Positions 1-64,000 of a stretch of 64,000 bases of DNA are shown one piece after another (the stretch's first letter is position 1; the number at the start of each line of letters is the position of its first letter). Under the pieces are notes generated by a model, which made no database searches, was not told the DNA's origin, and saw nothing but the letters and a program-made list of their open reading frames with translations. The stretch lies in the NCBI GenBank assembly GCA_963826115.1, contig CAWGVS010000010.1, forward strand, positions 64,001-128,000, given 5' to 3'. The stretch comes from an uncultured Candidatus Rokubacteria bacterium (GTDB taxonomy: Bacteria > Methylomirabilota > Methylomirabilia > Rokubacteriales > DASRDR01). The translations under genes were made by a program, and so were the position numbers.

Positions 1-2256
1 GAGATCCAGGGCCGCAACACCTGGCTCGTGTGGACGGGCGGCAACGACCGCTTCTGGGACACGATCGGCGTCTCGAGCTTCGGGCTCTTCGACCTGCTGA
101 AGATCCTCTCGTCGCACCCCGACAAGAGCGTCGCGCACCTGAACCGGAGCACCCGCTGGCAGTACCTCGGCCTGGTCAACGAGCCCTGCTTCGACAAGCC
201 GACCGGCCCGGACCCCCAACGCCATGGCCTGTGGCTCGACAAGCGCCGCGCCGACTGCCCGCCCGACCCGTTCGAGAACGAGGCGCGGTACCCGGGCGTT
301 CGGATCGGGGCGCGCGGCGCCAACATGCCCCTCGGCTCCTACTACGGGTACGCGTCGGGGATCGTCGGCCTTCGGCTGTTCCCGAACCCGGACTTCGACG
401 AAGCGGCCGCGAAGCGGTGGGATCCCGTCCGCTACTACGCGGACGAGTCGTACTACGACTCGAAGGACCTCGTGCGGCCGTACCGGGTCGGGATGTCGTG
501 CGCGTTCTGCCACGTCGGCCCCAACCCCATCCGCCCGCCCGCCGACCCCGAGAACCCCAAGTGGGAGAACCTCGCGTCCAACGTCGGCGCCCAGTACTAC
601 TGGGTCGACCGCATCTTCAGCTGGAAGAACGACAAGTCCAACTACATGTTCCAGCTGCTCCACACCTCCCGCCCCGGCGCCCTCGACACGTCGCTGGTGT
701 CGACCGACTACATCAACAACCCCCGCACCATGAACGCCGTGTACCTCCTCGGGCCGCGGCTCCAGGTCGGGAAGCGCTGGGGGAAGGAGACCCTCGCCGG
801 CGGCGGTCTGAGCAACGCCCAGCTGAACGACTACGTCAAGGACGGGCCGCTGACGCAGTTCTTCGAGAAGCCCGGCACGGTGTGGACGCCCCGCGTCCTG
901 AAGGACGGCTCGGACTCGGTGGGCGCGCTGGGGGCGCTGAACCGCGTCTACCTGAACATCGGTCTGTTCAGCGAGGAGTGGATGCTCCACTTCAACGCGC
1001 TCGTCGGCGGCAAGCCCATCAGCCCCATCGAGATCGCCGTCGCCCGCAAGAACTCCGCCTACTGGCTGGCGACCGAGGCCCAGACGCCGAGCCTCGCGCT
1101 CTTCTTCCTCCGCACGGCCGTGCCGCACCGCCTGAAGGATGCGCCGGGCGGGAGCGCCTACCAGACCAAGAACCAGGCGGTGCTCCGCCGCGGGAAGATC
1201 GCGTTCGCCGAGCGCTGTGCCCGCTGCCACTCGAGCAAGACGCCCGAGCCCGCCGTCGGCGTCGACCCCGGCGGCTGCGCGGGCTCCGGCTACCTGACCT
1301 GCTGGACGCGGTACTGGGAGTCGACCCAGACCGACGCCTACAAGCAGGCCATGCGCCGGATCGTCCTGGCCGACGACTTTCTCGACAACAACTACCTGTC
1401 CACCGAGCTGCGCGTGCCGGCGACCCTCCTCGAGACCAACGCGTGCAGCCCGCTCGCGACGAACGCGATCGCCGGCAACATCTGGGACAATTTCTCGTCG
1501 CAGTCCTACAAGGACCTCCCGTCGGTCGGGACCATCACCGTCCACGACCCCTTCACCGGCCAGCCGCGACCCTACCAGATGCCGGCGGGCGGCCGGGGCT
1601 ACACGCGGCCGGCGTCGCTCGTCAGCGTGTGGTCGACCGCCCCCTTCTTCCAGAACAACAGCCTCGGGCGGTTCGAGTGGAGCCCGTCGGTCGAGGCCCG
1701 GATGCGCTCGTTTCAGGACTCGGTCGAGAAGCTGCTCTGGCCGGAGCGGCGCCTCAAGGATGCGGTGCTCGGGGACAAGGTGCCGGGCCGCATCGATCGG
1801 ACGACGGACCGGAGCTACATCCGCATCGCCGCCGGCTACCTGCCGGACGAGCTCCAGCCGCTGCTCGGCCGGGCCAACCGCTACGCGCCGTGGCTCTTCG
1901 GCGCGGGCGGCATCCGGATCGGACCCATTCCGCCCGGCACGCCGGTGAACCTGATCGCCAACCTGGACCTGATGCCGGACGGGGCCGACCTGGCCGGGCG
2001 CGCCGCGCACGTGCGGAAGCTCCTGCCGCTGCTGCACGAGCTCGCGCAGGCCCTCAAGAAGGGCGGCGACTCCGCGACCGACGACGAGCTGCGCCGGAGC
2101 TTCGCCCCCGTGGTGCCGATGCTGCTCGAGATGAGCAAGTGTCCGGACTTCGTCGTCGACCGCGGCCACTACTTCGGCACGAGCCAGTTCAAGGAGGAGC
2201 CGGGCTTGAGCGACGAGGACAAGACCGCCCTGATCGAGTTCATGAAGACCTTCTAG
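1..2256 (+). CDS. Diheme c-type cytochrome-like protein (5'-partial)
   Basis: Frame open from base 1 (EIQGRNTWLVWTGGNDRFW). Two CxxCH motifs (CAFCH, CARCH). Late 'LVSVWSTAPFFQNNS' segment resembles diheme peroxidase/RoxA-like proteins. Confidence 0.75.
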   Translation, partial: EIQGRNTWLVWTGGNDRFWDTIGVSSFGLFDLLKILSSHPDKSVAHLNRSTRWQYLGLVNEPCFDKPTGPDPQRHGLWLDKRRADCPPDPFENEARYPGVRIGARGANMPLGSYYGYASGIVGLRLFPNPDFDEAAAKRWDPVRYYADESYYDSKDLVRPYRVGMSCAFCHVGPNPIRPPADPENPKWENLASNVGAQYYWVDRIFSWKNDKSNYMFQLLHTSRPGALDTSLVSTDYINNPRTMNAVYLLGPRLQVGKRWGKETLAGGGLSNAQLNDYVKDGPLTQFFEKPGTVWTPRVLKDGSDSVGALGALNRVYLNIGLFSEEWMLHFNALVGGKPISPIEIAVARKNSAYWLATEAQTPSLALFFLRTAVPHRLKDAPGGSAYQTKNQAVLRRGKIAFAERCARCHSSKTPEPAVGVDPGGCAGSGYLTCWTRYWESTQTDAYKQAMRRIVLADDFLDNNYLSTELRVPATLLETNACSPLATNAIAGNIWDNFSSQSYKDLPSVGTITVHDPFTGQPRPYQMPAGGRGYTRPASLVSVWSTAPFFQNNSLGRFEWSPSVEARMRSFQDSVEKLLWPERRLKDAVLGDKVPGRIDRTTDRSYIRIAAGYLPDELQPLLGRANRYAPWLFGAGGIRIGPIPPGTPVNLIANLDLMPDGADLAGRAAHVRKLLPLLHELAQALKKGGDSATDDELRRSFAPVVPMLLEMSKCPDFVVDRGHYFGTSQFKEEPGLSDEDKTALIEFMKTF

Positions 2257-2271
2257 CCGGCGCGGACTCCC

Positions 2272-4167
2272 ATGGACCCCGTGGCATCGCGTTCCGCGGA
2301 TTGCGAGTACGTGGTGGTCGGCTCGGGCGCCGGCGGCGGCACGCTCGCCGCCCGGCTGGCCGAGGCGGGTCGCACCGTCGTGCTGCTCGAGGCCGGCGGG
2401 GACCCGCGCCGCCTGGCCGGCGGCGACCCCCTCGACCCGGGCGGCAATCGCCTGCCCGACTCGTACGACGTCCCGGCCTTCCACGCGTTCGCGTCGGAGA
2501 ACGAGGCGCTGGCGTGGAACTTCTTCGTCCGCCACTACGAGAGCGACGCGCGGCAGCGCGAGGACCCGAAGTACCGGGAGACGTGGGAGGGCAGGAAGGT
2601 CGACGGCGTCCTGTACCCGCGCGCGGCGGCGCTCGGCGGTTGCACCGCGCACAACGCGCTGATCTTCGTCTCCCCCCACGACGCCGACTGGGACGGCATC
2701 GCCGCGCTAACCGGCGACCCCTCGTGGAGCGCGGCACGGATGCGCCGGTACTTCCAGCGGCTCGAGAACTGCCGCCACCGCCCGGTGTATCGCGTCCTGG
2801 CCCGGCTGGGCCTCGACCCCACGGGGCATGGCTGGAACGGCTGGCTCCACACCGAGCGCGCGGACATCCGGCCGGTCTTCCGCGACCGGGCCCTGAAGAA
2901 GGTGATGAAGCGGTCGGCGCGCCAGGCGCTCCGCGACGTCGCCCCGCCGTTCACGCGGCTCTGGTGGCTGCTCCAGGGCAAGGCCGACCCGAACGACTGG
3001 CGGCTCGTGCGGAACAACGCCGTGGGGATCGGCTACCTGCCGCACACCACGCGCGAGCACGCGCGGATGGGCGCGCGCGAGCGGGTCCTGAGCGTGGCCG
3101 CCCGCCATCCCGACCGGCTGCGGGTCGAGCTGAACGCCCTGGCGACGCGCGTGCTCTTCGACGCGGAGCAGCGGGCGGTCGGCGTCGAGTACCTGTCGGG
3201 CGAGCGGCTCTACCGGGCGCACGGCGATCCGAGCCGCGAGGCGGGGGAGCGCCGCGAGGTCCGCGCGTCGGCGGAGGTCATCCTGGCGGGGGGCGCGTTC
3301 AACACGCCCCAGCTCCTCATGCTGTCGGGCGTCGGCCCCCCCGAGGTCCTGGAGCGCCACGGCGTCCCCGTCCGGGTGGCGCTTCCCGGCGTCGGCCGGA
3401 ACCTCCAGGACCGCTACGAGATCGGCGTGGTGAGCCGCATGGCCTTCGACCGCTGGAAGGTGCTGGAGGGGGCCCGTTTCGCGCGCGGGGACCCGCAATA
3501 CCGCGAGTGGGCGAACCGCCGGCGCGGCGTGTACGCGAGCAACGGCGCGATCCTCGGGGCGATCGCGCGCTCGTCCCCGGCGCGCCCGCTCCCGGACCTC
3601 TACTGCTTCGGGCTCCTGGCGCGGTTCGAGGGCTATTTTCCCGGGTACTCGAAGCCCATCGCCGAGCGCCAGGACTACCTCACGTGGGCCATCCTCAAGG
3701 CGCACACCGCCAACCGCGCGGGCGAGGTGACGCTCCGCTCCGCCGATCCGCGGGAGCCGCCCCACGTCAACTTCCGGTACTTCGACGAGGGGAGCGACCG
3801 GGCGGGGGAGGACCTCGAGTCGGTCGTCTCGGGGATCCGCCTCGCCCGGCGCATCAACGCGCGGCTCGAGCGGGCGGGGCTCGTCGCCGAGGAGGAAGAG
3901 CCCGGCGCGCGCGTCCAGTCGGACGGCGAGCTGCGCGACTACGTGCGGGCCCGGGCGTGGGGTCACCACGCCGCCTGCACGTGCCCGATCGGCCCGCGGG
4001 AGCGCGGCGGCGTGCTGACCTCCGACTTCCGCGTGCACGGCACCCGGGGGCTCCGCGTGGTCGACGCGTCCGTGTTCCCGAGGATCCCCGGCTTCTTTCC
4101 GGTCAGCGCGATCTACATGGTCGCCGAGAAGGCGGCCGACGACATCCTCGCCCCGGCGGGCCGGTGA
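2272..4167 (+). CDS. GMC-family FAD oxidoreductase
   Basis: VVVGSGAGG dinucleotide motif, LGGCTAHNA, EVILAGGAFNTPQLLMLSGVG, VGRNLQD, C-terminal HHAACTC...GLRVVDASVFP. Confidence 0.92.
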   Translation: MDPVASRSADCEYVVVGSGAGGGTLAARLAEAGRTVVLLEAGGDPRRLAGGDPLDPGGNRLPDSYDVPAFHAFASENEALAWNFFVRHYESDARQREDPKYRETWEGRKVDGVLYPRAAALGGCTAHNALIFVSPHDADWDGIAALTGDPSWSAARMRRYFQRLENCRHRPVYRVLARLGLDPTGHGWNGWLHTERADIRPVFRDRALKKVMKRSARQALRDVAPPFTRLWWLLQGKADPNDWRLVRNNAVGIGYLPHTTREHARMGARERVLSVAARHPDRLRVELNALATRVLFDAEQRAVGVEYLSGERLYRAHGDPSREAGERREVRASAEVILAGGAFNTPQLLMLSGVGPPEVLERHGVPVRVALPGVGRNLQDRYEIGVVSRMAFDRWKVLEGARFARGDPQYREWANRRRGVYASNGAILGAIARSSPARPLPDLYCFGLLARFEGYFPGYSKPIAERQDYLTWAILKAHTANRAGEVTLRSADPREPPHVNFRYFDEGSDRAGEDLESVVSGIRLARRINARLERAGLVAEEEEPGARVQSDGELRDYVRARAWGHHAACTCPIGPRERGGVLTSDFRVHGTRGLRVVDASVFPRIPGFFPVSAIYMVAEKAADDILAPAGR

Positions 4168-4209
4168 CGGCGCGGCGCGGGCGGTCAGACCACAGAGGAG
4201 GCTGCCGAG

Positions 4210-4641
4210 ATGGGATATGACGTGCCCCAGCTCTTGACGATGTCCCAGAAGGAGCTCGATGACCTGTTCACGCGAAGCGCGCCGGGCGACATCCCCGACG
4301 GCGAGGCCGAGGGGACCGCGATCGTGGCCCCGGGGACGACCTACAGCGGCGACATCGCCAAGATCCTCAACCACTTCGCCTGGCAGGGGAAGACCTTCGA
4401 CGCGGCGAAGGGGCAGCTGAAGAACCGGATCCTGCCGTTCGGGCTCAACGCCATCATCGCGCGGATCTACAAGGAGCCGAGCTGGCTCGACGGCAAGGAG
4501 TGCATCGTCCTCGACTACTCGGACACCTCGCTGGTGGCGCAGTGGATCCGCGACGAGATCCGCCAGATCGGGCCCGGGCTCTACCTGGGCAAGGTCTACT
4601 GGAACAAGAAGCGCCTCATCGATTTCGCGCTCAAGTTCTGA
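4210..4641 (+). CDS. Conserved hypothetical protein (143 aa)
   Basis: Strong RBS GAGGAGG, protein-like composition, operonic position. Confidence 0.8.
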   Translation: MGYDVPQLLTMSQKELDDLFTRSAPGDIPDGEAEGTAIVAPGTTYSGDIAKILNHFAWQGKTFDAAKGQLKNRILPFGLNAIIARIYKEPSWLDGKECIVLDYSDTSLVAQWIRDEIRQIGPGLYLGKVYWNKKRLIDFALKF

Positions 4642-4648
4642 GGGTCCC

Positions 4649-5950
4649 GTGACCCCGCAATCGAGCTTCGCGGTGGTGGCGCCGGTCGAGACGGGCCGGG
4701 TGGAGGCCCTGCGGACCCTCCTCGCCACCATGAACCACCGGCCGGGGGTGGTGGACCCGGAGAACGCGCTCGTGCCGTTCGGCCGGTTCGAGCAGATCCA
4801 CTTCGCCCGCTTCGTCGTCCTCGACGACCCGACCGCCGACGACATCGCGGCCCACGGCGTCACGCCGCCTCGCTTTCCCGTGGCACTCGCCTTCGTCGGG
4901 GATTGCGACGGGCCCGCCGAGGAGTGTCTCGCCGACCTCGCGGCGCGGGCTGGGCCGGGCCTCCGGCGCATCTTCGCGCACTGCCGCGGGCTGCCGGCGG
5001 ACGGAGACCTCGGCGCCTGGCTCAGGGCGCATGACGTCCCGGCGGCGACGCACTACGTGAACTGGGTGGGGCGCACGGTGGGGCAGGCTCGCGAGGAGAG
5101 CGCCCTCCGCCGGGCGCTCGAGGCGTACCTGGACGCGAACGCCCGCGCGCTCGCGTCGCGTGCGCCCGCCCAGGTCTTCGACGACCTGCGGGCCTTCGTC
5201 GCGCGGGAGCGCCAGGCCGGCCGCCTGAGCCTGACGCCCCCGGCACCGACCCCGGGCGCCTGGCGCCTCCGGAAACTCGTCCACCTGGTCGGCGTGCCCC
5301 TCGTCCTGCTGCTCGCCGCCCCGCTCCTCCTCGTGTACCTCCCGATCTTCGCGATCGTCCTCCGGCGCCGCGAGCGGTCCGACCCGGAGATCGCGCCGCG
5401 CCCGGATCCCGAGCACGTCAAGCGCCTCGCCGACCTCGAGGACCACGACATCACCAACCAGTTCAGCGCCATGGGCACGCTGAAGCCGGGCCTGTTCCGC
5501 CGGACGACGCTGGTCTTCGTGCTCTGGATCGTCGCCTACACGACGCGGCACATCTACACGCACGGGTTCCTCGCGCGGGTCGGGACGATCCACTTCGCGC
5601 GGTGGACCTTCCTGGACGGCAAGCGCCGGCTCCTGTTCGCCAGCAACTACGACGGGAGCCTGGAGAGCTACATGGACGACTTCATCAACAAGGTGGCCTT
5701 CGGGCTGAACGTCGTGTTCACGAACGGCGTGGGCTACCCGCGCACGCGCTGGCTCGCGCTCGACGGCGCCAAGGACGAGCAGAAGTTCAAGTACTTCATC
5801 CGCCGGCACGAGCTGGCCACCGAGGTCTGGTACAACGCGAACCCCGGTCTCACGGCCGTCGAGCTCGAGCGGAACGGCCGCATCCGCGCGGGCCTCGAGC
5901 GGCCGACGATGACCGACGCCGAGGCGCGCGAGTGGCTGCGGCTCCTGTGA
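4649..5950 (+). CDS. Peroxidase-associated hypothetical membrane protein with duplicated IHFAR domain
   Basis: IHFARF near the N-terminus and IHFARW...LLFASNYDGSLESYMDDF near the C-terminus, with a hydrophobic helix between. GTG start 8 nt after the previous stop. Confidence 0.75.
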   Translation: MTPQSSFAVVAPVETGRVEALRTLLATMNHRPGVVDPENALVPFGRFEQIHFARFVVLDDPTADDIAAHGVTPPRFPVALAFVGDCDGPAEECLADLAARAGPGLRRIFAHCRGLPADGDLGAWLRAHDVPAATHYVNWVGRTVGQAREESALRRALEAYLDANARALASRAPAQVFDDLRAFVARERQAGRLSLTPPAPTPGAWRLRKLVHLVGVPLVLLLAAPLLLVYLPIFAIVLRRRERSDPEIAPRPDPEHVKRLADLEDHDITNQFSAMGTLKPGLFRRTTLVFVLWIVAYTTRHIYTHGFLARVGTIHFARWTFLDGKRRLLFASNYDGSLESYMDDFINKVAFGLNVVFTNGVGYPRTRWLALDGAKDEQKFKYFIRRHELATEVWYNANPGLTAVELERNGRIRAGLERPTMTDAEAREWLRLL

Positions 5951-5963
5951 GGGAGGCCCGACG

Positions 5964-7454
5964 ATGACAGGGGACGCGGTCGACTACGGCGACGTCCAGG
6001 GGCTCGTGCGCTACGCCTACGCGCACATGACCGAGGCGCGCTTCCTCCTCGTCCGCGTGGCGGACCCCGCGGCCGCGCGCGCGTGGCTGCGCGCCGCGCC
6101 CGTCACGACGGCCGCCCGGTCGGCGCCGCGGCCGACCACGGCGCTCCAGGTGGCCTTCACGCGCGAGGGGCTCGAGGCGCTCGGCGTGCCCGCCGGCGTC
6201 CTCCAGGGGTTCTCCGCGGAGTTCCAGTCGGGGATGGCCGGAGAGGAGAGCCGGTCCCGCCGCCTCGGCGACGTCGGGGTCAGCAGCCCGGCCGAGTGGC
6301 AGTGGGGCGGGCCCGGGGCGGTGCCGCACGCCGTCGTGATGCTGTACGCCGAGCTCGGCCGGCTGGAGCCCTGGACGTCGTCGGTGACCCGCGACCCCTG
6401 GAACGCGGCATTCCGGGTGCTGCCCAGCCCGCCGCCGATCCCGCTCGATCGCCTGGAGCCGTTCGGCTTCGTCGACGGCATCAGCCAGCCCGTCCTCGAC
6501 TGGGCCCAGCGCCGCATCGTCGACGGGCGCGACCAGATCGAGTACGGGAACGTCCTGTCGCTCGGCGAGGTCCTGCTCGGCTACCCGAACGAGTACGGCA
6601 AGGTCACCGACCGCCCGCTGATCGACGGCGGGAACGCGCGGGGCGCCGGCCTCCCGGCCGCTACCGGCGCGCCCGGTCAGGCCGACCTGGGGCTGAACGG
6701 CAGCTATCTCGTCGTCCGCCAGCTCCGCCAGGACGTCGACGGCTTCTGGCAGTTCCTGCGCCGGCAGGGGAACGGCGACCCGCAGGCCGGTCAGGTGCTC
6801 GCGGAGGCCATGGTGGGCCGCGCGCTCACCGGCGAGCCGCTGCTCGCCGCCGGCGGGCCGCCCATCGCGGGCGTCGACGCCCGCACGCCCGACGAGGTCC
6901 GGTACAACCAGTTCACCTTCGACGCCGACGCGAACGGCACCCGGTGCCCGATCGGCGCCCACATCCGGCGGGCGAACCCGCGGAACGCCGACGTACCCGG
7001 CCGGCCGTCCGGGCTCCTCGGCCGGCTGGTCCGCACCCTCGGCTTCGGCCGGAAGAGCTTCCGCGAGGACGCGGTCGCCTCGGCCCGTTTCCACCGCCTC
7101 CTGCGGCGCGGGCGCGCGTACGGCCCCTGGCCGCCGGGAACAGCCGGCGACGGCGAGCGCGGCATCTACTTCATCGCGCTCAACGGGAACATCGCGCGCC
7201 AGTTCGAGTTCGTGCAGAGCGCCTGGATGATGGGCACCAAGTTCGACGGGCTCGGCGAGGAGAGCGACCCCCTCATCGGCGCGCGCGACCCCCTGCCGGG
7301 GTGCCCGGTCACGAGCGTGTTCTCGCTCCCCCAGGCCGGCGGGCTCCGGCGCCGCGTCACGGGCCTCCCGCGGTTCGTCACGGTCCGGGGCGGCGCGTAC
7401 TTCTTCCTGCCGGGGCTGCGCGCGCTCCGCTACCTCACGAGCTTCGGGAGCTGA
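5964..7454 (+). CDS. Dyp-type peroxidase
   Basis: DVQG, FGFVDGISQP (GxxDG), proximal PIGAHIRRANPR, distal LLRRGRAYG, C-terminal GGAYFFLPG. RBS GGAGG. Confidence 0.9.
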   Translation: MTGDAVDYGDVQGLVRYAYAHMTEARFLLVRVADPAAARAWLRAAPVTTAARSAPRPTTALQVAFTREGLEALGVPAGVLQGFSAEFQSGMAGEESRSRRLGDVGVSSPAEWQWGGPGAVPHAVVMLYAELGRLEPWTSSVTRDPWNAAFRVLPSPPPIPLDRLEPFGFVDGISQPVLDWAQRRIVDGRDQIEYGNVLSLGEVLLGYPNEYGKVTDRPLIDGGNARGAGLPAATGAPGQADLGLNGSYLVVRQLRQDVDGFWQFLRRQGNGDPQAGQVLAEAMVGRALTGEPLLAAGGPPIAGVDARTPDEVRYNQFTFDADANGTRCPIGAHIRRANPRNADVPGRPSGLLGRLVRTLGFGRKSFREDAVASARFHRLLRRGRAYGPWPPGTAGDGERGIYFIALNGNIARQFEFVQSAWMMGTKFDGLGEESDPLIGARDPLPGCPVTSVFSLPQAGGLRRRVTGLPRFVTVRGGAYFFLPGLRALRYLTSFGS

Positions 7455-7518
7455 CCATCCGTACCGGCGATGGGGCCCTGGCACTCCGGACGGCGCGGCC
7501 GAGACGGGAGAGAGCCGG

Positions 7519-8754
7519 GTGCTGCTGAAGAGGTTCCACGACGCGGCCCTCGAGCTGATGAAGCTGGAGCGCCGCGTCGATCCGTTCTTCCGCCCGCCGC
7601 TCGACGCCATCTTCCAGGAGCCCGTGGCCTGGTTCCTCCAGGTCCTGATCAACCGCCGCCGCCCGGCCGAGGGGCTCGCGCTCGCCGAGGAGAGGCTTCT
7701 GCCCGGCGAGGACGCCTTTCTCGACTCGATCATCCGGGACATGGCCGCCTACATGCGCGCGCACTACGCGCCGGGCGGGTTCCAGCGCGCGGGGAACACG
7801 AAGACGCACGGCGTGCTCCGCGGCGAGTTCACCGTGCGTCCCGACGTGCCGGTCGAGTGGCGGCACGGCGTTCTCGCCGAGCCCCGGACCTTCCGGGCCT
7901 GGGTCCGGTTCGCCGGGCCCGGACCGGCGAGCCCACCAGACATCGAGGAGGTCGGCGTCCTCAGCATCGGCGTCAAGCTGATGGGCGTACCGGGCCCGAA
8001 GCTCCTCGACGACGAGCGCTTCACGCAGGACTTCACGGGCATCAGCGCCCCCACCTTCACGACGCCCGACGTGCGCGAGAACGCGAAGCTCCAGGCCGCG
8101 AGTCTTCGCGGAACGCCGCTCTTCTACTTCATCAACCCGTTCGACTCCCACCTGCTGGACGGGCTCATGCAGGGGCTGTGGGCGCGGACGCAGACCAGTC
8201 CGCTCGAGACCCCGTACTGGGGCTGCGTGCCCTTCCTCCTCGGCGAGGGGCGCGCCATGCAGTACTCCTTCCGCCCGCGGCTGACGACGCGGAGCCGGGT
8301 GCCGCGCCTGCCGCGGCGGCCGCCCGACCACTACCTCCGCGAGGCCATGGCGGCCACGCTCGCGCGGCAGGACGTCGAGTTCGACTTCCTGATCCAGATC
8401 CAGACCGACGCCCACCGCATGCCCATCGAGCACGCGTCGGTCCGCTGGCCGGAGCGGCTCTCGCGCCCGGTGCCGGTGGCGACGCTGCGGCTCCCGCGCC
8501 AGACGTTCGACTCCCCCGCTCAGCTCGCGTTCGCCCACAACCTCTCCTTCAATCCCTGGCACACGGTCGCCGCCCACCGGCCCCTCGGGAACCAGAACCG
8601 GGGCCGCCGGCGCCTCTACGTGGAGCTCTCGCGGCTCCGGCAGTCCATGAACGCCACGCCGCACGTGGAGCCGACCGGCGACGAGATGTTCGAGCATGCC
8701 GCGCGCGGGTCCGACGGGCCGCCCGACCGGACGCGTCCACGGAGTCGAGCGTGA
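7519..8754 (+). CDS. Catalase-related heme protein (small catalase-like family)
   Basis: RAGNTKTHG..RGEF, AWVRFA, IGVKL, LSFNPWH, HRPLGNQNRGRRRLY (proximal RxxxY Tyr). Start codon uncertain. Confidence 0.85.
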   Translation: MLLKRFHDAALELMKLERRVDPFFRPPLDAIFQEPVAWFLQVLINRRRPAEGLALAEERLLPGEDAFLDSIIRDMAAYMRAHYAPGGFQRAGNTKTHGVLRGEFTVRPDVPVEWRHGVLAEPRTFRAWVRFAGPGPASPPDIEEVGVLSIGVKLMGVPGPKLLDDERFTQDFTGISAPTFTTPDVRENAKLQAASLRGTPLFYFINPFDSHLLDGLMQGLWARTQTSPLETPYWGCVPFLLGEGRAMQYSFRPRLTTRSRVPRLPRRPPDHYLREAMAATLARQDVEFDFLIQIQTDAHRMPIEHASVRWPERLSRPVPVATLRLPRQTFDSPAQLAFAHNLSFNPWHTVAAHRPLGNQNRGRRRLYVELSRLRQSMNATPHVEPTGDEMFEHAARGSDGPPDRTRPRSRA

Positions 8755-11609
8755 CGCGGCGGGGGCCCGCGATCGGGCTTCTCCTCGGGGCTGCGCTCCT
8801 TGCGGGCGGGTGCGACGACGGGCCGGGTGACGTGGAAGCCTGTCTCCGCGCCGCGTGGGCCGGCATCCGCTCGATCGCCGAGGACCGCGCCCACCGGTTC
8901 CTCGGCAAGGTGGGGGAGGACCGCGCCCGGTGCCGCGGCGGCGCCCGGGCGGTTGCGCGGCGGCCCGGGCCGTGGGTGGACTGGCCGAACTACTGGGCCA
9001 CGGGCGACGCCGGCAGCCGAGCCGCGCGGTGGGGCGACCGCACGCGGTTCCTCCGCCCGGACGGGCGCGGTCTCGACGGCGCGCTCATCGACCTCGAGTA
9101 CCAGCGCGTCGAGCTCCTGCGCTTCAACCTCCTGGACAACAGCGGCACCTATCCCGACTACGCCCGCGGCCGCGACGGGGTCGCGGGACCCGCGCTTCGC
9201 GTCTGGCCCGCGATGCGGTTGCCGCCGGAGCACCCGAGCTACGCGGCGGTGGGCGGCGCCGGCGAGCAGCGCTGCGCCGGCGCGCTGATCCGGCATCGCG
9301 CGCTGACCGGGATCTGCAACGACCTCCGCAACCCGCTCATGGGATCGGCGGGCATGCCGTTCGCGCGGAACGTCGAGTTCGAGGCGACCTTCCCGGACCT
9401 CGGCCGGACCGAGCTCGCCCGGAACCGCCACGGCGGGCGCCTCGGTCTCCTCCGGCCCGACCCGCAGGTGGTGAGCCGCCGCCTTCTGAGCCGAGAGACG
9501 GCGTCGCCCGACACGTGCCACGAGGGCCGCGGCCTCCCTGGCCACGCGGCCGCGGCGCGGTGCCCCTACAAGGCCGCGCCCACGCTCAACGTCCTGGCGG
9601 CGTTCTGGATCCAGTTCATGACGCACGACTGGTTCTCCCACCTGACCGAGGGCCGGAACGCGACGGCGACGATCTCCACGGGCTGCGCGGTCGCCCGTGC
9701 CGGCGGCGTGGAGCGCCCGCTGACGGCCACCGACGTGGCCGGGCTCGGGTGCCGCCCCGCGGACCGGGCCGGGGCGGCGGCGGTCGACCAGGCCGCCGAC
9801 CCGCCGGTCTTCGAGCATCGTGGACAGACGCGCGTGGCCCGCGCCTACCGGACCACGCGCAACACCGTCACCGCGTGGTGGGACGCCTCCCAGCTCTACG
9901 GCCACGACGAGACGTCGCGGCGGCGCGTGAAGCGCGACCCCGAGGATCCGGCGAAGCTCCGCCTCCTGGTGCTGGGCGGCCGCGTGGCCGCGGGCGACCG
10001 GCTCGGCTACCTGCCGGTCTTCGAGACCGGGGATCCGATCAACCCGCTCTGGGCGGGGCAGGAGGCGACCGCGTTCCCCGACAACTGGAGCATCGGCCTC
10101 TCCTTCTTCCACAACGTGTTCGCGCGCGAGCACAACCTCGTGGTCGACGCGTTCCGGGCGGCGGGGCGCGCCACGCCCGACGCCGACTCGGGCCTCCGGG
10201 ATCCGGCGAAGCCCGCGCGGGTTCTCCGCTACCGCGACCTGTCGGACGACGAGCTGTTCGAGGTGGCGCGCCTCGTGATCGCGGCGGAGATCGCGAAGAT
10301 CCACACCGTCGAGTGGACGCCGCAGCTCCTCTACGACGAGCCCCTGCGCCTCGCGATGTCGGCGAACTGGTCGGGCCTCCTGGCCGACGACGCCCGCGCC
10401 CGGGCGGCGCTCGCCGGCGTCCTCCGCGCGCTCGCCGGGTCCCGGGACGCCGACCGCGCCGCCGCGTGGTACTCGGTCTTCGCCTCGGGCCCCGGGATCG
10501 TCGGGCTCGGCAGCCGCGTCTACGCCGACGGTCCGGTCGGCACGGTGGACGTCTGGAGCCTCGCGAACTCCGAGCACGTGAACGGCGGGACCCACCACTT
10601 CGGCTCGCCGTTCAACTTCCCCGAGGAATTCGTCACCGTCTACCGCCTGCACCCGATGCTCCCGGACCTCCTCGAGCTCCGGACGCTCGCGCCGGACCCG
10701 AACGTCGTCCGCCTCCGGATCCCGCTCCGCGACACGGTCCGCGTCGGGGCGACGCCCGCGATGCGGGAGCTCGGCCTCGCGACCTGGGCCCTGTCCCTGG
10801 GCCGCCAGCGCCTGGGCCGGCTCGCGCTTCGGAACCACCCGCGATTCCTGCAGGCCCTCGACCTGCCGGGCGCCAGCGGGAGCGGGAAGCTCGACGTCGT
10901 CGCCCTCGACCTCATCCGGGATCGCGAGCGCGGCGTGCCCCGCTTCAACGAGTTCCGCCGCCAGTACGGCCTCCGGCAGCTGACCAGCTTCGAGGACTTC
11001 GTGGACCGCACGCTTCCCCCGGGCGCGCCCGACCGCGTCGAGCAAGAGCGGCTGGTCGGGGTCCTGCGCGAAGTGTACGGACAGCACCGGTGCGACGCGG
11101 GGAAGCCGATCACCACCGCCCAGGTGAACGCGGACGGCACGCCCATCGACGACTGCCTGGGGCATCCCGACGGCAGCCCGGTCGACAACGTGGAGGATCT
11201 CGACACCGTGGTCGGCTGGCTCGCGGAGCCCACGCGGCCCCACGGGTTCGCGATCTCCGAGACGCAGTTCCAGGTGTTCGTCCTGAACGCCTCGCGGCGT
11301 CTCTTCAGCGACCGCTTCTTCACCTCGAGCTTCCGGCCCGAGTTCTACGGCCACCTCGGCCTCCGCTGGGTCGCCGACAACGGTCCCGACGGGCCGATGC
11401 AGGAGCGCGCCGCGCCGGGGGCGCCCGCGGCCCGAGCGGTGGATGTCTCTCCGCTGAAGCGGGTGCTCCTGCGGACGATCCCGGAGCTCGCGCCCGAGCT
11501 CGCCCACGTGGTCAACGTCTTCGACCCGTGGGCGCGCGCCAGAGCGGACTACTACTCCGTGGCCTGGCGGCCCCGGCCCGACGCCGAGGCCGACGAGGCC
11601 TTCCGCTAG
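8751..11609 (+). CDS. Peroxidase-cyclooxygenase superfamily heme protein, alpha-dioxygenase (PIOX)-like, lipoprotein
   Basis: GTGA overlap with the upstream stop. Lipobox LLAGGC, WIQFMTHDW (distal His), WWDASQLYG, AKIHTVEWT, EEFVTVYRLH (Tyr plus proximal His), RDRERGVPRFNEFRR, ASRRLFSDRFFT. Confidence 0.88.
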   Translation: MTRRGPAIGLLLGAALLAGGCDDGPGDVEACLRAAWAGIRSIAEDRAHRFLGKVGEDRARCRGGARAVARRPGPWVDWPNYWATGDAGSRAARWGDRTRFLRPDGRGLDGALIDLEYQRVELLRFNLLDNSGTYPDYARGRDGVAGPALRVWPAMRLPPEHPSYAAVGGAGEQRCAGALIRHRALTGICNDLRNPLMGSAGMPFARNVEFEATFPDLGRTELARNRHGGRLGLLRPDPQVVSRRLLSRETASPDTCHEGRGLPGHAAAARCPYKAAPTLNVLAAFWIQFMTHDWFSHLTEGRNATATISTGCAVARAGGVERPLTATDVAGLGCRPADRAGAAAVDQAADPPVFEHRGQTRVARAYRTTRNTVTAWWDASQLYGHDETSRRRVKRDPEDPAKLRLLVLGGRVAAGDRLGYLPVFETGDPINPLWAGQEATAFPDNWSIGLSFFHNVFAREHNLVVDAFRAAGRATPDADSGLRDPAKPARVLRYRDLSDDELFEVARLVIAAEIAKIHTVEWTPQLLYDEPLRLAMSANWSGLLADDARARAALAGVLRALAGSRDADRAAAWYSVFASGPGIVGLGSRVYADGPVGTVDVWSLANSEHVNGGTHHFGSPFNFPEEFVTVYRLHPMLPDLLELRTLAPDPNVVRLRIPLRDTVRVGATPAMRELGLATWALSLGRQRLGRLALRNHPRFLQALDLPGASGSGKLDVVALDLIRDRERGVPRFNEFRRQYGLRQLTSFEDFVDRTLPPGAPDRVEQERLVGVLREVYGQHRCDAGKPITTAQVNADGTPIDDCLGHPDGSPVDNVEDLDTVVGWLAEPTRPHGFAISETQFQVFVLNASRRLFSDRFFTSSFRPEFYGHLGLRWVADNGPDGPMQERAAPGAPAARAVDVSPLKRVLLRTIPELAPELAHVVNVFDPWARARADYYSVAWRPRPDAEADEAFR

Positions 11610-11620
11610 GAGGGAACGCC

Positions 11621-12232
11621 ATGCTGGACCCCCAGTCGATCGGCCTCGCGGCGCGCCACGTCGAGGGACTCGCCATCCTCTTGTCCGGCAGCTTCGCGAT
11701 CTGGCTCGGGTACCGCCTGAGCCTCGGCATGCCGCTTGCGGCGCGCGGCAAGGGCCGGCTCCCGCTCCCGGGCGGCCGGTGGCTCGCCGTCCCCGGCGTC
11801 GGACCCGGGATGCTCTTCACCCTGTTCGGCGCCGGCGTGCTCGCCTCCGGGCTCGACCACGAGACGCAGGAGACCCGGCGTCCCGCCGCGGCCGCGGTGC
11901 GCGCCCTCCCGTCGCCCGGCTCACCGAGCCCGGCGTTCGAGGGCGTCTTCGAGGGCCGTGTGACCGATACGGCACGGGCGCTGCCGGCGCGCACCGTGCT
12001 CTGGCGCGAGGGCGACCGCGTGACCGGCGTGTACAGCTACGGCCTGGGCCAGGGCGAGCTGTCGGGAGTCGTCCAGGACGGCACGCTCACCGTCGTCTGG
12101 CAGTCGGGCGGGCGCCACGGCCTCGCCCGGATTTGGACGGCGGCGGGCGGTGTCGAGTTCGACGGAACCTGGGGCTATGGCGAGGCGGCCGCCGGCGGCG
12201 GCACGTGGACCGGGGCGCGACGTGGCCGGTGA
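11621..12232 (+). CDS. Hypothetical membrane protein (2 TM plus C-terminal beta domain)
   Basis: RBS AGGAGG before ATG 11621. Two hydrophobic segments, then a Gly/Trp-rich beta-type domain. Confidence 0.65.
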   Translation: MLDPQSIGLAARHVEGLAILLSGSFAIWLGYRLSLGMPLAARGKGRLPLPGGRWLAVPGVGPGMLFTLFGAGVLASGLDHETQETRRPAAAAVRALPSPGSPSPAFEGVFEGRVTDTARALPARTVLWREGDRVTGVYSYGLGQGELSGVVQDGTLTVVWQSGGRHGLARIWTAAGGVEFDGTWGYGEAAAGGGTWTGARRGR

Positions 12233-12331
12233 CGCGGGCGGCGTGCGCGCCAGCGGCGACCGGCCCGACCCGGCCGCGGCGCCCATGACCTCGAGCTGCC
12301 GTCGCAAGCCGGCAGAGGCGGGAGGCATCCG

Positions 12332-15300
12332 ATGAACCCGATGACCGCTGGCATCGTCCTGTCGACCGTGCTGCTCCTCGTGCAGGGCACGCGGTGCCTG
12401 ATCCGCCAGGGCGCGCCGCCGTTCGTGCGCCGCTTCGGCGCGCTCACGCTGCTCCTCGCGGGGCTGAGCGCGGTCCTCTTCGTCCTGCTCCACTTCGGCG
12501 AAGCCGTGCTGAGCCCCGAGTTCGACGCGGTCATGGCGCGAGGTCACCGGCGGGGCCTGGCGGCCCTCGTCCTCGGGATGGCGCTCGCGGCCAGCCTGGG
12601 TCTCCACGTGCAGCGCCTCAAGGCGGAGCGGCCGGGGCGCCTGGCCGCCCTCGTGATCCTGGGCCTCGGGGTGGGCGTGCTCGCGACGATGCGGATCACG
12701 ACCCTCAACCCGGACGAGACCGAGACGTTCCGCATCTACGCGTACGACCTCTGGTGGCCGCCGCTCCTCGTGTGGGTGAGCGCCTGCTTCGTGGACGGCG
12801 CCATCACGATCCTGGGCGTGACCGACCACCGGGTGCGGGTCGGGGCATTCGCAGCCTTGCTCCTCGGCCTCGCCCGCGGGTCGTGGCGACGGGCCTCCTT
12901 CGGCGATCCCACGTCCGAGTGGCTCTGGAGCTGGGTCTTCTGGGTCGGCGTCGCCCTGGCCGTCGCGCTCCTGGTGCTGATGGTCCGCGCGGCGCCCGGC
13001 GGCGTGCGGGGCGCCTGGGCGTGGCTCGGGACCGCGCCGAGCCGTCTCCGCCGGGCGGCCGCGAAGGCGTGGCAGGAGATCGTGGTCGACGGCTGGGAGG
13101 ACGAGCTGCAGATGGTCCGCGAGCAGATCTCGCGGGCCTCCGGGCGTCTCCTCGGGCTCCTGGCCATCGCGACGATCGCCGGGATCCTGGTCGACATCTT
13201 CTACATCGGCCGCCTCTCCAACGTCACCGCGCTGATCGTGCTCGCCGTCGCCTGGACCTGTCTCGCCGAGATCACCGCCGAGGGCCCGCTGCGGGTGTTC
13301 GTCCTCAACACCGTGCCGGCGGCCTACGAGGCGCTCGCGAGCCAGCAGTCGCGCCTGGGGGCGGTGTGGTCGACGCTGCGCACATGGCTCGCCGCGCCGT
13401 TCCGGACCCTCCGCGGCGCCGCGGTGCGTCTCCTGAGCCTGCGTCCCCTCCCGGAGGGCATCCTGAAGCTTGCCTTCCTCCTGGTGGCGGCCGTCGTGCT
13501 CTTCGAGATTCCGAATCGCGGCAAGACGCTGCTCCAGCCGTTCAAGGCCGCCGTCGTCAGGCCCAAGGAGGGCGAGGTCCCCGGGGTCGAGCAGCAGGCC
13601 GCCATCGGCCAGGCGGTGTTCGATCACCTCGTGAACACGCTCGGGGCCCTCACGCAGGACCTCCAGCCCGACGTGATCCTCCTGCTCCCGCCCGACCCGC
13701 TGCGCGGCGCGCAGTTCCGGACGATCGCGGCCGGCGGCTCCGGCAGTATCGACCCGTTCCTCTCCGGCCCGTCCGACATCGACCTGGGCGTGGGGGTCAA
13801 GATTCCGCTCGGGTTCGTCCTCACGCCCATCGTGAAGCCGATCCGCTGGGTGCTCGGCGTGCGGATCATCGAGGGCAGCGTGCTGGCCGATCCGCAGGGC
13901 TACACCGTGCTCGTCCGGTCCAGCTCGGGCGAGGTGTGGCAGGCGCGTCTGCGCCGCCCGGACCTGGCGCCGGACCGGGCGTTCCGCGATCTCGCCCTCG
14001 AGCTCGCGTTCCGGATCATGAGCGCCGAGCCCGCCCTGGCGAGCGTCGGCATGACCCGCTCGTGGGAGGCGTTCGAGAAGTTCCGGATCGGGCTCGAGTC
14101 CTGGCAGCGCTACGCCGTTCAGAGCGGCGAGCAGGATCCGGACGCCCTGACCCAGGCGATCCGCGGCTTCCGCGCGGCCATCGGGGTGGACCCCGCCTTC
14201 GCCCTCGCGCACTACCGGCTCGGCCTCGCGCTCCAGAAGGATCGCCAGCCCCTCGCCGCCGCCGAGGCGCTCCGGAACAGCCTGAAGGCGAACCCCGGGT
14301 TCGTCCCGGCGCGAGTCGCGCTCGCGTCGGTGCTCTACGGTCTCGAGAGCCGGTCTCTCGCGCTGTCACTCGGTCCGTCCGAGCGGTGGAGAGGGAAGGT
14401 CAGGGCGGCGGTCGACACCGAGGGTCTCCAGGCGCCCATGCTCGAGGAGGCGCGGACCCTCTGGCAATCCGTGGTCACGTCCGGCGAGTCCGTCTCGCCG
14501 CTCGACCGCGCGGCCTCGTGGGCGGGCCTGTGCCGCTATTCGTTCGAGCGCGGCGCGCGCGACCTGGCGGTCGACCTCGGGTCGGGCGCCGGTCCGCGCT
14601 GGATCTGGCCGACGGGGGCCGGCCCGCGCCTGCTCCACGCGGCCTACTTCCATTGCCAGCAGGCGGACCGCTTCTACGGCTCGCTTCTCGGGACGCGGTG
14701 GGAAGACGTCCGTCTCCGGACGGCGCGCGCCTCCGTCCTGGCCTCGATCGGCCTCCTGCTCGAGCAGCACGGGCCCCCAGGCAACCGTCACGACGTGGAC
14801 GGCTGGCAGTGCTCCGCGGACGCTGTGGTGCCGGCGACGCTCATCCCGGGCGCGCGCGTGACGCGGAGCGTCCTCGTGGGCCGCTTCACCCGGCCGGCGC
14901 TCCGCTACTACCGGCGCGCGATCGCGCTGCTGCCGGAGGACACGGTCCTCCGGTGCCGGGAAGCCACGGCCACGCTGGCGCTCGACCCGGCGTACCGCGA
15001 CGACCGGCTCATGCGGGCGCTGGAGAACGTCGCGACCGCGCACGTCAATCTGGCCGATTCCTACTTCGACCTCGGAACCCGATATCTCGAGCGCGCGCGG
15101 TCCGGCAGCTCCCGGCCCGCCGCGCCCGGCGTCGCCCCTCAGCCGGAGCCGGGGCAGGTCGCGGCGTCGTTCTACCGGCTCGCACTCGACGAGTACCGCG
15201 AGGCGCTGAAGCGGGACCCGACCAGCGCGACGTCGCTGCTCCAGTTCTCCCGCGTGTTCTGGGACTGGCGTCAGGCAGCGGCGGACAAGGTCGTGCCCCG

Positions 15301-16336
15301 GGAGCCCGGGCTACCGCTCGCGCACGAGGCGGAGTGGTATGCGCGTCGCGCCGTCGCGATGGTCGAGGCCAAGCTCGACTCCGCGACGCCGGGTCTGACC
15401 GTGGCCGATCGTTCCGAGGACACCCAGAAGGCGCTGATCGAGTCCGTGCCGACGAACCTCCGCCCTCCGGCGGCCACTGCGCTGGCGAGCCTCGGCTCGG
15501 TGCTCCTCGGCCAGGCGCGGGCCCACGAAGCGCTCGGCGTGCTCGGGTCCGCGCAGGCGCTCGCGCCGGGGCACCCGGCGTTCGACGACGTGCGCTGGAT
15601 GCACGGCCAGGCCCTGCTCTGCGCCGCGTCCCGGCAATGGCGCGCGGACCTCTCGCAGGAGGTGCGCCAGGCGGATCCGAACTGGCGGGAGACGCACCGG
15701 TCCCAGCTGGACGCGATCGAGGGTCTGCGTCAGGAGGCTGCGGCCGCGCTCGACCGCGTGCGGGACAGCGAGCGGGCCCGCGAGGAGCGGCCGTTCGCCG
15801 GCCGCACGGACATCACCGGCTCGCTGAACGTGTGTCATGCGGACTGGCTCACGATGATGAGCGAGCAGGAAGGCCAGATCCGGTATTCCCTCAAGCAGAC
15901 CCAGGGGCAGGGGCGCAGCTACCTGTGCGGACGGCTCGGCGTCCGGGCGCCGAAGCTGCCGAACGAGGAGCGCGCCTACCTCCGCGTGTGGGGCGGTGGG
16001 GCGGAGCGCCTGCGCCTCGACTCCCGCGGCGAGGGTGAGCGGGGCTCGGACGTGATCTCGCTGGCGCCCACGACGAGCCGCTTCTACTACCTCGCCCAGC
16101 TCGAGAGCGAGGACGGCCGGCCCCTCTCGCCGCCGCTCCCGCTCGACCCGAACGCCACGCCCGCGCGGGCGCCGTCGGCCTCGGCCACCCGGTGCGCCGA
16201 TGCCCGGACGCTGATCACGCTGACGGCGGGGCCGCCCGAGGAGCCCGCGCCCGCGCGCACGGGCGGTCGCCGGTCTCGCGACGGCTCGCCGGCGGCGCGC
16301 GGCGGCGGGCCCGTGCCCGGTACCGTGGTGCCCTGA
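12332..16336 (+). CDS. Large multi-TM protein with TPR-like repeats
   Basis: About 9 N-terminal hydrophobic helices. TPR-like 'AIGVDPAFALAHYRLGLAL...SLKANPGFVPARVALA'. RBS GGAGG. Confidence 0.7.
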   Translation: MNPMTAGIVLSTVLLLVQGTRCLIRQGAPPFVRRFGALTLLLAGLSAVLFVLLHFGEAVLSPEFDAVMARGHRRGLAALVLGMALAASLGLHVQRLKAERPGRLAALVILGLGVGVLATMRITTLNPDETETFRIYAYDLWWPPLLVWVSACFVDGAITILGVTDHRVRVGAFAALLLGLARGSWRRASFGDPTSEWLWSWVFWVGVALAVALLVLMVRAAPGGVRGAWAWLGTAPSRLRRAAAKAWQEIVVDGWEDELQMVREQISRASGRLLGLLAIATIAGILVDIFYIGRLSNVTALIVLAVAWTCLAEITAEGPLRVFVLNTVPAAYEALASQQSRLGAVWSTLRTWLAAPFRTLRGAAVRLLSLRPLPEGILKLAFLLVAAVVLFEIPNRGKTLLQPFKAAVVRPKEGEVPGVEQQAAIGQAVFDHLVNTLGALTQDLQPDVILLLPPDPLRGAQFRTIAAGGSGSIDPFLSGPSDIDLGVGVKIPLGFVLTPIVKPIRWVLGVRIIEGSVLADPQGYTVLVRSSSGEVWQARLRRPDLAPDRAFRDLALELAFRIMSAEPALASVGMTRSWEAFEKFRIGLESWQRYAVQSGEQDPDALTQAIRGFRAAIGVDPAFALAHYRLGLALQKDRQPLAAAEALRNSLKANPGFVPARVALASVLYGLESRSLALSLGPSERWRGKVRAAVDTEGLQAPMLEEARTLWQSVVTSGESVSPLDRAASWAGLCRYSFERGARDLAVDLGSGAGPRWIWPTGAGPRLLHAAYFHCQQADRFYGSLLGTRWEDVRLRTARASVLASIGLLLEQHGPPGNRHDVDGWQCSADAVVPATLIPGARVTRSVLVGRFTRPALRYYRRAIALLPEDTVLRCREATATLALDPAYRDDRLMRALENVATAHVNLADSYFDLGTRYLERARSGSSRPAAPGVAPQPEPGQVAASFYRLALDEYREALKRDPTSATSLLQFSRVFWDWRQAAADKVVPREPGLPLAHEAEWYARRAVAMVEAKLDSATPGLTVADRSEDTQKALIESVPTNLRPPAATALASLGSVLLGQARAHEALGVLGSAQALAPGHPAFDDVRWMHGQALLCAASRQWRADLSQEVRQADPNWRETHRSQLDAIEGLRQEAAAALDRVRDSERAREERPFAGRTDITGSLNVCHADWLTMMSEQEGQIRYSLKQTQGQGRSYLCGRLGVRAPKLPNEERAYLRVWGGGAERLRLDSRGEGERGSDVISLAPTTSRFYYLAQLESEDGRPLSPPLPLDPNATPARAPSASATRCADARTLITLTAGPPEEPAPARTGGRRSRDGSPAARGGGPVPGTVVP

Positions 16337-16367
16337 GCGCGATGCTCGACGGATCGGTGGCGCTCGC

Positions 16368-17153
16368 ATGACTGCCGGGAGACGACCCATGTCCCTGGTG
16401 CTGCTCCTCGCCGGCTGGCTCCTCGCGTCCCTCGCCCACGCGCAGGCCCCGGCCCCGCCGGGCGAGCTTCCCGGTACCTACGCGGTCGAGACCCCGCGCG
16501 GCAACATCGTCGTGCGGCTCGACGTCGTCGGCGGCCGCGTCACCGGGACCCTCGACTCGACGGGGAGCCGCACCATCCTGCTGTCGGGCAGCGCGCTCGG
16601 CCGGTACGCGCGCGGCACGATGTCCTCGGGGGTCGACACCGGCGAGTTCGAGGCCCTGGTCGAGGGGGACACGCTCAAGATGCGGCTCTCCCAGGGGACC
16701 GATTCGCTGCCGCTCACACTCCAGCGGATGAGCGCGAGCGCGGACGCGCCGCCGCCGGGTGTGGGCCCGCCACCCGGTCCGCCCCCCGAGGCGGGGCCGC
16801 CCGCCCCGGGCCAGGGAGGCGACCCGCGTCTGGTCGGCACGTGGGTCAGCCAGACCCTCATCACCAGCGGCGACGCCTCGATGGCGTCCGAGGAGTTCCT
16901 GGTCTTCCGCGCCGACGGCTCGTACGCCTACGGCAAGGGCCGGTCGGTGGCCGGCGGATCGGGCTGGTCCTTCGAGGGCGGGGGCGGACCGACGGAGAGC
17001 GGCCGCTGGCGCGCCGAGGAGAGCGTCTTCTACGTGCTCCAGCCGGATGGGCAGTGGAAGCGGGTCGGCCGGTACGGCATGACGGACGACGGGCAGACCA
17101 TGCGGATCATCTACGACCGGGGCGGGCGGAAGCTCTGGAGCCGCCGCCGCTAG
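16368..17153 (+). CDS. Secreted two-domain hypothetical protein
   Basis: Signal peptide ending AHA-Q (alternative start 16389), Pro-rich linker, C-terminal 'DPRLVGTW...FRADGSY' lipocalin-like domain. Confidence 0.7.
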   Translation: MTAGRRPMSLVLLLAGWLLASLAHAQAPAPPGELPGTYAVETPRGNIVVRLDVVGGRVTGTLDSTGSRTILLSGSALGRYARGTMSSGVDTGEFEALVEGDTLKMRLSQGTDSLPLTLQRMSASADAPPPGVGPPPGPPPEAGPPAPGQGGDPRLVGTWVSQTLITSGDASMASEEFLVFRADGSYAYGKGRSVAGGSGWSFEGGGGPTESGRWRAEESVFYVLQPDGQWKRVGRYGMTDDGQTMRIIYDRGGRKLWSRRR

Positions 17154-18261
17154 CCGGGCCGCGGCCCCGCCGCGGCTCGCTCGACGCCGCCGGGTGCGGC
17201 GCGTGGCGGCGCCGCCAGTCGCCGGGGGCTGCGCCGGCGACCTTCTTGAACGCGCGGCTGAACGCGGCCTCCGAGTCGTAGCCGACCTCGCGGGCCACGG
17301 CGGCGACCTTCGGCGCGCCCTCCGTGAGGAGACGGGCGGCCACCTGCATGCGCCAGCGCGTCAGGTACTGCATCGGCGGGTGACCCGCGAAGTGGGCGAA
17401 GCGATCCGCCAGCACGGAGCGCGACGACCCGACCTCGCGCGCGAGATCCTCGATCGTCCACGGGTGACCCGGTCGCGCGTGGAGGTGCGCCAGCGCGCGG
17501 CCGACCAGCGGGTCCCGCAGCCCCGTGAGCCATCCCGCGTCCTCGGCGGGTCGCGCCGCCAGGTACCGCCGGACCACCTCGACGAACATCAGCTCGCTCA
17601 GGCGCAGGCGGACGCACTCGCCGCCCGGACGCCGCTCGCGCGATTCCGCGACGGCGAAATCGATCAGCTGCCCGAGCGGGTCGGCCGGCCGGCGCGCGTC
17701 CCGGCGGAGATGGAGCATCGGCGGCAGCGCCGCCAGCAGCGGATTGAAGGGGCGGAGGTCGCATCCCAGGAAGCCGCAGACGAGGCGCAGACGATCCGGC
17801 CCGCCGCCGCCTTCCCGGACGGTGAACGGCAACCGCCCCGCGGCCATCTCCCGCATGAATTCCAGGACGTCCGCGGCGGCGGGCCCGCCGCCGGCGTCGG
17901 GCGCGATCGACATCGCGTATGCGTCGCCGCGCGGGAACACGAGGACGTCGCCGGACTCGAGCCGCGCCGCCGCGCCGCCGCGCACAGTTCCCCAGCACGA
18001 GCCCCCGGTGACGACGTGGTACGAGATGACGTGCTGGGCCCGCGGCAGGACGGCCGGCGCCAGCGCCCGCCCGTCCGGCAGCGCGATGGTCCAGGGCGCC
18101 GACGCGTCGACGAGGAAGAAGAGCGCCCCCGTGAGCCGGACCGTGCGCAGCACGTCGGAGAGCACGTCGGGGGGCGGCGAGTCGTCGAGTCCGGACGGTG
18201 GAGCAAGCGGTCCGGACGCGCGGGCAAGCCGTCGGGCCGATTCGGACTCGGGAGCGTGCAA
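17107..18261 (-). CDS. AraC-family transcriptional regulator (cupin plus HTH)
   Basis: DVLSDVLRTVRLTG N-terminus, WTIEDLAREVGSSRSVLADRF, VGYDSEAAFSRAFKK. Start approximate (TTG 18261). Confidence 0.9.
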   Translation of the reverse strand: MHAPESESARRLARASGPLAPPSGLDDSPPPDVLSDVLRTVRLTGALFFLVDASAPWTIALPDGRALAPAVLPRAQHVISYHVVTGGSCWGTVRGGAAARLESGDVLVFPRGDAYAMSIAPDAGGGPAAADVLEFMREMAAGRLPFTVREGGGGPDRLRLVCGFLGCDLRPFNPLLAALPPMLHLRRDARRPADPLGQLIDFAVAESRERRPGGECVRLRLSELMFVEVVRRYLAARPAEDAGWLTGLRDPLVGRALAHLHARPGHPWTIEDLAREVGSSRSVLADRFAHFAGHPPMQYLTRWRMQVAARLLTEGAPKVAAVAREVGYDSEAAFSRAFKKVAGAAPGDWRRRHAPHPAASSEPRRGRGPASGGGSRASARPGRR

Positions 18262-18282
18262 TCCGGACGCTCGATCATCGCG
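18190..18282 (+). promoter_or_regulatory. Putative AraC operator: TCCGGACG-type direct repeats at 21-bp spacing
   Basis: TCCGGACG at 18190 and 18211; TTCGGACT/TCCGGACG at 18241 and 18262. Located at the divergent araC/methyltransferase junction. Confidence 0.55.
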
Positions 18283-18371
18283 CCGGCCCACGCCGCGATC
18301 ATACACTGCGCCGCGAGAGGCAGATCGAGGACGGCCGGCGCGCCGCGCCCGGGGCGGTGGAGGAGGACACG

Positions 18372-19169
18372 ATGGGCAGCTCCACGGAGACCTTCCAGCT
18401 GTCGGTGGCCGCGGCGGAGGTCTACGAGTCGCGGTTCGTGCCCGCGCTGTTCGCGGACTGGGCGCCACACCTCGTGGACCTCGCGGGCGTCGGGCCGGGC
18501 CAGGCCGTCCTCGACGTCGCCTGCGGGACCGGGATCGTCGCCCGCGTCGCGGCCGATCGCCTGGCGGGCGCCGGGCGAGTCGTCGGGGTCGACCTCAACG
18601 AGGCGATGCTCACCGTCGCGCGCCGCGTGGGCCCCGGCGTCGAGTGGCGCCAGGGCGACGCGGCGGCGTTGCCGTTCGCGGATGCGTCGTTCGACCGCGT
18701 GCTCTGCCAGATGGCGCTCATGTTCTTCCCCGACCGCGGCGGCGCCCTGCGGGAGATGCGACGGGTCACCGCCCCGAACGGAACGGTCGCCCTCGTGGTC
18801 CCCGGGCGGCTGGACGCCCAGCCGGCGTACGGGCCCTTCGTCGAGATGGCGGCCCGGCACGCCGGGCCGGAGGCCGCGTCGCTCCTGGGCGCGTACTTCG
18901 CCTGCGGCGACCTCTCCGAGTTGACCGGGCTCGTCGAGGCAGCCGGCCTGCGTGTCGCCCAGACCCGAACGCGGAACGGCCGCGTCCGCTTCGGCTCGAT
19001 CGACGAGTTCGTCGCGGCCGAGATCGAGGGCTCGCCCCTCGTCGGCCGCATCGGCGCCGAGACCTACGCGCGCATCCGCGAGGACGCGCGCCCGGCGCTG
19101 CGCGCGTTCCTGACGGCGGAGGGCCTGGAGGTCCCGCTCATCGGACACCTGATCGCCGCCCGCCGCTGA
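18372..19169 (+). CDS. Class I SAM-dependent methyltransferase
   Basis: VLDVACGTG, GDAAALPFADASFD. RBS GGAGGAGG. Confidence 0.92.
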   Translation: MGSSTETFQLSVAAAEVYESRFVPALFADWAPHLVDLAGVGPGQAVLDVACGTGIVARVAADRLAGAGRVVGVDLNEAMLTVARRVGPGVEWRQGDAAALPFADASFDRVLCQMALMFFPDRGGALREMRRVTAPNGTVALVVPGRLDAQPAYGPFVEMAARHAGPEAASLLGAYFACGDLSELTGLVEAAGLRVAQTRTRNGRVRFGSIDEFVAAEIEGSPLVGRIGAETYARIREDARPALRAFLTAEGLEVPLIGHLIAARR

Positions 19170-19206
19170 CGGGCGCGGCCGCGGGCGCCGAACAGCGCGC
19201 CGACCG

Positions 19207-20292
19207 TCAGTCGGCGGGCGGCCGGGCGGGCGCCGACACCGCCTCCTCCGCGAACCGGAGGAGGGCGATGGTGAGGGCGACGATCACCGGACCGATGAAC
19301 ATCCCGATCGCGCCGAACGCCGCGAGCCCGCCCACGAGCCCCAGGAAGACGGGCAGGGTGGAGAGCCCGGCCCGTCCGGACACGACGAGCGGCTTGATGA
19401 AGTTGTCGACCGACGTCACCAGGCCGATCGACCAGAGCGCCAGGAAGAGCGCCGCCCACGTTCGCCCCTGGGCGAGGAGGAGGATGTCCGCGGGGACCCA
19501 CACGAGCGCCGTGCCGACCAGCGGCACCGCCGAGGAGAGCGCGGTCAGGACGCCGAACACGACGGGGGAGGGTAGGCCGACCAGCGCGAAGCCGATCCCG
19601 AGAAGCAGTCCCTGGGCCGCGGCCGTCAGGAGCATCCCCAGCACCAGCGCGCGCGTGACCGACGAGAGGTGCTCGAGGAGCAGCGTCTTGCGTCCGTCGT
19701 CCATCGGCACGAGCCGCATCACCCGGCGGACGATGTCGTGGCCGTCGCGGAGGAAGAAGAACAGCATGAACAGGACCAGGATGAGCCCGACCACCGCCCC
19801 GAGCACGCTCGCCAGCGCGGCGCCGCTCGCGCCCATCAAGGTCAGGAGGAGGCTCCGCCCGTTCTGGAGCAGCCAGACCTTGATCTGCTCGACGGTAATG
19901 GGCACGTAGGGCGAGACCCACGCGAGCGCGTCCTCCGCGAGCGGGATTCGGAGGAGGTCGCTCAGCTTGGCGACGTGATGGCGCTCGGCGAGCTCCTGGG
20001 CTTGCGTGACGAGGTCGCCGGCCTGGGCCGCGAAGACCACGGCGAGAAGCGCGGCGGGCCCGAGGACCAGAATGAGGCCCGCCAGCGTCAGCAGGAGGGA
20101 CGCGAGTCCCCGGCGGCCGTTCAGGACCCGGCCGAGCGCTTCGTTCAGCGGGTGGAGCAGGAAGGCGAGGAGGAGCGCCCACAGGATCGCGCCCGCGAAG
20201 GGCACCGCCATGAGGATCAGCGCGTAGCCGAGGAGGCACGCCGTGAACAGGGCGAAGACCTTGGGGTAGAAGGCGCCGTAGTCGACGTTCAC
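19207..20292 (-). CDS. AI-2E family transporter
   Basis: Multi-TM, FFFLRDG, VDNFIKP, GGLAAFGAIGMFIGPVI. GTG start inferred. Confidence 0.88.
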   Translation of the reverse strand: MNVDYGAFYPKVFALFTACLLGYALILMAVPFAGAILWALLLAFLLHPLNEALGRVLNGRRGLASLLLTLAGLILVLGPAALLAVVFAAQAGDLVTQAQELAERHHVAKLSDLLRIPLAEDALAWVSPYVPITVEQIKVWLLQNGRSLLLTLMGASGAALASVLGAVVGLILVLFMLFFFLRDGHDIVRRVMRLVPMDDGRKTLLLEHLSSVTRALVLGMLLTAAAQGLLLGIGFALVGLPSPVVFGVLTALSSAVPLVGTALVWVPADILLLAQGRTWAALFLALWSIGLVTSVDNFIKPLVVSGRAGLSTLPVFLGLVGGLAAFGAIGMFIGPVIVALTIALLRFAEEAVSAPARPPAD

Positions 20293-20452
20293 AGGCTCTC
20301 CTTCGGGAAGCGCGTCCCCGCCGACGGCGGGCGACCACGACCATACTACACGGCCCGGTTCCGCGGCTCCCGCGAACGGATCGGCGGCCGCGGCGTGGTA
20401 TGAAGTAAAGGCGGCGGCCGTACCGCCGTCGAGCGACACGGGAGGACGCGAG

Positions 20453-20926
20453 ATGAGCCAGGGCGCGACGAAGCCGGTCCCGGACGGATACCACACGGCG
20501 ACCCCCTACCTGGTCGTGGACGGCGCCGCGAAGGCGATCGAGTTCTACGCGCGGGTCTTCGGCGCCACCGAGCGGATGCGGATGCCGGGCCCCGGCGGCA
20601 AGGTGGGCCACGCGGAGATCCGCATCGGCGACTCGGTGATCATGCTGGCCGACGAGCACCCGGAGATGGGCGCGCGGGGCCCGCGCGCGTACGGCGGCGC
20701 GGCCGTGAGCCTCCACCTCTACGTGTCGGACGTGGACGCCACGGTGAAGCGAGCGGTGGCCGCCGGGGCCACGCTTCTCCGGCCGGTGGAGGACAAGTTC
20801 TACGGCGACCGCATGGGGACGATCGAGGACCCCTTCGGGCACCACTGGCACGTGTCGACGCACAAGGAGGACGTGCCGCCCGACGAGATGGCCCGGCGCG
20901 CGGCCTCGCTCGCCAAGTCCGGCTAG
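20453..20926 (+). CDS. VOC/glyoxalase (PhnB-like) protein
   Basis: PDGYHTATPYL, HAEIRIGDSVIML, FYGDRMGTIEDPFGHHW. Confidence 0.92.
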   Translation: MSQGATKPVPDGYHTATPYLVVDGAAKAIEFYARVFGATERMRMPGPGGKVGHAEIRIGDSVIMLADEHPEMGARGPRAYGGAAVSLHLYVSDVDATVKRAVAAGATLLRPVEDKFYGDRMGTIEDPFGHHWHVSTHKEDVPPDEMARRAASLAKSG

Positions 20927-20962
20927 GTCGCTCGGGCGGCCGGCGCGCCCGCCCCCGCGAGG

Positions 20963-21928
20963 CTAGAAGCGGACGCCGATCCGGGCGGAGGCGAACGGCC
21001 CGGAGCCGACGTCGATCCGGTTCCGGTCCCGGTCGCCGTAGTCCTCGCCCTCGAAGTAGAGGCGGTCGAAGCTGTACCCCACGGTGAGATCGACGTAGGC
21101 CTGCCGCGCGAGGCCGATGATCGCGCCGGCCCGGATCCGCTTCTCGTAGTAGAAGAGACGGTCGTCCGGGTCGGCCCGCTCGGCGCGCAGGTAGCGCTCG
21201 TTGGTCCAGTCGAAGCCGACCCACACGCGAACGGGTCGGAACACCTGGTAGGTCAGGCGGACGTCGACCGTCCGGACGGCGATGTAGGAGGCCGAGAGGG
21301 TCAGGCCGTCGACCGGCTGGTACGTGAGCGACAGGAGCCCGGTGGTGATGACGGCCTTGAACTGGTCGGACGGCTCGTAGGAGTACCCGAAGCCCGGGAT
21401 CGGGATGTGCGGCAGGAACTCCCGGTTGCTCCCGTAGTTCAGGAAGAAGATCCACGCGTCCCGGTCCCGCGCCGGGACGCGCAGGACGGCGGTGGCGTTG
21501 ATGTCCATCTCGTCGAAGCTCGCGAAGGGCCGATCGCTCGGCGAGCCGACGGTGACGTCGAGGGCCGCGATCCAGCCCGAGTCGAATCGATGCCGGTAGC
21601 CCGATCCGATGCGGACGTTCCACAGCTCGTCCGGGAAGGGTTCTCCCGTATCGGGCAGGATCGCGCCCGTGGCGAATTCCTGGTTGCGGACGCGCGCCGA
21701 CGCGTACCACTCGTCGGTCGCGCTCTGCCGGATGGGCCCGGAGAGCGAGAAGTCCTGCTGGAGGAGCCCGAGCTCCGCCGGCTGGCCCGACACGGGCTGA
21801 TCCGGAAAGTACGTGACCCGGTAGTCGGAGCGGATCCGGACCTGTCCCAGCTCCGGGGCGAGCAGGTTGAGGAACTCCTCTTGCGCGCGCGCCGGAGCCG
21901 GCCAGAGGGCCACGATGCACGCCGCCAC
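20963..21928 (-). CDS. Probable outer-membrane beta-barrel protein
   Basis: Signal-like N-terminus (PARA-Q), alternating beta-strand pattern, C-terminal ARIGVRF. Start uncertain. Confidence 0.65.
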   Translation of the reverse strand: MAACIVALWPAPARAQEEFLNLLAPELGQVRIRSDYRVTYFPDQPVSGQPAELGLLQQDFSLSGPIRQSATDEWYASARVRNQEFATGAILPDTGEPFPDELWNVRIGSGYRHRFDSGWIAALDVTVGSPSDRPFASFDEMDINATAVLRVPARDRDAWIFFLNYGSNREFLPHIPIPGFGYSYEPSDQFKAVITTGLLSLTYQPVDGLTLSASYIAVRTVDVRLTYQVFRPVRVWVGFDWTNERYLRAERADPDDRLFYYEKRIRAGAIIGLARQAYVDLTVGYSFDRLYFEGEDYGDRDRNRIDVGSGPFASARIGVRF

Positions 21929-22002
21929 GAGGAGCGGCGCCAGATGCCGGACGCGACGGGCGCGGCCGGCCGGTCGGTCCCAGGCCCGTCCGGGTTCGTG
22001 GC

Positions 22003-22758
22003 CTAGCTGGGATCGGTGACGGAGGGCGCCGCAGTCAGCGTTGCCGCCGCGGCCAAGACCAGCGGCTCGGTCGGTGGGCCGGCGGGGATCGCGGCGAGCA
22101 GGGCCTCGGGCGCGCCCACCGCCGGAGCGACCTGGAGCGCGCGCAGGAGGCGCGGACTCGAGCCGACCGCCCAGATCGTCGCGGCGAGATAGGCGAAGCC
22201 GAGCGTGGCGCCGCCCACGAGGTCCGAGAGGAAGTGGGCCTCGAGGTACATCCGGCTGTAGGCGACGGTGACGACGACGACCGCGTACGCGCCGAGCGCG
22301 CGCCGCGTCCACGCCCGGTCGGTCGACAGGCTCACGACGTACACGAGGTAGCCGCCGAGCACGACGAGGCTCATGACGTGCGCGCTCGGGAAGCCCCAGG
22401 GATCGAGGTTCGGACGGGGCCGGTCCATCGCCAACTTGGCCGCGTGCTGGACGAGCCCGATTCCCGCCATGGCTACCGGGAGGCCGAGCGCCCAGCGCCG
22501 CCGTCGGCTCCACAGCATCGCCACGGTGGCCACGATCACCGCGACCTGACCTGGCTGACCACCAAGGTAGGAGGCCCTCGCCATGACGCTCAGGAGCGCC
22601 GGATGCCGGGTCTCCTGGACCAGGGCCCGGGCGTCGCGGTCGATGTCGTCGAGGCGGTGCTGCGCGACGGCTAGCGCGAGGAGCAGGAAGCCGAAGAGGC
22701 AGACCAGACCGCCATGGAGCAGTACCCGGTCCGCGATCGCGCCGGCTCTCTGTGACAT
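22003..22758 (-). CDS. PAP2-family phosphatase
   Basis: KxxxxRPRP, FPSAH, SRMYLEAHFLSD motifs. Confidence 0.9.
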   Translation of the reverse strand: MSQRAGAIADRVLLHGGLVCLFGFLLLALAVAQHRLDDIDRDARALVQETRHPALLSVMARASYLGGQPGQVAVIVATVAMLWSRRRRWALGLPVAMAGIGLVQHAAKLAMDRPRPNLDPWGFPSAHVMSLVVLGGYLVYVVSLSTDRAWTRRALGAYAVVVVTVAYSRMYLEAHFLSDLVGGATLGFAYLAATIWAVGSSPRLLRALQVAPAVGAPEALLAAIPAGPPTEPLVLAAAATLTAAPSVTDPS

Positions 22759-22819
22759 CGAAGTGATTCATCCAACTTAGCACGGGCGAGCCGTCGTGCA
22801 ACCCGGGTCCATCCGGGCA

Positions 22820-22835
22820 GGGCACGGGTCTTGCT
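22820..22835 (+). promoter_or_regulatory. sigma54 -24/-12 promoter
   Basis: GGGCACGGGTCTTGCT, 14 nt before ATG 22850. Confidence 0.7.
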
Positions 22836-22849
22836 GGGTCCCAGGCCAT

Positions 22850-23833
22850 ATGCGCCTCCTCCGGGTTCTCCCGCTTGCCGGCGGTCTGCTGGCCCTCGTG
22901 CTCGTCGTGCGCCACGTCGGACTCGACGCGCTGACCAGCGCGCTGACCCGCATCGCGTGGTGGCAGTTCGCCCTCGTGTGCCTCGTCAGCGGGCTCACCC
23001 TCGTGCTGGACACGCTCGGCTGGCGCGCCACGCTCGTCACGGAACGCCCACCGTTCCGGAAGCTCCTGGCGGCACGGTGCGCCGGACAAGCCGTGAACGT
23101 CGTCACCGCGCTGGGGGGCCTCGGGGGCGAGGCGACCAAGGCGTGGCTGCTTCGCCGCGAATTGCCCTACGAGGCGAGCGTGCCGTCCCTGATCCTCGCG
23201 AAGACCGCCGAGGTCGTGGGGCAGACGCTCCTCCTCGCCACCGGCATCGCGGTCGCGTGGGCCACCGGCGTCGTCGGCGGAGCGCTCCTCGCCTCGATGT
23301 GCTACCTGCTCCTCGTCGAGGTGATCTGCGTCGGCGGCTTCATCCTGGCCCAGGTGGCCGGCGGCGTCGGTCGGGTCGGTCGGCTCCTGGCCTGGGTGGG
23401 CGCCGGGGCCGGCGCCCGTCGGGTGGACGGCGCCGTGCGGGACTTCTATCGCTCGCACTGGCGGGCGCTCGCCGCGTCGATCGGATACCACTTCGCGAGT
23501 TGGCTCATGGGAACCATCGAGGTGCTCCTCATCCTGTGGAGCCTCCAGGTGCCCGGCTCCCTTCCGACGGCCCTCGTGATCGAGGCGCTCGGGACCGGGG
23601 TGCGCTTCGCCACCTTCTTCGTCCCGGCGAGCCTCGGGACGCTGGAGGGCGCGTACGCCGCCGCCTTCGCCGCTCTCGGATGGGCGTCGGGGGACGGCCT
23701 CGCCTTCAGCCTGGTGCGCCGGGGTCGCCAAGTCGTGTGGATCGGCATCGGACTCGCGGTCCTGGCGGTGCTTGGCGTCGCGCGGGCGACGGCGGACGAG
23801 CCCGCGGAGGCCATGCCCGCCCGCGCCGACTGA
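22850..23833 (+). CDS. Lysylphosphatidylglycerol synthase TM / flippase-like (UPF0104) protein
   Basis: Multi-TM, GGLGGEATKAWLL, FFVPASLGTLEG. Confidence 0.82.
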   Translation: MRLLRVLPLAGGLLALVLVVRHVGLDALTSALTRIAWWQFALVCLVSGLTLVLDTLGWRATLVTERPPFRKLLAARCAGQAVNVVTALGGLGGEATKAWLLRRELPYEASVPSLILAKTAEVVGQTLLLATGIAVAWATGVVGGALLASMCYLLLVEVICVGGFILAQVAGGVGRVGRLLAWVGAGAGARRVDGAVRDFYRSHWRALAASIGYHFASWLMGTIEVLLILWSLQVPGSLPTALVIEALGTGVRFATFFVPASLGTLEGAYAAAFAALGWASGDGLAFSLVRRGRQVVWIGIGLAVLAVLGVARATADEPAEAMPARAD

Positions 23834-23840
23834 GGCGCCG

Positions 23841-24818
23841 TCACGCCACCAGGGCGGGAGCCGGCGGATGATCCGCCACCCGCCGCCCGAGACCTCGCTC
23901 GAGGGCCGCGAGCGCTTCCGGCGAGACGATGACGGGGAGCTGTCGCGGCAGGGCCTCGAGCTCATCGTGAATCGAGCCGCCCGACACCGAGACGCGTCGG
24001 CCACGACCGCGGAAGACGCCGGGCCCCGCGCCCGGGATCCGCAGGTGACGCCGCAGGAGCTTGGCGAACACCCGGCGGCGGCTCGCGGCGCGGATGACGA
24101 ACACGTCCAACAGGCCGTCGAGGGGGGACGCGTCGGGCGTGAGCGGAAGCCATGCGCCGTACGTGTTCACGTTGGCGACGATGACGAGCGCGGCTTCCGT
24201 GGCGACGACGCGACCGTCCACCACGACACGCAGCCGCGCCGGCTGAGTCCCCCGTAGATGGCGGACCGCCGCTCGATAATAGGCGAGCCCGCGCAGCCAC
24301 CGGGACCGCGGCGCGGCGGCGGCCGCCTCGACCGCGGCCTGGACCTCGGCGATCAGGCCGTAGCTCTGCTGGCACAGGAAGAGCTCGCCGTTGCACTGGC
24401 CCACGTCGGCGTGGACGATCCGCCCGCGGGTCAGGAGATCGAGCGCGCCTTCCACGGTCGCCGGATGGTCGAAGGCCTGGGCGAAGAGATTCCCGAAGCC
24501 CGAGGACACGGGCAGGAACGGCACTCCACGGCGGACGGCGGCGAGCGCCGTGGTGCTCTGCGTGCCGTCACCGCCAACGCACACCAGGGCCGAGAAGCGG
24601 CCGCTCTGAGCGGCGGCCCAGCGATGGAGCGTGTCGAGATCCGAGAAGACCTCGAGGCTCGTTCGCCGATGCCGCGCCGCGAGCGCATCGCGGAGCCGGA
24701 GCGCGGTGGTCATGGCGTGGCCGTTGCCGGAGCCCGGCGTGACCACGACCTGTACCGGATGAGGATCGATCGCGCGGGCGCCACGCGTCCGCGACGTCTT
24801 GCGAAGGAGCGTTCTCAT
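23841..24818 (-). CDS. Diacylglycerol kinase-family lipid kinase
   Basis: TPGSG, CVGGDGT, LPVSSGFGNLFA, ANVNTYG, PDASPLDGLLDV. Confidence 0.88.
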   Translation of the reverse strand: MRTLLRKTSRTRGARAIDPHPVQVVVTPGSGNGHAMTTALRLRDALAARHRRTSLEVFSDLDTLHRWAAAQSGRFSALVCVGGDGTQSTTALAAVRRGVPFLPVSSGFGNLFAQAFDHPATVEGALDLLTRGRIVHADVGQCNGELFLCQQSYGLIAEVQAAVEAAAAAPRSRWLRGLAYYRAAVRHLRGTQPARLRVVVDGRVVATEAALVIVANVNTYGAWLPLTPDASPLDGLLDVFVIRAASRRRVFAKLLRRHLRIPGAGPGVFRGRGRRVSVSGGSIHDELEALPRQLPVIVSPEALAALERGLGRRVADHPPAPALVA

Positions 24819-24844
24819 GGCGTCATCCCCTCGGGAGGGGAGCG

Positions 24845-24860
24845 AGCAAGCGAGGTGCCA
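24845..24860 (-). promoter_or_regulatory. sigma54 -24/-12 promoter
   Basis: TGGCACCTCGCTTGCT on the minus strand, upstream of the DAGK gene. Confidence 0.8.
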
Positions 24861-24926
24861 GAGGCGCCCAGGGTGTTCGGGCCGTCGTCAGGAGAGCGGG
24901 CGCGCGCGCACGATCGCGCGCGACGC

Positions 24927-24958
24927 CGACGCCATGTCCGCGCGGCGACACGCTGACG
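24927..24958. promoter_or_regulatory. Putative bEBP enhancer (UAS) copy
   Basis: CGACG-CCA-TGTCC-GCGCGG-CGACA-CGC-TGACG. Confidence 0.65.
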
Positions 24959-24979
24959 CCGGCGCGATCGGGCTGGGCG

Positions 24980-25696
24980 CTAGGCGGGGCGGAGGCGGAG
25001 CGCGGCCACGAGCGGCAGGTGGTCGGACGCGCGTCGGGCCAGGCGTGTCCGGTGGACGCGCAGCGATTCGCAGCGGAGCGTGTGGTCCCAGTAGATGCGG
25101 TCCAGCGCCCACAGCGGGAGGAACGCGGGGTGGGTCCGCCGGCGCCGCAGGCTGGTGAACTCCCGGCGGAGCGCCCGGCCCACGCGGCCCGGGAACCACT
25201 CGTTCAGGTCGCCGACCACGATCCGCGGGCCCGTGCGGTCGTCCCACAGGATGTGGCGCTCGACCAGCCACTTCACCTGCGCGGCGCGCTCGTGTCCTCG
25301 CAGGCCGAGGTGGACGTTGAAGACGTGCAGGACCTGCTCGCCGAGTCCGAGGTCGACCCGGATGCCCCCGCGGGCCTCGCGCGCCCGGACGGAGAGATCG
25401 AAGGTGACCACGCCGCGGAGCGGAAGCCGGGAGAGGACGGCGTTCCCGCACGCGCCGTCCTGGCGATGGACGGTAACGCCCGTGACCGGCTGCATGCCGA
25501 GGTCCTTCGCGAGGTGCTCGGCCTGCGCCTCGTAGATCTCCTGGACGCCGACGACGTCGGCGTCGACCTCCTGGAGCACGTCCGCGATCCGCCGCATGCT
25601 GACGCGTCCGTCGAGACCGCGACCTCGGTGGATGTTGTAGGTCGCCACGCGCAGCACGTCCGGCGCGGCGGCATGCGAGGCTCTCGACGCTGACAC
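24980..25696 (-). CDS. Endonuclease/exonuclease/phosphatase (EEP) family protein
   Basis: LRVATYNIH, DVVGVQE, VHLGL, VVGDLNE, LDRI, ASDHLP. Start approximate. Confidence 0.9.
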   Translation of the reverse strand: MSASRASHAAAPDVLRVATYNIHRGRGLDGRVSMRRIADVLQEVDADVVGVQEIYEAQAEHLAKDLGMQPVTGVTVHRQDGACGNAVLSRLPLRGVVTFDLSVRAREARGGIRVDLGLGEQVLHVFNVHLGLRGHERAAQVKWLVERHILWDDRTGPRIVVGDLNEWFPGRVGRALRREFTSLRRRRTHPAFLPLWALDRIYWDHTLRCESLRVHRTRLARRASDHLPLVAALRLRPA

Positions 25697-25777
25697 GGTG
25701 TCCCCGGTCCAGGATAGAGGCAGGCGGCGGGATCGGCAACGAAGCGGATGTCTCGCCGTTGCGCGAGGCCACGCGGG

Positions 25778-25809
25778 CGTCAGCGTGTCGTTCGCGCGAC
25801 ATCGCGTCG
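25778..25809. promoter_or_regulatory. Putative bEBP enhancer (UAS) copy
   Basis: CGTCA-GCG-TGTCG-TTCGCG-CGACA-TCG-CGTCG. Confidence 0.7.
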
Positions 25810-25862
25810 CCGGAAGCGACGCACCACCCTCGTAGGGTCCGCATCCCGACGACCCGGTCGCG

Positions 25863-25878
25863 TGGCATGGCGCTTGCG
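25863..25878 (+). promoter_or_regulatory. sigma54 -24/-12 promoter
   Basis: TGGCATGGCGCTTGCG, upstream of ORF 25890, rlpA and mlaC. Confidence 0.75.
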
Positions 25879-25889
25879 ACCACCCGGGC

Positions 25890-26219
25890 ATGATTCGCAT
25901 GAGCTCGAACCAGTCGCGCTCCGGCTCTTCAATGCATGTCCTCCGAATCGCGCCAGCGCCGACGGCGTCTGCGCTCGCGCTGTGCGTCGCCGGTCCGCGG
26001 CGCCGACCGCTTGCGCGGGTGGGCCTCCTCCGTCGCGCTCCGCGCCTCTCGGTCCGAGGCGAGCGGCGGGGGACGGAGTGGCGCGCGATCGCCAACGGGA
26101 TCGGTGGGGCCCTCGACGGCGTCCGGACGGCTCCCGTGGCCGGCGCTCCGCGCGAGTGGTGGCACGCGGAGTCGATCCCGGACGGGTGGCCGTGGGGTCC
26201 CGGCGCCGACTGCGCCTGA
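25890..26219 (+). CDS. Possible hypothetical protein (109 aa)
   Basis: ATG lies at the predicted sigma54 start site and the ORF fills the gap before rlpA. No recognisable domain. Confidence 0.3.
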   Translation: MIRMSSNQSRSGSSMHVLRIAPAPTASALALCVAGPRRRPLARVGLLRRAPRLSVRGERRGTEWRAIANGIGGALDGVRTAPVAGAPREWWHAESIPDGWPWGPGADCA

Positions 26220-26250
26220 CCGATGACACCGTGAGACCGGAGCGGCCGGT

Positions 26251-26676
26251 GTGACGCGTGCTCCGGCGTGCGCCCTCGTCCTGGGGATCCTGGCGCTGTG
26301 CGGGTGCGCGGTCAGCCGGCCGCCGGCGACACCCGTGACGGGCGAGGGTCGCGCGTCCGCGGAGCGCTCGGGCCCGCCGCGCACCGAGGTGGGCCTCGCG
26401 TCCTGGTACGGGGAGTTCCATCACGGTCAGCCGACGGCGTCGGGCGAGGTCTTCGACATGAGTGGGCTCACGGCCGCGCACCGGACCCTCCCGCTCGGCA
26501 CCCGGATCCGCGTGGTGAACGTCGACAACGGCCGGAGCGTCCAAGTGCGTATCAACGACCGGGGGCCGTACGTCGCCGGCCGGATCCTCGACCTGAGCCG
26601 GGGGGCGGCGCGCGCTCTCGACATGGTGGAGCGCGGCGTGGCGTGGGTCCGTGTCGACGTGATCGGGCTGCCGTGA
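26251..26676 (+). CDS. rlpA: RlpA-family lytic transglycosylase lipoprotein
   Basis: Lipobox LCGC, GLASWYG, TAAHRTLPLGT, VRINDRGP, ILDLSRGAA. Confidence 0.92.
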   Translation: MTRAPACALVLGILALCGCAVSRPPATPVTGEGRASAERSGPPRTEVGLASWYGEFHHGQPTASGEVFDMSGLTAAHRTLPLGTRIRVVNVDNGRSVQVRINDRGPYVAGRILDLSRGAARALDMVERGVAWVRVDVIGLP

Positions 26677-26708
26677 CCCGGCGTGCGGGTCGAGGAAGGG
26701 AGAACGAG

Positions 26709-27338
26709 ATGAGACCACGGGCATGGCTGTCCCTGGCGGCGGTCGTCGCGAGCGTGATGATGCTGGGGAGCGTCGCCGCCGCCGGGGTGCCGACCGACCA
26801 GCTGCGCGGCGCGACGGACCGGGTGCTGAAGGTCCTCCAGGACCCGGAGCTCAAGCAGCCGGCCAAGACGGACGCCCGCCGCCAGCAGATCCGCGCCATC
26901 GCGGACGAGATCTTCGACTGGGGGGAGACGGGCAAGCGCGCCCTGGCGCGGCACTGGCAGGGGCGCAACCCGGCCGAGCGCCAGGAGTTCTCGACGCTCT
27001 TCGCGGATCTGATCGAGCGCTCCTACGTCTCGAAGATCGAGCAGTACTCCGGCGAGCGCATCGCCTATGTCGGCGAGACGGTCGAGGGGGACCAGGCCAC
27101 CGTTCGGACGAAGCTCATCACGAAGTCGAACACCGAGATCCCCATCGACTATCGCATGCAGAAGGAGGGCGACCGCTGGCGCGCCTACGACGTCGTGATC
27201 GAGGGCGTCAGCCTGGTCTCGAACTACCGGACGCAGTTCAACCGGATCATCCAGCAGTCGGGCTACGCCGAGCTGGTGAACAAGCTCAAGGCCAAGCAGG
27301 AGGAGCTCCAGTTCGAGGCCGGCCAGGGCAAGGGCTGA
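26709..27338 (+). CDS. mlaC: MlaC/Ttg2D-family phospholipid-binding protein
   Basis: Signal peptide, RALARHW, WRAYDVVIEGVSLVSNYRTQF. Confidence 0.9.
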   Translation: MRPRAWLSLAAVVASVMMLGSVAAAGVPTDQLRGATDRVLKVLQDPELKQPAKTDARRQQIRAIADEIFDWGETGKRALARHWQGRNPAERQEFSTLFADLIERSYVSKIEQYSGERIAYVGETVEGDQATVRTKLITKSNTEIPIDYRMQKEGDRWRAYDVVIEGVSLVSNYRTQFNRIIQQSGYAELVNKLKAKQEELQFEAGQGKG

Positions 27339-27398
27339 GGGGCGCCGGCGGGACCGCGTGATGGAGGCGAGCGCGCGAGCCTCCTCGCAAGACGCGGT

Positions 27399-27818
27399 AT
27401 GACCAGGGCCCAGATCCATTTCATCCGGCAGTACACGCCGGTCCTGAAGGGGCAGGGCGGGGAGGCCTACGTCGCGCGCGCGTACATGGACCGGCAGCCG
27501 GGCGGCCTCTGGGAGGCGTGGCTCGTCTTCTTCTCGCTGCGGACGGGGCGGGCGATCGCCACCGACCGGGAGACCACGCAGGGGAAGCGGGAGCACGTCC
27601 TCTACTGGGCGACGGGCCTGGGCCCCACGTACCTTCAGGGGGCGCTCGAGCGGGCGCTGGTGCTCCAGCCGGAGGCCCAGCTCGCCCGCCGAATCGCGCG
27701 CGCGGAGCGCCAGGAGGCCTACGCCCTGCTCGAGGCGGAGGTCTACGCCGCGGCGACGGCGAGCGCGCTCCGGCGCGCGGCCGCCGCCCGGGATCGCGTG
27801 GTGCGAGGCGCCCGATGA
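27399..27818 (+). CDS. Hypothetical protein (139 aa)
   Basis: Protein-like (WEAWLVF, TDRETTQ, YWATGL..YLQGALERA). ATGA overlap with the next gene. Confidence 0.7.
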   Translation: MTRAQIHFIRQYTPVLKGQGGEAYVARAYMDRQPGGLWEAWLVFFSLRTGRAIATDRETTQGKREHVLYWATGLGPTYLQGALERALVLQPEAQLARRIARAERQEAYALLEAEVYAAATASALRRAAAARDRVVRGAR

Positions 27819-28741
27819 TTCCGCCGGCCGACGGCGGCGTCGAGAGGACGCCAGGCCCCCTCCCGTCGGCGGCGCCGCCAAGCGGGACGGGAGCCGAGCG
27901 CGGCGTGCGGCTCTGGCCTCGGAAGGGCGGCGGCGTGCTGGTGCGTGACGGGGAGGGCACCGGGGACGCGGTCCTCGGGATGCCGACGCAGGGGCAGCAC
28001 GTCGCACAGCTGTACACCGAGCCGGCGGTCCTGGCGCGCGCCGTGGCGCGGTTCGCCGCCGCAGGCCTTCGGTCCGGCGAGGCCGTCCTCCTCGTGGCGA
28101 CGGCCGGTCACCGTCCGGCGATCCTGCGCTGCCTCCGGGCCGTGGGGTACGAGCCCAGCGAGCTCGCGCGCGCCGGGCAGCTCGTCTTCCTGGACGCCGT
28201 CGACACGCTGGGGGCCCTCCTGGCGGACGGCGAGCCGGACCGCGCGCGTTTCCAGGCCGTGATCGGCGGCGCCGTCGACGCGGCCGAGGCCGCCGGCTAT
28301 CCGCGCGTGCGCGCCTTCGGAGAAATGGTGAACGTTCTCCGGCAGGCGCGCTTCGGCGCGGCGCTCCGGCTGGAAGCCCTGTGGGCCGAGCTGATCGCGG
28401 CGCGGCGGATCGCGCTCCTCTGTGGCTACTCCATCGACGCCTTCGATCCCTGGGCCTACGAGGGGGTCCTCCAGCGGGTCACCGCCACCCACTCCCACCT
28501 CGTGCCCGTCGAGGACTACGCCCTCCTCGGTCGGGCCGTCGCCCAGGCATACGGAGAGGTGTTCGGGGTCGGCTACGACGCCGGGCTCCTGCGCCGCATG
28601 TTCCTTGCCCAATACCCGAGGCCGACGGCGATGCCGGACGCGCAGGCGGCGATCCTCGCGGTTCAGGAGTTCGTGCCGGAAGCGGCGGCGGCGCTGCTCG
28701 ACCGGATCCGGCACCACTACCGGATCGCGGCGACGATCTGA
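27815..28741 (+). CDS. Stand-alone MEDS sensory domain protein
   Basis: HVAQLY, GLRSGEAVLLVATAGH, VRAFGEMVNVL, ALRLEALW, LLCGY. Alternative start 27980. Confidence 0.8.
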   Translation: MIPPADGGVERTPGPLPSAAPPSGTGAERGVRLWPRKGGGVLVRDGEGTGDAVLGMPTQGQHVAQLYTEPAVLARAVARFAAAGLRSGEAVLLVATAGHRPAILRCLRAVGYEPSELARAGQLVFLDAVDTLGALLADGEPDRARFQAVIGGAVDAAEAAGYPRVRAFGEMVNVLRQARFGAALRLEALWAELIAARRIALLCGYSIDAFDPWAYEGVLQRVTATHSHLVPVEDYALLGRAVAQAYGEVFGVGYDAGLLRRMFLAQYPRPTAMPDAQAAILAVQEFVPEAAAALLDRIRHHYRIAATI

Positions 28742-28777
28742 TCCTCGGCGCGCCGGACCGTGCCCGGCGGGCCCGCG

Positions 28778-29140
28778 TCAGGTCAACCGGCCGAGCGGAC
28801 CGAGGTCGAGCTTGAGGTCCTCCAGCGTGAGGCCGAACCGGCGGGCGAGCTCGCGAAGCGCCTTCTCGATCCGCATCAGCGCCAGCCCCACGGCCTCGGT
28901 CTCCGCCGCGGTCAGCGTCCCCTCGTCGAGGCGGCGGATCGCCTGGCGCTCGAGCAGCTGGCGCAGGAAATCGACGAGCGTCAGGACCAGCTGCGCGAGC
29001 GACCGCTGCACGTCGTCGGGATCGGCGTTCCAGCGCGCGGGCGCCGACGCGCGCGTCCGCCGCCGGAGTTCGGCGCGCAGCGCGCGGAGCTCCTTGGCCC
29101 GCACCGCCTTCACGCTCACCCGGCGGCGCTTCGCGGTCAT
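28778..29140 (-). CDS. gvpK: Gas vesicle protein GvpK
   Basis: LAQLVLTLVDFLRQLLERQAIRR...DLKLDLGPLG. Confidence 0.92.
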   Translation of the reverse strand: MTAKRRRVSVKAVRAKELRALRAELRRRTRASAPARWNADPDDVQRSLAQLVLTLVDFLRQLLERQAIRRLDEGTLTAAETEAVGLALMRIEKALRELARRFGLTLEDLKLDLGPLGRLT

Positions 29141-29823
29141 GGGTCGACTCCGAACGCGTATGGCGGCCACGGTCCGCTGATCGTGAGGCGGAGGGGGGCG
29201 AGCTGCCGGGCCGCCTGGCTCACGCGTGTCCGGTACTGCGCGCGGCGCTCGCGCGGTACCAGGTGGTAGACGCTCGCGAGGAGCGGTGGGGTCCGGTGGC
29301 GCTGGACGCGCTCCTCAACCACGAGATCGCCGAGGAGCGGGCGGATCGGGTCGAGCTCGGGCGCCGCGGCCGGGTCGTGGCGGCGACGCTGTGCCGCGAG
29401 GTATCGGGTCCCGGGGCCCGCGGCGGCGGCCCTGGCCTTCCGGGCGGGTGGGGCATCCGGCGTGGTGGCGGCGGGGACGCCGAACACGCGGAGGGTCATC
29501 TGCTCGTGCCCGCGCACCCGGTCGAGCCGCGCCAGAAGCTCGGGCGCGCGAGTCGCGAGGATGCGGGTCGCGGTCGCCGCGTCGGGGACCACGGAGGCGA
29601 AGCGGATCGGCAGGAGGGCGTCCACGGTCGCGGCGATACGCCGGACCACGGCGTCGTGGCGCCGGAGGGTCGTCGCCGTGGGGTCCGGGGCGGTGGCCAT
29701 CCGGCCCGCGACGATCTGGAATCCCGGGCCCGGGAGGACCTCGAGGGCCTCGCGGCGGAGCCCGCGTCCCGCGTCGCCCCGCGGCGGGGTCCCGATCAGC
29801 GCGTAGAGGTAGAGGACGCTCAC
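29137..29823 (-). CDS. GvpL/GvpF-family protein
   Basis: LYLYA, HDAVV..LLPIRF, SGPWPPYAF. GTGA/ATGA coupling. Confidence 0.88.
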   Translation of the reverse strand: MSVLYLYALIGTPPRGDAGRGLRREALEVLPGPGFQIVAGRMATAPDPTATTLRRHDAVVRRIAATVDALLPIRFASVVPDAATATRILATRAPELLARLDRVRGHEQMTLRVFGVPAATTPDAPPARKARAAAAGPGTRYLAAQRRRHDPAAAPELDPIRPLLGDLVVEERVQRHRTPPLLASVYHLVPRERRAQYRTRVSQAARQLAPLRLTISGPWPPYAFGVDP

Positions 29824-30065
29824 CGCCGGCCCGTTCGCGACGTCAGGCGGTCCACGGCGCACAGGAGCACCGAGAGGCGCAGGTAGACGAGGTCCACGTC
29901 GGCGAGCGCGAGGACGACGTCCCCCGACACGACCACGCCCTTGGTCAGCACGTGGTCGACGATGTCGAGGAGCGACGCGTTCGCCTCGGCGTCCCGCGGA
30001 GCGGCGCGCCGCTTCCGCGGCCGCCTCTTCAGAGGCGGCCGGCCACGAAGCTGTACGGAGGCCAT
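29820..30065 (-). CDS. GvpA-family accessory protein (GvpS/M-like)
   Basis: SLLDIVDHVLTKGVVVSGDVVLALADVDLVYLRLSVLL. Confidence 0.85.
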   Translation of the reverse strand: MASVQLRGRPPLKRRPRKRRAAPRDAEANASLLDIVDHVLTKGVVVSGDVVLALADVDLVYLRLSVLLCAVDRLTSRTGRR

Positions 30066-30859
30066 GGGCCGGTCAGGCGGACGCGGAGCCCGCGGTCCGC
30101 CGCGCCGGACGCGAGCGCCCGCACCGCCTGGCGGAACCGCGCGGCGCGCGCCGTCGGCACGAGGAAGGCCGCGTCGAGGAGGAGGGCCGGCCGGCCGTCC
30201 GCCGAGACCAGGGGCCGCTGGCGGGCCTCGTCGGCGTGGCCGGCCAGCGCCCGGTAGAGCGCGCCCGCCGCCGCGCGGGCGCCGACCGCCAGCTCCCGGT
30301 GCGCCTCGCGATGGCGCCGCCGCCGCTCGAGAAATCGGGTTCCCGGACTGAGCTCCGCCGTCTCGCGCCGCGCCGTCGCCCGCGCCTGGCGGGCGGCCGG
30401 CCCGCCCGCCGCGTCGGGCCGCACCTGGACGCCCCACTCCGCCCGGCCCGCGACGCGACCCAGACCCTTGGCCATTGCGGAGCCGCGACGCCGCACGGCC
30501 GCGGCCGCGCGCGTGTCGCTCGCGAACAGGGTGAAGAGCCGCATGGGCAGCGTGGGGTAGCGCCGCGCGCAGTGGGCGACGACTGCCGAGTGGGAGACCG
30601 CGCTCCGCGAGACCTGGTCGAGGTCGCGGACGGCGCGCGCCAGCGCGGCCTCGCCGTAGCGCGGCAGCGGCGCGGTGGCGACGACGAGCCAGAGGGCGGG
30701 CACCGCGGCCACCGCCCGGGGGCGGCCCGTGCCCGGGAGTCCTGCCGGCGCCTTCCCGAGGTCCGGGGGCCTCGCGCTCCGGACGACGCAGTACACGTAG
30801 GTGGCCGCGCGAGCGGGGGAGGGGCGGCGGGACGGGGTCACGAGGCCGCCCGTGTCCAA
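30029..30859 (-). CDS. GvpL/GvpF-family protein
   Basis: TYVYCVV, HSAVV..TLPMRLFTLF, EWGVQ, LLDAAFLV, TGPWPPYSF. Confidence 0.88.
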   Translation of the reverse strand: MDTGGLVTPSRRPSPARAATYVYCVVRSARPPDLGKAPAGLPGTGRPRAVAAVPALWLVVATAPLPRYGEAALARAVRDLDQVSRSAVSHSAVVAHCARRYPTLPMRLFTLFASDTRAAAAVRRRGSAMAKGLGRVAGRAEWGVQVRPDAAGGPAARQARATARRETAELSPGTRFLERRRRHREAHRELAVGARAAAGALYRALAGHADEARQRPLVSADGRPALLLDAAFLVPTARAARFRQAVRALASGAADRGLRVRLTGPWPPYSFVAGRL

Positions 30860-30895
30860 GTGCGGGTCATGGCCGGCGCGCGCCGCCGGGTCGCC

Positions 30896-31225
30896 TCACC
30901 GTCGGGAGCGCCGCCGCCTGGGGACCTCGGCGGGCGCGTCGTCGACGCCCACGACGCTCGCTTCCACGCCCGTCACGCGGAAGGCGCCGGGCGGCTCCGG
31001 CGGGCCCTGCTCGCGCTCGCGGACCTCCCGGATCCGGGCCAGTAGCTCGCGCTCGACCTTCAGGAACTGCGCCTCGGTGATCTCGCCGAGCTCGAGGCGC
31101 ATCTGCGCGGCCAGGAGCTCCTCGCGCCACACCGTGTCGTCGCTCATCTCGGCGTCGACCGCCGTGGCGATCTTGTCCAACACGAATCGGAGGCCACCCA
31201 CGAGCAGCGAGTCGATGAGGATCAC
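30896..31225 (-). CDS. gvpG: Gas vesicle protein GvpG
   Basis: MILIDSLL..GLRFVLDKI, LELGEITEAQF..ERELL. Confidence 0.85.
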   Translation of the reverse strand: MILIDSLLVGGLRFVLDKIATAVDAEMSDDTVWREELLAAQMRLELGEITEAQFLKVERELLARIREVREREQGPPEPPGAFRVTGVEASVVGVDDAPAEVPRRRRSRR

Positions 31226-32193
31226 TCGGATTCCCGCGCGCGCTCGAGCTTGAGGCGGATGTTCACGAAGTTGTAGGGCGGCCAGGGCCCGGTGTACCGG
31301 AAGTTCAGCTTGTCGTAGAGGGCGCCGACCTCCTTGACCTTGGCGTCGAAGGCCGTCTCCTTGTCTCGGGAGACCAGGAAGGCCGCGTTCATGATCATCT
31401 TGTCACCGATGGGCTTGTTGGCCCGCGCGGCCACCGAGACGTCGCGGAGCTGGTCGAAGATGTCGGCGACGTACTGCTCGCTCCGCGTCTGGAGGGCGGC
31501 GTCGATCTGCCGGCCGTACTGCATGCGGGCGAAGTAGGTCGAGCCCGACACCGTCGAGATCTCGTTCTTGAGCCGGCGAATGTCCTCGTCGTCGTTCTCG
31601 ATCTCGCGGATCATGACGTCGCGGTCCCACAGGACCTTGAGGCCGAACTCCACCTTGTCCTGCATCTTGTCGAGCACGTCGCGGAACGCGTCGTACGCGC
31701 CGCGCAGGAGCTCCACGATGTCGTCGCGCGTCTTGAACACGGTCCCGAAGGACATCGGGATCACGGTGAAGCTCCGCATGACGGTCTCGTTGACGCGCTC
31801 GTGAGCGAGCACGTTCTCGCGCGTCGCGTCCAGCACCTCCTCCGGCGTGTCGGAGATGACCGCGGCGATCTCGCGGAAGCTGACCGTCTGGACCTCGGTC
31901 GGCTCGGTCCCGAGCCCGATGGACCCGAAGCGGCGGGACTCGGCGCTCCGGATGATGCAGTAGACGTACTTGGCGCGGCTGGCGGTCGTCGCGCCGGCCG
32001 GTATCGGCCGGGCGGGGGCGGGCGCGCCCCGGGTCACGGCGCCCGGCGCGCTGGCGGCCCCGCCGCGCTTCCGGGCGGCGGGGGGCTTGGCCGGCGTCAC
32101 GCGCTTGGCGGGCGTCGCGCGCTTGGCGGGTGCGGAGCGCGCCGGAGCGGGTCGGGACTGGCCGGCGCCCCCGCCCTTTGCCTTCCTCTTCAC
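31222..32193 (-). CDS. gvpF: Gas vesicle protein GvpF with basic low-complexity N-terminal extension
   Basis: KYVYCII, ENVLAHERVNE, VIPMSFGTVF, KVEFGLKVLW, YTGPWPPYNFV. Confidence 0.88.
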   Translation of the reverse strand: MKRKAKGGGAGQSRPAPARSAPAKRATPAKRVTPAKPPAARKRGGAASAPGAVTRGAPAPARPIPAGATTASRAKYVYCIIRSAESRRFGSIGLGTEPTEVQTVSFREIAAVISDTPEEVLDATRENVLAHERVNETVMRSFTVIPMSFGTVFKTRDDIVELLRGAYDAFRDVLDKMQDKVEFGLKVLWDRDVMIREIENDDEDIRRLKNEISTVSGSTYFARMQYGRQIDAALQTRSEQYVADIFDQLRDVSVAARANKPIGDKMIMNAAFLVSRDKETAFDAKVKEVGALYDKLNFRYTGPWPPYNFVNIRLKLERARESE

Positions 32194-32200
32194 CGCGCCG

Positions 32201-32656
32201 TCACCTCCCGCCCTTCGGCCGGGCCTTTGGAGCTTCGAGGATACCCTGAATCGCGCTCAGGAGCTGATCCGGCAGACACGGCTTCGTAATGACGAGGTCG
32301 CAGCCCGCCTCGCGGGCCGCCTGGGCGTGCTCGGGCAGCGCGTGCCCCGTCAGCACGACCACCGGGATCTTCTTCGTCCGGGGGTCCCGCTTGAGCCGCC
32401 GAGTGGCCTCCCAGCCGTCCATCACGGGAAGCGAGAGGTCCATGACGATGACGTCCGGCAAGAGGGTCTCCGCCTGCTCGAGCGCCTCCACCCCGTTCTC
32501 GGCCTCGGCGACCCGGAACCCGGAGAACCTCAGGAACAGCACGTACACCGTGCGGTTGTCCTGGACGTCGTCCACGATGAGGACCAGCGGGCCCTTCTCG
32601 GCCCCGCCCTGTGTGTCCCGGCTCGGCGCCGGGTCGGCCGGCTTGCGCGTCGTCAC
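32201..32656 (-). CDS. Single-domain response regulator (CheY/DivK-like)
   Basis: VLIVDD, PDVIVMDLSLPVMDGWEA, LTGHA, ITKP. GTG 32656 overlaps the kinase stop. Confidence 0.9.
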   Translation of the reverse strand: MTTRKPADPAPSRDTQGGAEKGPLVLIVDDVQDNRTVYVLFLRFSGFRVAEAENGVEALEQAETLLPDVIVMDLSLPVMDGWEATRRLKRDPRTKKIPVVVLTGHALPEHAQAAREAGCDLVITKPCLPDQLLSAIQGILEAPKARPKGGR

Positions 32657-34798
32657 GACCGTTTGCTCCCCACGGGAAGGATCAGGGTGAAGGTCGAGCC
32701 CTGGCGGATCTTGCTCTCCAGGGTAATCCGGCCGCCCAGCACCGCCGCGAGGCGGCGGCAGATGGCGAGCCCGAGGCCCGTGCCGCCGGCCTCTCGCGTC
32801 GGCGCCGGGTCTGCCTGGGAGAAGGCCTCGAAGATCCGCGTCTGGTCCGTCTTGGCGATGCCGATGCCCGTGTCGGCGACGGCGACCGCGATCTCGTGCG
32901 TGGCCCGGTGATGCACGCAGGACACGGTCACCGAGCCGTGCGGGGTGAACTTGAGGGCGTTGGTGAGCAGGTTCAGGATGATCTGCTTGACCTTCTGCCG
33001 GTCGCTTCGGATCAGCGGCAGCCGCGCCGGGACATCGGCCGACACGACCAGGTGGGACCGCGCGATCAGCGGCTCGACCTCGATCATGATCTCGTCGATC
33101 AGCTCGTTCAGCTTGATCGAGGTGATCCGGACCGGCATCTTGCCGGCCTCGATGCGCGAGATGTCCAGGATCTCGTTGATGAGGGTCAGGAGGTGCCGCG
33201 CGTTCGCGTCGACGCGCGCCAGGGACTCCCGCTGGGGGGCATCGAGCGGGCCCGAGACGCCGCGGAGGAGCAGGCTCGTGTAGCCGAGGATCGCGTTCAG
33301 CGGCGTCCGGACGTCGTGCGACACGTTCGCGAGGAACTGGGACTTCGCGCGGGACGCCTGCTCGAGCTCGATGGCCTGCCGCCGGAGGAGCTCGTTCTGG
33401 TGGACGAGGGCCGACGTGGCCTCCTGGACCCGCAGCTCCAGCTGGGCCGAGGCCAGCTTGAGCTGCTCGTAGAGCTGCTCGCGCTCGATGGCCTGCGTCT
33501 GGTCGTGGAGGATCGTGACGATGGCGGAGACCTCCGACGACTCCCCGTAGACGTTGCCCGGAGACCGCCTCCATCGGGATCGAGCGGCCGTTCTTGGGGT
33601 TGACCAGGTTCACGCCGCCCTGGTACTTCGACTCCCCGGTCTTGCCGAAGAGCAGGTTCGACACGAACGACGTGAAGTTCGCGTCGTTCGCCTGGACGCG
33701 CTGGGTCTCGGCCATGCCGGCCTTCTCCGGCGCGCTGAACAGCCGCTCCGCCGGCGCGTTCATCATCATGAGGTTGCCCGACGGGTCCGTCACCAGGATG
33801 GGATCGGCGACCGAGTCGATGACCAGGTCGAGCCGATCGCGCTCGGCGCGCACCTCCGCCTCGGCGGCCCGCAGCTTCTGGTAGTTGTCCTGGATCTCCT
33901 CGGTGGCGCGCCGCAGGTCGGACACGTTCCGCAGGATGGAGACGATGCCCATCCCCATCCGCGCGTCGCCGGCGGTGGTGCTGATCAGCTCGAACAGGAG
34001 GTCCGACCCCTCGGTCGGGTCGACGAGCACCAGCTCGCGCGGGGCCGGCGTCAGCTGCCCCAGCGCGCTCCGGCCGAGCGCGGAGGAGAACAGCATGTTA
34101 TTGATCGCGACCGCCCGCCGCCGGCCCTCGCTCTCGTCCTCGCGGGTCGCGAACAGCCGCTCGGCGTGTCCGTTCGCGATCATCATGCGCCCCTCGGTGT
34201 CGGTGAGCATGATCGGGTCGGTCACCCGGTCGATGATGCTCTGGAGCATCTCGCGGTCCCGCCGCAGCCGCCGGTCCGTTTCGAGGCTGCTCTGACGCAT
34301 CCGGGCGCGCACCAGGCGGTAGCCGAGGTACTCGGCCACCCACTCGAGCTCCTGACGGTTCGCGGTCGCCGGGCGGACCAGGAGGAGCCCGCCCGGCGTG
34401 CTCTCCTGAGCCTCCACGCCGTGGAGGGGCAGAGCGAGCGCCGGGCCCCGGCCGCGGAAGAAGCGGTCGGCGACATCGGCCGCCAGGACGGCGGGCCGGA
34501 CGGTCGAGAGGAGCCGGACCATCGGATCGTCGCGCGCGTCGAGGTCGATCGTGAGGTCGCGGAGCGGGGCGGCCGCGGTGCCGTGCCGCGCCAGGTGGAC
34601 GAGGCGCGTGCGCTCGGCGTCCAGCGCGAGGCACTGGCCCGCGTGCACACCGGCGTGCTCGGCGAGCCACTCCAGGCACCGCCCGGCCATCTCGACCGGG
34701 TCCTCGCACGCGAGCAGGAACTCGAGGAGGCCGAGCCGGACCTCGGAAGCCGGCTGCGACCACCGCGCCGCTCGCACGGACGCAGCGCCGCGGGCCAC
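32653..34798 (-). CDS. PAS-PAS sensor histidine kinase, split by a +1 frameshift at ~33557-33559
   Basis: Two PAS domains (DPIMLTD..NGHAERLF; DPILVTD..NAPAERLF). Then, in a shifted frame, FLANVSHDVRTPLN, NLLTNALKFT, DTGIGI, GTGLGL. Confidence 0.85.
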
Positions 34799-34801
34799 GC
34801 G

Positions 34802-35158
34802 CTAGGCCGGTTGGGACGTCCGGCGGCGAGGGCGCGCGCGCCCGGCCCGCGCCCTCCCAGCCCGCGCGCGCCCGGCGGGCTGGGCGGCGAGCTGGGCCCG
34901 GAGCGCGGCGTTCTCGGCGAGGACGGCTTCCTGGGACGCCACCGCCGCGGGCCGGGACACCGGCGAGACCTGCGCCATCGACTCGGAGTACTTGAGGTAG
35001 GTGTCGATCGAGGCCACGACGACCCGCGCCTCGACGGTGATGAGGTCGATGCCTACCAGAGACACGCGCACCCAGGCGTCGATCACGATGCCCTTGTCGA
35101 GGACGCGGTCGAGGACGTCGATGAGGCTGGTGCCGCCCGTGGTGCGCTCAATGGCCAT
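34802..35158 (-). CDS. gvpA: Gas vesicle structural protein GvpA
   Basis: [55 protein letters not shown]. Confidence 0.95.
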
Positions 35159-35161
35159 CGC

Positions 35162-35551
35162 TTATCCTCCCGTGGAGGCCGTGGTGCTCGCGCGCCGGCG
35201 CGAAGTCCGGCGGCGGGCTGGGGCTCGCCGGGCGGCAAGCGCCGCGATCCGACGTTCGAGAAGCTTCACCTGGCGCCGCAAGGCCTCCGTCTCGAGCGAC
35301 CCGGCGCGCGTCCCGAGCGCCAGGTTCCGGTCGTACTTCCACCAGTCCAGCCCGATCTCCTGGGCCTTGTCGATCGAGCACACGATCAGGCGGATGCGGA
35401 TGGTGAGGAGCTCGACCTCGGCGAGCGAGATCCGGATGTCGCCGGCGATCAGGAGACCCTTGTCGAGGACGCGGTCCAGCAGGTCGACGAGACCGGTGCC
35501 TCGCTGACCGCCCGCCGTCAGATCGGTTCGCACGGTCCGCTCCGATCCCAT
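35162..35551 (-). CDS. gvpJ: Gas vesicle protein GvpJ-like
   Basis: [48 protein letters not shown]. Confidence 0.82.
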   Translation of the reverse strand: MGSERTVRTDLTAGGQRGTGLVDLLDRVLDKGLLIAGDIRISLAEVELLTIRIRLIVCSIDKAQEIGLDWWKYDRNLALGTRAGSLETEALRRQVKLLERRIAALAARRAPARRRTSRRRASTTASTGG

Positions 35552-35758
35552 TCACGCGTGAGACGCCCGGGTCCGCGACCCCGTTGGCGCGCAGCGACGC
35601 GAAGCGTGCGCGGCCTGGAGCCGGGAAAACGACCGCCGCTCGAGTCGAGCCAGGATAGTCGAGCCGCTGGGGTCCCGCAAGGCCGGCCCGGCCGCCGACA
35701 GATCCGTGCGATTCCGCTGGGCCTCGATCAACGGCGCCCTCACATCCGGCAGGTCCAT
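35552..35758 (-). CDS. Possible 68-aa leader ORF of the gvp operon
   Basis: GGAGGTGG RBS before ATG (MDLPDVRAPL...). Fills the space between the sigma54 box and gvpJ. Confidence 0.35.
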   Translation of the reverse strand: MDLPDVRAPLIEAQRNRTDLSAAGPALRDPSGSTILARLERRSFSRLQAAHASRRCAPTGSRTRASHA

Positions 35759-35811
35759 CGCTCGGCCACCTCCCAGCGGATTCGAGTTGCGCTGCTGGTC
35801 GGGCGCAGTCG

Positions 35812-35827
35812 TGCAAGCGGTGTGCCC
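35812..35827 (-). promoter_or_regulatory. sigma54 -24/-12 promoter of the gvp operon
   Basis: GGGCACACCGCTTGCA (minus strand). Confidence 0.72.
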
Positions 35828-36052
35828 CGAGTTCGCGCGGCGCGCTCGACGAGCTGCGCGCGAGCGGCCTCGAGAGGTGCGAGCCCGAGGTGCGAGCGCG
35901 TGAGCTCGACGGACCGGCCTTCGAAGTCCAAGTTTGACGGGCGTTGCGCGGGGTTCCCCGCGCAACGCCCAGGCCGCGGAGCGCTTGGAGGGCTGCGCCC
36001 CGAAGGGGGTCACCGCGGGCTCCCGTCGGCGCGGCGAGCGTCTCCGCCATGG

Positions 36053-36084
36053 CGACAGGATGTCGCCGAGACGACGCACTGTCG
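36053..36084. promoter_or_regulatory. Putative bEBP enhancer (UAS) copy
   Basis: CGACA-GGA-TGTCG-CCGAGA-CGACG-CAC-TGTCG. Confidence 0.72.
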
Positions 36085-36122
36085 TCCTCCGCGCCTTACC
36101 GTCCGATCTGAGGGCCTCGCCC

Positions 36123-37667
36123 TTACCGATCCGGAGGCGGATGCTTGATGAAGCTTCCGGTGAACGCCACGGAGTTCGGGAAGACGAGGGTCCGGCCGGT
36201 GGGCCCGAGCGGGTCGCCGGCGAGCTCCTGGAGCCGGGTGCGCACGAGCCCGATCTCGATCACCTCGCCGTGGAGGTACCCGAACGGCCCCTGGAGGCTG
36301 ACCCGGTCCCCGATGCGGATCCCGTTCGGCGCCACCATCGAGAAGTAGCCCGCCACGGCGAGGATCACGTTCTGGAGCGCGAAGGCGATCCCGGCGGCGG
36401 CGAATCCGAGCGCGGCAACGAGCGCCGTCAGCTCGCTCGCGAAGTGGAACACGAGCACCAGGGCGACCGCGGTCACGACGACGACGTGGCGCGCGGTCAG
36501 GACGAGCCGCCGATGGTAGCCGTTCTTGATGTAGCGGACGGCGGCGATCCGCCAGATCACCGAGCCCACCAGGATCCCGCCCAGCGCGATCGCGACGCCC
36601 ACCAGCTCGATGCCGAAGCCGCGGAGCACGTGTCCGATCTCGCGGTCGAGAGCATGCGCCCAGGCTTCCAGGTCGGCCGCGTAGCGCTGCAGGACCACGT
36701 ACTCCTCGCGGAGCGGCAGCACGACGGCCCCGGTCAGCTTGACGCGCCCGAGCAGGTCACGGAACTCCTGCTGTCCGGTGTCCAGCGCGATCCCGTCCGC
36801 GGCGGGGTCCTTGGCCAGCTGGCGGAGGCGCGTGACCATCGGGCGCACCGACTGCTGCGTCGTCCGGATGTCGGCGCCGACGGCCCGGGTCAGCTCGGCC
36901 GTCTGGCGCGTCAGCTCCTTGAGGGCGCCTCGGCTGCGTTGAAGGGCCAGGAGCCGGTACACGAGCATCCGGGGCCCGGCCGGCGGCATCCCTCGCCCCG
37001 CGGTCGTGACGACGGTCGACGGGCCAGCCGCCGGGGCGATCCCCGGCACGCTGTCCTGGAGCGCCTGGATGTCGTCCGTCAGGTCGGCGTCGTCTCCGGG
37101 GAGCGACGCGTCCACCTGGACGAGCTTGGTGACGAACTCGAGCTGGACCCGCCCGAACTCGAGCCGGTTGCTCGCGGCGGCGAGCTCCCGCTCGAGCCCC
37201 GGCCGTGTCGCGGGGGGCGCCGTGCGAAGGCGCGCCCGGAGGCGGGCGACCTCCTCCTCGTCGCGCGCGATGGCTGCCCGGATCTGGGCCTGCCGGTCCG
37301 CGCGGGCGCGCTGGCGGGACGTGGCGGCGCCGTTGGTCGAGCCGTCCTCCGTGACGATCTTGGCCTGCGCCCGCGCGGCGTCGAACGCCCGCAGGACCAC
37401 CCGCTGCGCCGTCTGCTGCTCGCCCCGGTCGAGGTCGGAGTCGAGCACGCCCCGGACGGACTGCATCGCGACGCGAGCGCCCTGGTACCAGGCGAGCGTC
37501 CGCTGGAGCGAGGCCTTGACGTCCTCCGTCGTCACCTCCGCCGCGGCTGTGGGGGCCGGCGGGTCGGCGCGGAGCGGGCGCCCGAGCACGCCCGTCTCCA
37601 GGAGCGCCAAGGTGGTGAGCGCGAGGCCGAGCGCGCGCGCCGAGCGACGTCGCGGAGTCGTGGTCAC
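36123..37667 (-). CDS. MscS-family mechanosensitive channel with periplasmic coiled-coil
   Basis: ALGFAAAGIAFALQNVI, IRIGDRV, GEVIEIGLVRT, LVFPNS. Signal-like N-terminus. Confidence 0.85.
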   Translation of the reverse strand: MTTTPRRRSARALGLALTTLALLETGVLGRPLRADPPAPTAAAEVTTEDVKASLQRTLAWYQGARVAMQSVRGVLDSDLDRGEQQTAQRVVLRAFDAARAQAKIVTEDGSTNGAATSRQRARADRQAQIRAAIARDEEEVARLRARLRTAPPATRPGLERELAAASNRLEFGRVQLEFVTKLVQVDASLPGDDADLTDDIQALQDSVPGIAPAAGPSTVVTTAGRGMPPAGPRMLVYRLLALQRSRGALKELTRQTAELTRAVGADIRTTQQSVRPMVTRLRQLAKDPAADGIALDTGQQEFRDLLGRVKLTGAVVLPLREEYVVLQRYAADLEAWAHALDREIGHVLRGFGIELVGVAIALGGILVGSVIWRIAAVRYIKNGYHRRLVLTARHVVVVTAVALVLVFHFASELTALVAALGFAAAGIAFALQNVILAVAGYFSMVAPNGIRIGDRVSLQGPFGYLHGEVIEIGLVRTRLQELAGDPLGPTGRTLVFPNSVAFTGSFIKHPPPDR

Positions 37668-37680
37668 GCGAGACTTCGGG

Positions 37681-37696
37681 TGCAAGGCGATTGCCA
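37681..37696 (-). promoter_or_regulatory. sigma54 -24/-12 promoter (mscS-like gene)
   Basis: TGGCAATCGCCTTGCA (minus strand). Confidence 0.75.
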
Positions 37697-37719
37697 CGAC
37701 GTCTGGCGCGGACCACGTG

Positions 37720-37751
37720 AGAACGCTTGTCGCTCGCGCGACACCGTGTCG
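37720..37751. promoter_or_regulatory. Putative bEBP enhancer (UAS) copy
   Basis: agaac-GCT-TGTCG-CTCGCG-CGACA-CCG-TGTCG, between two divergent sigma54 boxes. Confidence 0.65.
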
Positions 37752-37782
37752 GGCCGCGCTACCGAGACGGTCCGCGCCGCCG

Positions 37783-37798
37783 GGGCATGCGGCTTGCT
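37783..37798 (+). promoter_or_regulatory. sigma54 -24/-12 promoter (pafA)
   Basis: GGGCATGCGGCTTGCT, 14 nt before ATG 37813. Confidence 0.7.
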
Positions 37799-37812
37799 TC
37801 GTCGAGCTCGGG

Positions 37813-39165
37813 ATGAAGCGCCGCATCTTCGGCCTGGAGAACGAGTATGGCGTGACCTGCACGGCGGGCGGCCAGATGCTCCTCAGCGCCGACGTGCTCG
37901 CCCGCTACCTGTTCGAGGAGCTCCTCCCGTTCGCCATCACGCCGAACGTGTTCCAGGAGAACGGGGCGCGACTGTACGTCGACACCGGGTTCCATCCCGA
38001 GTACGCGACGCCCGAATGCGACGACCTGCTCGACCTGGTGGCGTACGACCGCGCGGGGGAGCGGATCCTTCAGGACCTGGTGCGGCGCGCGCAGCGGGCG
38101 CTGCCCGAGCGCGGGGTCCGCGGCCGCATCCAGGTGTTCAAGAACAACACGGACTCCGCCGGGAACTCCTACGGGTGCCACGAGAACTACCTCGTCTCGC
38201 GAGACACGCCCTTCGCGGCACTGGTGGAAGCGCTCATTCCGTTTCTCGTGAGCCGCCAGATCTTCGCGGGCGCCGGCAAGGTCTACCGGGGGCCGAACGG
38301 CGCCGAGTACCACCTGAGCCAGCGCGCCCAGCACATCGCGGACGAGCTGTCCGGGTCCACGGTCTCCGGGCGACCGATCATCAACACGCGCGACGAGCCG
38401 CACGCGGACGCTCAGCGCTTCCGTCGGCTGCACGTGATCGTCGGCGACTCGAACATGTCGGAGGTGGCCACCTACCTGAAGGTCGGCACGACCGCGCTCG
38501 TGCTGGACATGATCGAGGACGGGTTCCTGGAGTGTGATCTCCGGCTGGAGTCCCCCGTCGCAGCCCTGCGGGCGATCTCCGGCGATCCCACGCTGCGTGG
38601 GCGAGTGCGCCTTCGGGACGGCCGGGCCCTCAGCGCGTTGGAGCTCCAGCTGACCTATCTCGAGGCGAGCCAGGCGTACGTCCGGCGCGCGGGGTCGGAC
38701 CCGCGCGCGGAGGCGGTCCTCACGCGGTGGGCGGACGTGCTCGCGCGACTCGGCCGCGACCCGATGAGCGCGCACGGCCAGGTGGACTGGGTGGCCAAGA
38801 AGCGCCTCATCGACCGCTACCGGGAGAAGCACGGCTGCGCGCCGGAGGACCCCCGCCTGGCCTTGCTCGACCTCCAGTATCACGACGTCGACGAGGACCG
38901 CAGCCTCCACTATCTCCTCGCCCGCCGGAACGAGATCGAGCGGCTGGTCGCGGACGACCGCGTCGAGCGCGCGAAGCGCCGTCCTCCGCAGACGACGCGG
39001 GCGCGCCTCCGCGGCGACTTCATCCGCCGCGCCAACCTCCGGGGGTGGGAGTACCAGGTGGACTGGGCCTACGTGCGGACGATCGTCGGGGCGGACAGCC
39101 ACACGGTCGTCTGCCAGGATCCCTTCGTGGCCCACGACGAGCGCGTGGAGCGGCTGGTCGCCTGA
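37813..39165 (+). CDS. pafA: Pup--protein ligase
   Basis: MKRRIFGLENEYG, NGARLYVDTGFHPEYATPEC, KNNTDSAGNSYGCHENY, RPIINTRDEPHADAQRFRRLHVIVGDSN, TTRARLRGDFI. Confidence 0.9.
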   Translation: MKRRIFGLENEYGVTCTAGGQMLLSADVLARYLFEELLPFAITPNVFQENGARLYVDTGFHPEYATPECDDLLDLVAYDRAGERILQDLVRRAQRALPERGVRGRIQVFKNNTDSAGNSYGCHENYLVSRDTPFAALVEALIPFLVSRQIFAGAGKVYRGPNGAEYHLSQRAQHIADELSGSTVSGRPIINTRDEPHADAQRFRRLHVIVGDSNMSEVATYLKVGTTALVLDMIEDGFLECDLRLESPVAALRAISGDPTLRGRVRLRDGRALSALELQLTYLEASQAYVRRAGSDPRAEAVLTRWADVLARLGRDPMSAHGQVDWVAKKRLIDRYREKHGCAPEDPRLALLDLQYHDVDEDRSLHYLLARRNEIERLVADDRVERAKRRPPQTTRARLRGDFIRRANLRGWEYQVDWAYVRTIVGADSHTVVCQDPFVAHDERVERLVA

Positions 39166-39181
39166 TCCGGCCTCGGGCCTG

Positions 39182-39349
39182 TCAGTTCGGGCAGTTCACG
39201 ACCGCCCACACCGCCGGCTCACCGTCGGGCCAGGTCAGGACCGGGCAGACGACGACCTGCACGTTCTGGAGGCGCTCCACCAGCGCCCCGCCGGCGAAGA
39301 TCTGCTCCATCATCACGCTGATCAGGGTGGCCAGGTCCCGCTGATCCAT
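39182..39349 (-). CDS. Unannotated 55-aa protein
   Basis: GAGGAG RBS. MDQRDLATLISVMMEQIFAGGALVERLQNVQVVVCPVLTWPDGEPAVWAVVNCPN with GC3-rich codons. Confidence 0.7.
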   Translation of the reverse strand: MDQRDLATLISVMMEQIFAGGALVERLQNVQVVVCPVLTWPDGEPAVWAVVNCPN

Positions 39350-39395
39350 GCGTCATCTCCTCGTCTCGGGCGCGACCCCCCGGCCCCGCGCACCG

Positions 39396-39427
39396 AGACA
39401 CGGCGTCGCCGGGGCGCCAGCGTGGCG
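39396..39427. promoter_or_regulatory. Putative bEBP enhancer (UAS) copy (degenerate)
   Basis: AGACA-CGG-CGTCG-CCGGGG-CGCCA-GCG-TGGCG. Confidence 0.5.
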
Positions 39428-39445
39428 TGCGCGGCTGACGGCCGC

Positions 39446-40186
39446 TCAGGCGTCGCCGCGCCACGCGCGACCGCGCTCATAGCCCGCGCGGAACGCGGAC
39501 TCCTCTGACGCCGGCCCGTGACGATCGCGGAGCCGCGCGCGCGCCTCGTCGTACGGTGTCGCCTCCGCGCCGAGGCGCGCGGCGGCGTCGAATCCCTGGC
39601 GGTAGAGTGGCTCGTCCTTCTGAAAGTTGCCGCCCTGACGCGTGTACTCGACCTCCTCGGCGTTGCGGAGGCCGATCCACCACTCGTCTCGCGCGGCGTC
39701 CACGCTCTCGGCCCCGCACGACCGGAGGAGCTCGCGCACGCGGGCGGCCTCGGCCTCGTGGTCGGTCGTCACGACCACGAGGCTGCGCCCCTTGCGGAGC
39801 GCGTCCCGGTAGACGTAGAGCTCGTCGGTCGGGAGCCCCTTGGACAGGGCCTCGTCGAGCTTCGATCCGACCGCGCCACCGGTCATCGCGCCGACGAGCC
39901 CGAGGACGACCGCACCGGCCAGGAGGACGGGGCCGACGCCCGGCAGCACCAGCGACGCGGCCGCGAGGCCACCGGCGGTGCCGGCGGCGCCGCCGACCAC
40001 ACCGCCGATCGTCCCGCCGATGCCCGGCGCCTCGGCGTCGGTCGTCGGCACCGCGCGGACCGCGCGCTCCGGCTCCGCGGGCGCGAGCAGGCTCACGTGA
40101 CGGTCGGGGATTCCGATCTGGCGAAGGGCCTCGACGATGCGCTGCGCGTCCGACTGCCGGGATACCACGCCGACGACCGCCTGCAT
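39446..40186 (-). CDS. General stress protein-like membrane protein (YflT-like N-terminus, Gly-zipper)
   Basis: AQRIVEALRQIGI..VSLL, GGVVGGAAG..LPGVGPVL, YRDALRKGRSLVVV. RBS GAGGAGGAG. Confidence 0.75.
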   Translation of the reverse strand: MQAVVGVVSRQSDAQRIVEALRQIGIPDRHVSLLAPAEPERAVRAVPTTDAEAPGIGGTIGGVVGGAAGTAGGLAAASLVLPGVGPVLLAGAVVLGLVGAMTGGAVGSKLDEALSKGLPTDELYVYRDALRKGRSLVVVTTDHEAEAARVRELLRSCGAESVDAARDEWWIGLRNAEEVEYTRQGGNFQKDEPLYRQGFDAAARLGAEATPYDEARARLRDRHGPASEESAFRAGYERGRAWRGDA

Positions 40187-40230
40187 GAGACTCCTCCTCT
40201 CGGGGTCCTTCGAGCCCCTGACGACGATCG

Positions 40231-40246
40231 AGCAAGAGGGGTGCCA
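40231..40246 (-). promoter_or_regulatory. sigma54 -24/-12 promoter
   Basis: TGGCACCCCTCTTGCT (minus strand). Confidence 0.8.
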
Positions 40247-40251
40247 CCGGC

Positions 40252-40267
40252 CGGCATCGGGGTTGCA
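40252..40267 (+). promoter_or_regulatory. sigma54 -24/-12 promoter (back-to-back with the previous one)
   Basis: CGGCATCGGGGTTGCA, 13 nt before GTG 40281. Confidence 0.65.
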
Positions 40268-40280
40268 CCGTGTGTGAGGC

Positions 40281-40721
40281 GTGAGACGCGCGCAGCTGGG
40301 CCGTCGGAGTGCGGGCGGTGCGGGCGTGCGGTGGCGGGCCGGGCGGGCCCGGGGCGACCGCGAGTGGCGCCGCGCCGTGCGGCCGGCGTCGTCGCCCCTC
40401 CGGGACGTCCGGCTCGTCCGGAGCGTCATCGGGCTCCTGGCGCTCTTGCTGGGGGCCTACTGTCTGCTCGCGGCCGCGACGGCGCTCTACGCCGACACGG
40501 CGTCCGGCCACCCGAATCCGGCGGAGCTGGCGGCCCGCGAGCGCTACCGGTGGCCCGGGTGGATCCCGATCGGGTTCCTCGCCCTCGTCGTGATCTACGT
40601 GGGGGCCGTCGCCGCGCGGCGGGTTGCCGGGCGGCCACGGCCCGGGCCGCCCTCCACCCAGGACCCCCCGCCGGTCACGCCGTCCGGGCGCGCCCGGCCC
40701 CGCGACCCCGCGTCGCGCTGA
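40281..40721 (+). CDS. Hypothetical two-TM protein
   Basis: Two hydrophobic helices. Start coincides with the predicted sigma54 start site. Confidence 0.55.
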   Translation: MRRAQLGRRSAGGAGVRWRAGRARGDREWRRAVRPASSPLRDVRLVRSVIGLLALLLGAYCLLAAATALYADTASGHPNPAELAARERYRWPGWIPIGFLALVVIYVGAVAARRVAGRPRPGPPSTQDPPPVTPSGRARPRDPASR

Positions 40722-40748
40722 GCGCCTCCGGCGCGGGACGTCCGCGCG

Positions 40749-41276
40749 TCAGGCGCGGTCCGCGGCCGCGAGACCCGAGCGCCTCCGCAGCAGCACCAGC
40801 GCGACGACGAAGGCGAGGACCATGACCGTGAGGAGCCCGAGCTCCAGCATGGCGTGGAGGAACACCGTGCCGCCCTCCTGGGCGAGCTTGGCGAACTCCG
40901 CGGTGACCACGAGGATCCGCCGCGTCGCCGCGATGAGACCGACGATGAGGAATGGCTCGGGCACGAGCGTGTGCTCCCGGAAGGAGACCTGCACCGTGTA
41001 GAGGAGCTCCACGAGCATCACCACGAGCAGGACCCGGTCGAGGAGGTCGATGATCGGGCCCGGCATCGCGCCGCCGAGCAGCTGGCGTCCGAACGCCACC
41101 GTCCCGTCGACGAGGAGCGCCAGGGCGCCGGCGGCGAGCAGGAGCCCGAGCCCGACGTAGACGACGTCCTCGACGCGCGTGAAGCTCTGGGCGATCCGCT
41201 CGCGCACGGCCGGCGGGATGCCGCCGGGCGCCGGCGCGCCGGCGGCGACCCGCGGGCTCTTGTCGTGTGTCGCCAC
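40749..41276 (-). CDS. PsiE-family membrane protein
   Basis: LLDRVLLVVMLVELLYTV..LVPEPFLIVGLIAATRRILV. Confidence 0.85.
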   Translation of the reverse strand: MATHDKSPRVAAGAPAPGGIPPAVRERIAQSFTRVEDVVYVGLGLLLAAGALALLVDGTVAFGRQLLGGAMPGPIIDLLDRVLLVVMLVELLYTVQVSFREHTLVPEPFLIVGLIAATRRILVVTAEFAKLAQEGGTVFLHAMLELGLLTVMVLAFVVALVLLRRRSGLAAADRA

Positions 41277-41293
41277 CGGGGAGAGCGCCGACG

Positions 41294-41992
41294 TCAGGGG
41301 AGCTGTTTCAACGCCTGGATGCGGTCGTTCGTTCCGGGATGCGTTGCGAACCAGCCGCCCCCATTACCGCCACCCTCGGAGGCGGCGAGCCAGGTCAGGG
41401 TGCTCACCATCGCCTCCTTCGACGATCCGACGCGCCGGAGCAGCGTCACCCCATGCTTGTCGGCCTCGAGCTCCTCCGAGCGGCTGTACTTGCGCGTGAT
41501 CAGGGTGCCCGCGATGGGGGTGATGATCGCCGCGTTGGGGATGACCTGCTCGATGATCGCCGAGCCGAGCGCGACTCCGGTCTGAAGCCGTTGCGCCTTC
41601 GCGACGTGCCCGAGATCGTTGTGCGCCATCTCGTGCGCCATCACCGCGCGTAGCTGCTCGTCGTTCGCGCGATCGAGCAGGCCGCGCGTCACGTAGAACT
41701 CGCCGTTCCCGGCGTTGGCGGCGTTGATGCTCTTGTCCGCCATGATGCCGACCGTGAGCTGCTTGGGCGGGTGGTCGGCGACCCGCGCGAGCGGCTCGAT
41801 GATCCCGCGGAGCCGTGCGGCGTCCTGGGCGCTGACCTTCTCCAGGGCGGGGCCGGAATCTGCGGCCCGGCCGCCGGACTGGCCCGCGCCGTCGGAGACG
41901 GGACCCGTGGCGCAGCCGGCGACCAGCAGGGCCGCGAGCGCGAGGCCGGCGTGTCTCGTGCGGATGGTCGACGTTGAGCGCATGGGCGTCAT
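41294..41992 (-). CDS. M48-family metallopeptidase lipoprotein
   Basis: Lipobox LVAGC, INAAN, AVMAHEMAH (HExxH), YSRSEELEAD, FATHP. RBS AGGAG. Confidence 0.9.
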   Translation of the reverse strand: MTPMRSTSTIRTRHAGLALAALLVAGCATGPVSDGAGQSGGRAADSGPALEKVSAQDAARLRGIIEPLARVADHPPKQLTVGIMADKSINAANAGNGEFYVTRGLLDRANDEQLRAVMAHEMAHNDLGHVAKAQRLQTGVALGSAIIEQVIPNAAIITPIAGTLITRKYSRSEELEADKHGVTLLRRVGSSKEAMVSTLTWLAASEGGGNGGGWFATHPGTNDRIQALKQLP

Positions 41993-42047
41993 CTCCTGGT
42001 GTTCGCGGGACGGGCCACGGGTGTCCCGGTTGTTTGACCAGGAAATG

Positions 42048-42063
42048 AGCAAGGCACATGCCA
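42048..42063 (-). promoter_or_regulatory. sigma54 -24/-12 promoter
   Basis: TGGCATGTGCCTTGCT (minus strand). Confidence 0.8.
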
Positions 42064-42129
42064 CGCCGAACGCCGCGTTCCGGCGTGCGACACCGCCCGT
42101 GAGTGGCGCCGGCACGCGAGGAAACCGGA

Positions 42130-42161
42130 CGCCAGCGCGTCGCGCGCTCGACACCGTGTCG
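42130..42161. promoter_or_regulatory. Putative bEBP enhancer (UAS) copy
   Basis: CGCCA-GCG-CGTCG-CGCGCT-CGACA-CCG-TGTCG. Confidence 0.68.
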
Positions 42162-42388
42162 TCGGCGCGCGCGTCCCAGGCTCGCGGCGCGCCGCCCTCC
42201 AGGAGACACACCGCGTCGGGCTCGAGGGTCTGCGGCGCGACCGTCTCCACGCAGGACAGGTGGAGCGCGTCGCGGTCGCGGAACCGGTACCCCACCGCGA
42301 GGTCGCCGCCGCCGGTCAGGATGAAGTCGCCTCGCCCTGGACCGCCTCGTCTACTCGGGCGAGCCCATCAGCGCGCCGCCGCTCTGCA

Positions 42389-42775
42389 TCACGAGCGACC
42401 GGTGGACCGCCGGGAGGATCGCGCGCGTGTGGCCCCGGAGGCCCCGGCGGCGCGCCGGCCGTTTCCCGTCGGAGCGTCCGGCTCGAGCGCCGTGATGGGG
42501 CGCTCCGTGAACAGGAACGCGCGTAGCACCTCGTCGAAGCTCGGGTCTCGCCGCCGGATCCACTCCAGCACCATTGCCGCGTGCTCCTTCTCCTCGTCCC
42601 GGTTGTGCCGGAGGATGGCCTTCAGCTCGCCGTCGGCGGCCGCCTCGATGCGCTGCTGGTACCAGTCGATCGCCTCGAGCTCCTCCATCAGGCTGACGAT
42701 CGCCCGGTGCATGTCGCGCGTGCCGGGCGTGAGCGCCTCCTCGGCCTCGTGAAACCCCGCGGAGCCTCCTGCCAT
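42389..42775 (-). CDS. Encapsulated-ferritin (EncFtn)-like ferroxidase
   Basis: HRAIVSLMEELEAIDWYQQR...ILRHNRDEEKEHAAMVLEWIRR. RBS AGGAG. Confidence 0.9.
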   Translation of the reverse strand: MAGGSAGFHEAEEALTPGTRDMHRAIVSLMEELEAIDWYQQRIEAAADGELKAILRHNRDEEKEHAAMVLEWIRRRDPSFDEVLRAFLFTERPITALEPDAPTGNGRRAAGASGATRARSSRRSTGRS

Positions 42776-42819
42776 GTCGGGTCTCCTGTCTCGCGGGCGC
42801 GGGCCCGCGGCGTCATCGG

Positions 42820-45774
42820 TCAGCGCTCGTTAGCGGCCTCGAGGAGCGCGACCGGAAGGACGGCGAGCGCGGCGTCCAGCGGAAGGCCGGCCTGGCCCTC
42901 GCGGGTCGAGGGGACGACATCCTCTCCCGTCAGCGCGTTGCGGAAGACGCGAGACGCCCACGCCGTTGGCAGCGGGAGCCACGTCGCGGCCCACACCGAC
43001 GCCCCGAGCGGGGGGGCGGCGAGGTGGAGGCGCGCGAGGAAGCGCGGCGCGACCGCGATCGCCACGTCGTCGCCGAACGCGCGTCCGAACGCCACCACGT
43101 GCTCCCCGCGAAGCCCGCGGCCCTCCAGCGGCACGTAGGCTCCTTCGGCGAAGAGGGCCGCCCGGCGCCGCCGGCAGTCGAGGGCGCGATGGATGAGGTA
43201 CAGCTTGACCCGCCCGTCCTCCTTCGTCGCGAGGAGCGACGCGGCGAGCGCGGCGAGGTCGGCGTCCGGCGCCTCGAGCCGCGCCCGGATTCCGCGGAGG
43301 TCGGTCGCGAGGCGCGCGTAGTCCGGCGGCCGCCGGTTGTCCGGGTCGACCAGGCTCAGGTCCCACTCCTCGGCGCCCTGGTAGATGTCGGGCACCCCGG
43401 GCGCGGCGAGCTTCAGGAGGGTCTGCGCGAGCGAGTTGTAGACGCCCGCGTCCGCGATCCGCGCCTGGAACGGCCGGAAGTCGGCGAGGAACGGGTTGTC
43501 CCCCGGCGCGGCCGCGATGGCGCCGAGCAGGCGGCGGAGCGGGCCGCGCGCCCCCCCGGAGGGCGCGGACGGAGCGAGGATTGCCGCGACGAAGCGGGCC
43601 ACGGCCGCCTCGTACGCGGGGTTGGGGTGCACCCAGCTCGCGTGGACCTTGGCCTCGCGGATCGCCTTGAACGCGTACTGCTGGACGCGTCCCACGAAGG
43701 CGCCGCGCGTGGCCTCGTCCGAGTCGCCGGCCGGCCACGCGCCGAGCAGCGTCTGATACAAGAGGTACTCCTCGTTGGGGTCGGGCGCCGGCTGGCCGTC
43801 CACCACCGTGCGATGGCGGCGGTTGAGGCGGTGCCAGAGGCGCACCCGGGTCCGCCACTCGTGCGGGATCTCCGAGAGGACGTTGATCCGCGCGCGGACG
43901 TCCTCCCCACGCTTGGTGTCGTGGGTGGAGGTCGCCGACATCGCGTGCGGCCACCGCGCCGCGCGCTCCGCGTTCAGCCGGTGGAACTCCTCGAGGGGCG
44001 TGCCGACGCGGCCGGGCGCGCCGCCGACCTCGTTCAGCGAGATGAGCCGGAGGTAGCGGTAGAAGGCGGTGTCCTCCACGCCCTTGGCGGTGACCGGGCC
44101 CGTCAGCTGCTGGAACCGGCGCACGAAGTCGAGGTCGCCCGCGCGGCAGAGGAGGTCGGCGACGAAGTCGAAGATGGACGGGTTCGTCGTCGGGCTCCGG
44201 CGCTTCGCCTCGGCCACCGCGTTGGCCACGTGGGCGCGGTCCGGGGGGGACGCCGCCGGCCCGTCGTCGCCGATGTAGGTCCGGTATACCGGGAAACACG
44301 CGAGGATCTCGCGCAGCCCCTCGGTGAGGCTCCGGCCGGTGAAGTCGCGGGACTCGCGGCGCTCGCCGGCCAGCCGCGCGAGACGCCGGCCCAGCACGCT
44401 CACCTCGCCGGCCATGGTCGTCTCCGTGACCAGCCGGCGCGCCGCGTGCACGACGTCGGCGAAGGGCGCGGCGAGGCCCGTGAGCTGCTGGTAGGTCTGG
44501 TCGAGCCTCCGCGCGCCCTTCGGGTCCACGAAGATCCCGTTCAGCGCGTTGAGGAACTCGTACCCGGTCGTGCCGTGGACCGGCCAGTGAGCGGGCAGGG
44601 ATTCTCCCGGCATCAGAACCTTCTCGACCACCACGTAGAACGGGCGGTCGGCCGGGCCGGGCTCCCGGTCCCCCGACTGCGCGCGCGCGCACCGCTCGCG
44701 GAGCTCGGCAAGGTAGCGCGCGGGGTGGTAGAGGCCGTCGGGGTGGTCGATCCGGAGGCCGGTGATGCGTCCCTCGGCGACGAGCCGGAGGAGTAGCCGG
44801 TGGGCCGCGTCGAAGACGGCCGGATCCTCCACGCGGATGGCCGCCAGGTCGTTGACGTCGAAGAAGCGCCGGTAGTTGATCTCGTCCCCGGCGACGCCCC
44901 AGTAGGCGACGCGGTACGCCTGCGCGCGGAGGAGCGTGTCGAGGCGGTCGAAGCTCTCGGGCCGGCCGAGCGTGCCGTTCATGAGATGGAGCGTGTCCTC
45001 GACCTGCGCCTTCACCGCCGGCGTGTCCCGCACGAGGGCGTCGAGACGGCGCTTGACGGCGTCCGCCGCGCGGGCGCGCTCGGCCCCGCCTCCCGCCGCG
45101 CCGCTGCCGGCCCGGGGCGGCAGGCGGCGAGCGGCGGCGACGATGCTCCGGAGCTCGGCGCCGTGCCGGCCCTCATCCCCGAGCGAGGCGTCGGGCTCGC
45201 CCGGTCGCGTGGCCAGGATGTCGGGGTAGGTGCCGGGGTCGATCGGCAGCGCGTGCTCCCAGTAGCGGACCACGAAGGCCCCGTCCTCGTACTGGAGCCG
45301 GAGCTCCTGGCGCTCGAGCACGCGGCCGTAGTGATCCTCGAGGATCGGGAGAAGCACGCGGTCGCGGAGCTCGGGCCGGAGGGGCTCCCAGTCGATGTCG
45401 AAGAAGGACGCGAACGCCGAGGCCGGCCCGTGCTCGAGCACGTCCTGCCACCAGGCGTTCCGGCGGCACGCGATGCCCATGTGGTTCGGGACCACGTCGA
45501 CGACCTGCCCCATCCCGTGCGCCCGAAGCGCGTCGCCGAGCGCCGCGTACGCGACTTCTCCGCCCAGCGCCTCGTTGAGCTGCCCGTGATCCGCCACGTC
45601 GTAGCCGTGGGAGTCCGGCGCGCAGGGCTGGAGAATCGGCGAGAGGTAGCAGTCCGTGACGCCGAGCTCCGCCAGGTACGGGACGAGGTCGCGGGCGCCC
45701 GCGAACGTGAGCCCGGCCCCGAGCTGGAGCCGGTACGTGGCGCCGGGGAGGCGCGGGCCGGCGGCGGCCCTCAC
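42820..45774 (-). CDS. treY: Malto-oligosyltrehalose synthase
   Basis: ATYRLQL, DVVPNHMG, INYRRFFDVNDL, GLRIDHPDGL, TSTHDTKRGED, PGVPDIYQG, SLVDPDNRRP. Confidence 0.95.
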   Translation of the reverse strand: MRAAAGPRLPGATYRLQLGAGLTFAGARDLVPYLAELGVTDCYLSPILQPCAPDSHGYDVADHGQLNEALGGEVAYAALGDALRAHGMGQVVDVVPNHMGIACRRNAWWQDVLEHGPASAFASFFDIDWEPLRPELRDRVLLPILEDHYGRVLERQELRLQYEDGAFVVRYWEHALPIDPGTYPDILATRPGEPDASLGDEGRHGAELRSIVAAARRLPPRAGSGAAGGGAERARAADAVKRRLDALVRDTPAVKAQVEDTLHLMNGTLGRPESFDRLDTLLRAQAYRVAYWGVAGDEINYRRFFDVNDLAAIRVEDPAVFDAAHRLLLRLVAEGRITGLRIDHPDGLYHPARYLAELRERCARAQSGDREPGPADRPFYVVVEKVLMPGESLPAHWPVHGTTGYEFLNALNGIFVDPKGARRLDQTYQQLTGLAAPFADVVHAARRLVTETTMAGEVSVLGRRLARLAGERRESRDFTGRSLTEGLREILACFPVYRTYIGDDGPAASPPDRAHVANAVAEAKRRSPTTNPSIFDFVADLLCRAGDLDFVRRFQQLTGPVTAKGVEDTAFYRYLRLISLNEVGGAPGRVGTPLEEFHRLNAERAARWPHAMSATSTHDTKRGEDVRARINVLSEIPHEWRTRVRLWHRLNRRHRTVVDGQPAPDPNEEYLLYQTLLGAWPAGDSDEATRGAFVGRVQQYAFKAIREAKVHASWVHPNPAYEAAVARFVAAILAPSAPSGGARGPLRRLLGAIAAAPGDNPFLADFRPFQARIADAGVYNSLAQTLLKLAAPGVPDIYQGAEEWDLSLVDPDNRRPPDYARLATDLRGIRARLEAPDADLAALAASLLATKEDGRVKLYLIHRALDCRRRRAALFAEGAYVPLEGRGLRGEHVVAFGRAFGDDVAIAVAPRFLARLHLAAPPLGASVWAATWLPLPTAWASRVFRNALTGEDVVPSTREGQAGLPLDAALAVLPVALLEAANER

Positions 45775-47924
45775 GGCGCGCGCCGGCCGGCCCGCAGGCG
45801 GAGCAGGGCGAGGCTCCGGGCCTCCAGGGGAAACAGGTCGCCGGCCTTGAAGGCCCGCACGCCCGGCGGCGACCAGTCCCGCGTGTCCAGGATCAGCTCC
45901 CAGCGCATCCGCGTGCGGTGGGCGGGCACGACGAAATCCAGCGGCGCGTGGTGCGCATTGAGGAGGAGCAGGAAGGTGTCGTCGCGGATGGGCTCGCCCG
46001 CGCGGTCCGTTTCTTCGATCGCGTCGCCGGCGAGCCGGAGCCCCAGGCAGCGCGTGAAGCCGTTGGTCCACTCCTCCTCGGTCATCTCCTTTCCGTCGGG
46101 CCGGAACCAGGACAGGTCCTTGACCTCGGAGCCCTCGATGCGGCGTCCCTGGAAGAAGCGGCGTCGGTGGAAGACGGGATGCGCGAGTCGGAGGCGGATC
46201 AGGCGCCGCGTGTACTCGAGCTGAGACTTGGCCGCGCGGGAGAGCGACCAGTCCATCCACGAGATCTCGTTGTCCTGGCAGTACGCGTTGTTGTTGCCCT
46301 GCTGGCTCCGCCCGAGCTCGTCGCCCGCCAGGAGCATGGGGACGCCCTGTGAGAGGAGGAGCGTGGCCAGGAAGTTGCGGAACATCCGCTCACGGAGCGC
46401 GATCACGGCGGCGTCGGCAGTGCGGCCCTCGACGCCGCAGTTCCAGGAGAGGTTGTCGGCGGTCCCGTCCCGGTTCTCCTCTCCGTTGGCCTCGTTGTGC
46501 TTGTCGTTGAAGCTGACGAGATCGAGGAGGGTGAAACCGTCGTGGGCGGTCACGAAGTTGATGCTGGCCGACGGCCGCCGCCCCCCGGACTCGTAGAGGT
46601 CGCTCGATCCGGTCAGGCGGTAGGCGAGATCGGGGACCTGGCCGCCGTCGCCCTTCCAGTACCGCCGGATCGTGTCCCGGTACCGGCCATTCCACTCGGC
46701 CCAGCCCGCCGGGAAGTTGCCCACCTGGTATCCGCCGTCCCCGAGGTCCCAGGGCTCGGCGATCAGCTTGACCTGGCTGATCAGGGGGTCCTGGTGGATC
46801 ACGTCGAAGAAGGACGACAGCCGGTCCACCTCGTGGAGCTCGCGGGCCAGGGCGGAGGCGAGGTCGAACCGGAAGCCGTCGACGTGCATCTCCGACACCC
46901 AGTAGCGGAGGCTGTCCATCAGCAGCTGGACGCAGCGGGGATGCGTCATGTCGAGCGTGTTGCCGCAGCCCGTGTAGTCCATGTAGTAGCGCCGATCGTC
47001 CGCGACCAGCCGGTAGTAGGCCGCGTTGTCGATCCCGCGGAAGCAGAGGGTGGGCCCGAGGTGGTTGCCCTCCGCCGTGTGGTTGTAGACGACGTCGAGG
47101 ATCACCTCGATGCCGGCCTCGTGGAGGGCCTTGACCATCTGCTTGAACTCGCGCACCTGGTCGCCGCGCACGCCCGCGCTCGCGTAGCGCGAGTCGGGAG
47201 CGAAGAAGCCCACGGTGTTGTAGCCCCAGTAGTTGGTCAGGCCCCGGTCGGCCAGATGGCGGTCGCGGACGAAGTGGTGGACCGGCATGAGCTCGATGGC
47301 GGTCACGCCGAGCCGGCGCAGATGGTCGATCGCCGCGGGTGAGGCGAGGCCGGCGTAGGTCCCGCGGAGCGCCTTGGGGACTCCGGGACTCCGGGCGGTG
47401 AGGCCCCGGACGTGCGCCTCGTAGATCACCGTCAGGTGCCACGGGGTCCTGAGCGGCCGGTCGTCGCCCCACGTGAAGGCGTCGTCCACGACGACGCTCT
47501 TGGGCACGAACGGCGCGCTGTCGCGGTCGTCCCGCGTGAGGTCGGCGTCGGGGTCGCCGACGCGGTACCCGAAGATGGCGTCGCTCCACTCGATGTTCCC
47601 GGCGATCGCGCGCGCGTACGGGTCGAGGACGAGCTTCCGCGCGTTGAAGCGGTGGCCGGCGGTGGGCTCCCACGGGCCGTCGACCCGGTAGCCGTAGAGG
47701 TCGCCCGGTCGGCCCTCGGGCAGGTAGAGGTGCCAGACCTGGTCGGTGCGCTCGACCATCGGCAGGCGCTGGACCTCGGCGCCGGGATCGGCGGCGTCGA
47801 ACCGGCAGAGCTCGACGCCGGTCGCGTGCTCGCTGAACAGCGCGAAGTTGACACCGGCCCCATCCCACGTGGCGCCGAGGGGATAGGGGCGGCCCGGCCG
47901 CGTCCGGGGCGGGGCGGCCCTCAT
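45771..47924 (-). CDS. glgX: Glycogen debranching enzyme
   Basis: GRPYPLGATW, NYWGYNT, ILDVVYNHTAEG, VDGFRFDLA, KLIAEPWD, INFVTAHDGFTL, GNNNAYCQDN. Confidence 0.95.
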   Translation of the reverse strand: MRAAPPRTRPGRPYPLGATWDGAGVNFALFSEHATGVELCRFDAADPGAEVQRLPMVERTDQVWHLYLPEGRPGDLYGYRVDGPWEPTAGHRFNARKLVLDPYARAIAGNIEWSDAIFGYRVGDPDADLTRDDRDSAPFVPKSVVVDDAFTWGDDRPLRTPWHLTVIYEAHVRGLTARSPGVPKALRGTYAGLASPAAIDHLRRLGVTAIELMPVHHFVRDRHLADRGLTNYWGYNTVGFFAPDSRYASAGVRGDQVREFKQMVKALHEAGIEVILDVVYNHTAEGNHLGPTLCFRGIDNAAYYRLVADDRRYYMDYTGCGNTLDMTHPRCVQLLMDSLRYWVSEMHVDGFRFDLASALARELHEVDRLSSFFDVIHQDPLISQVKLIAEPWDLGDGGYQVGNFPAGWAEWNGRYRDTIRRYWKGDGGQVPDLAYRLTGSSDLYESGGRRPSASINFVTAHDGFTLLDLVSFNDKHNEANGEENRDGTADNLSWNCGVEGRTADAAVIALRERMFRNFLATLLLSQGVPMLLAGDELGRSQQGNNNAYCQDNEISWMDWSLSRAAKSQLEYTRRLIRLRLAHPVFHRRRFFQGRRIEGSEVKDLSWFRPDGKEMTEEEWTNGFTRCLGLRLAGDAIEETDRAGEPIRDDTFLLLLNAHHAPLDFVVPAHRTRMRWELILDTRDWSPPGVRAFKAGDLFPLEARSLALLRLRAGRRAP

Positions 47925-48952
47925 TTCTCCGAGCCGGCGCCGACCGGCTCGGTCAGGCGATCCAGCCACGGCGGCGTGATCCGGAGGCGCTCGAGGCTCC
48001 GCACCACCCGGCGCGGTGATCCCCAGTCGCACCAGGTCACGCCGGTCAGCATCGCGACGGCGAGCATCGGGGCCACGTGTTCCAGCACGTCGCGGGAGAA
48101 GTTGGCCACAGGGAGGGCGGCGTGAAGGCGCCGGACCGCCTCCGGCCGCGCCCCGCCGCTCGCCAGGCGCATCACCCGTTCGAGCTCCGCGTGAAGCCCC
48201 GGGACGCCCCGCCGCCCCGCTTCCACTAGCGCGCGCGCCTTTCCCACGAAGACGAACGTGTTCCATGCCGCTCCCACCGCCAGGCACCGTCGCGCCACGT
48301 CGAGGGAGGGCTTCTCGACGAATCGCCGGACGGCGCGCACGACCGTTCGGCCGGCGTGGCCGAGGCCCGCGCCCGGTTCGATCCAGCCGTACTCCGTCTC
48401 GGCCTCCGTCGCGGGTACTCCGAGGAGCACGATTCGCCCCGGGTGCGCGTCGACGTACACGGCGGCGTCCGCGACCTGGGCCATGAACGCCTCCTCGAGC
48501 ACGAGGTGATCGGACGGAAAGACGGCAACCGTCGCGTGGGGAGCCCGGCTCGCGATCCAGTGGACGGGGAGGAGCACCCCGGCTGCCGTCCCCCGATCGA
48601 CCGGCTGGAGCAGGATGCTCGGGCTCGGGTCGGGCATCGCCATTGCGAGATAGCTCGCGTGGCTCTCGACGCTGATGACGACCGTGCGAGGGGCCGGGAC
48701 TCGGAGGGCCGTGCGATCGAGCGTCTGGCGGAGGAGGGACCGGCTCCCGGTGACGGTCACGTATTGCTTTGGACGGTCGTCGCCGCAGATGACGCGTGTG
48801 AGCGGCCGGAGCCGGACGCCTTCGCCGCCGGCGAGGATGACGGCCCAGAGCCCGCCGGCGGCCTGCCGGCGCACCGACGCTGGCGGCGGGGGAGTGCCGG
48901 GTGACGTTGCGGTCTCGGTGACGGAAGAATCGACCGCGATGGGCAGCGTCAT
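47921..48952 (-). CDS. Sugar-phosphate nucleotidyltransferase (mannose-1-P guanylyltransferase-like)
   Basis: AVILAGGEGVRL, PKQY, QPVDRGTA, FPSDH, EYGWIE, FVEKP, WCDWGSP. Confidence 0.88.
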   Translation of the reverse strand: MTLPIAVDSSVTETATSPGTPPPPASVRRQAAGGLWAVILAGGEGVRLRPLTRVICGDDRPKQYVTVTGSRSLLRQTLDRTALRVPAPRTVVISVESHASYLAMAMPDPSPSILLQPVDRGTAAGVLLPVHWIASRAPHATVAVFPSDHLVLEEAFMAQVADAAVYVDAHPGRIVLLGVPATEAETEYGWIEPGAGLGHAGRTVVRAVRRFVEKPSLDVARRCLAVGAAWNTFVFVGKARALVEAGRRGVPGLHAELERVMRLASGGARPEAVRRLHAALPVANFSRDVLEHVAPMLAVAMLTGVTWCDWGSPRRVVRSLERLRITPPWLDRLTEPVGAGSEK

Positions 48953-48964
48953 GCCGGCGGAGGA

Positions 48965-48980
48965 TGCAACCGCGATTCCA
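48965..48980 (-). promoter_or_regulatory. sigma54 -24/-12 promoter (NTase-glgX-treY-ferritin operon)
   Basis: TGGAATCGCGGTTGCA (minus strand), 12 nt before ATG 48952. Confidence 0.7.
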
Positions 48981-49091
48981 CGCGCGATGCCGTGGCGTCC
49001 TGCCGCGCGGGTGCAGATGCAACATGCGACGGACGCACGTGGCGGCGCGCGGACCGCCGGTTCTCGGTCCGGACCGGTATGCGACTTGCGG

Positions 49092-49123
49092 CGACACGAT
49101 GTCGTGCGCGCGACATCGTGACG
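49092..49123. promoter_or_regulatory. Putative bEBP enhancer (UAS), near-consensus copy
   Basis: CGACA-CGA-TGTCG-TGCGCG-CGACA-TCG-TGACG. Confidence 0.75.
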
Positions 49124-49169
49124 GCGCACTCGATGGAGCGCCGGATCGAGACGAGAGGTCCGAAGGCGA

Positions 49170-49322
49170 TCAGGCGGGGACGGGCTTGGCGCACTCCGGG
49201 CAGATCTCGCGCTCGCTGTCGAACGCGATACCGTGGATCGAACAGCGGATCATGCGGGTTTCGGAACCCTTGGTGCGCTGCTCGGGCGGGCGCGGGATCA
49301 CGGGGCAGGTCGGGCACGGCAT
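49170..49322 (-). CDS. 50-aa Cys-rich (putative Zn-binding) microprotein
   Basis: GAGGA RBS. MPCPTC...CSIH...CPEC. Downstream of a sigma54 box. Confidence 0.55.
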   Translation of the reverse strand: MPCPTCPVIPRPPEQRTKGSETRMIRCSIHGIAFDSEREICPECAKPVPA

Positions 49323-49440
49323 GTCGTCCTCGGGGAGCGTGCTCGCTGCCGGCACGGACCGTGCACCGGCTCCGTCAATCGTGATGCCGCGCCACATTGC
49401 TCCAACCGCCATGCTCGACCTCCTTCACGCAGCAGGGGAG

Positions 49441-49456
49441 AGCAAGGCACGTGCCA
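49441..49456 (-). promoter_or_regulatory. sigma54 -24/-12 promoter
   Basis: TGGCACGTGCCTTGCT (minus strand), consensus. Confidence 0.82.
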
Positions 49457-49531
49457 CGAAACGCTCTCGAGCCGCTCGTCGAGAACGCTCGCAAGCATGC
49501 GCGAAATCAGCGCGAATCGATCGCGCGTCCA

Positions 49532-49574
49532 CGCCACCATGTCGTGCGCGCGCCGCCGTGTCATGCGCGAGACG
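49532..49574. promoter_or_regulatory. Putative bEBP enhancer (UAS) copy next to the kinase/bEBP operon
   Basis: CGCCA-CCA-TGTCG-TGCGCG-CGCCG-CCG-TGTCA-TGCGCG-AGACG. Confidence 0.62.
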
Positions 49575-49594
49575 CGTGATAGACTGAGGCCCCC

Positions 49595-51073
49595 GTGGGA
49601 CTGCGATTTCGCCTGGTCCTACTGCTCTTGGTGCCGATGACGCTCGTCGTCGCGGCCTTCGCGTACGTCTTGGTCCGGGAGCAGCGAGCCCAGCGGCGGG
49701 CGGAGTTCGACCTGCGCGTGAGCGTCACGAGCGCGGCGATTCGGCTCGCGGTGGAGAACGCGCTCCGGAGCGGGACCCTCGCCGACGTCGAGCGGCTGGC
49801 TCACGACCTGGTCGTGAAGCAGACGGAGATCGTGCGGATCCGGCTGCTGGATCGCGGCCTCGTCTCCCGCGTCGACGTGAACCTCTTCGCCGGGGGCGCC
49901 GGGGTGTCTCCCGACGAGCCCCGTCGGGTCCGCGACACGGGCCAGCCGACGGCCGTCGAGTACAAGGGCGGGGACACTCGCTTCCAGAGCGTGCTCCTGC
50001 CCGCCCGATCGGCCATCGACGGCGACGGCGTCCTGGAGGTCACCTTCCTGTCGGGCCGCCTGGAGGCCGATCTCCTCGGCGAGACCTACAAGATCGCGTT
50101 CCGTGGGGCGGTGCTGGTTCTCCTGTTGGGCCTGGTCGTGTGGGTCGCGTTCCAGCGCCTGGTGTTCCGTCCGGTCGCCGACCTCATGCAGGGGATCGAG
50201 CGCGTGGCGGCCGGGGAGGCGAGCGCGTCGGTTCCCGTGCGGCGCCGCGACGAGCTGGGTCAGGTGGCGGCGGCGTTCAACCGGATGGCCGAGCGGGTGC
50301 GGGAGGCCCGGCACCAGGTCGAGACCGAGACCGACCGGTCGCTCGAGCTCATGCGCCGGCTCCGGCAGACCGAGTCGCTGGCGATCGCCGGCAAGCTCTG
50401 CTCGAGCATCGCGCACGAGGTGGGGACGCCGCTCAACATCATCGCGGGGCGCGCGGAGCTCATGCTCCGAGCCCTTCCCAAGGACTCGCCACTCCGCGAG
50501 GACCTGAACGTCATCGTCACGCAGATCGACCGGATCTCGCGGATGATCCGGGCGGCCCTCGATCCCTTCCGGCAGCGCCAGCCCGAGCGGGCCGCGGTCG
50601 CGCCCGGTTCGGTGACCGAGGGGCTCCGGCCGCTCCTCCAGCACTTTGCCAAGAGCCGTGGCGTCACCCTGTCGGTGTCCATCCCGCCCGGGATCGCGCC
50701 GGTGTACGTCGACTCGGGCCATCTCCAGCAGGTCCTGATCAATCTCCTGACGAATGCCATCGAAGCCACCCCGTCCGGCGGGCGCGTCGAGGTGACGGCC
50801 GCGCCCAGCGCCAACGACGACCGGCCGGGCGTGGCCGTCGTCGTGCGGGACACGGGGTCGGGCATCTCGGAGGACGTCCTCCCCCGGATCTTCGATCCGT
50901 TCTTCAGCACGAAGCCGGCCCGCGACGGCGCGGGCCTCGGACTCGCGATCTGCCGAGACCTCGTCCGGTCGAACGGCAGCGACATCCAGGTTGCGAGCAA
51001 GCTCGGCGAAGGCACGGCCTTTACCGTCTGGCTGCCCGAGGCTGGGTCCGAAGGCAGGAAGGAGCAGTCATGA
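49595..51073 (+). CDS. HAMP-domain sensor histidine kinase (NtrB/AtoS-like)
   Basis: 2 TM, RRDELGQVAAAFNRM, SIAHEVGTPLN, QVLINLLTNAIEA, DTGSGI, FDPFFSTK, GLGL. Confidence 0.93.
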   Translation: MGLRFRLVLLLLVPMTLVVAAFAYVLVREQRAQRRAEFDLRVSVTSAAIRLAVENALRSGTLADVERLAHDLVVKQTEIVRIRLLDRGLVSRVDVNLFAGGAGVSPDEPRRVRDTGQPTAVEYKGGDTRFQSVLLPARSAIDGDGVLEVTFLSGRLEADLLGETYKIAFRGAVLVLLLGLVVWVAFQRLVFRPVADLMQGIERVAAGEASASVPVRRRDELGQVAAAFNRMAERVREARHQVETETDRSLELMRRLRQTESLAIAGKLCSSIAHEVGTPLNIIAGRAELMLRALPKDSPLREDLNVIVTQIDRISRMIRAALDPFRQRQPERAAVAPGSVTEGLRPLLQHFAKSRGVTLSVSIPPGIAPVYVDSGHLQQVLINLLTNAIEATPSGGRVEVTAAPSANDDRPGVAVVVRDTGSGISEDVLPRIFDPFFSTKPARDGAGLGLAICRDLVRSNGSDIQVASKLGEGTAFTVWLPEAGSEGRKEQS

Positions 51074-52437
51074 GATCCCGGATCCTGGTGGTGGACAACG
51101 ACGCCGACATGGTGGCGCTCCTGCGCCGTCACCTCGAGGTGGAGGGCTGGTCGGTGACGGCCGTGACGACCGGCGAGGACGCCCATGCCGCGCTGGCGCG
51201 CGAGGAGTACGCGGTCGTCCTGACCGACCTGGTCATGGAGCCGGTGGATGGGCTGGCCGTGCTGCGCGAGGCCCAGAAGGTCCAGCCGCGAGCGCGCGTC
51301 GTCCTCATGACGGCGTTCGGCAGTCTCGAGAGCGCGATCGACGCCATGCGCCAGGGTGCGTACGACTACCTCATGAAGCCGTTCAAGCTGCCGGAGCTGT
51401 CGGTGGTCGTCAACCGCGCCGTCGAGGACCAGCAACTGCGGGAGGAGAATCGCCGGCTCCGGGCCGAGGTCGAGCGCCGGTACAGCTTCGACAACATGCT
51501 CGGCCGCTCGAAGGCGATGCAGTCCGTGTTCGACCAGATCCGGGCGGTGGCGGACACCGACGCGCCGGTCCTCCTGCTCGGGGACAGCGGGTCGGGAAAG
51601 GAGCTGGTCTCGCGGGCCATCCACTGGCACAGCGGTCGCCGGGACGGGCCGTTCGTGGCCGTCAACTGCGCCGCGATTCCCGAGACCCTGCTGGAGTCCG
51701 AGCTCTTCGGCCACGAGCGGGGCGCCTTCACCGGCGCCGACCGGAAGCGCCGGGGCCTGTTCGTCGAAGCCCAAGGGGGCACGCTGCTGCTCGACGAGAT
51801 CGCTGAGATGCCGCAGTCGCTCCAGGTCAAGCTCCTGCGGGCCCTGCAGGACCGCGTGGTGCGGCCGGTCGGCGGGAACGAGGAGATCAAGGTGGACCTG
51901 CGCCTGATCAGCGCGACCAACCGCGACCTCCCGACGTTCGTGCGTCAGGCGAAGTTCCGGGAGGACCTCTACTACCGACTGGCGGTCATCCCGATCCGGA
52001 TCCCGAGCCTCCGGGAGCGGCCGGAGGACATCCCGCTTCTCGCCGAGCACTTCCTGAAGCGCGCGGCCGGGGGCATGGGCAAGGAGATCGAAGGCTTCGA
52101 CGAAGAGGCGCTCAAGTGGCTCCACGAGCACACGTGGCCGGGCAACGTCCGCGAGCTGGAGAACGTCGTGGAGCGCGCGGCGACGCTCGCCCGCGGGCGA
52201 CTCATCACGCGGGACGACCTCCGGATCGAGTTCACGCCGGGCTCCAGCAGCGAGCTGGGCGTGCGTCCCACGCTGGCCGAGGTCGAGACCCAGTACATCC
52301 GCCGAATCCTCGACGAGGTCCGGGGTGACAAGCGGGCGGCGGCCCGCATCCTCGGGATCAGCGTGCGGACGCTCCAGCGGATGCAGGCCAACCTGGTGCG
52401 GGTGGGTCCCGGCTTGCCTGAACCCCCGCAGCCGTGA
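51070..52437 (+). CDS. sigma54-dependent response regulator (NtrC/AtoC-family bEBP)
   Basis: REC domain, GDSGSGKE, ESELFGHERGAFTGA, LLLDEI, FREDLYYRL, WPGNVREL, Fis-type HTH (AARILGISVRTL). ATGA overlap. Confidence 0.95.
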   Translation: MRSRILVVDNDADMVALLRRHLEVEGWSVTAVTTGEDAHAALAREEYAVVLTDLVMEPVDGLAVLREAQKVQPRARVVLMTAFGSLESAIDAMRQGAYDYLMKPFKLPELSVVVNRAVEDQQLREENRRLRAEVERRYSFDNMLGRSKAMQSVFDQIRAVADTDAPVLLLGDSGSGKELVSRAIHWHSGRRDGPFVAVNCAAIPETLLESELFGHERGAFTGADRKRRGLFVEAQGGTLLLDEIAEMPQSLQVKLLRALQDRVVRPVGGNEEIKVDLRLISATNRDLPTFVRQAKFREDLYYRLAVIPIRIPSLRERPEDIPLLAEHFLKRAAGGMGKEIEGFDEEALKWLHEHTWPGNVRELENVVERAATLARGRLITRDDLRIEFTPGSSSELGVRPTLAEVETQYIRRILDEVRGDKRAAARILGISVRTLQRMQANLVRVGPGLPEPPQP

Positions 52438-52439
52438 TG

Positions 52440-52455
52440 TGGCACGGGCCTTGCT
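52440..52455 (+). promoter_or_regulatory. sigma54 -24/-12 promoter
   Basis: TGGCACGGGCCTTGCT right after the bEBP stop, 12 nt before ATG 52468. Confidence 0.82.
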
Positions 52456-52467
52456 CCTCGAGGGGGT

Positions 52468-52908
52468 ATGGCCCTCTCGGGGACTGCCCCCGGTGTCGCC
52501 GTGGATGAGGCCGACTACCGGCCCGCCACCCGCGTGCTCGTCGTCGACGACGACGACGAGATGCGCGCGCTCGTGCGCCGGACCCTCGAGTTCGAGGGCT
52601 ACGAGGTCAGCGAGCGCGATCGCGGCACGCACGTCGTGGAGGCGCTCCGGCGGACGCCGTGCGACCTGATCATCCTGGACAAGGAGATGCCGGGGGTTAC
52701 CGGCGTCGATCTGCTGCCGATTCTGCGGCGTGAGTTTCCGGAGGTGCCTGTCCTGTTCGTGACGGCGTTCGGCGGTCGACAGGTCGCCGACACCGCCCTC
52801 CGGCTTGGCGCCGCGCGCTACCTCGAGAAGCCCTTCCGGCTCGCCCAGCTCCGCGAGGCGGTGGACGAATTGCTGCGTCCGCCGGCCGACGAGCCGCGCG
52901 CGAGCTGA
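52468..52908 (+). CDS. Single-domain response regulator
   Basis: VLVVDDD, DLIILDKEMPG, VTAFG, YLEKPF. Confidence 0.9.
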   Translation: MALSGTAPGVAVDEADYRPATRVLVVDDDDEMRALVRRTLEFEGYEVSERDRGTHVVEALRRTPCDLIILDKEMPGVTGVDLLPILRREFPEVPVLFVTAFGGRQVADTALRLGAARYLEKPFRLAQLREAVDELLRPPADEPRAS

Positions 52909-52919
52909 CGGTCGCTTCC

Positions 52920-53882
52920 GTGGACGGACAGCTCGCCGCGAAGCCGGCGGCACGCGACGCCGGTGCTGACGCCGGAACCCGGCGCGCGCGGTATGGGGCC
53001 GACTCGGCGGTCCTCGATCCCGAGACACGCCGGATCTACCGGATGGCCCTCTCGGCGCTCCGGGAGGCGCGGATCGAGTTCATGATCGGCGGCGCGCACG
53101 CGCTCGCGCCATACACGGGCGTCGTCCGGGACACGAAGGACCTGGACGTCTTTCTCCGGAAAGAGGACTGCCCGCCCGCGCTTGCGGTCCTGGAGTCCGC
53201 GGGGTATCGGACCGAGCTCGCGTTCCCGCACTGGCTGGCCAAGGCGCACGCCGGGGAGCGCTTCATCGACCTGATCTTCGGCGCCGGGAACGCGGTCGCG
53301 ATGGTGGACGACCTCTGGTTCACCCACGCCACGCCCGGCCGCGTGCTGGGGATTCCCGTGCTCCTCTGCCCGCCCGAGGAGATGATCTGGTCGAAGGCGT
53401 TCATCATGGAGCGCGAGCGCTACGACGGCGCCGACATCGCGCACCTGATCCTCGCGTGCGGGGGCAATCTGGACTGGGGCCGCATCCTGGGGCGCTTCGG
53501 GCGGCGGTGGCGCGTCCTCCTGAGCCACCTCGTCCTGTTCGGCTTCATCTATCCGGGCGATCGCGATCTCGTGCCGGATGCCGTGCTGGCCCACCTCGTG
53601 CACCGGCTCAACCGGGAGCGCGCCGCCCCCCCGGATGACGCGCGGGTCTGCGACGGCACCCTGCTGTCGCGGCAGCAGTACCTGCTGGACGTCGGCGACC
53701 GCGGGTACGCCGACGGCCGACTCCTGCCCCGCGGCGAGATGACCGCGGCCGAGATCGCCGACTGGACCGCGGCGATCCCCGCGAGCGCGCACCCGCGCCC
53801 CGCCAGACCGGCCGCGCGCCGCGCCCTCTCTCCGGTTCGCTCCGGCACCCCGGCGTCCCATGCGCGTCGCCGCGGTCGGTGA
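52920..53882 (+). CDS. Pol-beta-type nucleotidyltransferase family protein
   Basis: FMIGGAHAL...RDTKDLDVF (GG..DxD), FIDLIF, MIWSKAF..ERERYDGAD. Confidence 0.82.
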   Translation: MDGQLAAKPAARDAGADAGTRRARYGADSAVLDPETRRIYRMALSALREARIEFMIGGAHALAPYTGVVRDTKDLDVFLRKEDCPPALAVLESAGYRTELAFPHWLAKAHAGERFIDLIFGAGNAVAMVDDLWFTHATPGRVLGIPVLLCPPEEMIWSKAFIMERERYDGADIAHLILACGGNLDWGRILGRFGRRWRVLLSHLVLFGFIYPGDRDLVPDAVLAHLVHRLNRERAAPPDDARVCDGTLLSRQQYLLDVGDRGYADGRLLPRGEMTAAEIADWTAAIPASAHPRPARPAARRALSPVRSGTPASHARRRGR

Positions 53883-54615
53883 CCTCCACTGCACCCGGTC
53901 GTCGCAGGGGGCGCTCCAGCCCCTGTTCGCGGCCGCCAGCGCGGGTGCAGACGTCCTGCTCCTCTGCGGAGACCTGACGGACTACGGGCTGCCGGACGAG
54001 GCCCGCGTGCTGGCCAAGGAGCTGGCGGCGACCCTCCGGATCCCGGCGGTCGCGGTCCTGGGCAATCACGACTACGAGTCGGGGCAGCACGAGGAGGTCG
54101 TGGCCATCCTCCGCGACGCAGGGGTCACCGTGCTGGACGGTGACGGCTGCGAGGTCGCCGGCGTGGGCATCGCCGGCGTGAAGGGGCTCGGCGGGGGCTT
54201 CGGGGAGCGGGCGCTCCAGCCGTGGGGCGAGGACATCATGAAGCGGTTCGTCCGGGAGACCGTGGACGAGGCGCTCAAGCTCGAATCGGCCCTCGCGCGC
54301 CTGCGGACCGCGCGGCGGATCGCGCTCCTCCACTACTCACCGATCCAGGCGACGGTGGAGGGCGAGCCGCCCGAGCTCTACCCGTTCCTCGGGTCGAGCC
54401 GGCTGGAGGAGCCGCTCCACCGGGTCCCGGTCGACCTCGTGTTCCATGGCCACGCGCATGGGGGCCAGCCCGAGGCGCGGACCCGCGCCGGAGTGCCCGT
54501 GTACAACGTGTGCCTGCCCCTCCTGCGCCGGCTCGATCCGGACCGACCGCCCGTCCGGATCGTCGAGCTGGCGGAGCCGCCGGGCGCTAGCCCCGGGCCC
54601 GGCGGCTCAGCGTGA
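53860..54615 (+). CDS. Calcineurin-like metallophosphoesterase
   Basis: GDLH, GDLTD, LGNHD, LLHYSP, HGHAH. Confidence 0.9.
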   Translation: MRVAAVGDLHCTRSSQGALQPLFAAASAGADVLLLCGDLTDYGLPDEARVLAKELAATLRIPAVAVLGNHDYESGQHEEVVAILRDAGVTVLDGDGCEVAGVGIAGVKGLGGGFGERALQPWGEDIMKRFVRETVDEALKLESALARLRTARRIALLHYSPIQATVEGEPPELYPFLGSSRLEEPLHRVPVDLVFHGHAHGGQPEARTRAGVPVYNVCLPLLRRLDPDRPPVRIVELAEPPGASPGPGGSA

Positions 54616-55054
54616 GGGTCCCGAACCGCGCCGGGACGTCCGGGCCGCCGGCGAACTCGCCCGTCAGCTGATCACCGGACTCCAGCGTCAGCACCAGCGC
54701 GCCCCCGCCGACCAGGTCGAAGAAGAGCCCCGAACGGGTGAGGCGTCCCTCGCGGCGGACGGTGTCCGCGACGCCGCCGTCGACGAAGGTGACGTGGGCC
54801 ACCACCGTCGACGTCCCGACTTCTGGCGCGATGATTACCTCCGCAGCCCCGTTCCGTCCGCTGTCGCCCGCGACCCACCGCCCGGTCCAGGCCCCGCCCA
54901 GGCGGGCCGCGGCCTCGGGCGCCCCGCTGGCGGCGGCGGAGCGCGACCCGGCGGGCCCGACTTCCGCGAGGGCCGCCAGCAGGACGACCGCGGCCACGGC
55001 CAGGAGGCGGCCGGTGCGGAGCACGACCGTGGTCCCACCCCCTCGCGCCATCAT
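54587..55054 (-). CDS. Secreted hypothetical protein
   Basis: Signal-like hydrophobic N-terminus, LGGAWTGRW beta domain. Confidence 0.6.
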   Translation of the reverse strand: MMARGGGTTVVLRTGRLLAVAAVVLLAALAEVGPAGSRSAAASGAPEAAARLGGAWTGRWVAGDSGRNGAAEVIIAPEVGTSTVVAHVTFVDGGVADTVRREGRLTRSGLFFDLVGGGALVLTLESGDQLTGEFAGGPDVPARFGTLTLSRRARG

Positions 55055-55683
55055 TGCCCCTTCCGGTGGCCCTTCTTGACGTGCTGCTTCATGACGGTGC
55101 GCGCGGCCACCTCCGCGGCGCGCCCGCCGTAGCGTCCCTCCCGCTGGGCCGCTTCCTTGATGTGCTCGTACTGCCGCTGCTCCTTGGTTCCAACGCCGCG
55201 CAGATGCCGCCGTTCGGGCATGGACCGATCCTCCCGTGTCGAGGCCGTGTTCTCGAGATCGATCAGGGCCAGCCTGGACGCGGGGTCGTAGCGCCGCTGG
55301 AGGTGTCCGGGCGGCTGGATCAGGATCACCTCGAGCGTCGGCCGGACGCGCGCCGCGAGGAGGTGCCCTCCGTGGGCGCTTCCGTCACGCTTGCCGACGA
55401 CCACGTGCGCGTGGACCTTCGGGGCCGAGCCCTCGAGGGCCACGTCCCCGACCAGGGACAGGACCTCGACCTGCTCGTCGATCGCGATCCGCACGTAGTC
55501 CTTGCGCGTCCAGTCGAAATAGCCGAGGGTCGCGGCCTCGAAGGCGCCGATCGCCGTGAAGTGGCCGGCCCTGAGACCTTCCCGCATCGCGAAGTCGAGG
55601 AGGCCCTGCATCGGCTCCTCGCCCGTGTCGAACACCAGCGCGATCGTGCGGGCTGCACCGGCGTGGAGGACCTTCGCGTTCAT
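55051..55683 (-). CDS. PPC/DUF296 domain protein fused in frame to a small basic helical domain
   Basis: FTAIGAF, EVLSLVGDV, KVHAHVVVG, GGHL, VRPTLEV. The C-terminal KEQRQYEHIKE...AARTVMK domain has its own RBS and ATG at 55221. Confidence 0.85.
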   Translation of the reverse strand: MNAKVLHAGAARTIALVFDTGEEPMQGLLDFAMREGLRAGHFTAIGAFEAATLGYFDWTRKDYVRIAIDEQVEVLSLVGDVALEGSAPKVHAHVVVGKRDGSAHGGHLLAARVRPTLEVILIQPPGHLQRRYDPASRLALIDLENTASTREDRSMPERRHLRGVGTKEQRQYEHIKEAAQREGRYGGRAAEVAARTVMKQHVKKGHRKGQ

Positions 55684-55744
55684 GGCGCGTTCATGGCGGG
55701 CCGCGCGACCCCGCGCGGGGAGATCGCTCCGCGCGGGGCAGAGC

Positions 55745-55993
55745 TCACGCGGCCCCGGTGAGGCCCGTCTCGCTCGCCAGGAGCTCCCGCACGACCCACA
55801 GCCGGCCGCACGTGCCGCAGAGCACCCCGGGGCCCAGGCGACGCGTCACGAGGCCGTTGCAGTTGGGGCAGCGATCGCTGACGTCGCTGGTGCGATCGTA
55901 GGTGACACGGGCGTCAGACCAGCGCCGAGCCCGCTGGAGCAGCGTGTCTCGGCCGAACTCCTCGGAATGACGGGGACGCCGCTGGCGTGGCAT
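55745..55993 (-). CDS. Small Zn-ribbon protein
   Basis: AGGAG RBS, CPNC...CGTC. Downstream of a sigma54 box. Confidence 0.6.
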   Translation of the reverse strand: MPRQRRPRHSEEFGRDTLLQRARRWSDARVTYDRTSDVSDRCPNCNGLVTRRLGPGVLCGTCGRLWVVRELLASETGLTGAA

Positions 55994-56052
55994 CGGGGGT
56001 CTCCTTTCTCCTCTCGGAGTGAACTCGCGCGCTGCCCTGACCTTGTCCATGG

Positions 56053-56068
56053 AGCAAGCTCTGTGCCG
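56053..56068 (-). promoter_or_regulatory. sigma54 -24/-12 promoter
   Basis: CGGCACAGAGCTTGCT (minus strand). Confidence 0.75.
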
Positions 56069-56133
56069 AGGGGGTTACCAGCGCGAAAGATTCGAACGGC
56101 GGCGCATGCGGCACCATGGGACTGGATCATCAC

Positions 56134-56165
56134 GGACACGCTGTCGCCTTCCGGACACCGTGTCG
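56134..56165. promoter_or_regulatory. Putative bEBP enhancer (UAS) copy
   Basis: GGACA-CGC-TGTCG-CCTTCC-GGACA-CCG-TGTCG. Confidence 0.72.
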
Positions 56166-56241
56166 CGTGAATGCGTCACCGAGGCGAGCCCGAGACGTGC
56201 CCGGTCGCGCCGGCTCCTCGAGGGAACCGGCGACCGGGGCG

Positions 56242-56667
56242 TCAGGCGGCCTCGAGGGAGATGTCGCGCGGGGACTCCCGAGCGGGGACCAGGGACTCGC
56301 GCCGGGCGCGGCGCTCGGCTTCTCCCTGGCAGTCCCGGCAGCGCTGGGCGAACGGGAGCGCGCGGAGGCGCGGCACCCCGATGAAGCCGTCGCACTCCTG
56401 GCAGAAGCCGTACCGTCCCTCGGACAGCCGCACGAGCGCGTCCTGGATCTGCACGACCTGCCGAGTGCGCCGGTCCATCAGGGCGACCTGGATCTCCGTG
56501 TGGAGGGTCTCCGCGGCGTGGACGGATATGTCGGTCAGACTCGTGCTCTCCGTGGTCCGGCTCTCGGAGACCACGGCGCGAAGAGACCCCTGCAGCCGTG
56601 CCAGCTCGGTTTCCAGGAATCCTTCGAGCTCGCCGATGATGCGCCGGTCCAGCTTCGTTGGGCTCAT
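56242..56667 (-). CDS. TraR/DksA C4-type zinc-finger protein
   Basis: IQDALVRLSEGRYGFCQEC..IGVPRLRALPFAQRCRDCQ. RBS AAGGAG. Confidence 0.88.
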   Translation of the reverse strand: MSPTKLDRRIIGELEGFLETELARLQGSLRAVVSESRTTESTSLTDISVHAAETLHTEIQVALMDRRTRQVVQIQDALVRLSEGRYGFCQECDGFIGVPRLRALPFAQRCRDCQGEAERRARRESLVPARESPRDISLEAA

Positions 56668-57188
56668 GCCATGCTCCTTCCGCCCGCGTCCTGAGCGGGC
56701 ATGCGATCGGAGGCCGGCCGTCGGGCCGGCGCCCCTCCCGGGCCGCCGAGAAACGCCTCGACCGCGCCTGTCAGGGCGGGCAGGACGGCCCGCTCGAGGG
56801 CGTCGGCGACGTCGTCGATGATGCGATTCACGAGACCCTCGACGCGGCCGCCCAGCCGTTCCCACGAGGCTGACGCCATGGTGGGCCCGGAGCCGCCCGC
56901 CTCCAGGCGCGCCGGGATGCGAGTGACCGCCTCCCGCCCCGCCGCCGCGACCCAGGGCCCGGCGTCCCGCTCGCTCTCGATCTCCCGGGCGAGACGTCGG
57001 CCGACCGCGGCGCCGAGGAGCACCGCGCCCAGCAGGCTCGAGACGGGGTAGCGCTCGACGTAGGTCTGCCACTGCATCGCGTCACCCGCCTTCCCGCGCA
57101 GCGCGCTCGCGGTTCGTGAGATGGAAGCCCGCGTCGCGTCGATGTCGCGACGCAGATCCTCGATGTCTACGCTCCGTGCCGGATCCAT
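56664..57188 (-). CDS. DUF3618-like protein
   Basis: DLRRDIDATRASISRT..L, then YVERYP plus a TM helix. Confidence 0.7.
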   Translation of the reverse strand: MDPARSVDIEDLRRDIDATRASISRTASALRGKAGDAMQWQTYVERYPVSSLLGAVLLGAAVGRRLAREIESERDAGPWVAAAGREAVTRIPARLEAGGSGPTMASASWERLGGRVEGLVNRIIDDVADALERAVLPALTGAVEAFLGGPGGAPARRPASDRMPAQDAGGRSMA

Positions 57189-57559
57189 TCCGCATCCTTC
57201 CGCAGCTCGCGACGGGTTTCCTCGGCGAGCCGCTGGTGTTGGAGCCGCCGCACCGCCAGCGCGCCGGCGCCCACACCGAGGATCCCCAGGCCCGCGCCCA
57301 CGAGGGCAAAGCCCTCCGGCGCCGACCCGACGAGCTCGCCGACCCACAGCCCCACGCCGAGCAGGAGAAAGGCCAGGCCCACGCTCGCCGCGAGGGCGCC
57401 GACCGTCAGCAGGCCTGCCGTCCTCGCGAGCGCCACGGCATCCCTCGCGAGCTCGGCCTTCAGGAGCGCGAGTCGCTGGTCGACCAGGCGCCCGACATCG
57501 GCAAGAAGCCGGAGCCCGAGCTCCGCGAAGCTCGCCGACTGACCGTTCCGGTGGATCAC
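57167..57559 (-). CDS. Phage_holin_3_6 (YqjE/DUF1469)-like membrane protein
   Basis: LLADVGRLVDQRLALLKAEL, 2 TM, ETRRELRKDAEWI. Confidence 0.8.
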   Translation of the reverse strand: MIHRNGQSASFAELGLRLLADVGRLVDQRLALLKAELARDAVALARTAGLLTVGALAASVGLAFLLLGVGLWVGELVGSAPEGFALVGAGLGILGVGAGALAVRRLQHQRLAEETRRELRKDAEWIRHGA

Positions 57560-57586
57560 CGGCGGGCCTCGCGCGTTCGCCCGCGC

Positions 57587-57970
57587 CTAGCGCCGGCCCG
57601 CGGAGCTCAGCCAGCCGAGCACGAGCCCGGCACCGGCGGCGATGCAAAGGGCCGTCACGGGCTGCTGGCGCGTGTACCCGACGACGTCGTGCCGCACCTT
57701 CTCCATGCCGCCGTCCCGGTATTCGGCGACCTTGTCACGGGCCTGCTGCACCGCGTCGCCCAGGTACTCCCGGGCGCCGTCGACGTAATCCTTGGTCTGC
57801 TGGATCGTGTCCTGGACGTACTCCTTCGCCTCGGCGGCGTAGTCCCTCATCTCGCGCCCGGATTCCTGAGCGCACTGTCGTGTCGTGTCGGCGAAGTCGC
57901 GCGCCTCAGACTTGGCCCACTCGCCCATCGATTCGTGTGCGATGCCATCCCAGCGAACGCGGTCTTCCAT
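57587..57970 (-). CDS. DUF883/ElaB-YqjD-like tail-anchored protein with LEA-like helical repeats
   Basis: Amphipathic repeats (AKEYVQD/TKDYVDG/AREYLGD), C-terminal YTRQQP..IAAGAGLVLGWL..RR. RBS GGAGG. Confidence 0.8.
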   Translation of the reverse strand: MEDRVRWDGIAHESMGEWAKSEARDFADTTRQCAQESGREMRDYAAEAKEYVQDTIQQTKDYVDGAREYLGDAVQQARDKVAEYRDGGMEKVRHDVVGYTRQQPVTALCIAAGAGLVLGWLSSAGRR

Positions 57971-58011
57971 GGTCGTCCTCCCGTGAAGGAAATCGCTCTC
58001 TGGCAGCGATG

Positions 58012-58027
58012 AGCAAGTCATGTGCCA
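58012..58027 (-). promoter_or_regulatory. sigma54 -24/-12 promoter
   Basis: TGGCACATGACTTGCT (minus strand). Confidence 0.82.
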
Positions 58028-58112
58028 CGTCGAGGTCGTGCGTGATTGCGCCTGGGACTCCCTCTTCTGCGCTGGTCCAGCTCGGGTGGCATGTCGCGCG
58101 ACCTCGAGCGGG

Positions 58113-58144
58113 CGTCACCGCGTCGTGCGCCCGACAGCGTGGCA
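58113..58144. promoter_or_regulatory. Putative bEBP enhancer (UAS) copy
   Basis: CGTCA-CCG-CGTCG-TGCGCC-CGACA-GCG-TGGCA, between divergent sigma54 boxes. Confidence 0.58.
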
Positions 58145-58210
58145 TCGGACCATACGCGCCGGACAGCGGGGGCGGGATGCCACCCCGCCGAAAGCACACC
58201 GCTCCTCCAG

Positions 58211-58226
58211 AGGCACATGCCTTGCA
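58211..58226 (+). promoter_or_regulatory. sigma54 -24/-12 promoter
   Basis: AGGCACATGCCTTGCA. Confidence 0.78.
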
Positions 58227-58286
58227 GCCAAGGACACGACGGCCGGGACGTCGACGAACTGCACGGCCTGGCCTCAAGGAGGGACC

Positions 58287-58568
58287 ATGAACACGAAGAA
58301 GCCGACCGATAAGCCCATCGAGCGCCGGCCCGACGACTCGATCGACCAGCGTCAGGGACCGTACGATCCGGCGAGGCCGGGCAGCCCGGGTCAGTCCGAG
58401 GCGTCCGAGGGTCGGAAGGACGTCGGGAAGCCGGAAGGCCGTTCGCCGGGCAAGCCGGCCTCCAAGCCCGGCGAGCGCGGCCCTGGCCAGGATGGGCGGA
58501 GCGACCGGGACGCGGGACGCCCGGTGCAGCTGGACGACCGCCGCGAGGACGAGTCGGCCCTGCGCTGA
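58287..58568 (+). CDS. Hydrophilic, probably disordered 93-aa protein (hydrophilin-like)
   Basis: AAGGAGG RBS. Rich in G/P/D/E/K/R with almost no hydrophobic residues. Confidence 0.75.
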   Translation: MNTKKPTDKPIERRPDDSIDQRQGPYDPARPGSPGQSEASEGRKDVGKPEGRSPGKPASKPGERGPGQDGRSDRDAGRPVQLDDRREDESALR

Positions 58569-58647
58569 TCGGCGGCCAGGGACACGACGACGGCCCTGGA
58601 GGGAATCCCCTCCGGGGCCGTGTCGCGTCGATCGGACGGAACGGGCG

Positions 58648-58800
58648 TCAGACCCGTCCGGTGAGGAACAGGACCAGGACGACGAGCAGCACGACGCCCA
58701 GCGTCCCGCTCGGATAGTAGCCCCAGCCGCTGCTGTATGGCCACGCCGGCAACGCTCCGACGAGCAGCAGAATCAGCAGGACGAGAAGGATGGTTGGCAA
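58648..58800 (-). CDS. DUF3309-family small membrane protein (50 aa)
   Basis: GGAGGTG RBS, TTG start. TILLVLLILLLVGALPAWPYSSGWGYYPSGTLGVVLLVVLVLFLTGRV. Confidence 0.88.
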   Translation of the reverse strand: MPTILLVLLILLLVGALPAWPYSSGWGYYPSGTLGVVLLVVLVLFLTGRV

Positions 58801-58881
58801 CGCTCTTATCACCTCCCTCGGTGAGACTTCGCGGGCGAGGCCGCCCCGGCGGCCGGCCGGGACGACCTCCCCCGATCCGCG

Positions 58882-59187
58882 CTACTGGATCTTGATGTTG
58901 TTGACGACGTCGTTGACGCCCGACACCTCGCGGGCGAGCTGCGTGGCGCGCGCCTTGATGGTCTCGCTCTCGACGTTGCCCGTGAGGTAGACGGTGCCCT
59001 TGTTGGTGTCGACGTCGACCTTGGTCAGGGTCGACGGTTTCTCGGCCGCGAGCTTGCTCTTCACCGTGGCCGTGATCTTCGCGTCGTCCACGTTCTCCCC
59101 GGCCGATTTGCCGGTCATCGACGTGCAGCCGGCGGTGAACGCCATCAGCAGCGTCAGCACCAGCATGGAGCGGAGCAGGTATCGCAT
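58882..59187 (-). CDS. BON-domain (OsmY-like) lipoprotein
   Basis: Lipobox TAGC, DDAKITATVKSKL, VDVDTNKGTVYLTG, VSGVNDVVNNI. Confidence 0.92.
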   Translation of the reverse strand: MRYLLRSMLVLTLLMAFTAGCTSMTGKSAGENVDDAKITATVKSKLAAEKPSTLTKVDVDTNKGTVYLTGNVESETIKARATQLAREVSGVNDVVNNIKIQ

Positions 59188-59226
59188 TGGTCAGCCCCTC
59201 CTTTTGGTGTCCTGGTCGTTGAGGCG

Positions 59227-59469
59227 CTACGGCCGCGGTGTGCCGGCCCGCTCCGACGGGGCCATCGCCGCGTCGATCTCGCGCAGCCGGCGCGCCACCT
59301 CGTCCTCCGCGTCGCGCCTGGCCCAGCCGTACTTCTCCTGCAGCTTGCCGACGAGCTTGTCGCGCTTTCCCGCGATCACGTCGAAGTCGTCGTCGGTGAG
59401 CTTGCCCCACCACTCCTTCACCTGGCCACGCATCTGCTTCCACTTGCCTTCCACGATGTCCGTGTTCAT
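59227..59469 (-). CDS. csbD: CsbD-family general stress protein
   Basis: MNTDIVEGKWKQMRGQVKEWWGKLTDDD..IAGKRDKLVGKLQEKYG. RBS AAGGAGG. Confidence 0.93.
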   Translation of the reverse strand: MNTDIVEGKWKQMRGQVKEWWGKLTDDDFDVIAGKRDKLVGKLQEKYGWARRDAEDEVARRLREIDAAMAPSERAGTPRP

Positions 59470-59538
59470 CCGGACCTCCTTGCGACGTCGACCTCGCCGC
59501 TCGGGTGCGAGGGCGTGGTCCCGCCAGGCCCTTCTCAT

Positions 59539-59554
59539 AGCAACAAGGCTGCCT
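59539..59554 (-). promoter_or_regulatory. sigma54 -24/-12 promoter (csbD-BON-DUF3309)
   Basis: AGGCAGCCTTGTTGCT (minus strand). Confidence 0.65.
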
Positions 59555-59665
59555 GGCTGACCGCCCGGCGGGTGCACGGACGAAAACGCTGATACCGTCT
59601 GCACATGAGATCGCATGGCGCTGCTGGCGCGATGTCGTCGCTCGCGTCGCGTCGTTCTCCGACGT

Positions 59666-59697
59666 TGTCATGGTGGCGTCGAGGCGACACCCTGACG
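59666..59697. promoter_or_regulatory. Putative bEBP enhancer (UAS) copy
   Basis: TGTCA-TGG-TGGCG-TCGAGG-CGACA-CCC-TGACG. Confidence 0.55.
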
Positions 59698-59725
59698 AAA
59701 CACACGCATCCTCCGCGCCGCGGCA

Positions 59726-59741
59726 TGGCACTGCCCTCGCT
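59726..59741 (+). promoter_or_regulatory. Possible sigma54 promoter (weaker -12)
   Basis: TGGCACTGCCCTCGCT. Confidence 0.45.
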
Positions 59742-59830
59742 CCATCGACGGAAAAAGCCCGCGTGGGCAGAGGGAGACACCGATGCGAGGGCCTTGGAGG
59801 GACACGTCGATCGCGCGAGGCAGGCACCCC

Positions 59831-59971
59831 ATGATCGCGCCCGTCGCGCGCGCCGCCACCCAGGACGCGCGGGAATCCACGACTCTCACCGCGGCCGTGG
59901 TGGGCTTCGTCGTTGCCCTCGTGACCTCGGTGGGCGTGTCGGTCGCGTGCGTCGCCTATCTGCACTGGTAG
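59831..59971 (+). CDS. Possible 46-aa single-TM microprotein
   Basis: MIAPVARAATQDARESTTLTAAVVGFVVALVTSVGVSVACVAYLHW. Alternative start 59783. Confidence 0.4.
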   Translation: MIAPVARAATQDARESTTLTAAVVGFVVALVTSVGVSVACVAYLHW

Positions 59972-60041
59972 GCGGTTGAGCAGGGAGGGAGTTTCGCCCC
60001 ACGCGGTGACGTCACCGACGGCAAGTGGCGTGTCGACGCGC

Positions 60042-61913
60042 TCAGCGTGCCGAGGCAAGCTCGATTGCGTCGGGCGTGGCCGCGCGCTGCAGCGGCGCCA
60101 GCTCCTGTAGCTGCGCGCATGCCTCGGCGAGCGTGGTCGTCACCCGATCGGCGCCCGCCGTGACCATGGCCTGACGCGCGCTCTCGTCACCGCCGTCGAC
60201 GCCCCACCATCCCACGACGATCGGCAGGTCCGGAAAGCGTGCCCGGAGACGCTTGCACAGGTGTCGGAGGTGCAGGGGATGGCCCGCGCCGGCCAGCGCG
60301 CCGATCACGACCGCGACGGGCGTCTCCTCCTCGACGCGCGTGACGGCCTCGCTGACCAGGAGGTCGGGTGACGCGATGCTCACCGCGAACCGTGTCGGGT
60401 CGAGGCGCTGCTTCAGCATGAGAAGCGCGACCTCGTCCGCCTCTTCCTGGGCGGGCAGCCCGAGAATGGACGTGGCGGGCCGCGTCGGCGGCTCGGCCAG
60501 GGACGCCGGCAGCTCGAGGTCCTCGACGATCTGACGGGTCACGCGCTCGACGTAGCGCACGTCCTCGTCCGTGATTCGGCCGCGCTCGTGGTCGCGCCGC
60601 GCGTGACTCAGGGCAGGCACGAGGACCTCGTCGAAGACGTCGTGGCCGGCCTGTGCGGCGACGTACTCCTGGACCAGGGCCGCGCCCTCGTTCTCGTCCC
60701 GGGCCACGAGCCGCTGGTAGTAGCTCCGGGCGGGTCCCATGACCGGCTCGTCCGACATGAGCACGGACAGGATCTCGAGGTCGGGGATGTACTTGGCGAG
60801 GACGACGAGGCAGACGGTGAGCGGCGTCGCCAGCGCCAGCCCGACGGCGCCCCACACCCAGGTCCAGAAGGCGACTGCCAGCAGGAGCGCGACCTGGGAG
60901 ACGCCCGCGCTCTGGCTGTAGAAGTACGGCTCCAGGATGAAGCCGGTGAAGACCTCCAGCCCGACGAAGAGCCCGGCGATCAGAATGGGCTGGAGCCAGC
61001 CATCGAAGACGGCCAGCCCCGCCAGCGATACCAAGAGCGCGCCCACCCAGGGGCCGACGTACGGGATGAACCGGAGGACCCCGGCCAGCGCGCCCCAGAG
61101 GAAGGCGTACGGAAGACCGATCACGAGCGCGCCGACCGTCACCCCGAGCCCGAAGGCGCCATTGATCAGGCACTGGCGCGTCAGGTAGTGGGTGATCCGC
61201 TGGGCGGCCTCGTCCATGGCCTTGGTGGTGGTGGCGATCCGACCGAACCCGATGACCCGGATCACGCGGTCCCGGAGCTGGAGCCGCTCCAGGAGCATGA
61301 AGATCACGAGGACCAGCACGAGACCGACGTTTGCCAGCGCCTCCAGCAGGACCGGCAGCGACCACAGCGTCGACGACGGTGACTTCACGACCACCGGCAC
61401 CGGCTTGTCGGCCGGCTTGACGGGCTTGTCCTCCTTCTGGAGCTCCTCGACCACCTCCTTGGTGGCCGTCTGCACCTTCTCGATGACGCTCCCGCGGCTG
61501 GCGCCGCGGATCGCGGCGATCTTCTGCTTGAGATGGTCGCGGTAGATCGGGATCTCCTCGCCGAGCCCGGCGGCCTGCAGTCCCACCGCCCACGCGAAGA
61601 CGCCCAGCGCGGAGAACGCCAGGAGCACCACCAGGATCACGGCGACCACGCGCGGCAACCATCGCTCGAACGAGCGGACGATCGGGTTCAGGACGAAGGT
61701 GAGGAGGCTGGCGACCGCGACGGGGACCAGGAACACCCGCCCGAGATAGAGCGCGCCCACCGTCATGAGGACACCGGCGAGCAGGATGACGGGGCGGACG
61801 CCGCGGAGATTCGCCTGGGGCGAACGCGAGCTCCGGGCATGGGACCCCGGCGCCGGATCCCTGGCGACATTCCCGAGCGTGGGGTAACCCGAGATCGAGC
61901 GCGTGTCCGTCAC
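60042..61913 (-). CDS. AI-2E family transporter with C-terminal cytoplasmic (B12-binding-like) domain
   Basis: LRDRVIR, LRFIPYVGP, ALATPLTVCLVV, YYQRLVARD, FDEVLVPAL, RLRARFPDLPIVVGWW. GTG 61913 in frame. Confidence 0.88.
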   Translation of the reverse strand: MTDTRSISGYPTLGNVARDPAPGSHARSSRSPQANLRGVRPVILLAGVLMTVGALYLGRVFLVPVAVASLLTFVLNPIVRSFERWLPRVVAVILVVLLAFSALGVFAWAVGLQAAGLGEEIPIYRDHLKQKIAAIRGASRGSVIEKVQTATKEVVEELQKEDKPVKPADKPVPVVVKSPSSTLWSLPVLLEALANVGLVLVLVIFMLLERLQLRDRVIRVIGFGRIATTTKAMDEAAQRITHYLTRQCLINGAFGLGVTVGALVIGLPYAFLWGALAGVLRFIPYVGPWVGALLVSLAGLAVFDGWLQPILIAGLFVGLEVFTGFILEPYFYSQSAGVSQVALLLAVAFWTWVWGAVGLALATPLTVCLVVLAKYIPDLEILSVLMSDEPVMGPARSYYQRLVARDENEGAALVQEYVAAQAGHDVFDEVLVPALSHARRDHERGRITDEDVRYVERVTRQIVEDLELPASLAEPPTRPATSILGLPAQEEADEVALLMLKQRLDPTRFAVSIASPDLLVSEAVTRVEEETPVAVVIGALAGAGHPLHLRHLCKRLRARFPDLPIVVGWWGVDGGDESARQAMVTAGADRVTTTLAEACAQLQELAPLQRAATPDAIELASAR

Positions 61914-61926
61914 TCGCGTGCATCGG

Positions 61927-61942
61927 TGCGAAACGCATGCCG
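61927..61942 (-). promoter_or_regulatory. Probable sigma54 promoter
   Basis: CGGCATGCGTTTCGCA (minus strand), 13 nt before GTG 61913. Confidence 0.55.
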
Positions 61943-61995
61943 GCCGCTTTCTAGCCCTTGGCCGCGGTCCACGCGACGCGAATGTCGCCGATTCG

Positions 61996-62027
61996 CGTCG
62001 TCGTGTCGCCACCACGACACCGTGGCG
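61996..62027. promoter_or_regulatory. Putative bEBP enhancer (UAS) copy
   Basis: CGTCG-TCG-TGTCG-CCACCA-CGACA-CCG-TGGCG, centred between divergent sigma54 boxes. Confidence 0.68.
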
Positions 62028-62082
62028 CTCACTCGCTCGCGGGAACGCGCGGGATATCCCGGAACCGACGTTGCGCCGGCGG

Positions 62083-62098
62083 CGGCACAGGGATTGCC
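62083..62098 (+). promoter_or_regulatory. sigma54 -24/-12 promoter
   Basis: CGGCACAGGGATTGCC. Confidence 0.72.
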
Positions 62099-62130
62099 TC
62101 TCTCGGCAACAACCGAGAGGAGGTGGCTCG

Positions 62131-62208
62131 ATGCGCGCGTTGATCCTGTATCTGCTGGGCGTTCCGGTTCTCGTGATCGTGGTCCTGTGGGTGTTCGGTG
62201 TCGTGTAG
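62131..62208 (+). CDS. 25-aa single-TM microprotein
   Basis: GAGAGGAGG RBS. MRALILYLLGVPVLVIVVLWVFGVV. Confidence 0.75.
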   Translation: MRALILYLLGVPVLVIVVLWVFGVV

Positions 62209-62558
62209 CGGATGGTCGCGGCGGGCCGCGGCCCGACGGGCGGGTCGCGGGCGTGCACGGTGGGGCGCGGCCTGCGATGTCTTCTCTCGTCTCCTCGCCG
62301 GAGGGGGCGACGCGTGGTCGCGCGCGCCTCGGCGGGTCCCCGTCGCCGCCGCGGTGACCCGGGCGGTCCCGCTCGCCGCCATCGCGGGCCTGACCGTGTG
62401 GGCGGAGACGACCGTGGCCCGCCTGGACCTCGACGCCGTCCAGCAGGCGCCGCTGGTCCCGTCCGCCGGCCGGCCACTACGCTCCGGCATCGCCGTCCGC
62501 GCTGTCGCGGGACGCTTGCCGCCGACAGCCGGGGACCGATGAGGGCGCCGACCTCGCG

Positions 62559-64000
62559 ATGACCCTCGACGACCTGTTCCTCTTCGTGCAGCGTGGGATC
62601 GATCGGCTGATCCGGCGGCTCAGGCTCGGCGCCCCGCCGCCCGTGGGCCGGCGACGCCTCCTGGTGGTCCAGATCGACGGGCTGTCGCGTGCCGTGCTCG
62701 AGGCGGCCCTGGCTCGCGGGGACATGCCGGTCCTCCACGAGCTCCTCGGGCATCCAGCCGGACGGCCCCGCCGGGGCCGGCGCCCATCGCGACGGGGCCA
62801 CGGCAGTCACCGGCTCTGCTCGATGACGGTCGGCCTCCCGACGTCGACGCCGGCGTTCCAGATGGCGGCGATGTACGGCGTCCAGCCGGACATCCCGGGC
62901 TTCCACTATCACGACAAGCGGCGCGGGACCGACATCCACTTCCCCCACGCGGGTCACGCCGCCTTCGTCGAGGCGAGCCAGGCGGGCGGGCGGTCCGGCA
63001 TCCTCCGGGGCGGCAGCGTCTACGGATGCGCGTTCACGGGGGGCGCCGAGCACGACTTCTTCAGCTTCGCCCGGCTCACGCGGCCGCGCGCCCCCGGGCT
63101 CGTCCGCGTCCTGTCGGCGTTCGTGCTCGTCGGATGGGTGACGGCCAAGAGCGCGGCGCTCTCCGGCGCCGAGGTCGTCCGGACGCTGGGCGGTGTCGCG
63201 CGGCACCCCCGCCGGCGCGCCGACGCGTGGCGATGGCTGAAGAAGCGGATCGGCGTATCGGTGTGGACGCGCCAGTGGTTCACGTTCGCGGTGGCCCGCG
63301 ATGTCTACGACGGGGTGCCGGCCATCTACGTCAACTACCTCGACCACGACGAGGGGGCGCACGCCTTCGGCCCGCGGAGCGCGGCCGGGTTCGCGGGCCT
63401 CCGCGCGGTCGACCGCTCGCTCCGGCAGATCCGGCGCGCGCTCCGGCGCGTGCCCGAGCATCGCTACGACCTCTACATCCTCTCGGATCACGGCCAGGCC
63501 GCCTGCACCGCATACTCCACGCTGCGCGGCGGCCGGCGGTTCGAGCGGGCCTTCTTCGACGAGGTCCTGCCGGGCATCGGCGGGGCAGGCTCCCGGTCGA
63601 CGAGGCCGTGGCTGGCCGGCCCGCTCGCGTCCGGCGCCGCGGCCGGCCGCGGGCGGGCGATCGAGCTCGGCTTCGCGCCCTATCTCGACGTGCGCGAGTC
63701 GTGGGAGCAGGACGGCGTCCGCGTGGTCTCGGCCGGGCCGAACGCGTTCGTCTACTTCCTCGACGCGCCCGAGCCGCTCCTGCTCGACGCGATCGAGTCC
63801 CGCCGACCCGGATTGCCCGCCGTCCTCTCCAAGAGTCCCGGCGTCGGGTTCGTGCTCGCTCGATCGGCGGCCGGCCCCGTCTGCTTCTGGCGCGGCCTGA
63901 CCTATCGTCTCGGGGACCACGCCGGTCCGTTCGCCGACCGGGAGGACCGCGCGGTCCTGGTCCGGGACCTCTCGACCCTGATGGCGATGCCGAGCGCCGG
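62559..64000 (+). CDS. Alkaline phosphatase / nucleotide pyrophosphatase superfamily protein (3'-partial)
   Basis: LLVVQIDGLS, GLPTSTPAFQ (Thr/Ser nucleophile), YVNYLDHDEGAH, YDLYILSDHGQ. Open to the window end. Confidence 0.85.
   Translation, partial: MTLDDLFLFVQRGIDRLIRRLRLGAPPPVGRRRLLVVQIDGLSRAVLEAALARGDMPVLHELLGHPAGRPRRGRRPSRRGHGSHRLCSMTVGLPTSTPAFQMAAMYGVQPDIPGFHYHDKRRGTDIHFPHAGHAAFVEASQAGGRSGILRGGSVYGCAFTGGAEHDFFSFARLTRPRAPGLVRVLSAFVLVGWVTAKSAALSGAEVVRTLGGVARHPRRRADAWRWLKKRIGVSVWTRQWFTFAVARDVYDGVPAIYVNYLDHDEGAHAFGPRSAAGFAGLRAVDRSLRQIRRALRRVPEHRYDLYILSDHGQAACTAYSTLRGGRRFERAFFDEVLPGIGGAGSRSTRPWLAGPLASGAAAGRGRAIELGFAPYLDVRESWEQDGVRVVSAGPNAFVYFLDAPEPLLLDAIESRRPGLPAVLSKSPGVGFVLARSAAGPVCFWRGLTYRLGDHAGPFADREDRAVLVRDLSTLMAMPSA

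Follow-up and report, generated by a model that had tools for sequence, protein, structure and literature searches.

A putative sigma-54 regulon in one chromosomal cluster, with its own two-component pair, in an uncultured Rokubacteria bacterium

How is a cluster of about 20 transcription units, covering some 40 kb of chromosome and carrying promoter and enhancer motifs throughout, brought under control in an uncultured member of Candidatus Rokubacteria (phylum Methylomirabilota), a soil bacterium whose genome is 73% GC? The question was put to a 64-kb stretch of DNA (hereafter the window), in which the original prediction had placed about 19 sigma-54-type -24/-12 boxes, all intergenic and pointing at the adjacent gene, together with a HAMP kinase and a GAFTGA-containing activator (49595-52437). 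The best explanation of the features described below is that the cluster is probably a single sigma-54 regulon under this two-component pair, encoded in its middle. That the cluster might be a mobile island was considered and rejected: there is neither a composition shift nor a tRNA gene.

The sigma-54 consensus is TGGCAC-N5-TTGCW, and transcription from such promoters requires rpoN and starts about 12 nucleotides after the GC. No rpoN gene lies inside the 64-kb window. The window was scanned with the GG and GC of this consensus fixed and 11 positions scored. At least 10 of the 11 positions are matched by 12 hits (simulated mean 0.39, maximum 3), all of them predicted boxes in non-coding DNA or gene 5' ends. 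Lowering the threshold to at least 9 gives 23 hits against 7.4 expected, of which 18 are predicted boxes; the remainder comprises 49350+ and four hits within genes, 24370+, 26944+, 51625+ and 53587+. Thus 18 of the 19 predicted boxes reach at least 9/11, and GG-N10-GC is present in all 19 (at least 10/11 in 12 boxes, 9/11 in six, 8/11 in one). Among 100 dinucleotide shuffles of the window, the strict core GGCAY-N5-TTGC averaged 0.46 matches and never exceeded 2; the window itself has 16 on its two strands. Fourteen of these matches are predicted boxes, and the two extras are 48633+, antisense within the 47921-48952 gene, and 11726+. The claim that the first 22 kb hold no box was therefore nearly right, the exception being 11726+, which has no enhancer and whose target is uncertain.

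The placement claimed for the boxes also stood, since all 19 are in non-coding DNA or gene 5' ends and face the adjacent gene, while the non-coding share of the window is about 12% by rough gene calls. Five boxes are weaker (37681-, 48965-, 59539-, 59726+ and 61927-), the weakest being 61927-; 48965- and 59539-, though weaker, are kept in orthologous loci. Eight boxes are followed, 11 to 14 nucleotides on, by an in-frame ATG or GTG without a Shine-Dalgarno site; this is the zone where sigma-54 transcription is expected to start, which supports their assignment. The 19 boxes are best read as candidate sigma-54 promoters. The contrary idea, that the motifs are a chance or compositional product of a 73% GC genome or parts of a dispersed repeat element, finds some encouragement in a loose scan allowing two mismatches, which shows no enrichment (45 hits, with 39.8 expected). 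The strict-core shuffles, the consistent orientation and non-coding placement, and the persistence of the boxes across species amid drifting DNA all argue against it, and no longer repeat unit bearing the boxes was found. Shuffles, placement, positional counterparts and intergenic alignments (see below) refute it for practical purposes, and we give it a negligible chance.

Most of the boxes have a second element in common. It consists of two 13-bp inverted repeats, CGACA-N3-TGTCG, exactly 19 bp apart, and its 12 copies are all within the island. Of the 19 boxes, 15 are served by such a tandem, which precedes the -12 element by 54 to 256 bp; distances to the -12 C cluster at about 84, 96, 106, 116, 127 and 141 bp, and five of the tandems each lie between two divergent promoters. 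With up to two mismatches, CGACACNGTGTCG has 27 hits against 9.1 expected, a number reached in 0/100 shuffles; with up to one mismatch, CGACANNNTGTCG has 18 against 3.7, none of them before 24.9 kb. Ten site pairs have a spacing of 14 to 45 bp, and in nine of them it is exactly 19 bp, compared with a single pair at 19 bp in 68 unrelated loci (1.04 Mb). A de novo repeat search given no prior input recovered the same family, as D1 and D2. A position weight matrix (PWM) was trained on nine of the 12 tandems, so that their own scores are circular; the three outside the training set (37720, 49532 and 59666) reach 20.8 to 26.9, where the null does not exceed 17.5. The tandem is a putative enhancer, since its two sites are dyad-symmetric and precede the -24/-12 element by stereotyped distances. 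Since promoter type and, mostly, upstream site are common to these operons, one neighbouring sensor-activator pair could co-activate them.

At the left end of the island, box 22820..22835+ (10/11, ATG 14 nucleotides downstream, no enhancer found) faces a gene for an LPG_synthase_TM/HpnL-like, flippase-like membrane protein (22850..23833, +). A YegS/DAGK-type lipid kinase gene (23841..24818, -) has box 24845..24860- (11/11), served by the tandem at 24927..24958. The tandem at 25778..25809 serves box 25863..25878+ (9/11, strict core), ahead of a putative plus-strand operon (25890..28741) that starts with a doubtful ORF (25890-26219) and continues with RlpA-like DPBB (26335-26676), MlaC (26754-27338), a protein without assigned family (27399-27818) and a MEDS/RsbA-like protein (27905-28741), whose RsbA-like match is weak (40 bits against a cut-off of 210). 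The gas-vesicle operon (28778..35551, -) begins with two gvpA genes (35162-35551 and 34802-35158), followed by a frameshifted PAS histidine kinase (32653-34798), a receiver (32201-32656) and then, in order, gvpF/L, gvpG, gvpF/L, a small GvpA-family protein, gvpF/L and gvpK. Its box, upstream of gvpA, is 35812..35827- (10/11), and its tandem (36053..36084) precedes the -12 element by about 255 bp. A membrane protein that is MscS-like by Atlas (36123..37667, -; GTG 13 nucleotides after the box) and a putative Pup-protein ligase PafA (37813..39165, +; scoring 562.8 bits with TIGR03686, whose cut-off is 551.3) diverge from boxes 37681..37696- (10/11, TGGCAA) and 37783..37798+ (9/11, strict core, ATG 14 nucleotides downstream), with the tandem at 37720..37751 (PWM 21.1) common to both. 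The predicted extension of the regulon to gas vesicles and a Pup ligase is supported by tandems 36053 and 37720. Within the 64-kb window, no ORF ends in GGQ or GGE, and genes for Dop, Mpa or the proteasome are absent. There follow an orphan tandem (39396..39427), with no box within 320 bp, and a gene for a Gly-rich membrane protein with no family above threshold (39446..40186, -). Two back-to-back boxes, 40231..40246- (11/11) and 40252..40267+ (9/11, GTG 13 nucleotides downstream), complete this part, the latter facing a membrane protein without family (40281..40721, +).

Further right, box 42048..42063- (10/11), with its tandem at 42130..42161, heads a minus-strand unit (40749..42037) of an M48 peptidase (41294-42037) and PsiE (40749-41276). 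Box 48965..48980- (9/11, TGGAAT), served by the tandem at 49092..49123, which has the best PWM score (42.0), heads the operon 42389..48952 (-), which comprises a sugar-phosphate nucleotidyltransferase (47921-48952), GlgX (45771-47924) and TreY (42820-45774), both at equivalog level, and an EncFtn-like ferritin (42389-42775). An 80-residue zinc-ribbon-like protein (49170..49412, -; CxxC...CxxC) has box 49441..49456- (11/11), and between this box and the kinase start lies the tandem 49532..49563 (PWM 26.9). Straight after the activator gene, box 52440..52455+ (11/11, enhancer none found) precedes the unit 52468..54615 (+): a single-domain receiver (52468-52908), an NTP_transf_5-like protein (53043-53882) and a metallophosphoesterase (53860-54615). 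The unit 54587..55993 (-), with box 56053..56068- (10/11) and tandem 56134..56165, encodes a small zinc-ribbon-like protein (55745-55993), a PCC-domain protein (55051-55683) and a protein without assigned family (54587-55024).

Boxes 58012..58027- (11/11) and 58211..58226+ (10/11) have the tandem at 58113..58144 in common. The first faces the operon 56242..57970 (-), which consists of an ElaB/YqjD-like gene (57587-57970, sub-threshold, E about 0.01), a PF07332 membrane protein (57167-57559), a protein without assigned family (56664-57077) and a DksA/TraR zinc finger (56242-56667); the second faces a hydrophilin-like protein of 93 residues (58287..58568, +), very hydrophilic and Gly-rich (GRAVY -1.85, 42% charged). 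CsbD (59227-59469), BON (58882-59187) and DUF3309 (58648-58800) make up the unit 58648..59469 (-) behind box 59539..59554- (9/11, AGGCAG); the tandem 59666..59697 (PWM 20.8) lies between this box and 59726..59741+ (10/11, -12 element TCGC), which faces a 62-residue protein with one predicted membrane helix (59783..59971, +). Last, the tandem 61996..62027 is common to box 61927..61942- (8/11, -12 element TCGC, GTG 13 nucleotides downstream), ahead of an AI-2E family transporter fused to a B12-binding_2 domain (60042..61913, -), and box 62083..62098+ (9/11, strict core). The latter heads a plus-strand unit (62131..63998) in which a 25-codon ORF behind a Shine-Dalgarno-like site, from 62131, is followed by a frame change to 62198-62542 and, after 62542, by a type I phosphodiesterase-like gene that runs off the window.

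Domain searches agree with the identification of the central gene pair. The sensor histidine kinase (49595..51073, +) is built of a transmembrane segment, an alpha/beta sensor domain that has no family match, a second transmembrane segment, HAMP, HisKA and HATPase. The protein encoded at 51070..52437 (+) is an enhancer-binding protein of group I (NtrC type), with a receiver (PF00072), an AAA+ domain (PF00158, 1e-70) and HTH_8 (PF02954); its translation shows Asp53, GAFTGA, Walker A, LTDLVM and GDSGSGKE. Its nearest solved chains are 4l4u (1e-107), 1ny5 and ZraR 1ojl. It falls below every NCBIfam equivalog cut-off tested, namely those of AtoC (454.9 against 714), NtrC (430 against 559), ZraR (408 against 760), GlrR and the PEP-CTERM regulator PrsR (429.5 against 502.6). 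No other enhancer-binding protein was found across the 64 kb.

These features suggest the following mechanism. The membrane kinase would sense an extracytoplasmic signal through its alpha/beta domain and phosphorylate Asp53 of the activator, whose dimers would occupy the two inverted repeats and assemble into the active AAA+ ring. By DNA looping, the ring would meet the closed sigma-54 holoenzyme complex and open the promoter through ATP hydrolysis. The single-domain receiver (52468-52908), itself presumably sigma-54-driven, might exert feedback, acting either as a phosphate sink or as an adaptor.

Comparison with related loci bears on both the motifs and their binder. In two other Rokubacteria MAGs, L002 is syntenic with 40.7-61.9 kb of the window and L001 with 49.6-59.5 kb, so that the comparison covers the right part of the island; the activator is 91% identical and neighbouring proteins 54 to 88%. 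The conservation of boxes upstream of orthologues, proposed as a check, was found: L002 has positional counterparts for 8 of the 9 boxes that it covers (1430- for 42048-, 8889- for 48965-, 9766- for 49441-, 12762+ for 52440+, 16280- for 56053-, 18547- for 58012-, 18757+ for 58211+ and 20159- for 59539-) and L001 for 6 of 7 (844- for 49441-, 3842+, 7346-, 9761-, 9948+ and 11410- for the last five). Box 59726+ has no counterpart at 9/11 or better in either. An ATG lies 12 nucleotides downstream of 48965- and its L002 counterpart, and of 52440+ in all three loci. Tandems are kept as well: 49092 at L002 8980 and L001 60, 56134 at L001 7440 and L002 16363, 58113 at L001 9841 and L002 18628, and 59666 at L001 11540 and L002 20285. 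In the intergenic alignments the conserved blocks are boxes, tandems, ribosome-binding sites and start codons only, the remaining DNA having diverged.

More distantly, six of ten Methylomirabilota loci (L003, L005-L009) have a tandem, with a spacing of 19 to 20 bp, that adjoins orthologues of the kinase, activator or receiver. These three are almost the sole genes that the six loci have in common with the window (L003 adds a GlgX match), and the six share no DNA-binding protein other than the activator. The other four (L004, L010, L011 and L012) show no 19-20 bp tandem at up to two mismatches per site; L011 has one site pair spaced 18 bp, and L010 single sites only, near boxes. The recognition helix SVRTLQR is kept in the activator orthologues and differs in L012 and in the L011 paralogue. 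Co-localisation and helix conservation together point to the local activator as the tandem's probable binder. The boxes could instead be genuine and the tandem bound by a regulator encoded elsewhere, another enhancer-binding protein or a repressor, the local pair controlling its immediate neighbours only. Box 52440+, right behind the activator gene, lacks a tandem in the window, and the activator fits no named equivalog, which would suit such a regulator; with the tandem adjoining this pair's orthologues in loci that have almost nothing else in common, a recognition helix that is kept there and differs in a paralogue, and no second enhancer-binding protein in the 64 kb, we consider it very unlikely. 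The prediction that the response is wired to sigma-54 plus one enhancer-binding protein is thus supported, by a tandem common to 15 of 19 promoters and by its position in distant genomes.

Four boxes (22820+, 40231-, 40252+ and 52440+) have no recognizable tandem within 320 bp. They might obey other enhancer-binding proteins, the local activator driving the 15 tandem promoters, in which case the island would integrate several signals; the PAS kinase and receiver of the gvp operon and the MEDS protein are further signalling proteins in the island. Enhancers can act from afar or from downstream, and the orphan tandem 39396 lies about 830 bp from 40231- and 40252+. In the distant loci, moreover, the receiver gene orthologous to the 52440+ target carries a tandem. 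Such composite control seems unlikely to us, and control of the whole cluster by the central pair remains the preferred reading.

What would this regulon do? Its candidate output includes enzymes that make trehalose from glucans, stress proteins that are small and hydrophilic or membrane-anchored, the MscS-like channel, EncFtn, an M48 protease and a DksA-like factor, besides functions in lipid remodelling, pupylation and gas-vesicle formation. This suggests a protective or dormancy programme, comparable in content to general stress responses of the RpoS, SigB or EcfG type, although the stress label comes from family names and several targets have no family. The stress families originally listed were largely recovered (TreY, GlgX, CsbD, BON, the EncFtn-like ferritin, the MscS-like protein), with two corrections: ElaB/YqjD is only sub-threshold, and there is one ferritin, not several. 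No gene for an RpoS, SigB or EcfG sigma factor occurs in the window, the sole related match being the weakly RsbA-like MEDS protein. We take TreY, GlgX, CsbD, BON, the hydrophilin-like protein, the MscS-like channel and EncFtn to be classic osmotic, desiccation or stationary-phase genes, and they weigh against the suggestion that the regulon is genuine and its trigger something else, resting-cell differentiation or oxygen or nutrient limitation with buoyancy control. That suggestion is possible, if somewhat unlikely: gas vesicles, PafA, a DksA-like factor and lipid-remodelling genes are among the members, the kinase sensor domain matches no family, and the sigma-54/GvrA-dependent gas vesicles of Serratia 39006 respond to oxygen status and cell density (PMC4982088). 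The two readings of the trigger overlap. In distant relatives the tandem also adjoins unrelated genes, e.g. that of a solute-binding protein in L007, so that the activator family is not bound to stress genes as such.

How new is this arrangement? NtrBC, ZraSR, AtoSC and the Aquifex NtrC4 and NtrC1 structures have the same receiver, AAA+ (GAFTGA) and HTH_8 domains, the activator gene adjoining that of its kinase, and NtrC-family systems likewise have tandem inverted-repeat sites, placed some 80 to 140 bp ahead of their -24/-12 promoters. The island's pair differs from the NtrC, ZraR and AtoC systems in its sub-cut-off equivalog scores and unmatched sensor domain, and its candidate targets are about 20 clustered protective operons instead of nitrogen, zinc or acetoacetate genes. 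The RpoS, SigB and EcfG-PhyR regulons include CsbD/YjbJ, BON/OsmY, ElaB/YqjD, trehalose synthesis, ferritin-like, PsiE, M48 protease and MscS-type genes and thus overlap the island in content; the island would, however, use the sigma-54 holoenzyme and an ATP-dependent activator in place of an alternative sigma-70-family factor, and its genes are physically clustered. PspF and ZraR are sigma-54-dependent envelope-stress regulators of one to few operons each. The original prediction knew of no description of such an architecture; this must be qualified, as partial precedents exist, both for large activator-driven starvation regulons and for sigma-54-driven gas vesicles. The NtrC-like Nla28 of Myxococcus xanthus directly drives many sigma-54 promoters (12 confirmed) of a starvation and resistance programme, also from tandem-repeat sites; these are 8-bp direct repeats and the promoters mostly intragenic and dispersed (PMC9765219), whereas the island's sites are 13-bp inverted repeats with a constant spacing of 19 bp, and its promoters are intergenic and lie within about 40 kb, in a different phylum. 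In Serratia sp. ATCC 39006, a gvpA1-led gas-vesicle operon is transcribed from a sigma-54 promoter under the NtrC-like GvrA, and the gvp cluster, like the island's gvp operon, encodes a kinase and a receiver; GvrA is dedicated to gas vesicles and encoded in that cluster (PMC4982088), whereas here the activator lies 14 kb from the gvp operon and would have some 20 targets, this operon among them. The stress-assigned, sigma-54-dependent regulator DVU3305 of Desulfovibrio vulgaris is listed with two operons, DVU3302-3298 and DVU3303-3305 (PMC4641369). DVU3305, like PspF and ZraR, has one to few operons, and none of the three is known to have a 19-promoter island.

A wider proposal, which we put forward tentatively and, taken as a whole, as a possibility short of probable, is that in Rokubacteria the general stress or dormancy response has sigma-54 and a single two-component enhancer-binding protein as its master switch. 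The whole regulon, gas vesicles and pupylation included, would be one block of about 40 kb whose enhancers follow a fixed grammar, with two dyads separated by 19 bp and in helical phase with the promoter, and whose transcripts are frequently leaderless; its ancestral core across Methylomirabilota would be the kinase, the activator and a feedback-controlled receiver. If this is true, sigma-54 and one activator would fill in Rokubacteria the role that RpoS, SigB or EcfG plays elsewhere.

The strict core of the sigma-54 promoter, GGCAY-N5-TTGC, occurs 16 times on the two strands of the window; in 100 dinucleotide-preserving shuffles of the same sequence the mean was 0.46, and no shuffle exceeded 2. 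Fourteen of these matches coincide with the 19 -24/-12 boxes of the original prediction, each named here by its start and strand; the remaining two are 11726+ and 48633+, the latter lying antisense within a gene. The window was also scanned with the sigma-54 consensus TGGCAC-N5-TTGCW, scored over 11 positions with GG and GC held fixed. At 10 or more consensus positions, 12 matches were found where 0.39 were expected (maximum 3), every one of them a claimed box. A threshold of 9 gave 23 matches versus 7.4 expected; 18 of them are claimed boxes, and four of the five others are within genes. The nineteenth claimed box, 61927-, agrees with the consensus at 8 of the 11 positions only. A looser promoter scan of the window, allowing two mismatches, showed no enrichment (45 matches against 39.8 expected) and is uninformative. 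The predicted set of about 19 boxes is thus present.

The window is 72.8% GC and about 88% coding, according to genes called by codon-position likelihood (GC3-based calling was discarded as too noisy). Despite this coding density, all 19 boxes are in non-coding DNA or at the 5' end of a gene and are oriented to the adjacent gene, as had been claimed. The related statement that the first 22 kb contain no box nearly holds, the exception being the strict-core match at 11725-11739 (+), outside the island and 3' of an animal-haem-peroxidase-like gene (8832-11609). No enhancer was found for this match, whose target ORF is uncertain; it could be a promoter answering another activator, or a chance occurrence. 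The same region encodes, at 2311-11609 (+), a GMC oxidoreductase, a protein with a weak DyP-like match and the animal-haem-peroxidase-like protein. This oxidative-enzyme run and the 1334-residue TPR protein that follows it have neither box nor enhancer.

The boxes share an enhancer, a tandem of two CGACA-N3-TGTCG inverted repeats (dyads) 19 bp apart. Comparison of the 240-bp sequences upstream of the boxes with random segments of the window showed an excess of k-mers that pointed to the dyad. The palindrome TGTCGCGCGACA, which emerged from this enrichment, was rejected as the motif, matching alone 12 times versus 11.2 expected; it is a flank of the real dyad. With up to two mismatches, CGACACNGTGTCG has 27 matches where 9.1 were expected, a number reached by none of 100 shuffles. 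With up to one mismatch, CGACANNNTGTCG has 18 versus 3.7 expected, none of them before 24.9 kb, with 14 in promoter regions and 4 within genes. Ten pairs of sites are 14 to 45 bp apart, nine spaced by exactly 19 bp and one by 18 bp, while 68 unrelated loci from the same scan (1.04 Mb) hold one 19-bp pair only. An unsupervised repeat search recovered the same dyad family (as families D1 and D2) and found in the window no units longer than the enhancer that carry the boxes.

A position weight matrix of the tandem gives 12 matches in the window, with scores of 20.8 to 42 and a null maximum of 17.5. Nine of the 12 served as training sites; the other three (starting at 49532, 37720 and 59666) were not used in training, and each lies upstream of boxes. 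Altogether, a tandem lies upstream of 15 of the 19 boxes, five tandems each being common to one divergent promoter pair. No tandem was found for 22820+, 40231-, 40252+ and 52440+. The tandem at 39396-39427 (score 26.5) is an orphan: no -24/-12 box was found closer than 320 bp, and the back-to-back boxes 40231- and 40252+, themselves without an enhancer, are about 830 bp away.

The distances from the tandem centre to the C of the -12 element, compiled over window positions 24927-62027 and six related loci (L001, L002, L003, L005, L007 and L009), cluster at about 84, 96, 106, 116, 127 and 141 bp, in classes about 11 bp apart. The Rayleigh test for a period of 11 gives p ~6e-5 over 29 pairs, which include non-independent orthologues, and p ~0.02 for the window pairs alone. 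Given this non-independence and the trial of several periods, helical phasing of enhancers to promoters is suggestive only. Orthologous promoters are sometimes one distance class apart, a shift that would be expected under face-of-helix constraints, with the same reservation.

Two contigs of "uncultured Candidatus Rokubacteria" MAGs, found by scanning species-representative genomes, allowed the right part of the island (window 40.7-61.9 kb) to be compared. L002 (77% identity) is syntenic with about 40.7-61.9 kb of the window, and L001 (80%) with about 49.6-59.5 kb. The original prediction had proposed, as a check, that the boxes be looked for upstream of orthologues in related genomes; positional counterparts exist for eight of the nine window boxes covered by L002 and six of the seven covered by L001, and box 59726+ has no counterpart found in either. 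The tandems are likewise conserved. In two intergenic alignments column identity averages 67 to 69%, and the blocks without variation correspond to boxes, dyads, ribosome-binding sites and start codons. Protein identity across these loci is 91% for the activator and 54 to 88% for its neighbours.

That activator is the NtrC-type product of 51070-52437 (+), the only enhancer-binding protein encoded in the 64-kb window. Domain searches bear out the predicted HAMP kinase and GAFTGA activator: Asp53, the Walker A motif and GAFTGA are all present in the latter. The nearest solved structures are Aquifex NtrC4, NtrC1 and ZraR, and no named equivalog cut-off of NCBIfam is reached. In the model of the kinase, 49595-51073 (+) (mean pLDDT 75.5), two long membrane-spanning helices flank an alpha/beta sensor domain, followed by HAMP, HisKA and HATPase domains. 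Relatives of the kinase range from 94% down to 64% identity among soil metagenome proteins and are at about 50% in Candidatus Rokuibacteriota.

Ten more distant loci (L003-L012), from MAGs of Methylomirabilota and Binatia, contain relatives at 35 to 46% identity and have essentially the kinase, the activator and the single-domain receiver (52468-52908 (+)) in common with the window, plus a GlgX match in L003. In six of them (L003, L005-L009), one or two tandems with a spacing of 19 to 20 bp lie beside these genes, usually together with a -24/-12-like box facing the receiver gene or a divergent gene. No 19-20 bp tandem was found in L004, L010, L011 or L012; L011 has one 18-bp pair, and L010 has single dyad sites near boxes upstream of the receiver. 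The activator's HTH recognition helix, SVRTLQR, is the same in every orthologue that could be read, and differs in L012 and in a paralogue from L011. The receiver gene beside the kinase-activator pair is a recurrent target of box and enhancer (L003, L005, L007-L010). This recurrence suggests that receiver feedback is the ancestral core, to which lineage-specific targets, such as a solute-binding protein in L007, would have been added later.

The genes of the island were assigned to families by Pfam and NCBIfam searches. Lipid and envelope functions are represented by a flippase-like membrane protein, a YegS/DAGK lipid kinase, and RlpA-like, MlaC and MEDS proteins. As predicted, the cluster extends to gas vesicles and a probable Pup ligase. 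The gas-vesicle operon comprises two gvpA, three gvpF/L, gvpG, gvpK and an embedded PAS kinase with a receiver. This PAS histidine kinase gene, 32653-34798 (-), changes frame near 33560, between the PAS region and HisKA, and its downstream part lacks a start codon; it is either a frameshifted gene or the product of an assembly indel. PafA (37813-39165 (+)) is above its equivalog cut-off and has its own sigma-54 box. A search of the window for a Pup-like ORF with a GGQ or GGE end, and for Dop, Mpa or proteasome genes, was negative; a 55-residue ORF at 39182-39349, considered as Pup, is not Pup-like.

The stress-type content that had been predicted was recovered for CsbD, BON, TreY/GlgX, a ferritin and an MscS-like protein, ElaB/YqjD being matched below threshold only. 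The MscS-like protein (36123-37667, 514 residues) matches Atlas clusters with a score of 0.99, PF00924 being present in 42 to 83% of their members. The trehalose/iron operon (42389-48952 (-)) encodes TreY and GlgX equivalogs with a sugar-phosphate nucleotidyltransferase (42820-48952 (-)) and, as its last gene, an EncFtn-like encapsulin-associated ferritin (42389-42775 (-); TIGR04535, 135.9 bits for a cut-off of 125). The window yielded neither TreZ nor an encapsulin shell gene. Besides the three regulators, the island encodes PsiE with an M48 protease, a PCC-domain protein, a DksA/TraR zinc finger downstream of the ElaB/YqjD-like protein and a PF07332 membrane protein, and the small proteins CsbD, BON and DUF3309. 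The 93-residue product of 58287-58568 is extremely hydrophilic (GRAVY -1.85, 13% Gly, 42% charged). An AI-2E transporter with a C-terminal B12-binding_2 domain is encoded at 60042-61913 (-), and a second member of this family lies outside the island, at 19207-20292 (-). Following box 62083+, the segment 62131-62542 (+) has a good Shine-Dalgarno site and a 25-codon ORF, after which the codon-position signal moves frame (62198-62542); it contains either a frameshift or two small genes. Rfam has no match in the window, which leaves no known RNA downstream of those boxes whose ORFs are doubtful. Operon ends were set by gene spacing alone. A mobile genomic island was considered and rejected: there are no tRNA genes and no break in GC or skew, and the cluster is therefore native.

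At 8 of the 19 boxes (22820+, 25863+, 37681-, 37783+, 40252+, 48965-, 52440+ and 61927-), an in-frame ATG or GTG lies 11 to 14 nt past the 16-mer, without a Shine-Dalgarno-like site. Since the start codon falls where sigma-54 transcription is expected to begin, these eight mRNAs look leaderless. The same layout is seen at 3842+ in L001, 12762+ and 8889- in L002, and 8459+ in L003, and the spacing from box to start is kept at orthologous promoters. Ten of the 11 remaining boxes have a Shine-Dalgarno-like site farther downstream.

What the sequences show is how promoters and enhancers are arranged and that this arrangement is conserved; the mechanism that follows is inferred throughout. The activator would be phosphorylated by the kinase, and its dimers would occupy the two dyads and assemble an AAA+ ring. 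DNA looping and ATP hydrolysis would then turn the closed sigma-54 complexes at about 19 promoters into open ones, with feedback by the sigma-54-driven receiver. The gene content suggests that the output is a protective or dormancy programme; drying, osmotic stress, starvation and oxygen are candidate triggers.

The general stress response is usually credited to alternative factors of the sigma-70 family, and PspF and ZraR are sigma-54 activators linked to stress. The phylum is abundant in soil and uncultured, its biology being known from genomes only. Searches of a literature library returned no work joining Rokubacteria with sigma-54 or with gas vesicles, nothing related for CsbD with RpoN and an enhancer-binding protein, and nothing relevant on stress and desiccation more broadly. 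A P. putida desiccation study was set aside as a precedent, rpoN being merely a reference gene there. Several parts of the architecture already have precedents: Nla28 of Myxococcus acts on at least 12 sigma-54 promoters of the starvation programme via tandem repeats (PMC9765219), Serratia gvpA1 depends on sigma-54 and GvrA (PMC4982088), and Desulfovibrio DVU3305 has a two-operon regulon tabulated as "general stress response" (PMC4641369). What is new here is that a sigma-54 activator apparently governs genes of RpoS-like content, that about 20 units are packed within about 40 kb, and that the dyads follow a fixed grammar; the phylum is new as well.

The box with its 19-bp-spaced tandem dyad is a regulon signature that can be searched for across Methylomirabilota MAGs, and the compact set of promoters, activator and kinase is open to testing in E. 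coli, with no need to culture the organism. Metatranscriptomes of soil drying and rewetting would become directly interpretable for this lineage. If the proposed mechanism is true, an ATP-gated sigma-54 switch, essentially without basal leak, would govern trehalose synthesis, hydrophilins, channels, gas vesicles and pupylation, and would represent another evolutionary route to general-stress physiology.

Follow-up and report, generated by a model that had tools for sequence, protein, structure and literature searches.

The window analysed here, a stretch of DNA of 64 kb, carries twelve copies of a 32-bp element, CGACA-N3-TGTCG-N6-CGACA-N3-TGTCG, built of four 5-base half-sites, which is probably the enhancer (UAS) of an NtrC-family bEBP that drives clustered sigma-54 promoters of stress and dormancy genes. 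We regard it as very likely that some bEBP binds this site, and, judging from proximity, hold a slight preference for the bEBP encoded at 51070-52437 as the binder. The UAS reading put forward in an earlier note on this DNA is upheld as far as the position, symmetry and multiplicity of the copies and their association with promoters are concerned; its suggestion of autoregulation, if taken in the sigma-54 sense, is not supported, and those of helical phasing and of a new enhancer hold in part.

All twelve copies listed in that note are present, with 1-4 mismatches per 20 specified bases and a constant, gap-free 5-3-5-6-5-3-5 spacing, as claimed. When the full pattern was searched with up to 3 mismatches, eight matches were found, each at one of the twelve starts, and the same search of 100 dinucleotide shuffles returned none; the copies with 4 mismatches are those at 39396, 49532, 58113 and 59666. 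A matrix made from the twelve copies scores them at 27.1-42.5 bits, and at 17.0-40.3 bits when each copy is left out in turn. Because the best other site in the 64 kb reaches 15.5 bits (it is copy 49532 shifted by 19 bp) and 30 sequences of 64 kb simulated from a Markov model reached 16.5 bits at most, the list of copies can be taken as complete; positions 1-24,900 of the window hold none. Information content reaches the background level exactly at both ends of the 32 bp, and conservation is confined to the four half-sites, with spacers and flanks free to vary.

As the note had also claimed, all copies (12/12) are intergenic once gene starts are corrected, in a window where non-coding DNA makes up 5,682 of 64,000 bases (8.9%; p about 2e-13). 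In an unbiased tally of every 4- or 5-base dyad with a gap between 0 and 14, the top ranks went to GACA-N3-TGTC, with 7 intergenic and 0 coding occurrences, and TGTC-N8-GACA, with 6 and 0. No motif copy was found in 1.21 Mb around 80 other NtrC-family bEBP genes, hence the element does not accompany genes of this family as a rule; a scan of genome contigs for relatives returned paralogues only, at 50% identity or less. Since REP elements and terminators are likewise palindromic and found between genes, the copies could be thought to have no regulatory role at all, whether as a REP-like repeat, as an RNA hairpin or terminator, or as a product of chance in GC-rich DNA, but we consider this hardly credible. 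Mismatched half-site bases, in fact, show no compensating change on the partner arm, the stems would be 5 bp long, no T-run follows any of the twelve copies in the flanks viewed, a terminator scan limited to 48850-49650 found none, and an Rfam search matched no family. Chance is excluded by the shuffles and the Markov null, and the copies, rather than marking 3' ends, precede genes and keep fixed distances to promoters.

The window is rich in sigma-54 boxes: 15 with at most one mismatch were found against 2.10 expected and a shuffle maximum of 6 (n=100), and 14 of the 15 are intergenic, each directed at a gene. T or A follows 15 of the 17 boxes used, though A+T amounts to only 27% in the genome; an extended consensus TTGC(T/A) for sigma-54 boxes is given in the available text of PMC9765219. 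Twelve of these 17 boxes leave a leader of 12-70 nt before an ATG, with a GGAGG-type ribosome-binding site in most cases, and at the remaining five the start codon lies 14-16 nt past the GC. Among the 14 boxes that are intergenic and have no more than one mismatch, 11 are preceded by a motif copy at a distance of 23-225 bp, and 10 of the 12 motif-bearing intergenic regions contain a box of this kind (Fisher p 8e-7, 53 regions), an association that weakens to p 0.03 among the 19 intergenic regions of at least 90 bp.

Copy 1 (24927..24958, 3 mismatches) has its centre 96 bp from the GC of a perfect box, TGGCAC-N5-TTGC (24846..24860, minus strand), that faces a gene for a YegS/DAGK-like lipid kinase (23841-24818), and copy 2 (25778..25809, 2 mismatches) is centred 83 bp from the GC of a one-mismatch box (25863..25877, plus strand) before DPBB/RlpA-like, MlaC-like and MEDS genes (26251-28741). 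An isolated 13-bp unit is also seen at 25691, right at a gene start without a sigma-54 box. Copy 3 (36053..36084, 1 mismatch) is 255 bp from the GC of the one-mismatch box (35813..35827, minus) of the gas-vesicle operon, with a 68-aa ORF, two Gas_vesicle (GvpA/J-type) genes and a gas-vesicle cluster extending to 28778. Copy 4 (37720..37751, 3 mismatches) lies between divergent boxes whose GCs are 53 and 61 bp away, namely 37682..37696 (minus, 1 mismatch), for a 514-aa unknown protein (36123-37667; GTG 15 nt past the GC), and the sigma-54-like 37783..37797 (plus, 2 mismatches), for PafA (37813-39165; ATG 16 nt past the GC). Copy 5 (39396..39427, 4 mismatches) is situated 46 bp upstream of a 55-aa gene (39182-39349, minus), and no sigma-54 box was found for it. 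Copy 6 (42130..42161, 2 mismatches) is centred 96 bp from the GC of a one-mismatch box (42049..42063, minus) directed at an M48 peptidase (41294-41983) and a PsiE-like gene (40749-41276). Copy 7 (49092..49123, 1 mismatch), the best of all at 42.5 bits, faces just a weak, two-mismatch box (48966..48980, minus) whose GC is 141 bp away, upstream of the trehalose operon (sugar-1-P nucleotidyltransferase, GlgX, TreY and EncFtn, 42389-48952; ATG 14 nt past the GC).

Copy 8 (49532..49563, 4 mismatches) is centred 105 bp from the GC of a perfect box (49442..49456, minus) before an 80-aa Cys-rich ORF (49170-49412) with the ribosome-binding site GAAGGAGG, and copy 9 (56134..56165, 2 mismatches) 95 bp from that of a one-mismatch box (56054..56068, minus) before an 82-aa Cys4 ORF (55745-55993) and a PCC-domain gene (55051-55683). 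Copy 10 (58113..58144, 4 mismatches) is common to two divergent boxes, a perfect one (58013..58027, minus) at 115 bp, for a 127-aa helical membrane-anchored protein, holin-X-like and DksA-like genes (56242-57970), and a one-mismatch box (58211..58225, plus) at 96 bp, for a 93-aa highly hydrophilic protein (58287-58568). Copy 11 (59666..59697, 4 mismatches) is 141 bp from the GC of a weak, two-mismatch box (59540..59554, minus) for CsbD (59227-59469), BON (58882-59187) and DUF3309 (58648-58800) genes, and 58 bp from that of a one-mismatch box (59726..59740, plus) for a 62-aa ORF (59783-59971). Copy 12 (61996..62027, 3 mismatches), finally, is centred 85 bp from the GC of a one-mismatch box (62083..62097, plus) for a 25-aa hydrophobic peptide (62131-62208). 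Three copies (37720, 58113 and 59666) thus lie between divergent boxes, as proposed, and, the site being palindromic, a single copy could act on the promoters on both sides.

Of the 14 gaps between copies and boxes that had been reported, 13 were recovered (53, 55, 65, 66, 66, 66, 75, 85, 23, 31, 111, 111 and 225 bp) and a second gap of 53 bp was not found; additional weak boxes lie at gaps of 28, 32 and 226 bp. For eight pairs the distance from site centre to the -12 GC is 83, 85, 95, 96, 96, 96, 105 or 115 bp, values that rise in steps of roughly 10 bp and place the sites at about -95 to -128 relative to the transcription start. This class gives a Rayleigh R of 0.86 at 10.3-10.5 bp (Monte-Carlo p 0.003), a value to be read with the fact that the class (83-115 bp) was picked after the data were seen and that four of its eight members are 95-96. 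All 14 pairs together give R 0.42 at 10.5 bp (p 0.09), and peak at 11.5 bp (Monte-Carlo p 0.008, periods 9.5-11.5). The description of the copies as helically phased holds, therefore, for eight of the 14 pairs, a class defined post hoc, and not for all 14 at 10.5 bp. Three pairs have their centre just 53-61 bp from the GC, a short distance for a DNA loop. The eight distances match the site positions reported for LuxO, discussed below, and the proximity of EBP sites in Desulfovibrio vulgaris, most of which are no more than 100 nt away from the promoter (PMC4641369, available part).

The candidate binding protein is an NtrC-family response regulator (51070..52437, plus strand) with REC, Sigma54_activat (with GAFTGA) and HTH_8 domains; the gene is complete, residues 4-438 of its product aligning to NtrC4 (4l4u). 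It overlaps by 4 bases the gene of its presumed partner, a sensor histidine kinase (49595..51073, plus strand; HAMP, HisKA, HATPase_c) that begins with GTG. This is the sole DNA-binding bEBP in the window and has a central place among the clustered motif sites. It is less probable, although it deserves to be taken seriously, that the element is the enhancer of a different bEBP encoded outside the 64 kb, while the local pair serves boxes such as 52440, 40246 and 22820. These three good boxes lack a motif copy, which requires one or more further activators or action from a remote site, and this need for more than one activator favours an outside bEBP, as does the perfect box at 52440, which, 3 bp past the bEBP stop codon, could be the local system's own target. 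Moreover, what ties the local bEBP to the motif is proximity, the window of 64 kb is part of a contig reported to span 605 kb, and sigma-54-rich genomes carry many bEBPs, Desulfovibrio vulgaris being an example in the text available (PMC4641369). Against an outside regulator, no other bEBP is encoded in the 64 kb, all twelve copies lie within 26 kb to either side of 51070-52437, and two of them, including the best (49092), occupy the space before the local kinase-bEBP operon. Regulators often adjoin their targets, which also counts against it.

That one copy abuts this operon was correctly noted: 31 bp separate the end of copy 49532 from the kinase start codon at 49595. Autoregulation that works through sigma-54, however, finds no backing, as the operon has no convincing sigma-54 box, its lone candidate being a two-mismatch box at 49350 within an opposite-strand ORF. 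By eye, a TGnTAGACT extended -10-like element can be made out immediately ahead of the GTG, and copy 49532 overlaps its -35 position, while a sigma-70 promoter scan found nothing. Lying over a putative sigma-70-like promoter, this copy points to autorepression, and the arrangement suggests that it may repress the kinase-bEBP operon.

Several known systems resemble the element in part. At glnAp2, NtrC, a receiver-AAA+-Fis-type HTH protein, binds as dimers to two dyad sites about 100-140 bp upstream, where they seed assembly of the active oligomer, and sigma-70 promoters that overlap these sites are repressed through them; the half-sites, however, differ from those of the 32-bp element, and the NtrC sites are spaced by about three turns. 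The bEBP at 51070-52437 scores 429.9 on the NtrC model, with a cut-off of 558.6, and the targets here are not nitrogen genes. LuxO, another NtrC-family response-regulator bEBP, recognizes TTGCA-W3-TGCAA, a 13-bp 5-3-5 palindrome with a CA-N3-TG core, and the Vibrio qrr sRNA genes have one or two such sites, 14-30 bp apart, at -89 to -120 from their sigma-54 starts (PMC11443567); as far as the available portion of that source describes them, unit layout and promoter position are those of the 32-bp element. The differences are the half-site (TTGCA versus CGACA), the distance between unit centres, which here is always 19 bp (12/12 copies), the score of our bEBP on the NCBIfam LuxO model, 351.5 bits with a cut-off of 800, and the targets, sRNAs for LuxO and stress proteins here. 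The inner dyad TGTCG-N6-CGACA is a special case of the NifA consensus TGT-N10-ACA, which 6 of the 12 copies fit exactly; NifA sites are found some 100 bp or farther upstream of the sigma-54 promoters (PMC2820453, in part). The 32-bp element differs in having two further conserved half-sites, and the bEBP here has a receiver domain instead of a GAF domain and, at 364.7, stays below the NifA model's cut-off of 528.85; a domain search of the ORFs found no nif genes in the window.

The inner dyad and the presence of copy 49532 before the kinase-bEBP operon also recall PexR of Myxococcus xanthus, whose UAS, three tandem copies of CACCG-n6-CGGTG defined by EMSA, ChIP and mutagenesis, is a bEBP enhancer for stress genes, and whose sites overlap and repress sigma-A promoters, one of them near PexR's own, possibly leaderless, gene (PMC12754779, available text). 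PexR, however, has a GAF sensor instead of a receiver domain, its half-site sequence is different, and its three full dyads contrast with one full 5-N6-5 dyad and flanking single half-sites here; positions where outer partners of the flanking half-sites would fall show no conservation among the twelve copies. The claim of a new enhancer can thus be retained for the half-site sequence, whereas the architecture, dyads in tandem of the kind that bEBP dimers bind, matches that of LuxO and PexR sites.

We find it improbable that the binder is a non-bEBP factor, for instance a CRP/FNR-type dimer on the 5-N6-5 dyad or a repressor, that would modulate these promoters, with the sigma-54 activator working from elsewhere or from solution. 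The inner TGTCG-N6-CGACA does have the 5-6-5 layout typical of CRP/FNR sites, and its core TGTC-N8-GACA is presumably the MrpC consensus of Myxococcus, an assumption for which a literature search gave no confirmation. Inner half-sites are, furthermore, better kept than outer ones (10 versus 23 mismatches over 120 positions each, p 0.023), and copy 39396 and the 13-bp unit at 25691 are both located directly at the starts of genes that lack a sigma-54 box. On the other hand, a Pfam search of 61 + 12 ORFs found no gene for a CRP/FNR-type or other suitable regulator in the window, sigma-54 promoters require a bEBP, and the preference for -95 to -128 with 10-bp steps is the position of an activator that touches the polymerase; as PexR is a documented bEBP on 5-N6-5 dyads, the layout is no argument for CRP.

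Returning to a bEBP as the binder, we slightly favour two side-by-side dimers on the 13-bp units, as for LuxO, over one dimer on the central TGTCG-N6-CGACA, as for PexR, with two flanking half-occupied dimers. The membrane kinase would phosphorylate the bEBP, whose dimers would dock on the four half-sites via their Fis-type HTH_8 domains and build the active AAA+ ring; this, in turn, would reach closed complexes of sigma-54 RNA polymerase by looping about 70-130 bp, and open them. Where a copy overlaps a sigma-70-type promoter, as may be the case for copy 49532 at the kinase-bEBP operon, the same binding would repress. The genes downstream of the copies are a stress/dormancy set, with trehalose synthesis, gas vesicles, CsbD, BON, DUF3309, encapsulated ferritin, PafA, a DksA-like protein and small hydrophilic or membrane peptides. 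In function, the nearest analogue is the Nla28 regulon of Myxococcus xanthus, in which a single starvation-induced, two-component-type bEBP controls a large stress regulon by acting directly, via tandem short half-sites, on many sigma-54 promoters of genes for starvation and spore resistance, even though, in the available part of that report (PMC9765219), the motif is an unrelated 8-bp direct repeat, CT(C/G)CG(C/G)AG, with variable spacers, and the target promoters are mostly intragenic. Given the precedents that LuxO, PexR and NifA provide for its architecture, the 32-bp element would be a further case of a known type of switch.

All 12 copies of the 32-bp element CGACA-N3-TGTCG-N6-CGACA-N3-TGTCG that an earlier note had described, starting at positions 24927, 25778, 36053, 37720, 39396, 42130, 49092, 49532, 56134, 58113, 59666 and 61996, are present in the window, with 3, 2, 1, 3, 4, 2, 1, 4, 2, 4, 4 and 3 mismatches, respectively, per 20 specified bases. 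When this 72.8% G+C sequence was searched for the full pattern allowing up to three mismatches, eight matches were obtained, every one at a start reported in that note, and none was seen in 100 dinucleotide-preserving shuffles. A weight matrix derived from the 12 copies in both orientations gave them 27.1–42.5 bits (17.0–40.3 upon leave-one-out); the runner-up position in the window, which is copy 49532 displaced by 19 bp, scored 15.5 bits, 30 simulated sequences of 64 kb reached at most 16.5 bits, and a clean score gap separates the 12 copies from all other positions. No copy was found by the matrix scan at positions 1–24,900. With genes called by codon statistics, starts corrected from promoter or ribosome-binding site context, and small ORFs added, the claim that all copies are intergenic held as well, as 12 of 12 fall in the non-coding DNA (5,682 of 64,000 bases; p ~2e-13), including copy 42130, where the ATG of the M48 peptidase gene lies at 41983 with an AGGAG before it. 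When every dyad of 4 or 5 bases with a gap of 0–14 was counted, facets of the motif head the intergenic-enriched list (GACA-N3-TGTC, 7 intergenic and 0 coding; TGTC-N8-GACA, 6 and 0; TGTCG-N6-CGACA and CGACA-N3-TGTCG, 4 and 0 each). That the element could be a non-regulatory repeat of the REP type, an RNA hairpin or a chance pattern is extremely improbable. Chance is excluded by the shuffle and matrix statistics, the pattern of conservation and the absence of compensatory changes argue against all three, no T-run follows any of the 12 copies in their flanks, as evaluated for a hairpin or terminator, and there were no Rfam matches in the window to support an RNA element.

Column information is restricted to the 32 bp, with the flanks at background level. 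The four half-sites and their 5-3-5-6-5-3-5 spacing are fixed in 12 of 12 copies, a dyad and tandem layout that suits dimers. Within the half-sites CGACA and TGTCG, G2, C4, A5 and the mirror positions are almost invariant, and in the outer half-sites the third base is variable (A in 6, T in 4, and C in 2). Mismatches are fewer in the inner pair (positions 9–13 and 20–24; 10/120) than in the outer pair (23/120; Fisher p 0.023). No conservation was seen at positions -10 to -6 and 39–43, where further half-sites of a longer array with a 19-bp period were sought, and lone 13-bp or 16-bp sub-units were rejected as independent sites, because those found elsewhere than in the 12 copies are no more frequent than by chance and fall in coding DNA, with one exception at 25691. 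Since sub-units alone are at chance level and there is no extended array, the functional unit would be the whole four-half-site element. The exception (25691–25703, TGACACGGTGTCC, 13.8 bits) is an isolated 13-bp unit, the sole intergenic lone unit in the window, located ~20–30 bp ahead of the start region of an Exo_endo_phos (phosphatase-family) gene at 24980–25657.

Boxes of the sigma-54 -24/-12 type (TGGCAC-N5-TTGC) with at most one mismatch number 15 in the window, against 2.10 expected and a maximum of 6 in 100 shuffles. Fourteen of them are intergenic and directed into a gene; the fifteenth, at 51625 inside the gene for the sigma-54 enhancer-binding protein (bEBP), is probably there by chance. 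Three additional boxes with two mismatches (37783, 48980 and 59554) are properly positioned for PafA, the trehalose operon and csbD, respectively. A T or A follows 15 of these 17 boxes (14 intergenic and 3 with two mismatches) in a genome whose A+T content is 27%, in line with the extended consensus TTGC(T/A) given in PMC9765219 and with the "w" at the corresponding position of the consensus in PMC12754779. For 12 of the 17 boxes the leader is 12–70 nt long ahead of an ATG, in most cases with a GGAGG-type ribosome-binding site. In the other five (22820–22850, 37667–37696, 37783–37813, 48952–48980 and 52440–52468) the start codon is 14–16 nt past the GC of the -12 element, and judging from this spacing the 5' leader would be just a few bases long and the transcripts leaderless or nearly so. 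In the PexR paper (PMC12754779), the leaderless mRNA belongs to a sigma-A promoter. The first 16,336 nt of the window contain neither a motif copy nor a sigma-54 box with up to one mismatch; genes found there encode a GMC oxidoreductase, a DyP-like peroxidase, a 952-aa protein of the animal-haem-peroxidase family and a 1,334-aa TPR protein.

As an upstream activator sequence (UAS) we considered a site upstream of a GG-N10-GC promoter, typically ~70–200 bp from the start site. Eleven of the 12 copies have a box (with up to two mismatches) 23–225 bp away that reads away from the copy, and a copy lies 23–225 bp upstream of 11 of the 14 intergenic boxes that deviate by one base at most. No box with up to two mismatches was found for copy 39396. 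At the level of regions, 10 of the 12 motif-bearing intergenic regions also contain a box with at most one mismatch (Fisher 8e-7 across 53 regions), but p is only 0.03 when the test is confined to the 19 regions that are 90 bp or longer, and the association therefore reflects in part that both features need long spacers. Of the 14 gaps to boxes listed in the earlier note 13 could be reproduced, and the second gap of 53 bp was not found. Measured from the centre of the site to the GC, the distances are 53, 58, 61, 83, 85, 95, 96, 96, 96, 105, 115, 141, 141 and 255 bp. The eight pairs at 83–115 bp, half of which are at 95–96 bp, follow ~10-bp steps (Rayleigh R 0.86 at 10.3–10.5 bp, Monte-Carlo p 0.003), in a class that was chosen post hoc; when all 14 pairs are included p is 0.09 at 10.5 bp, with 11.5 bp as the best-fitting period (Monte-Carlo p 0.008 over 9.5–11.5). 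If transcription starts ~12 nt past the GC, sites of the preferred class would be centred at about -95 to -128. We looked for an AT-rich element of the IHF type in the DNA that separates sites from promoters, and none is evident, this DNA being 16–38% A+T.

In kind, the element would be an ordinary bEBP enhancer, and we consider it probable that it functions as one. LuxO, a receiver-type bEBP like the one encoded here, binds 13-bp dyads of the 5-3-5 type (TTGCA-W3-TGCAA), of which each promoter has one or two, at -89 to -120 (PMC11443567), and this position agrees with that of the sites in the window. So does the finding that most sigma-54 promoters of Desulfovibrio vulgaris are at most 100 nt from the nearest EBP site (PMC4641369); certain EBP sites in that survey have no sigma-54 promoter. 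The element can be read as two abutting 13-bp dyads, 19 bp apart centre to centre, or as a 5-N6-5 dyad of 16 bp that has a lone half-site on either side, 3 bp away. PexR, which binds 5-N6-5 dyads in three tandem copies (PMC12754779), is a precedent for the arrangement around a central dyad. We slightly favour two LuxO-like dimers over the central dyad, and keep the latter reading open because the inner half-sites are better conserved. The inner dyad is also a special case, in 6 of the 12 copies, of the NifA consensus TGT-N10-ACA (PMC2820453); in spite of these matches a NifA UAS, which would belong to nif/fix promoters and be bound by a GAF-type NifA, was rejected, as there are no nif genes in the window and no NifA (364.7 against a cut-off of 528.85). 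The nearest functional analogue, the Nla28 starvation regulon, has an unrelated motif (PMC9765219). This half-site sequence was not found as a bEBP site in the text of the literature searched, and a similar published motif is possible.

A factor other than a bEBP, such as a dimer of the CRP/FNR type sitting on the inner dyad, is in our view quite unlikely to be the binder. The inner dyad resembles what we take to be the consensus of MrpC, a consensus for which our literature search gave no confirmation, but no gene of the CRP/FNR type is found in the window. The candidate binding protein is encoded by the bEBP gene at 51070–52437(+), and there is no second bEBP gene in the window. Its 455-aa product carries Response_reg (8.8e-23), Sigma54_activat (1.2e-70), AAA_lid_14 and HTH_8 (2.4e-8) domains in Pfam, aligns over residues 4–438 to full-length Aquifex NtrC4 (4l4u; E 1e-107), and has an intact GAFTGA; a receiver, an AAA+ domain with GAFTGA and a C-terminal Fis-type HTH place it with the response regulators of the NtrC family. 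It scored below every curated NCBIfam equivalog cut-off tried (score/cut-off: AtoC 454.9/714, NtrC 429.9/558.6, PEP-CTERM regulator 429.5/502.6, ZraR 408.1/760, GlrR 395/763, NifA 364.7/528.85, NtrX 356.5/600 and LuxO 351.5/800), and is therefore best described as an unnamed NtrC-family response regulator. The first 4 bases of its gene are also the last 4 of a HAMP-HisKA-HATPase kinase gene (49595–51073). The 90%-identity cluster of the bEBP contains 32 sequences from several sources and that of the kinase contains only itself; the regulator is thus far better conserved than its sensor, and more strongly constrained.

That the binder is this bEBP seems to us somewhat better than an even bet. 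It is possible, and we think rather doubtful, that a bEBP encoded elsewhere in the genome binds the element instead; three boxes without an upstream motif copy (22820, 40246 and 52440) do show that there is another activator, or action from a remote site. Box 40246 (40232–40246) is perfect and, with a good ribosome-binding site, leads into a 246-aa Gly/Ala-rich protein (39446–40186) with no family match; its lack of an upstream copy implies a second activator or remote action. The box at 52440, also perfect, starts 3 bp past the bEBP stop codon, ahead of a stand-alone receiver-domain gene (52468–52908), and upstream of it, inside the bEBP gene, there is no motif copy, the best match being a weak one of 11 bits at 51105. 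A search of genome contigs with the bEBP returned at least 80 loci at 39–50% identity from many phyla, with no orthologue among the matches listed, all of which are paralogues of at most 50% identity. The 1.21 Mb surrounding these loci, which represent a negative control and not a conservation test, contained no site above 14 bits and no match to a relaxed GNCA-N3-TGNC-N8-GNCA-N3-TGNC. At one of these loci (L024, 12330–12400, in an unrelated MAG of 71% G+C), TGTCG and CGACA half-sites, including one perfect TGTCG-N6-CGACA, cluster just past a tRNA-Leu gene and ahead of a glyoxalase-like gene. This cluster was rejected as a copy of the motif and is probably due to chance, as the spacing differs and there is no sigma-54 box.

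The 642-bp stretch from the trehalose operon (42389–48952(-)) to the kinase gene contains two motif copies and an 80-aa ORF (49170–49412(-)). Copy 49092, the top-scoring one in the window, is 141 bp from the GC of weak box 48980. For copy 49532 the distance is 105 bp, to the GC of the perfect box 49456(-), which precedes the 80-aa Cys-rich ORF with its GAAGGAGG ribosome-binding site. The proposal in the earlier note that the kinase-bEBP operon is autoregulated has to be modified, as no credible sigma-54 box is directed toward the kinase gene; copy 49532 instead overlaps a putative sigma-70-like promoter. The sequence TGATAGACT (49577–49585), which by eye resembles an extended -10, ends 9 bp short of the GTG at 49595, and the right outer half-site of the copy occupies the expected -35 position of this element. 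A stricter scan of 48850–49650 for sigma-70 promoters and terminators returned nothing. For the operon of the regulator itself, repression would be a more plausible outcome of binding at copy 49532 than activation. PexR likewise represses, at ahpC and near pexR (PMC12754779).

Genes behind the promoters were assigned with Pfam and NCBIfam. They encode a YegS/DAGK-like lipid kinase; an RlpA-like DPBB protein followed by MlaC-like and MEDS/RsbA-like genes; a gas-vesicle cluster (two Gas_vesicle genes of the GvpA/J type, a PAS kinase and a receiver, three GvpF/L, gvpG, a third Gas_vesicle-family gene and gvpK); a 514-aa protein without known function; PafA, the Pup-protein ligase (37813–39165; 562.8 bits against a curated equivalog cut-off of 551.3); an M48 peptidase and a PsiE-like protein; a sugar-phosphate nucleotidyltransferase, GlgX and TreY (951 bits against a cut-off of 498.65), followed by an encapsulated-ferritin-like gene; two small Cys-rich ORFs; a PCC-domain protein; a 127-aa helical membrane-anchored protein followed by holin-X-like and DksA-like genes; a very hydrophilic protein of 93 aa; CsbD, BON and DUF3309 proteins; and two peptides, one of 62 aa and a hydrophobic one of 25 aa. 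In model bacteria, gene sets of this type belong to general stress or stationary-phase regulons. We found no literature on sigma-54 together with CsbD. The PafA gene apparently sits behind a sigma-54-like box, and no Pup or proteasome gene was evident by Pfam adjoining it. The sensor kinase of the gas-vesicle cluster is spread over two reading frames at 32653–34798(-), with the PAS domains in the frame of 33326–34798 and HisKA and HATPase_c in that of 32653–33609, to be explained by a frameshift, by an error in the assembly or by the presence of two genes. Between copy 36053 and the gas-vesicle promoter at box 35827 lies a perfect GC-rich inverted repeat (35890–35990(-), GCGTTGCGCGGGG AA CCCCGCGCAACGC), which is downstream of the 514-aa gene and looks like the terminator hairpin of that gene.

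Overall, a regulatory element of an ordinary kind is a well-supported prediction, and all of our regulatory claims are likewise predictions. In the mechanism that we propose, a signal would act on the kinase, which would phosphorylate the receiver domain of the bEBP; bEBP dimers would then occupy the four half-sites and build the AAA+ ring, DNA looping would carry the ring to the sigma-54 holoenzyme ~100 bp off, and ATP hydrolysis would drive promoter opening. Because the element is palindromic, one copy can serve two divergent promoters, and the divergent boxes 58027 and 58211 are 115 and 96 bp from their common copy, a difference of 19 bp or about two turns. We also offer, as a tentative idea, that sigma-54 and one two-component activator might run the general stress and dormancy programme of this uncultured high-GC bacterium, in the role that sigma-S or sigma-B has in model bacteria. 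Such a programme would comprise trehalose synthesis, gas vesicles, the Pup ligase, encapsulated ferritin, proteins of the CsbD/BON/DUF3309 type, and hydrophilic and membrane micro-proteins; the 32-bp enhancer, with its fixed set of four half-sites, would be where the activator ring starts to form, would act on divergent promoters in both directions and would also be the operator in autorepression, and a part of the sigma-54 transcripts would lack a leader.

If confirmed, our results would provide a ready-made regulon for an uncharacterised activator, with 12 sites and as many as 14 promoters within 37 kb, for a lineage that is known from assembled contigs alone. The single fixed geometry, the palindrome, the sharing by divergent promoters and the two promoter types (long leader, or start codon 14–16 nt past the GC) would make this a clean model for experiments on the nucleation of the ring by dimer sites and on how distance and helical face affect output. 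Also if confirmed, sigma-54 would in this organism govern typical general-stress and desiccation genes, and not nitrogen, motility or envelope functions.
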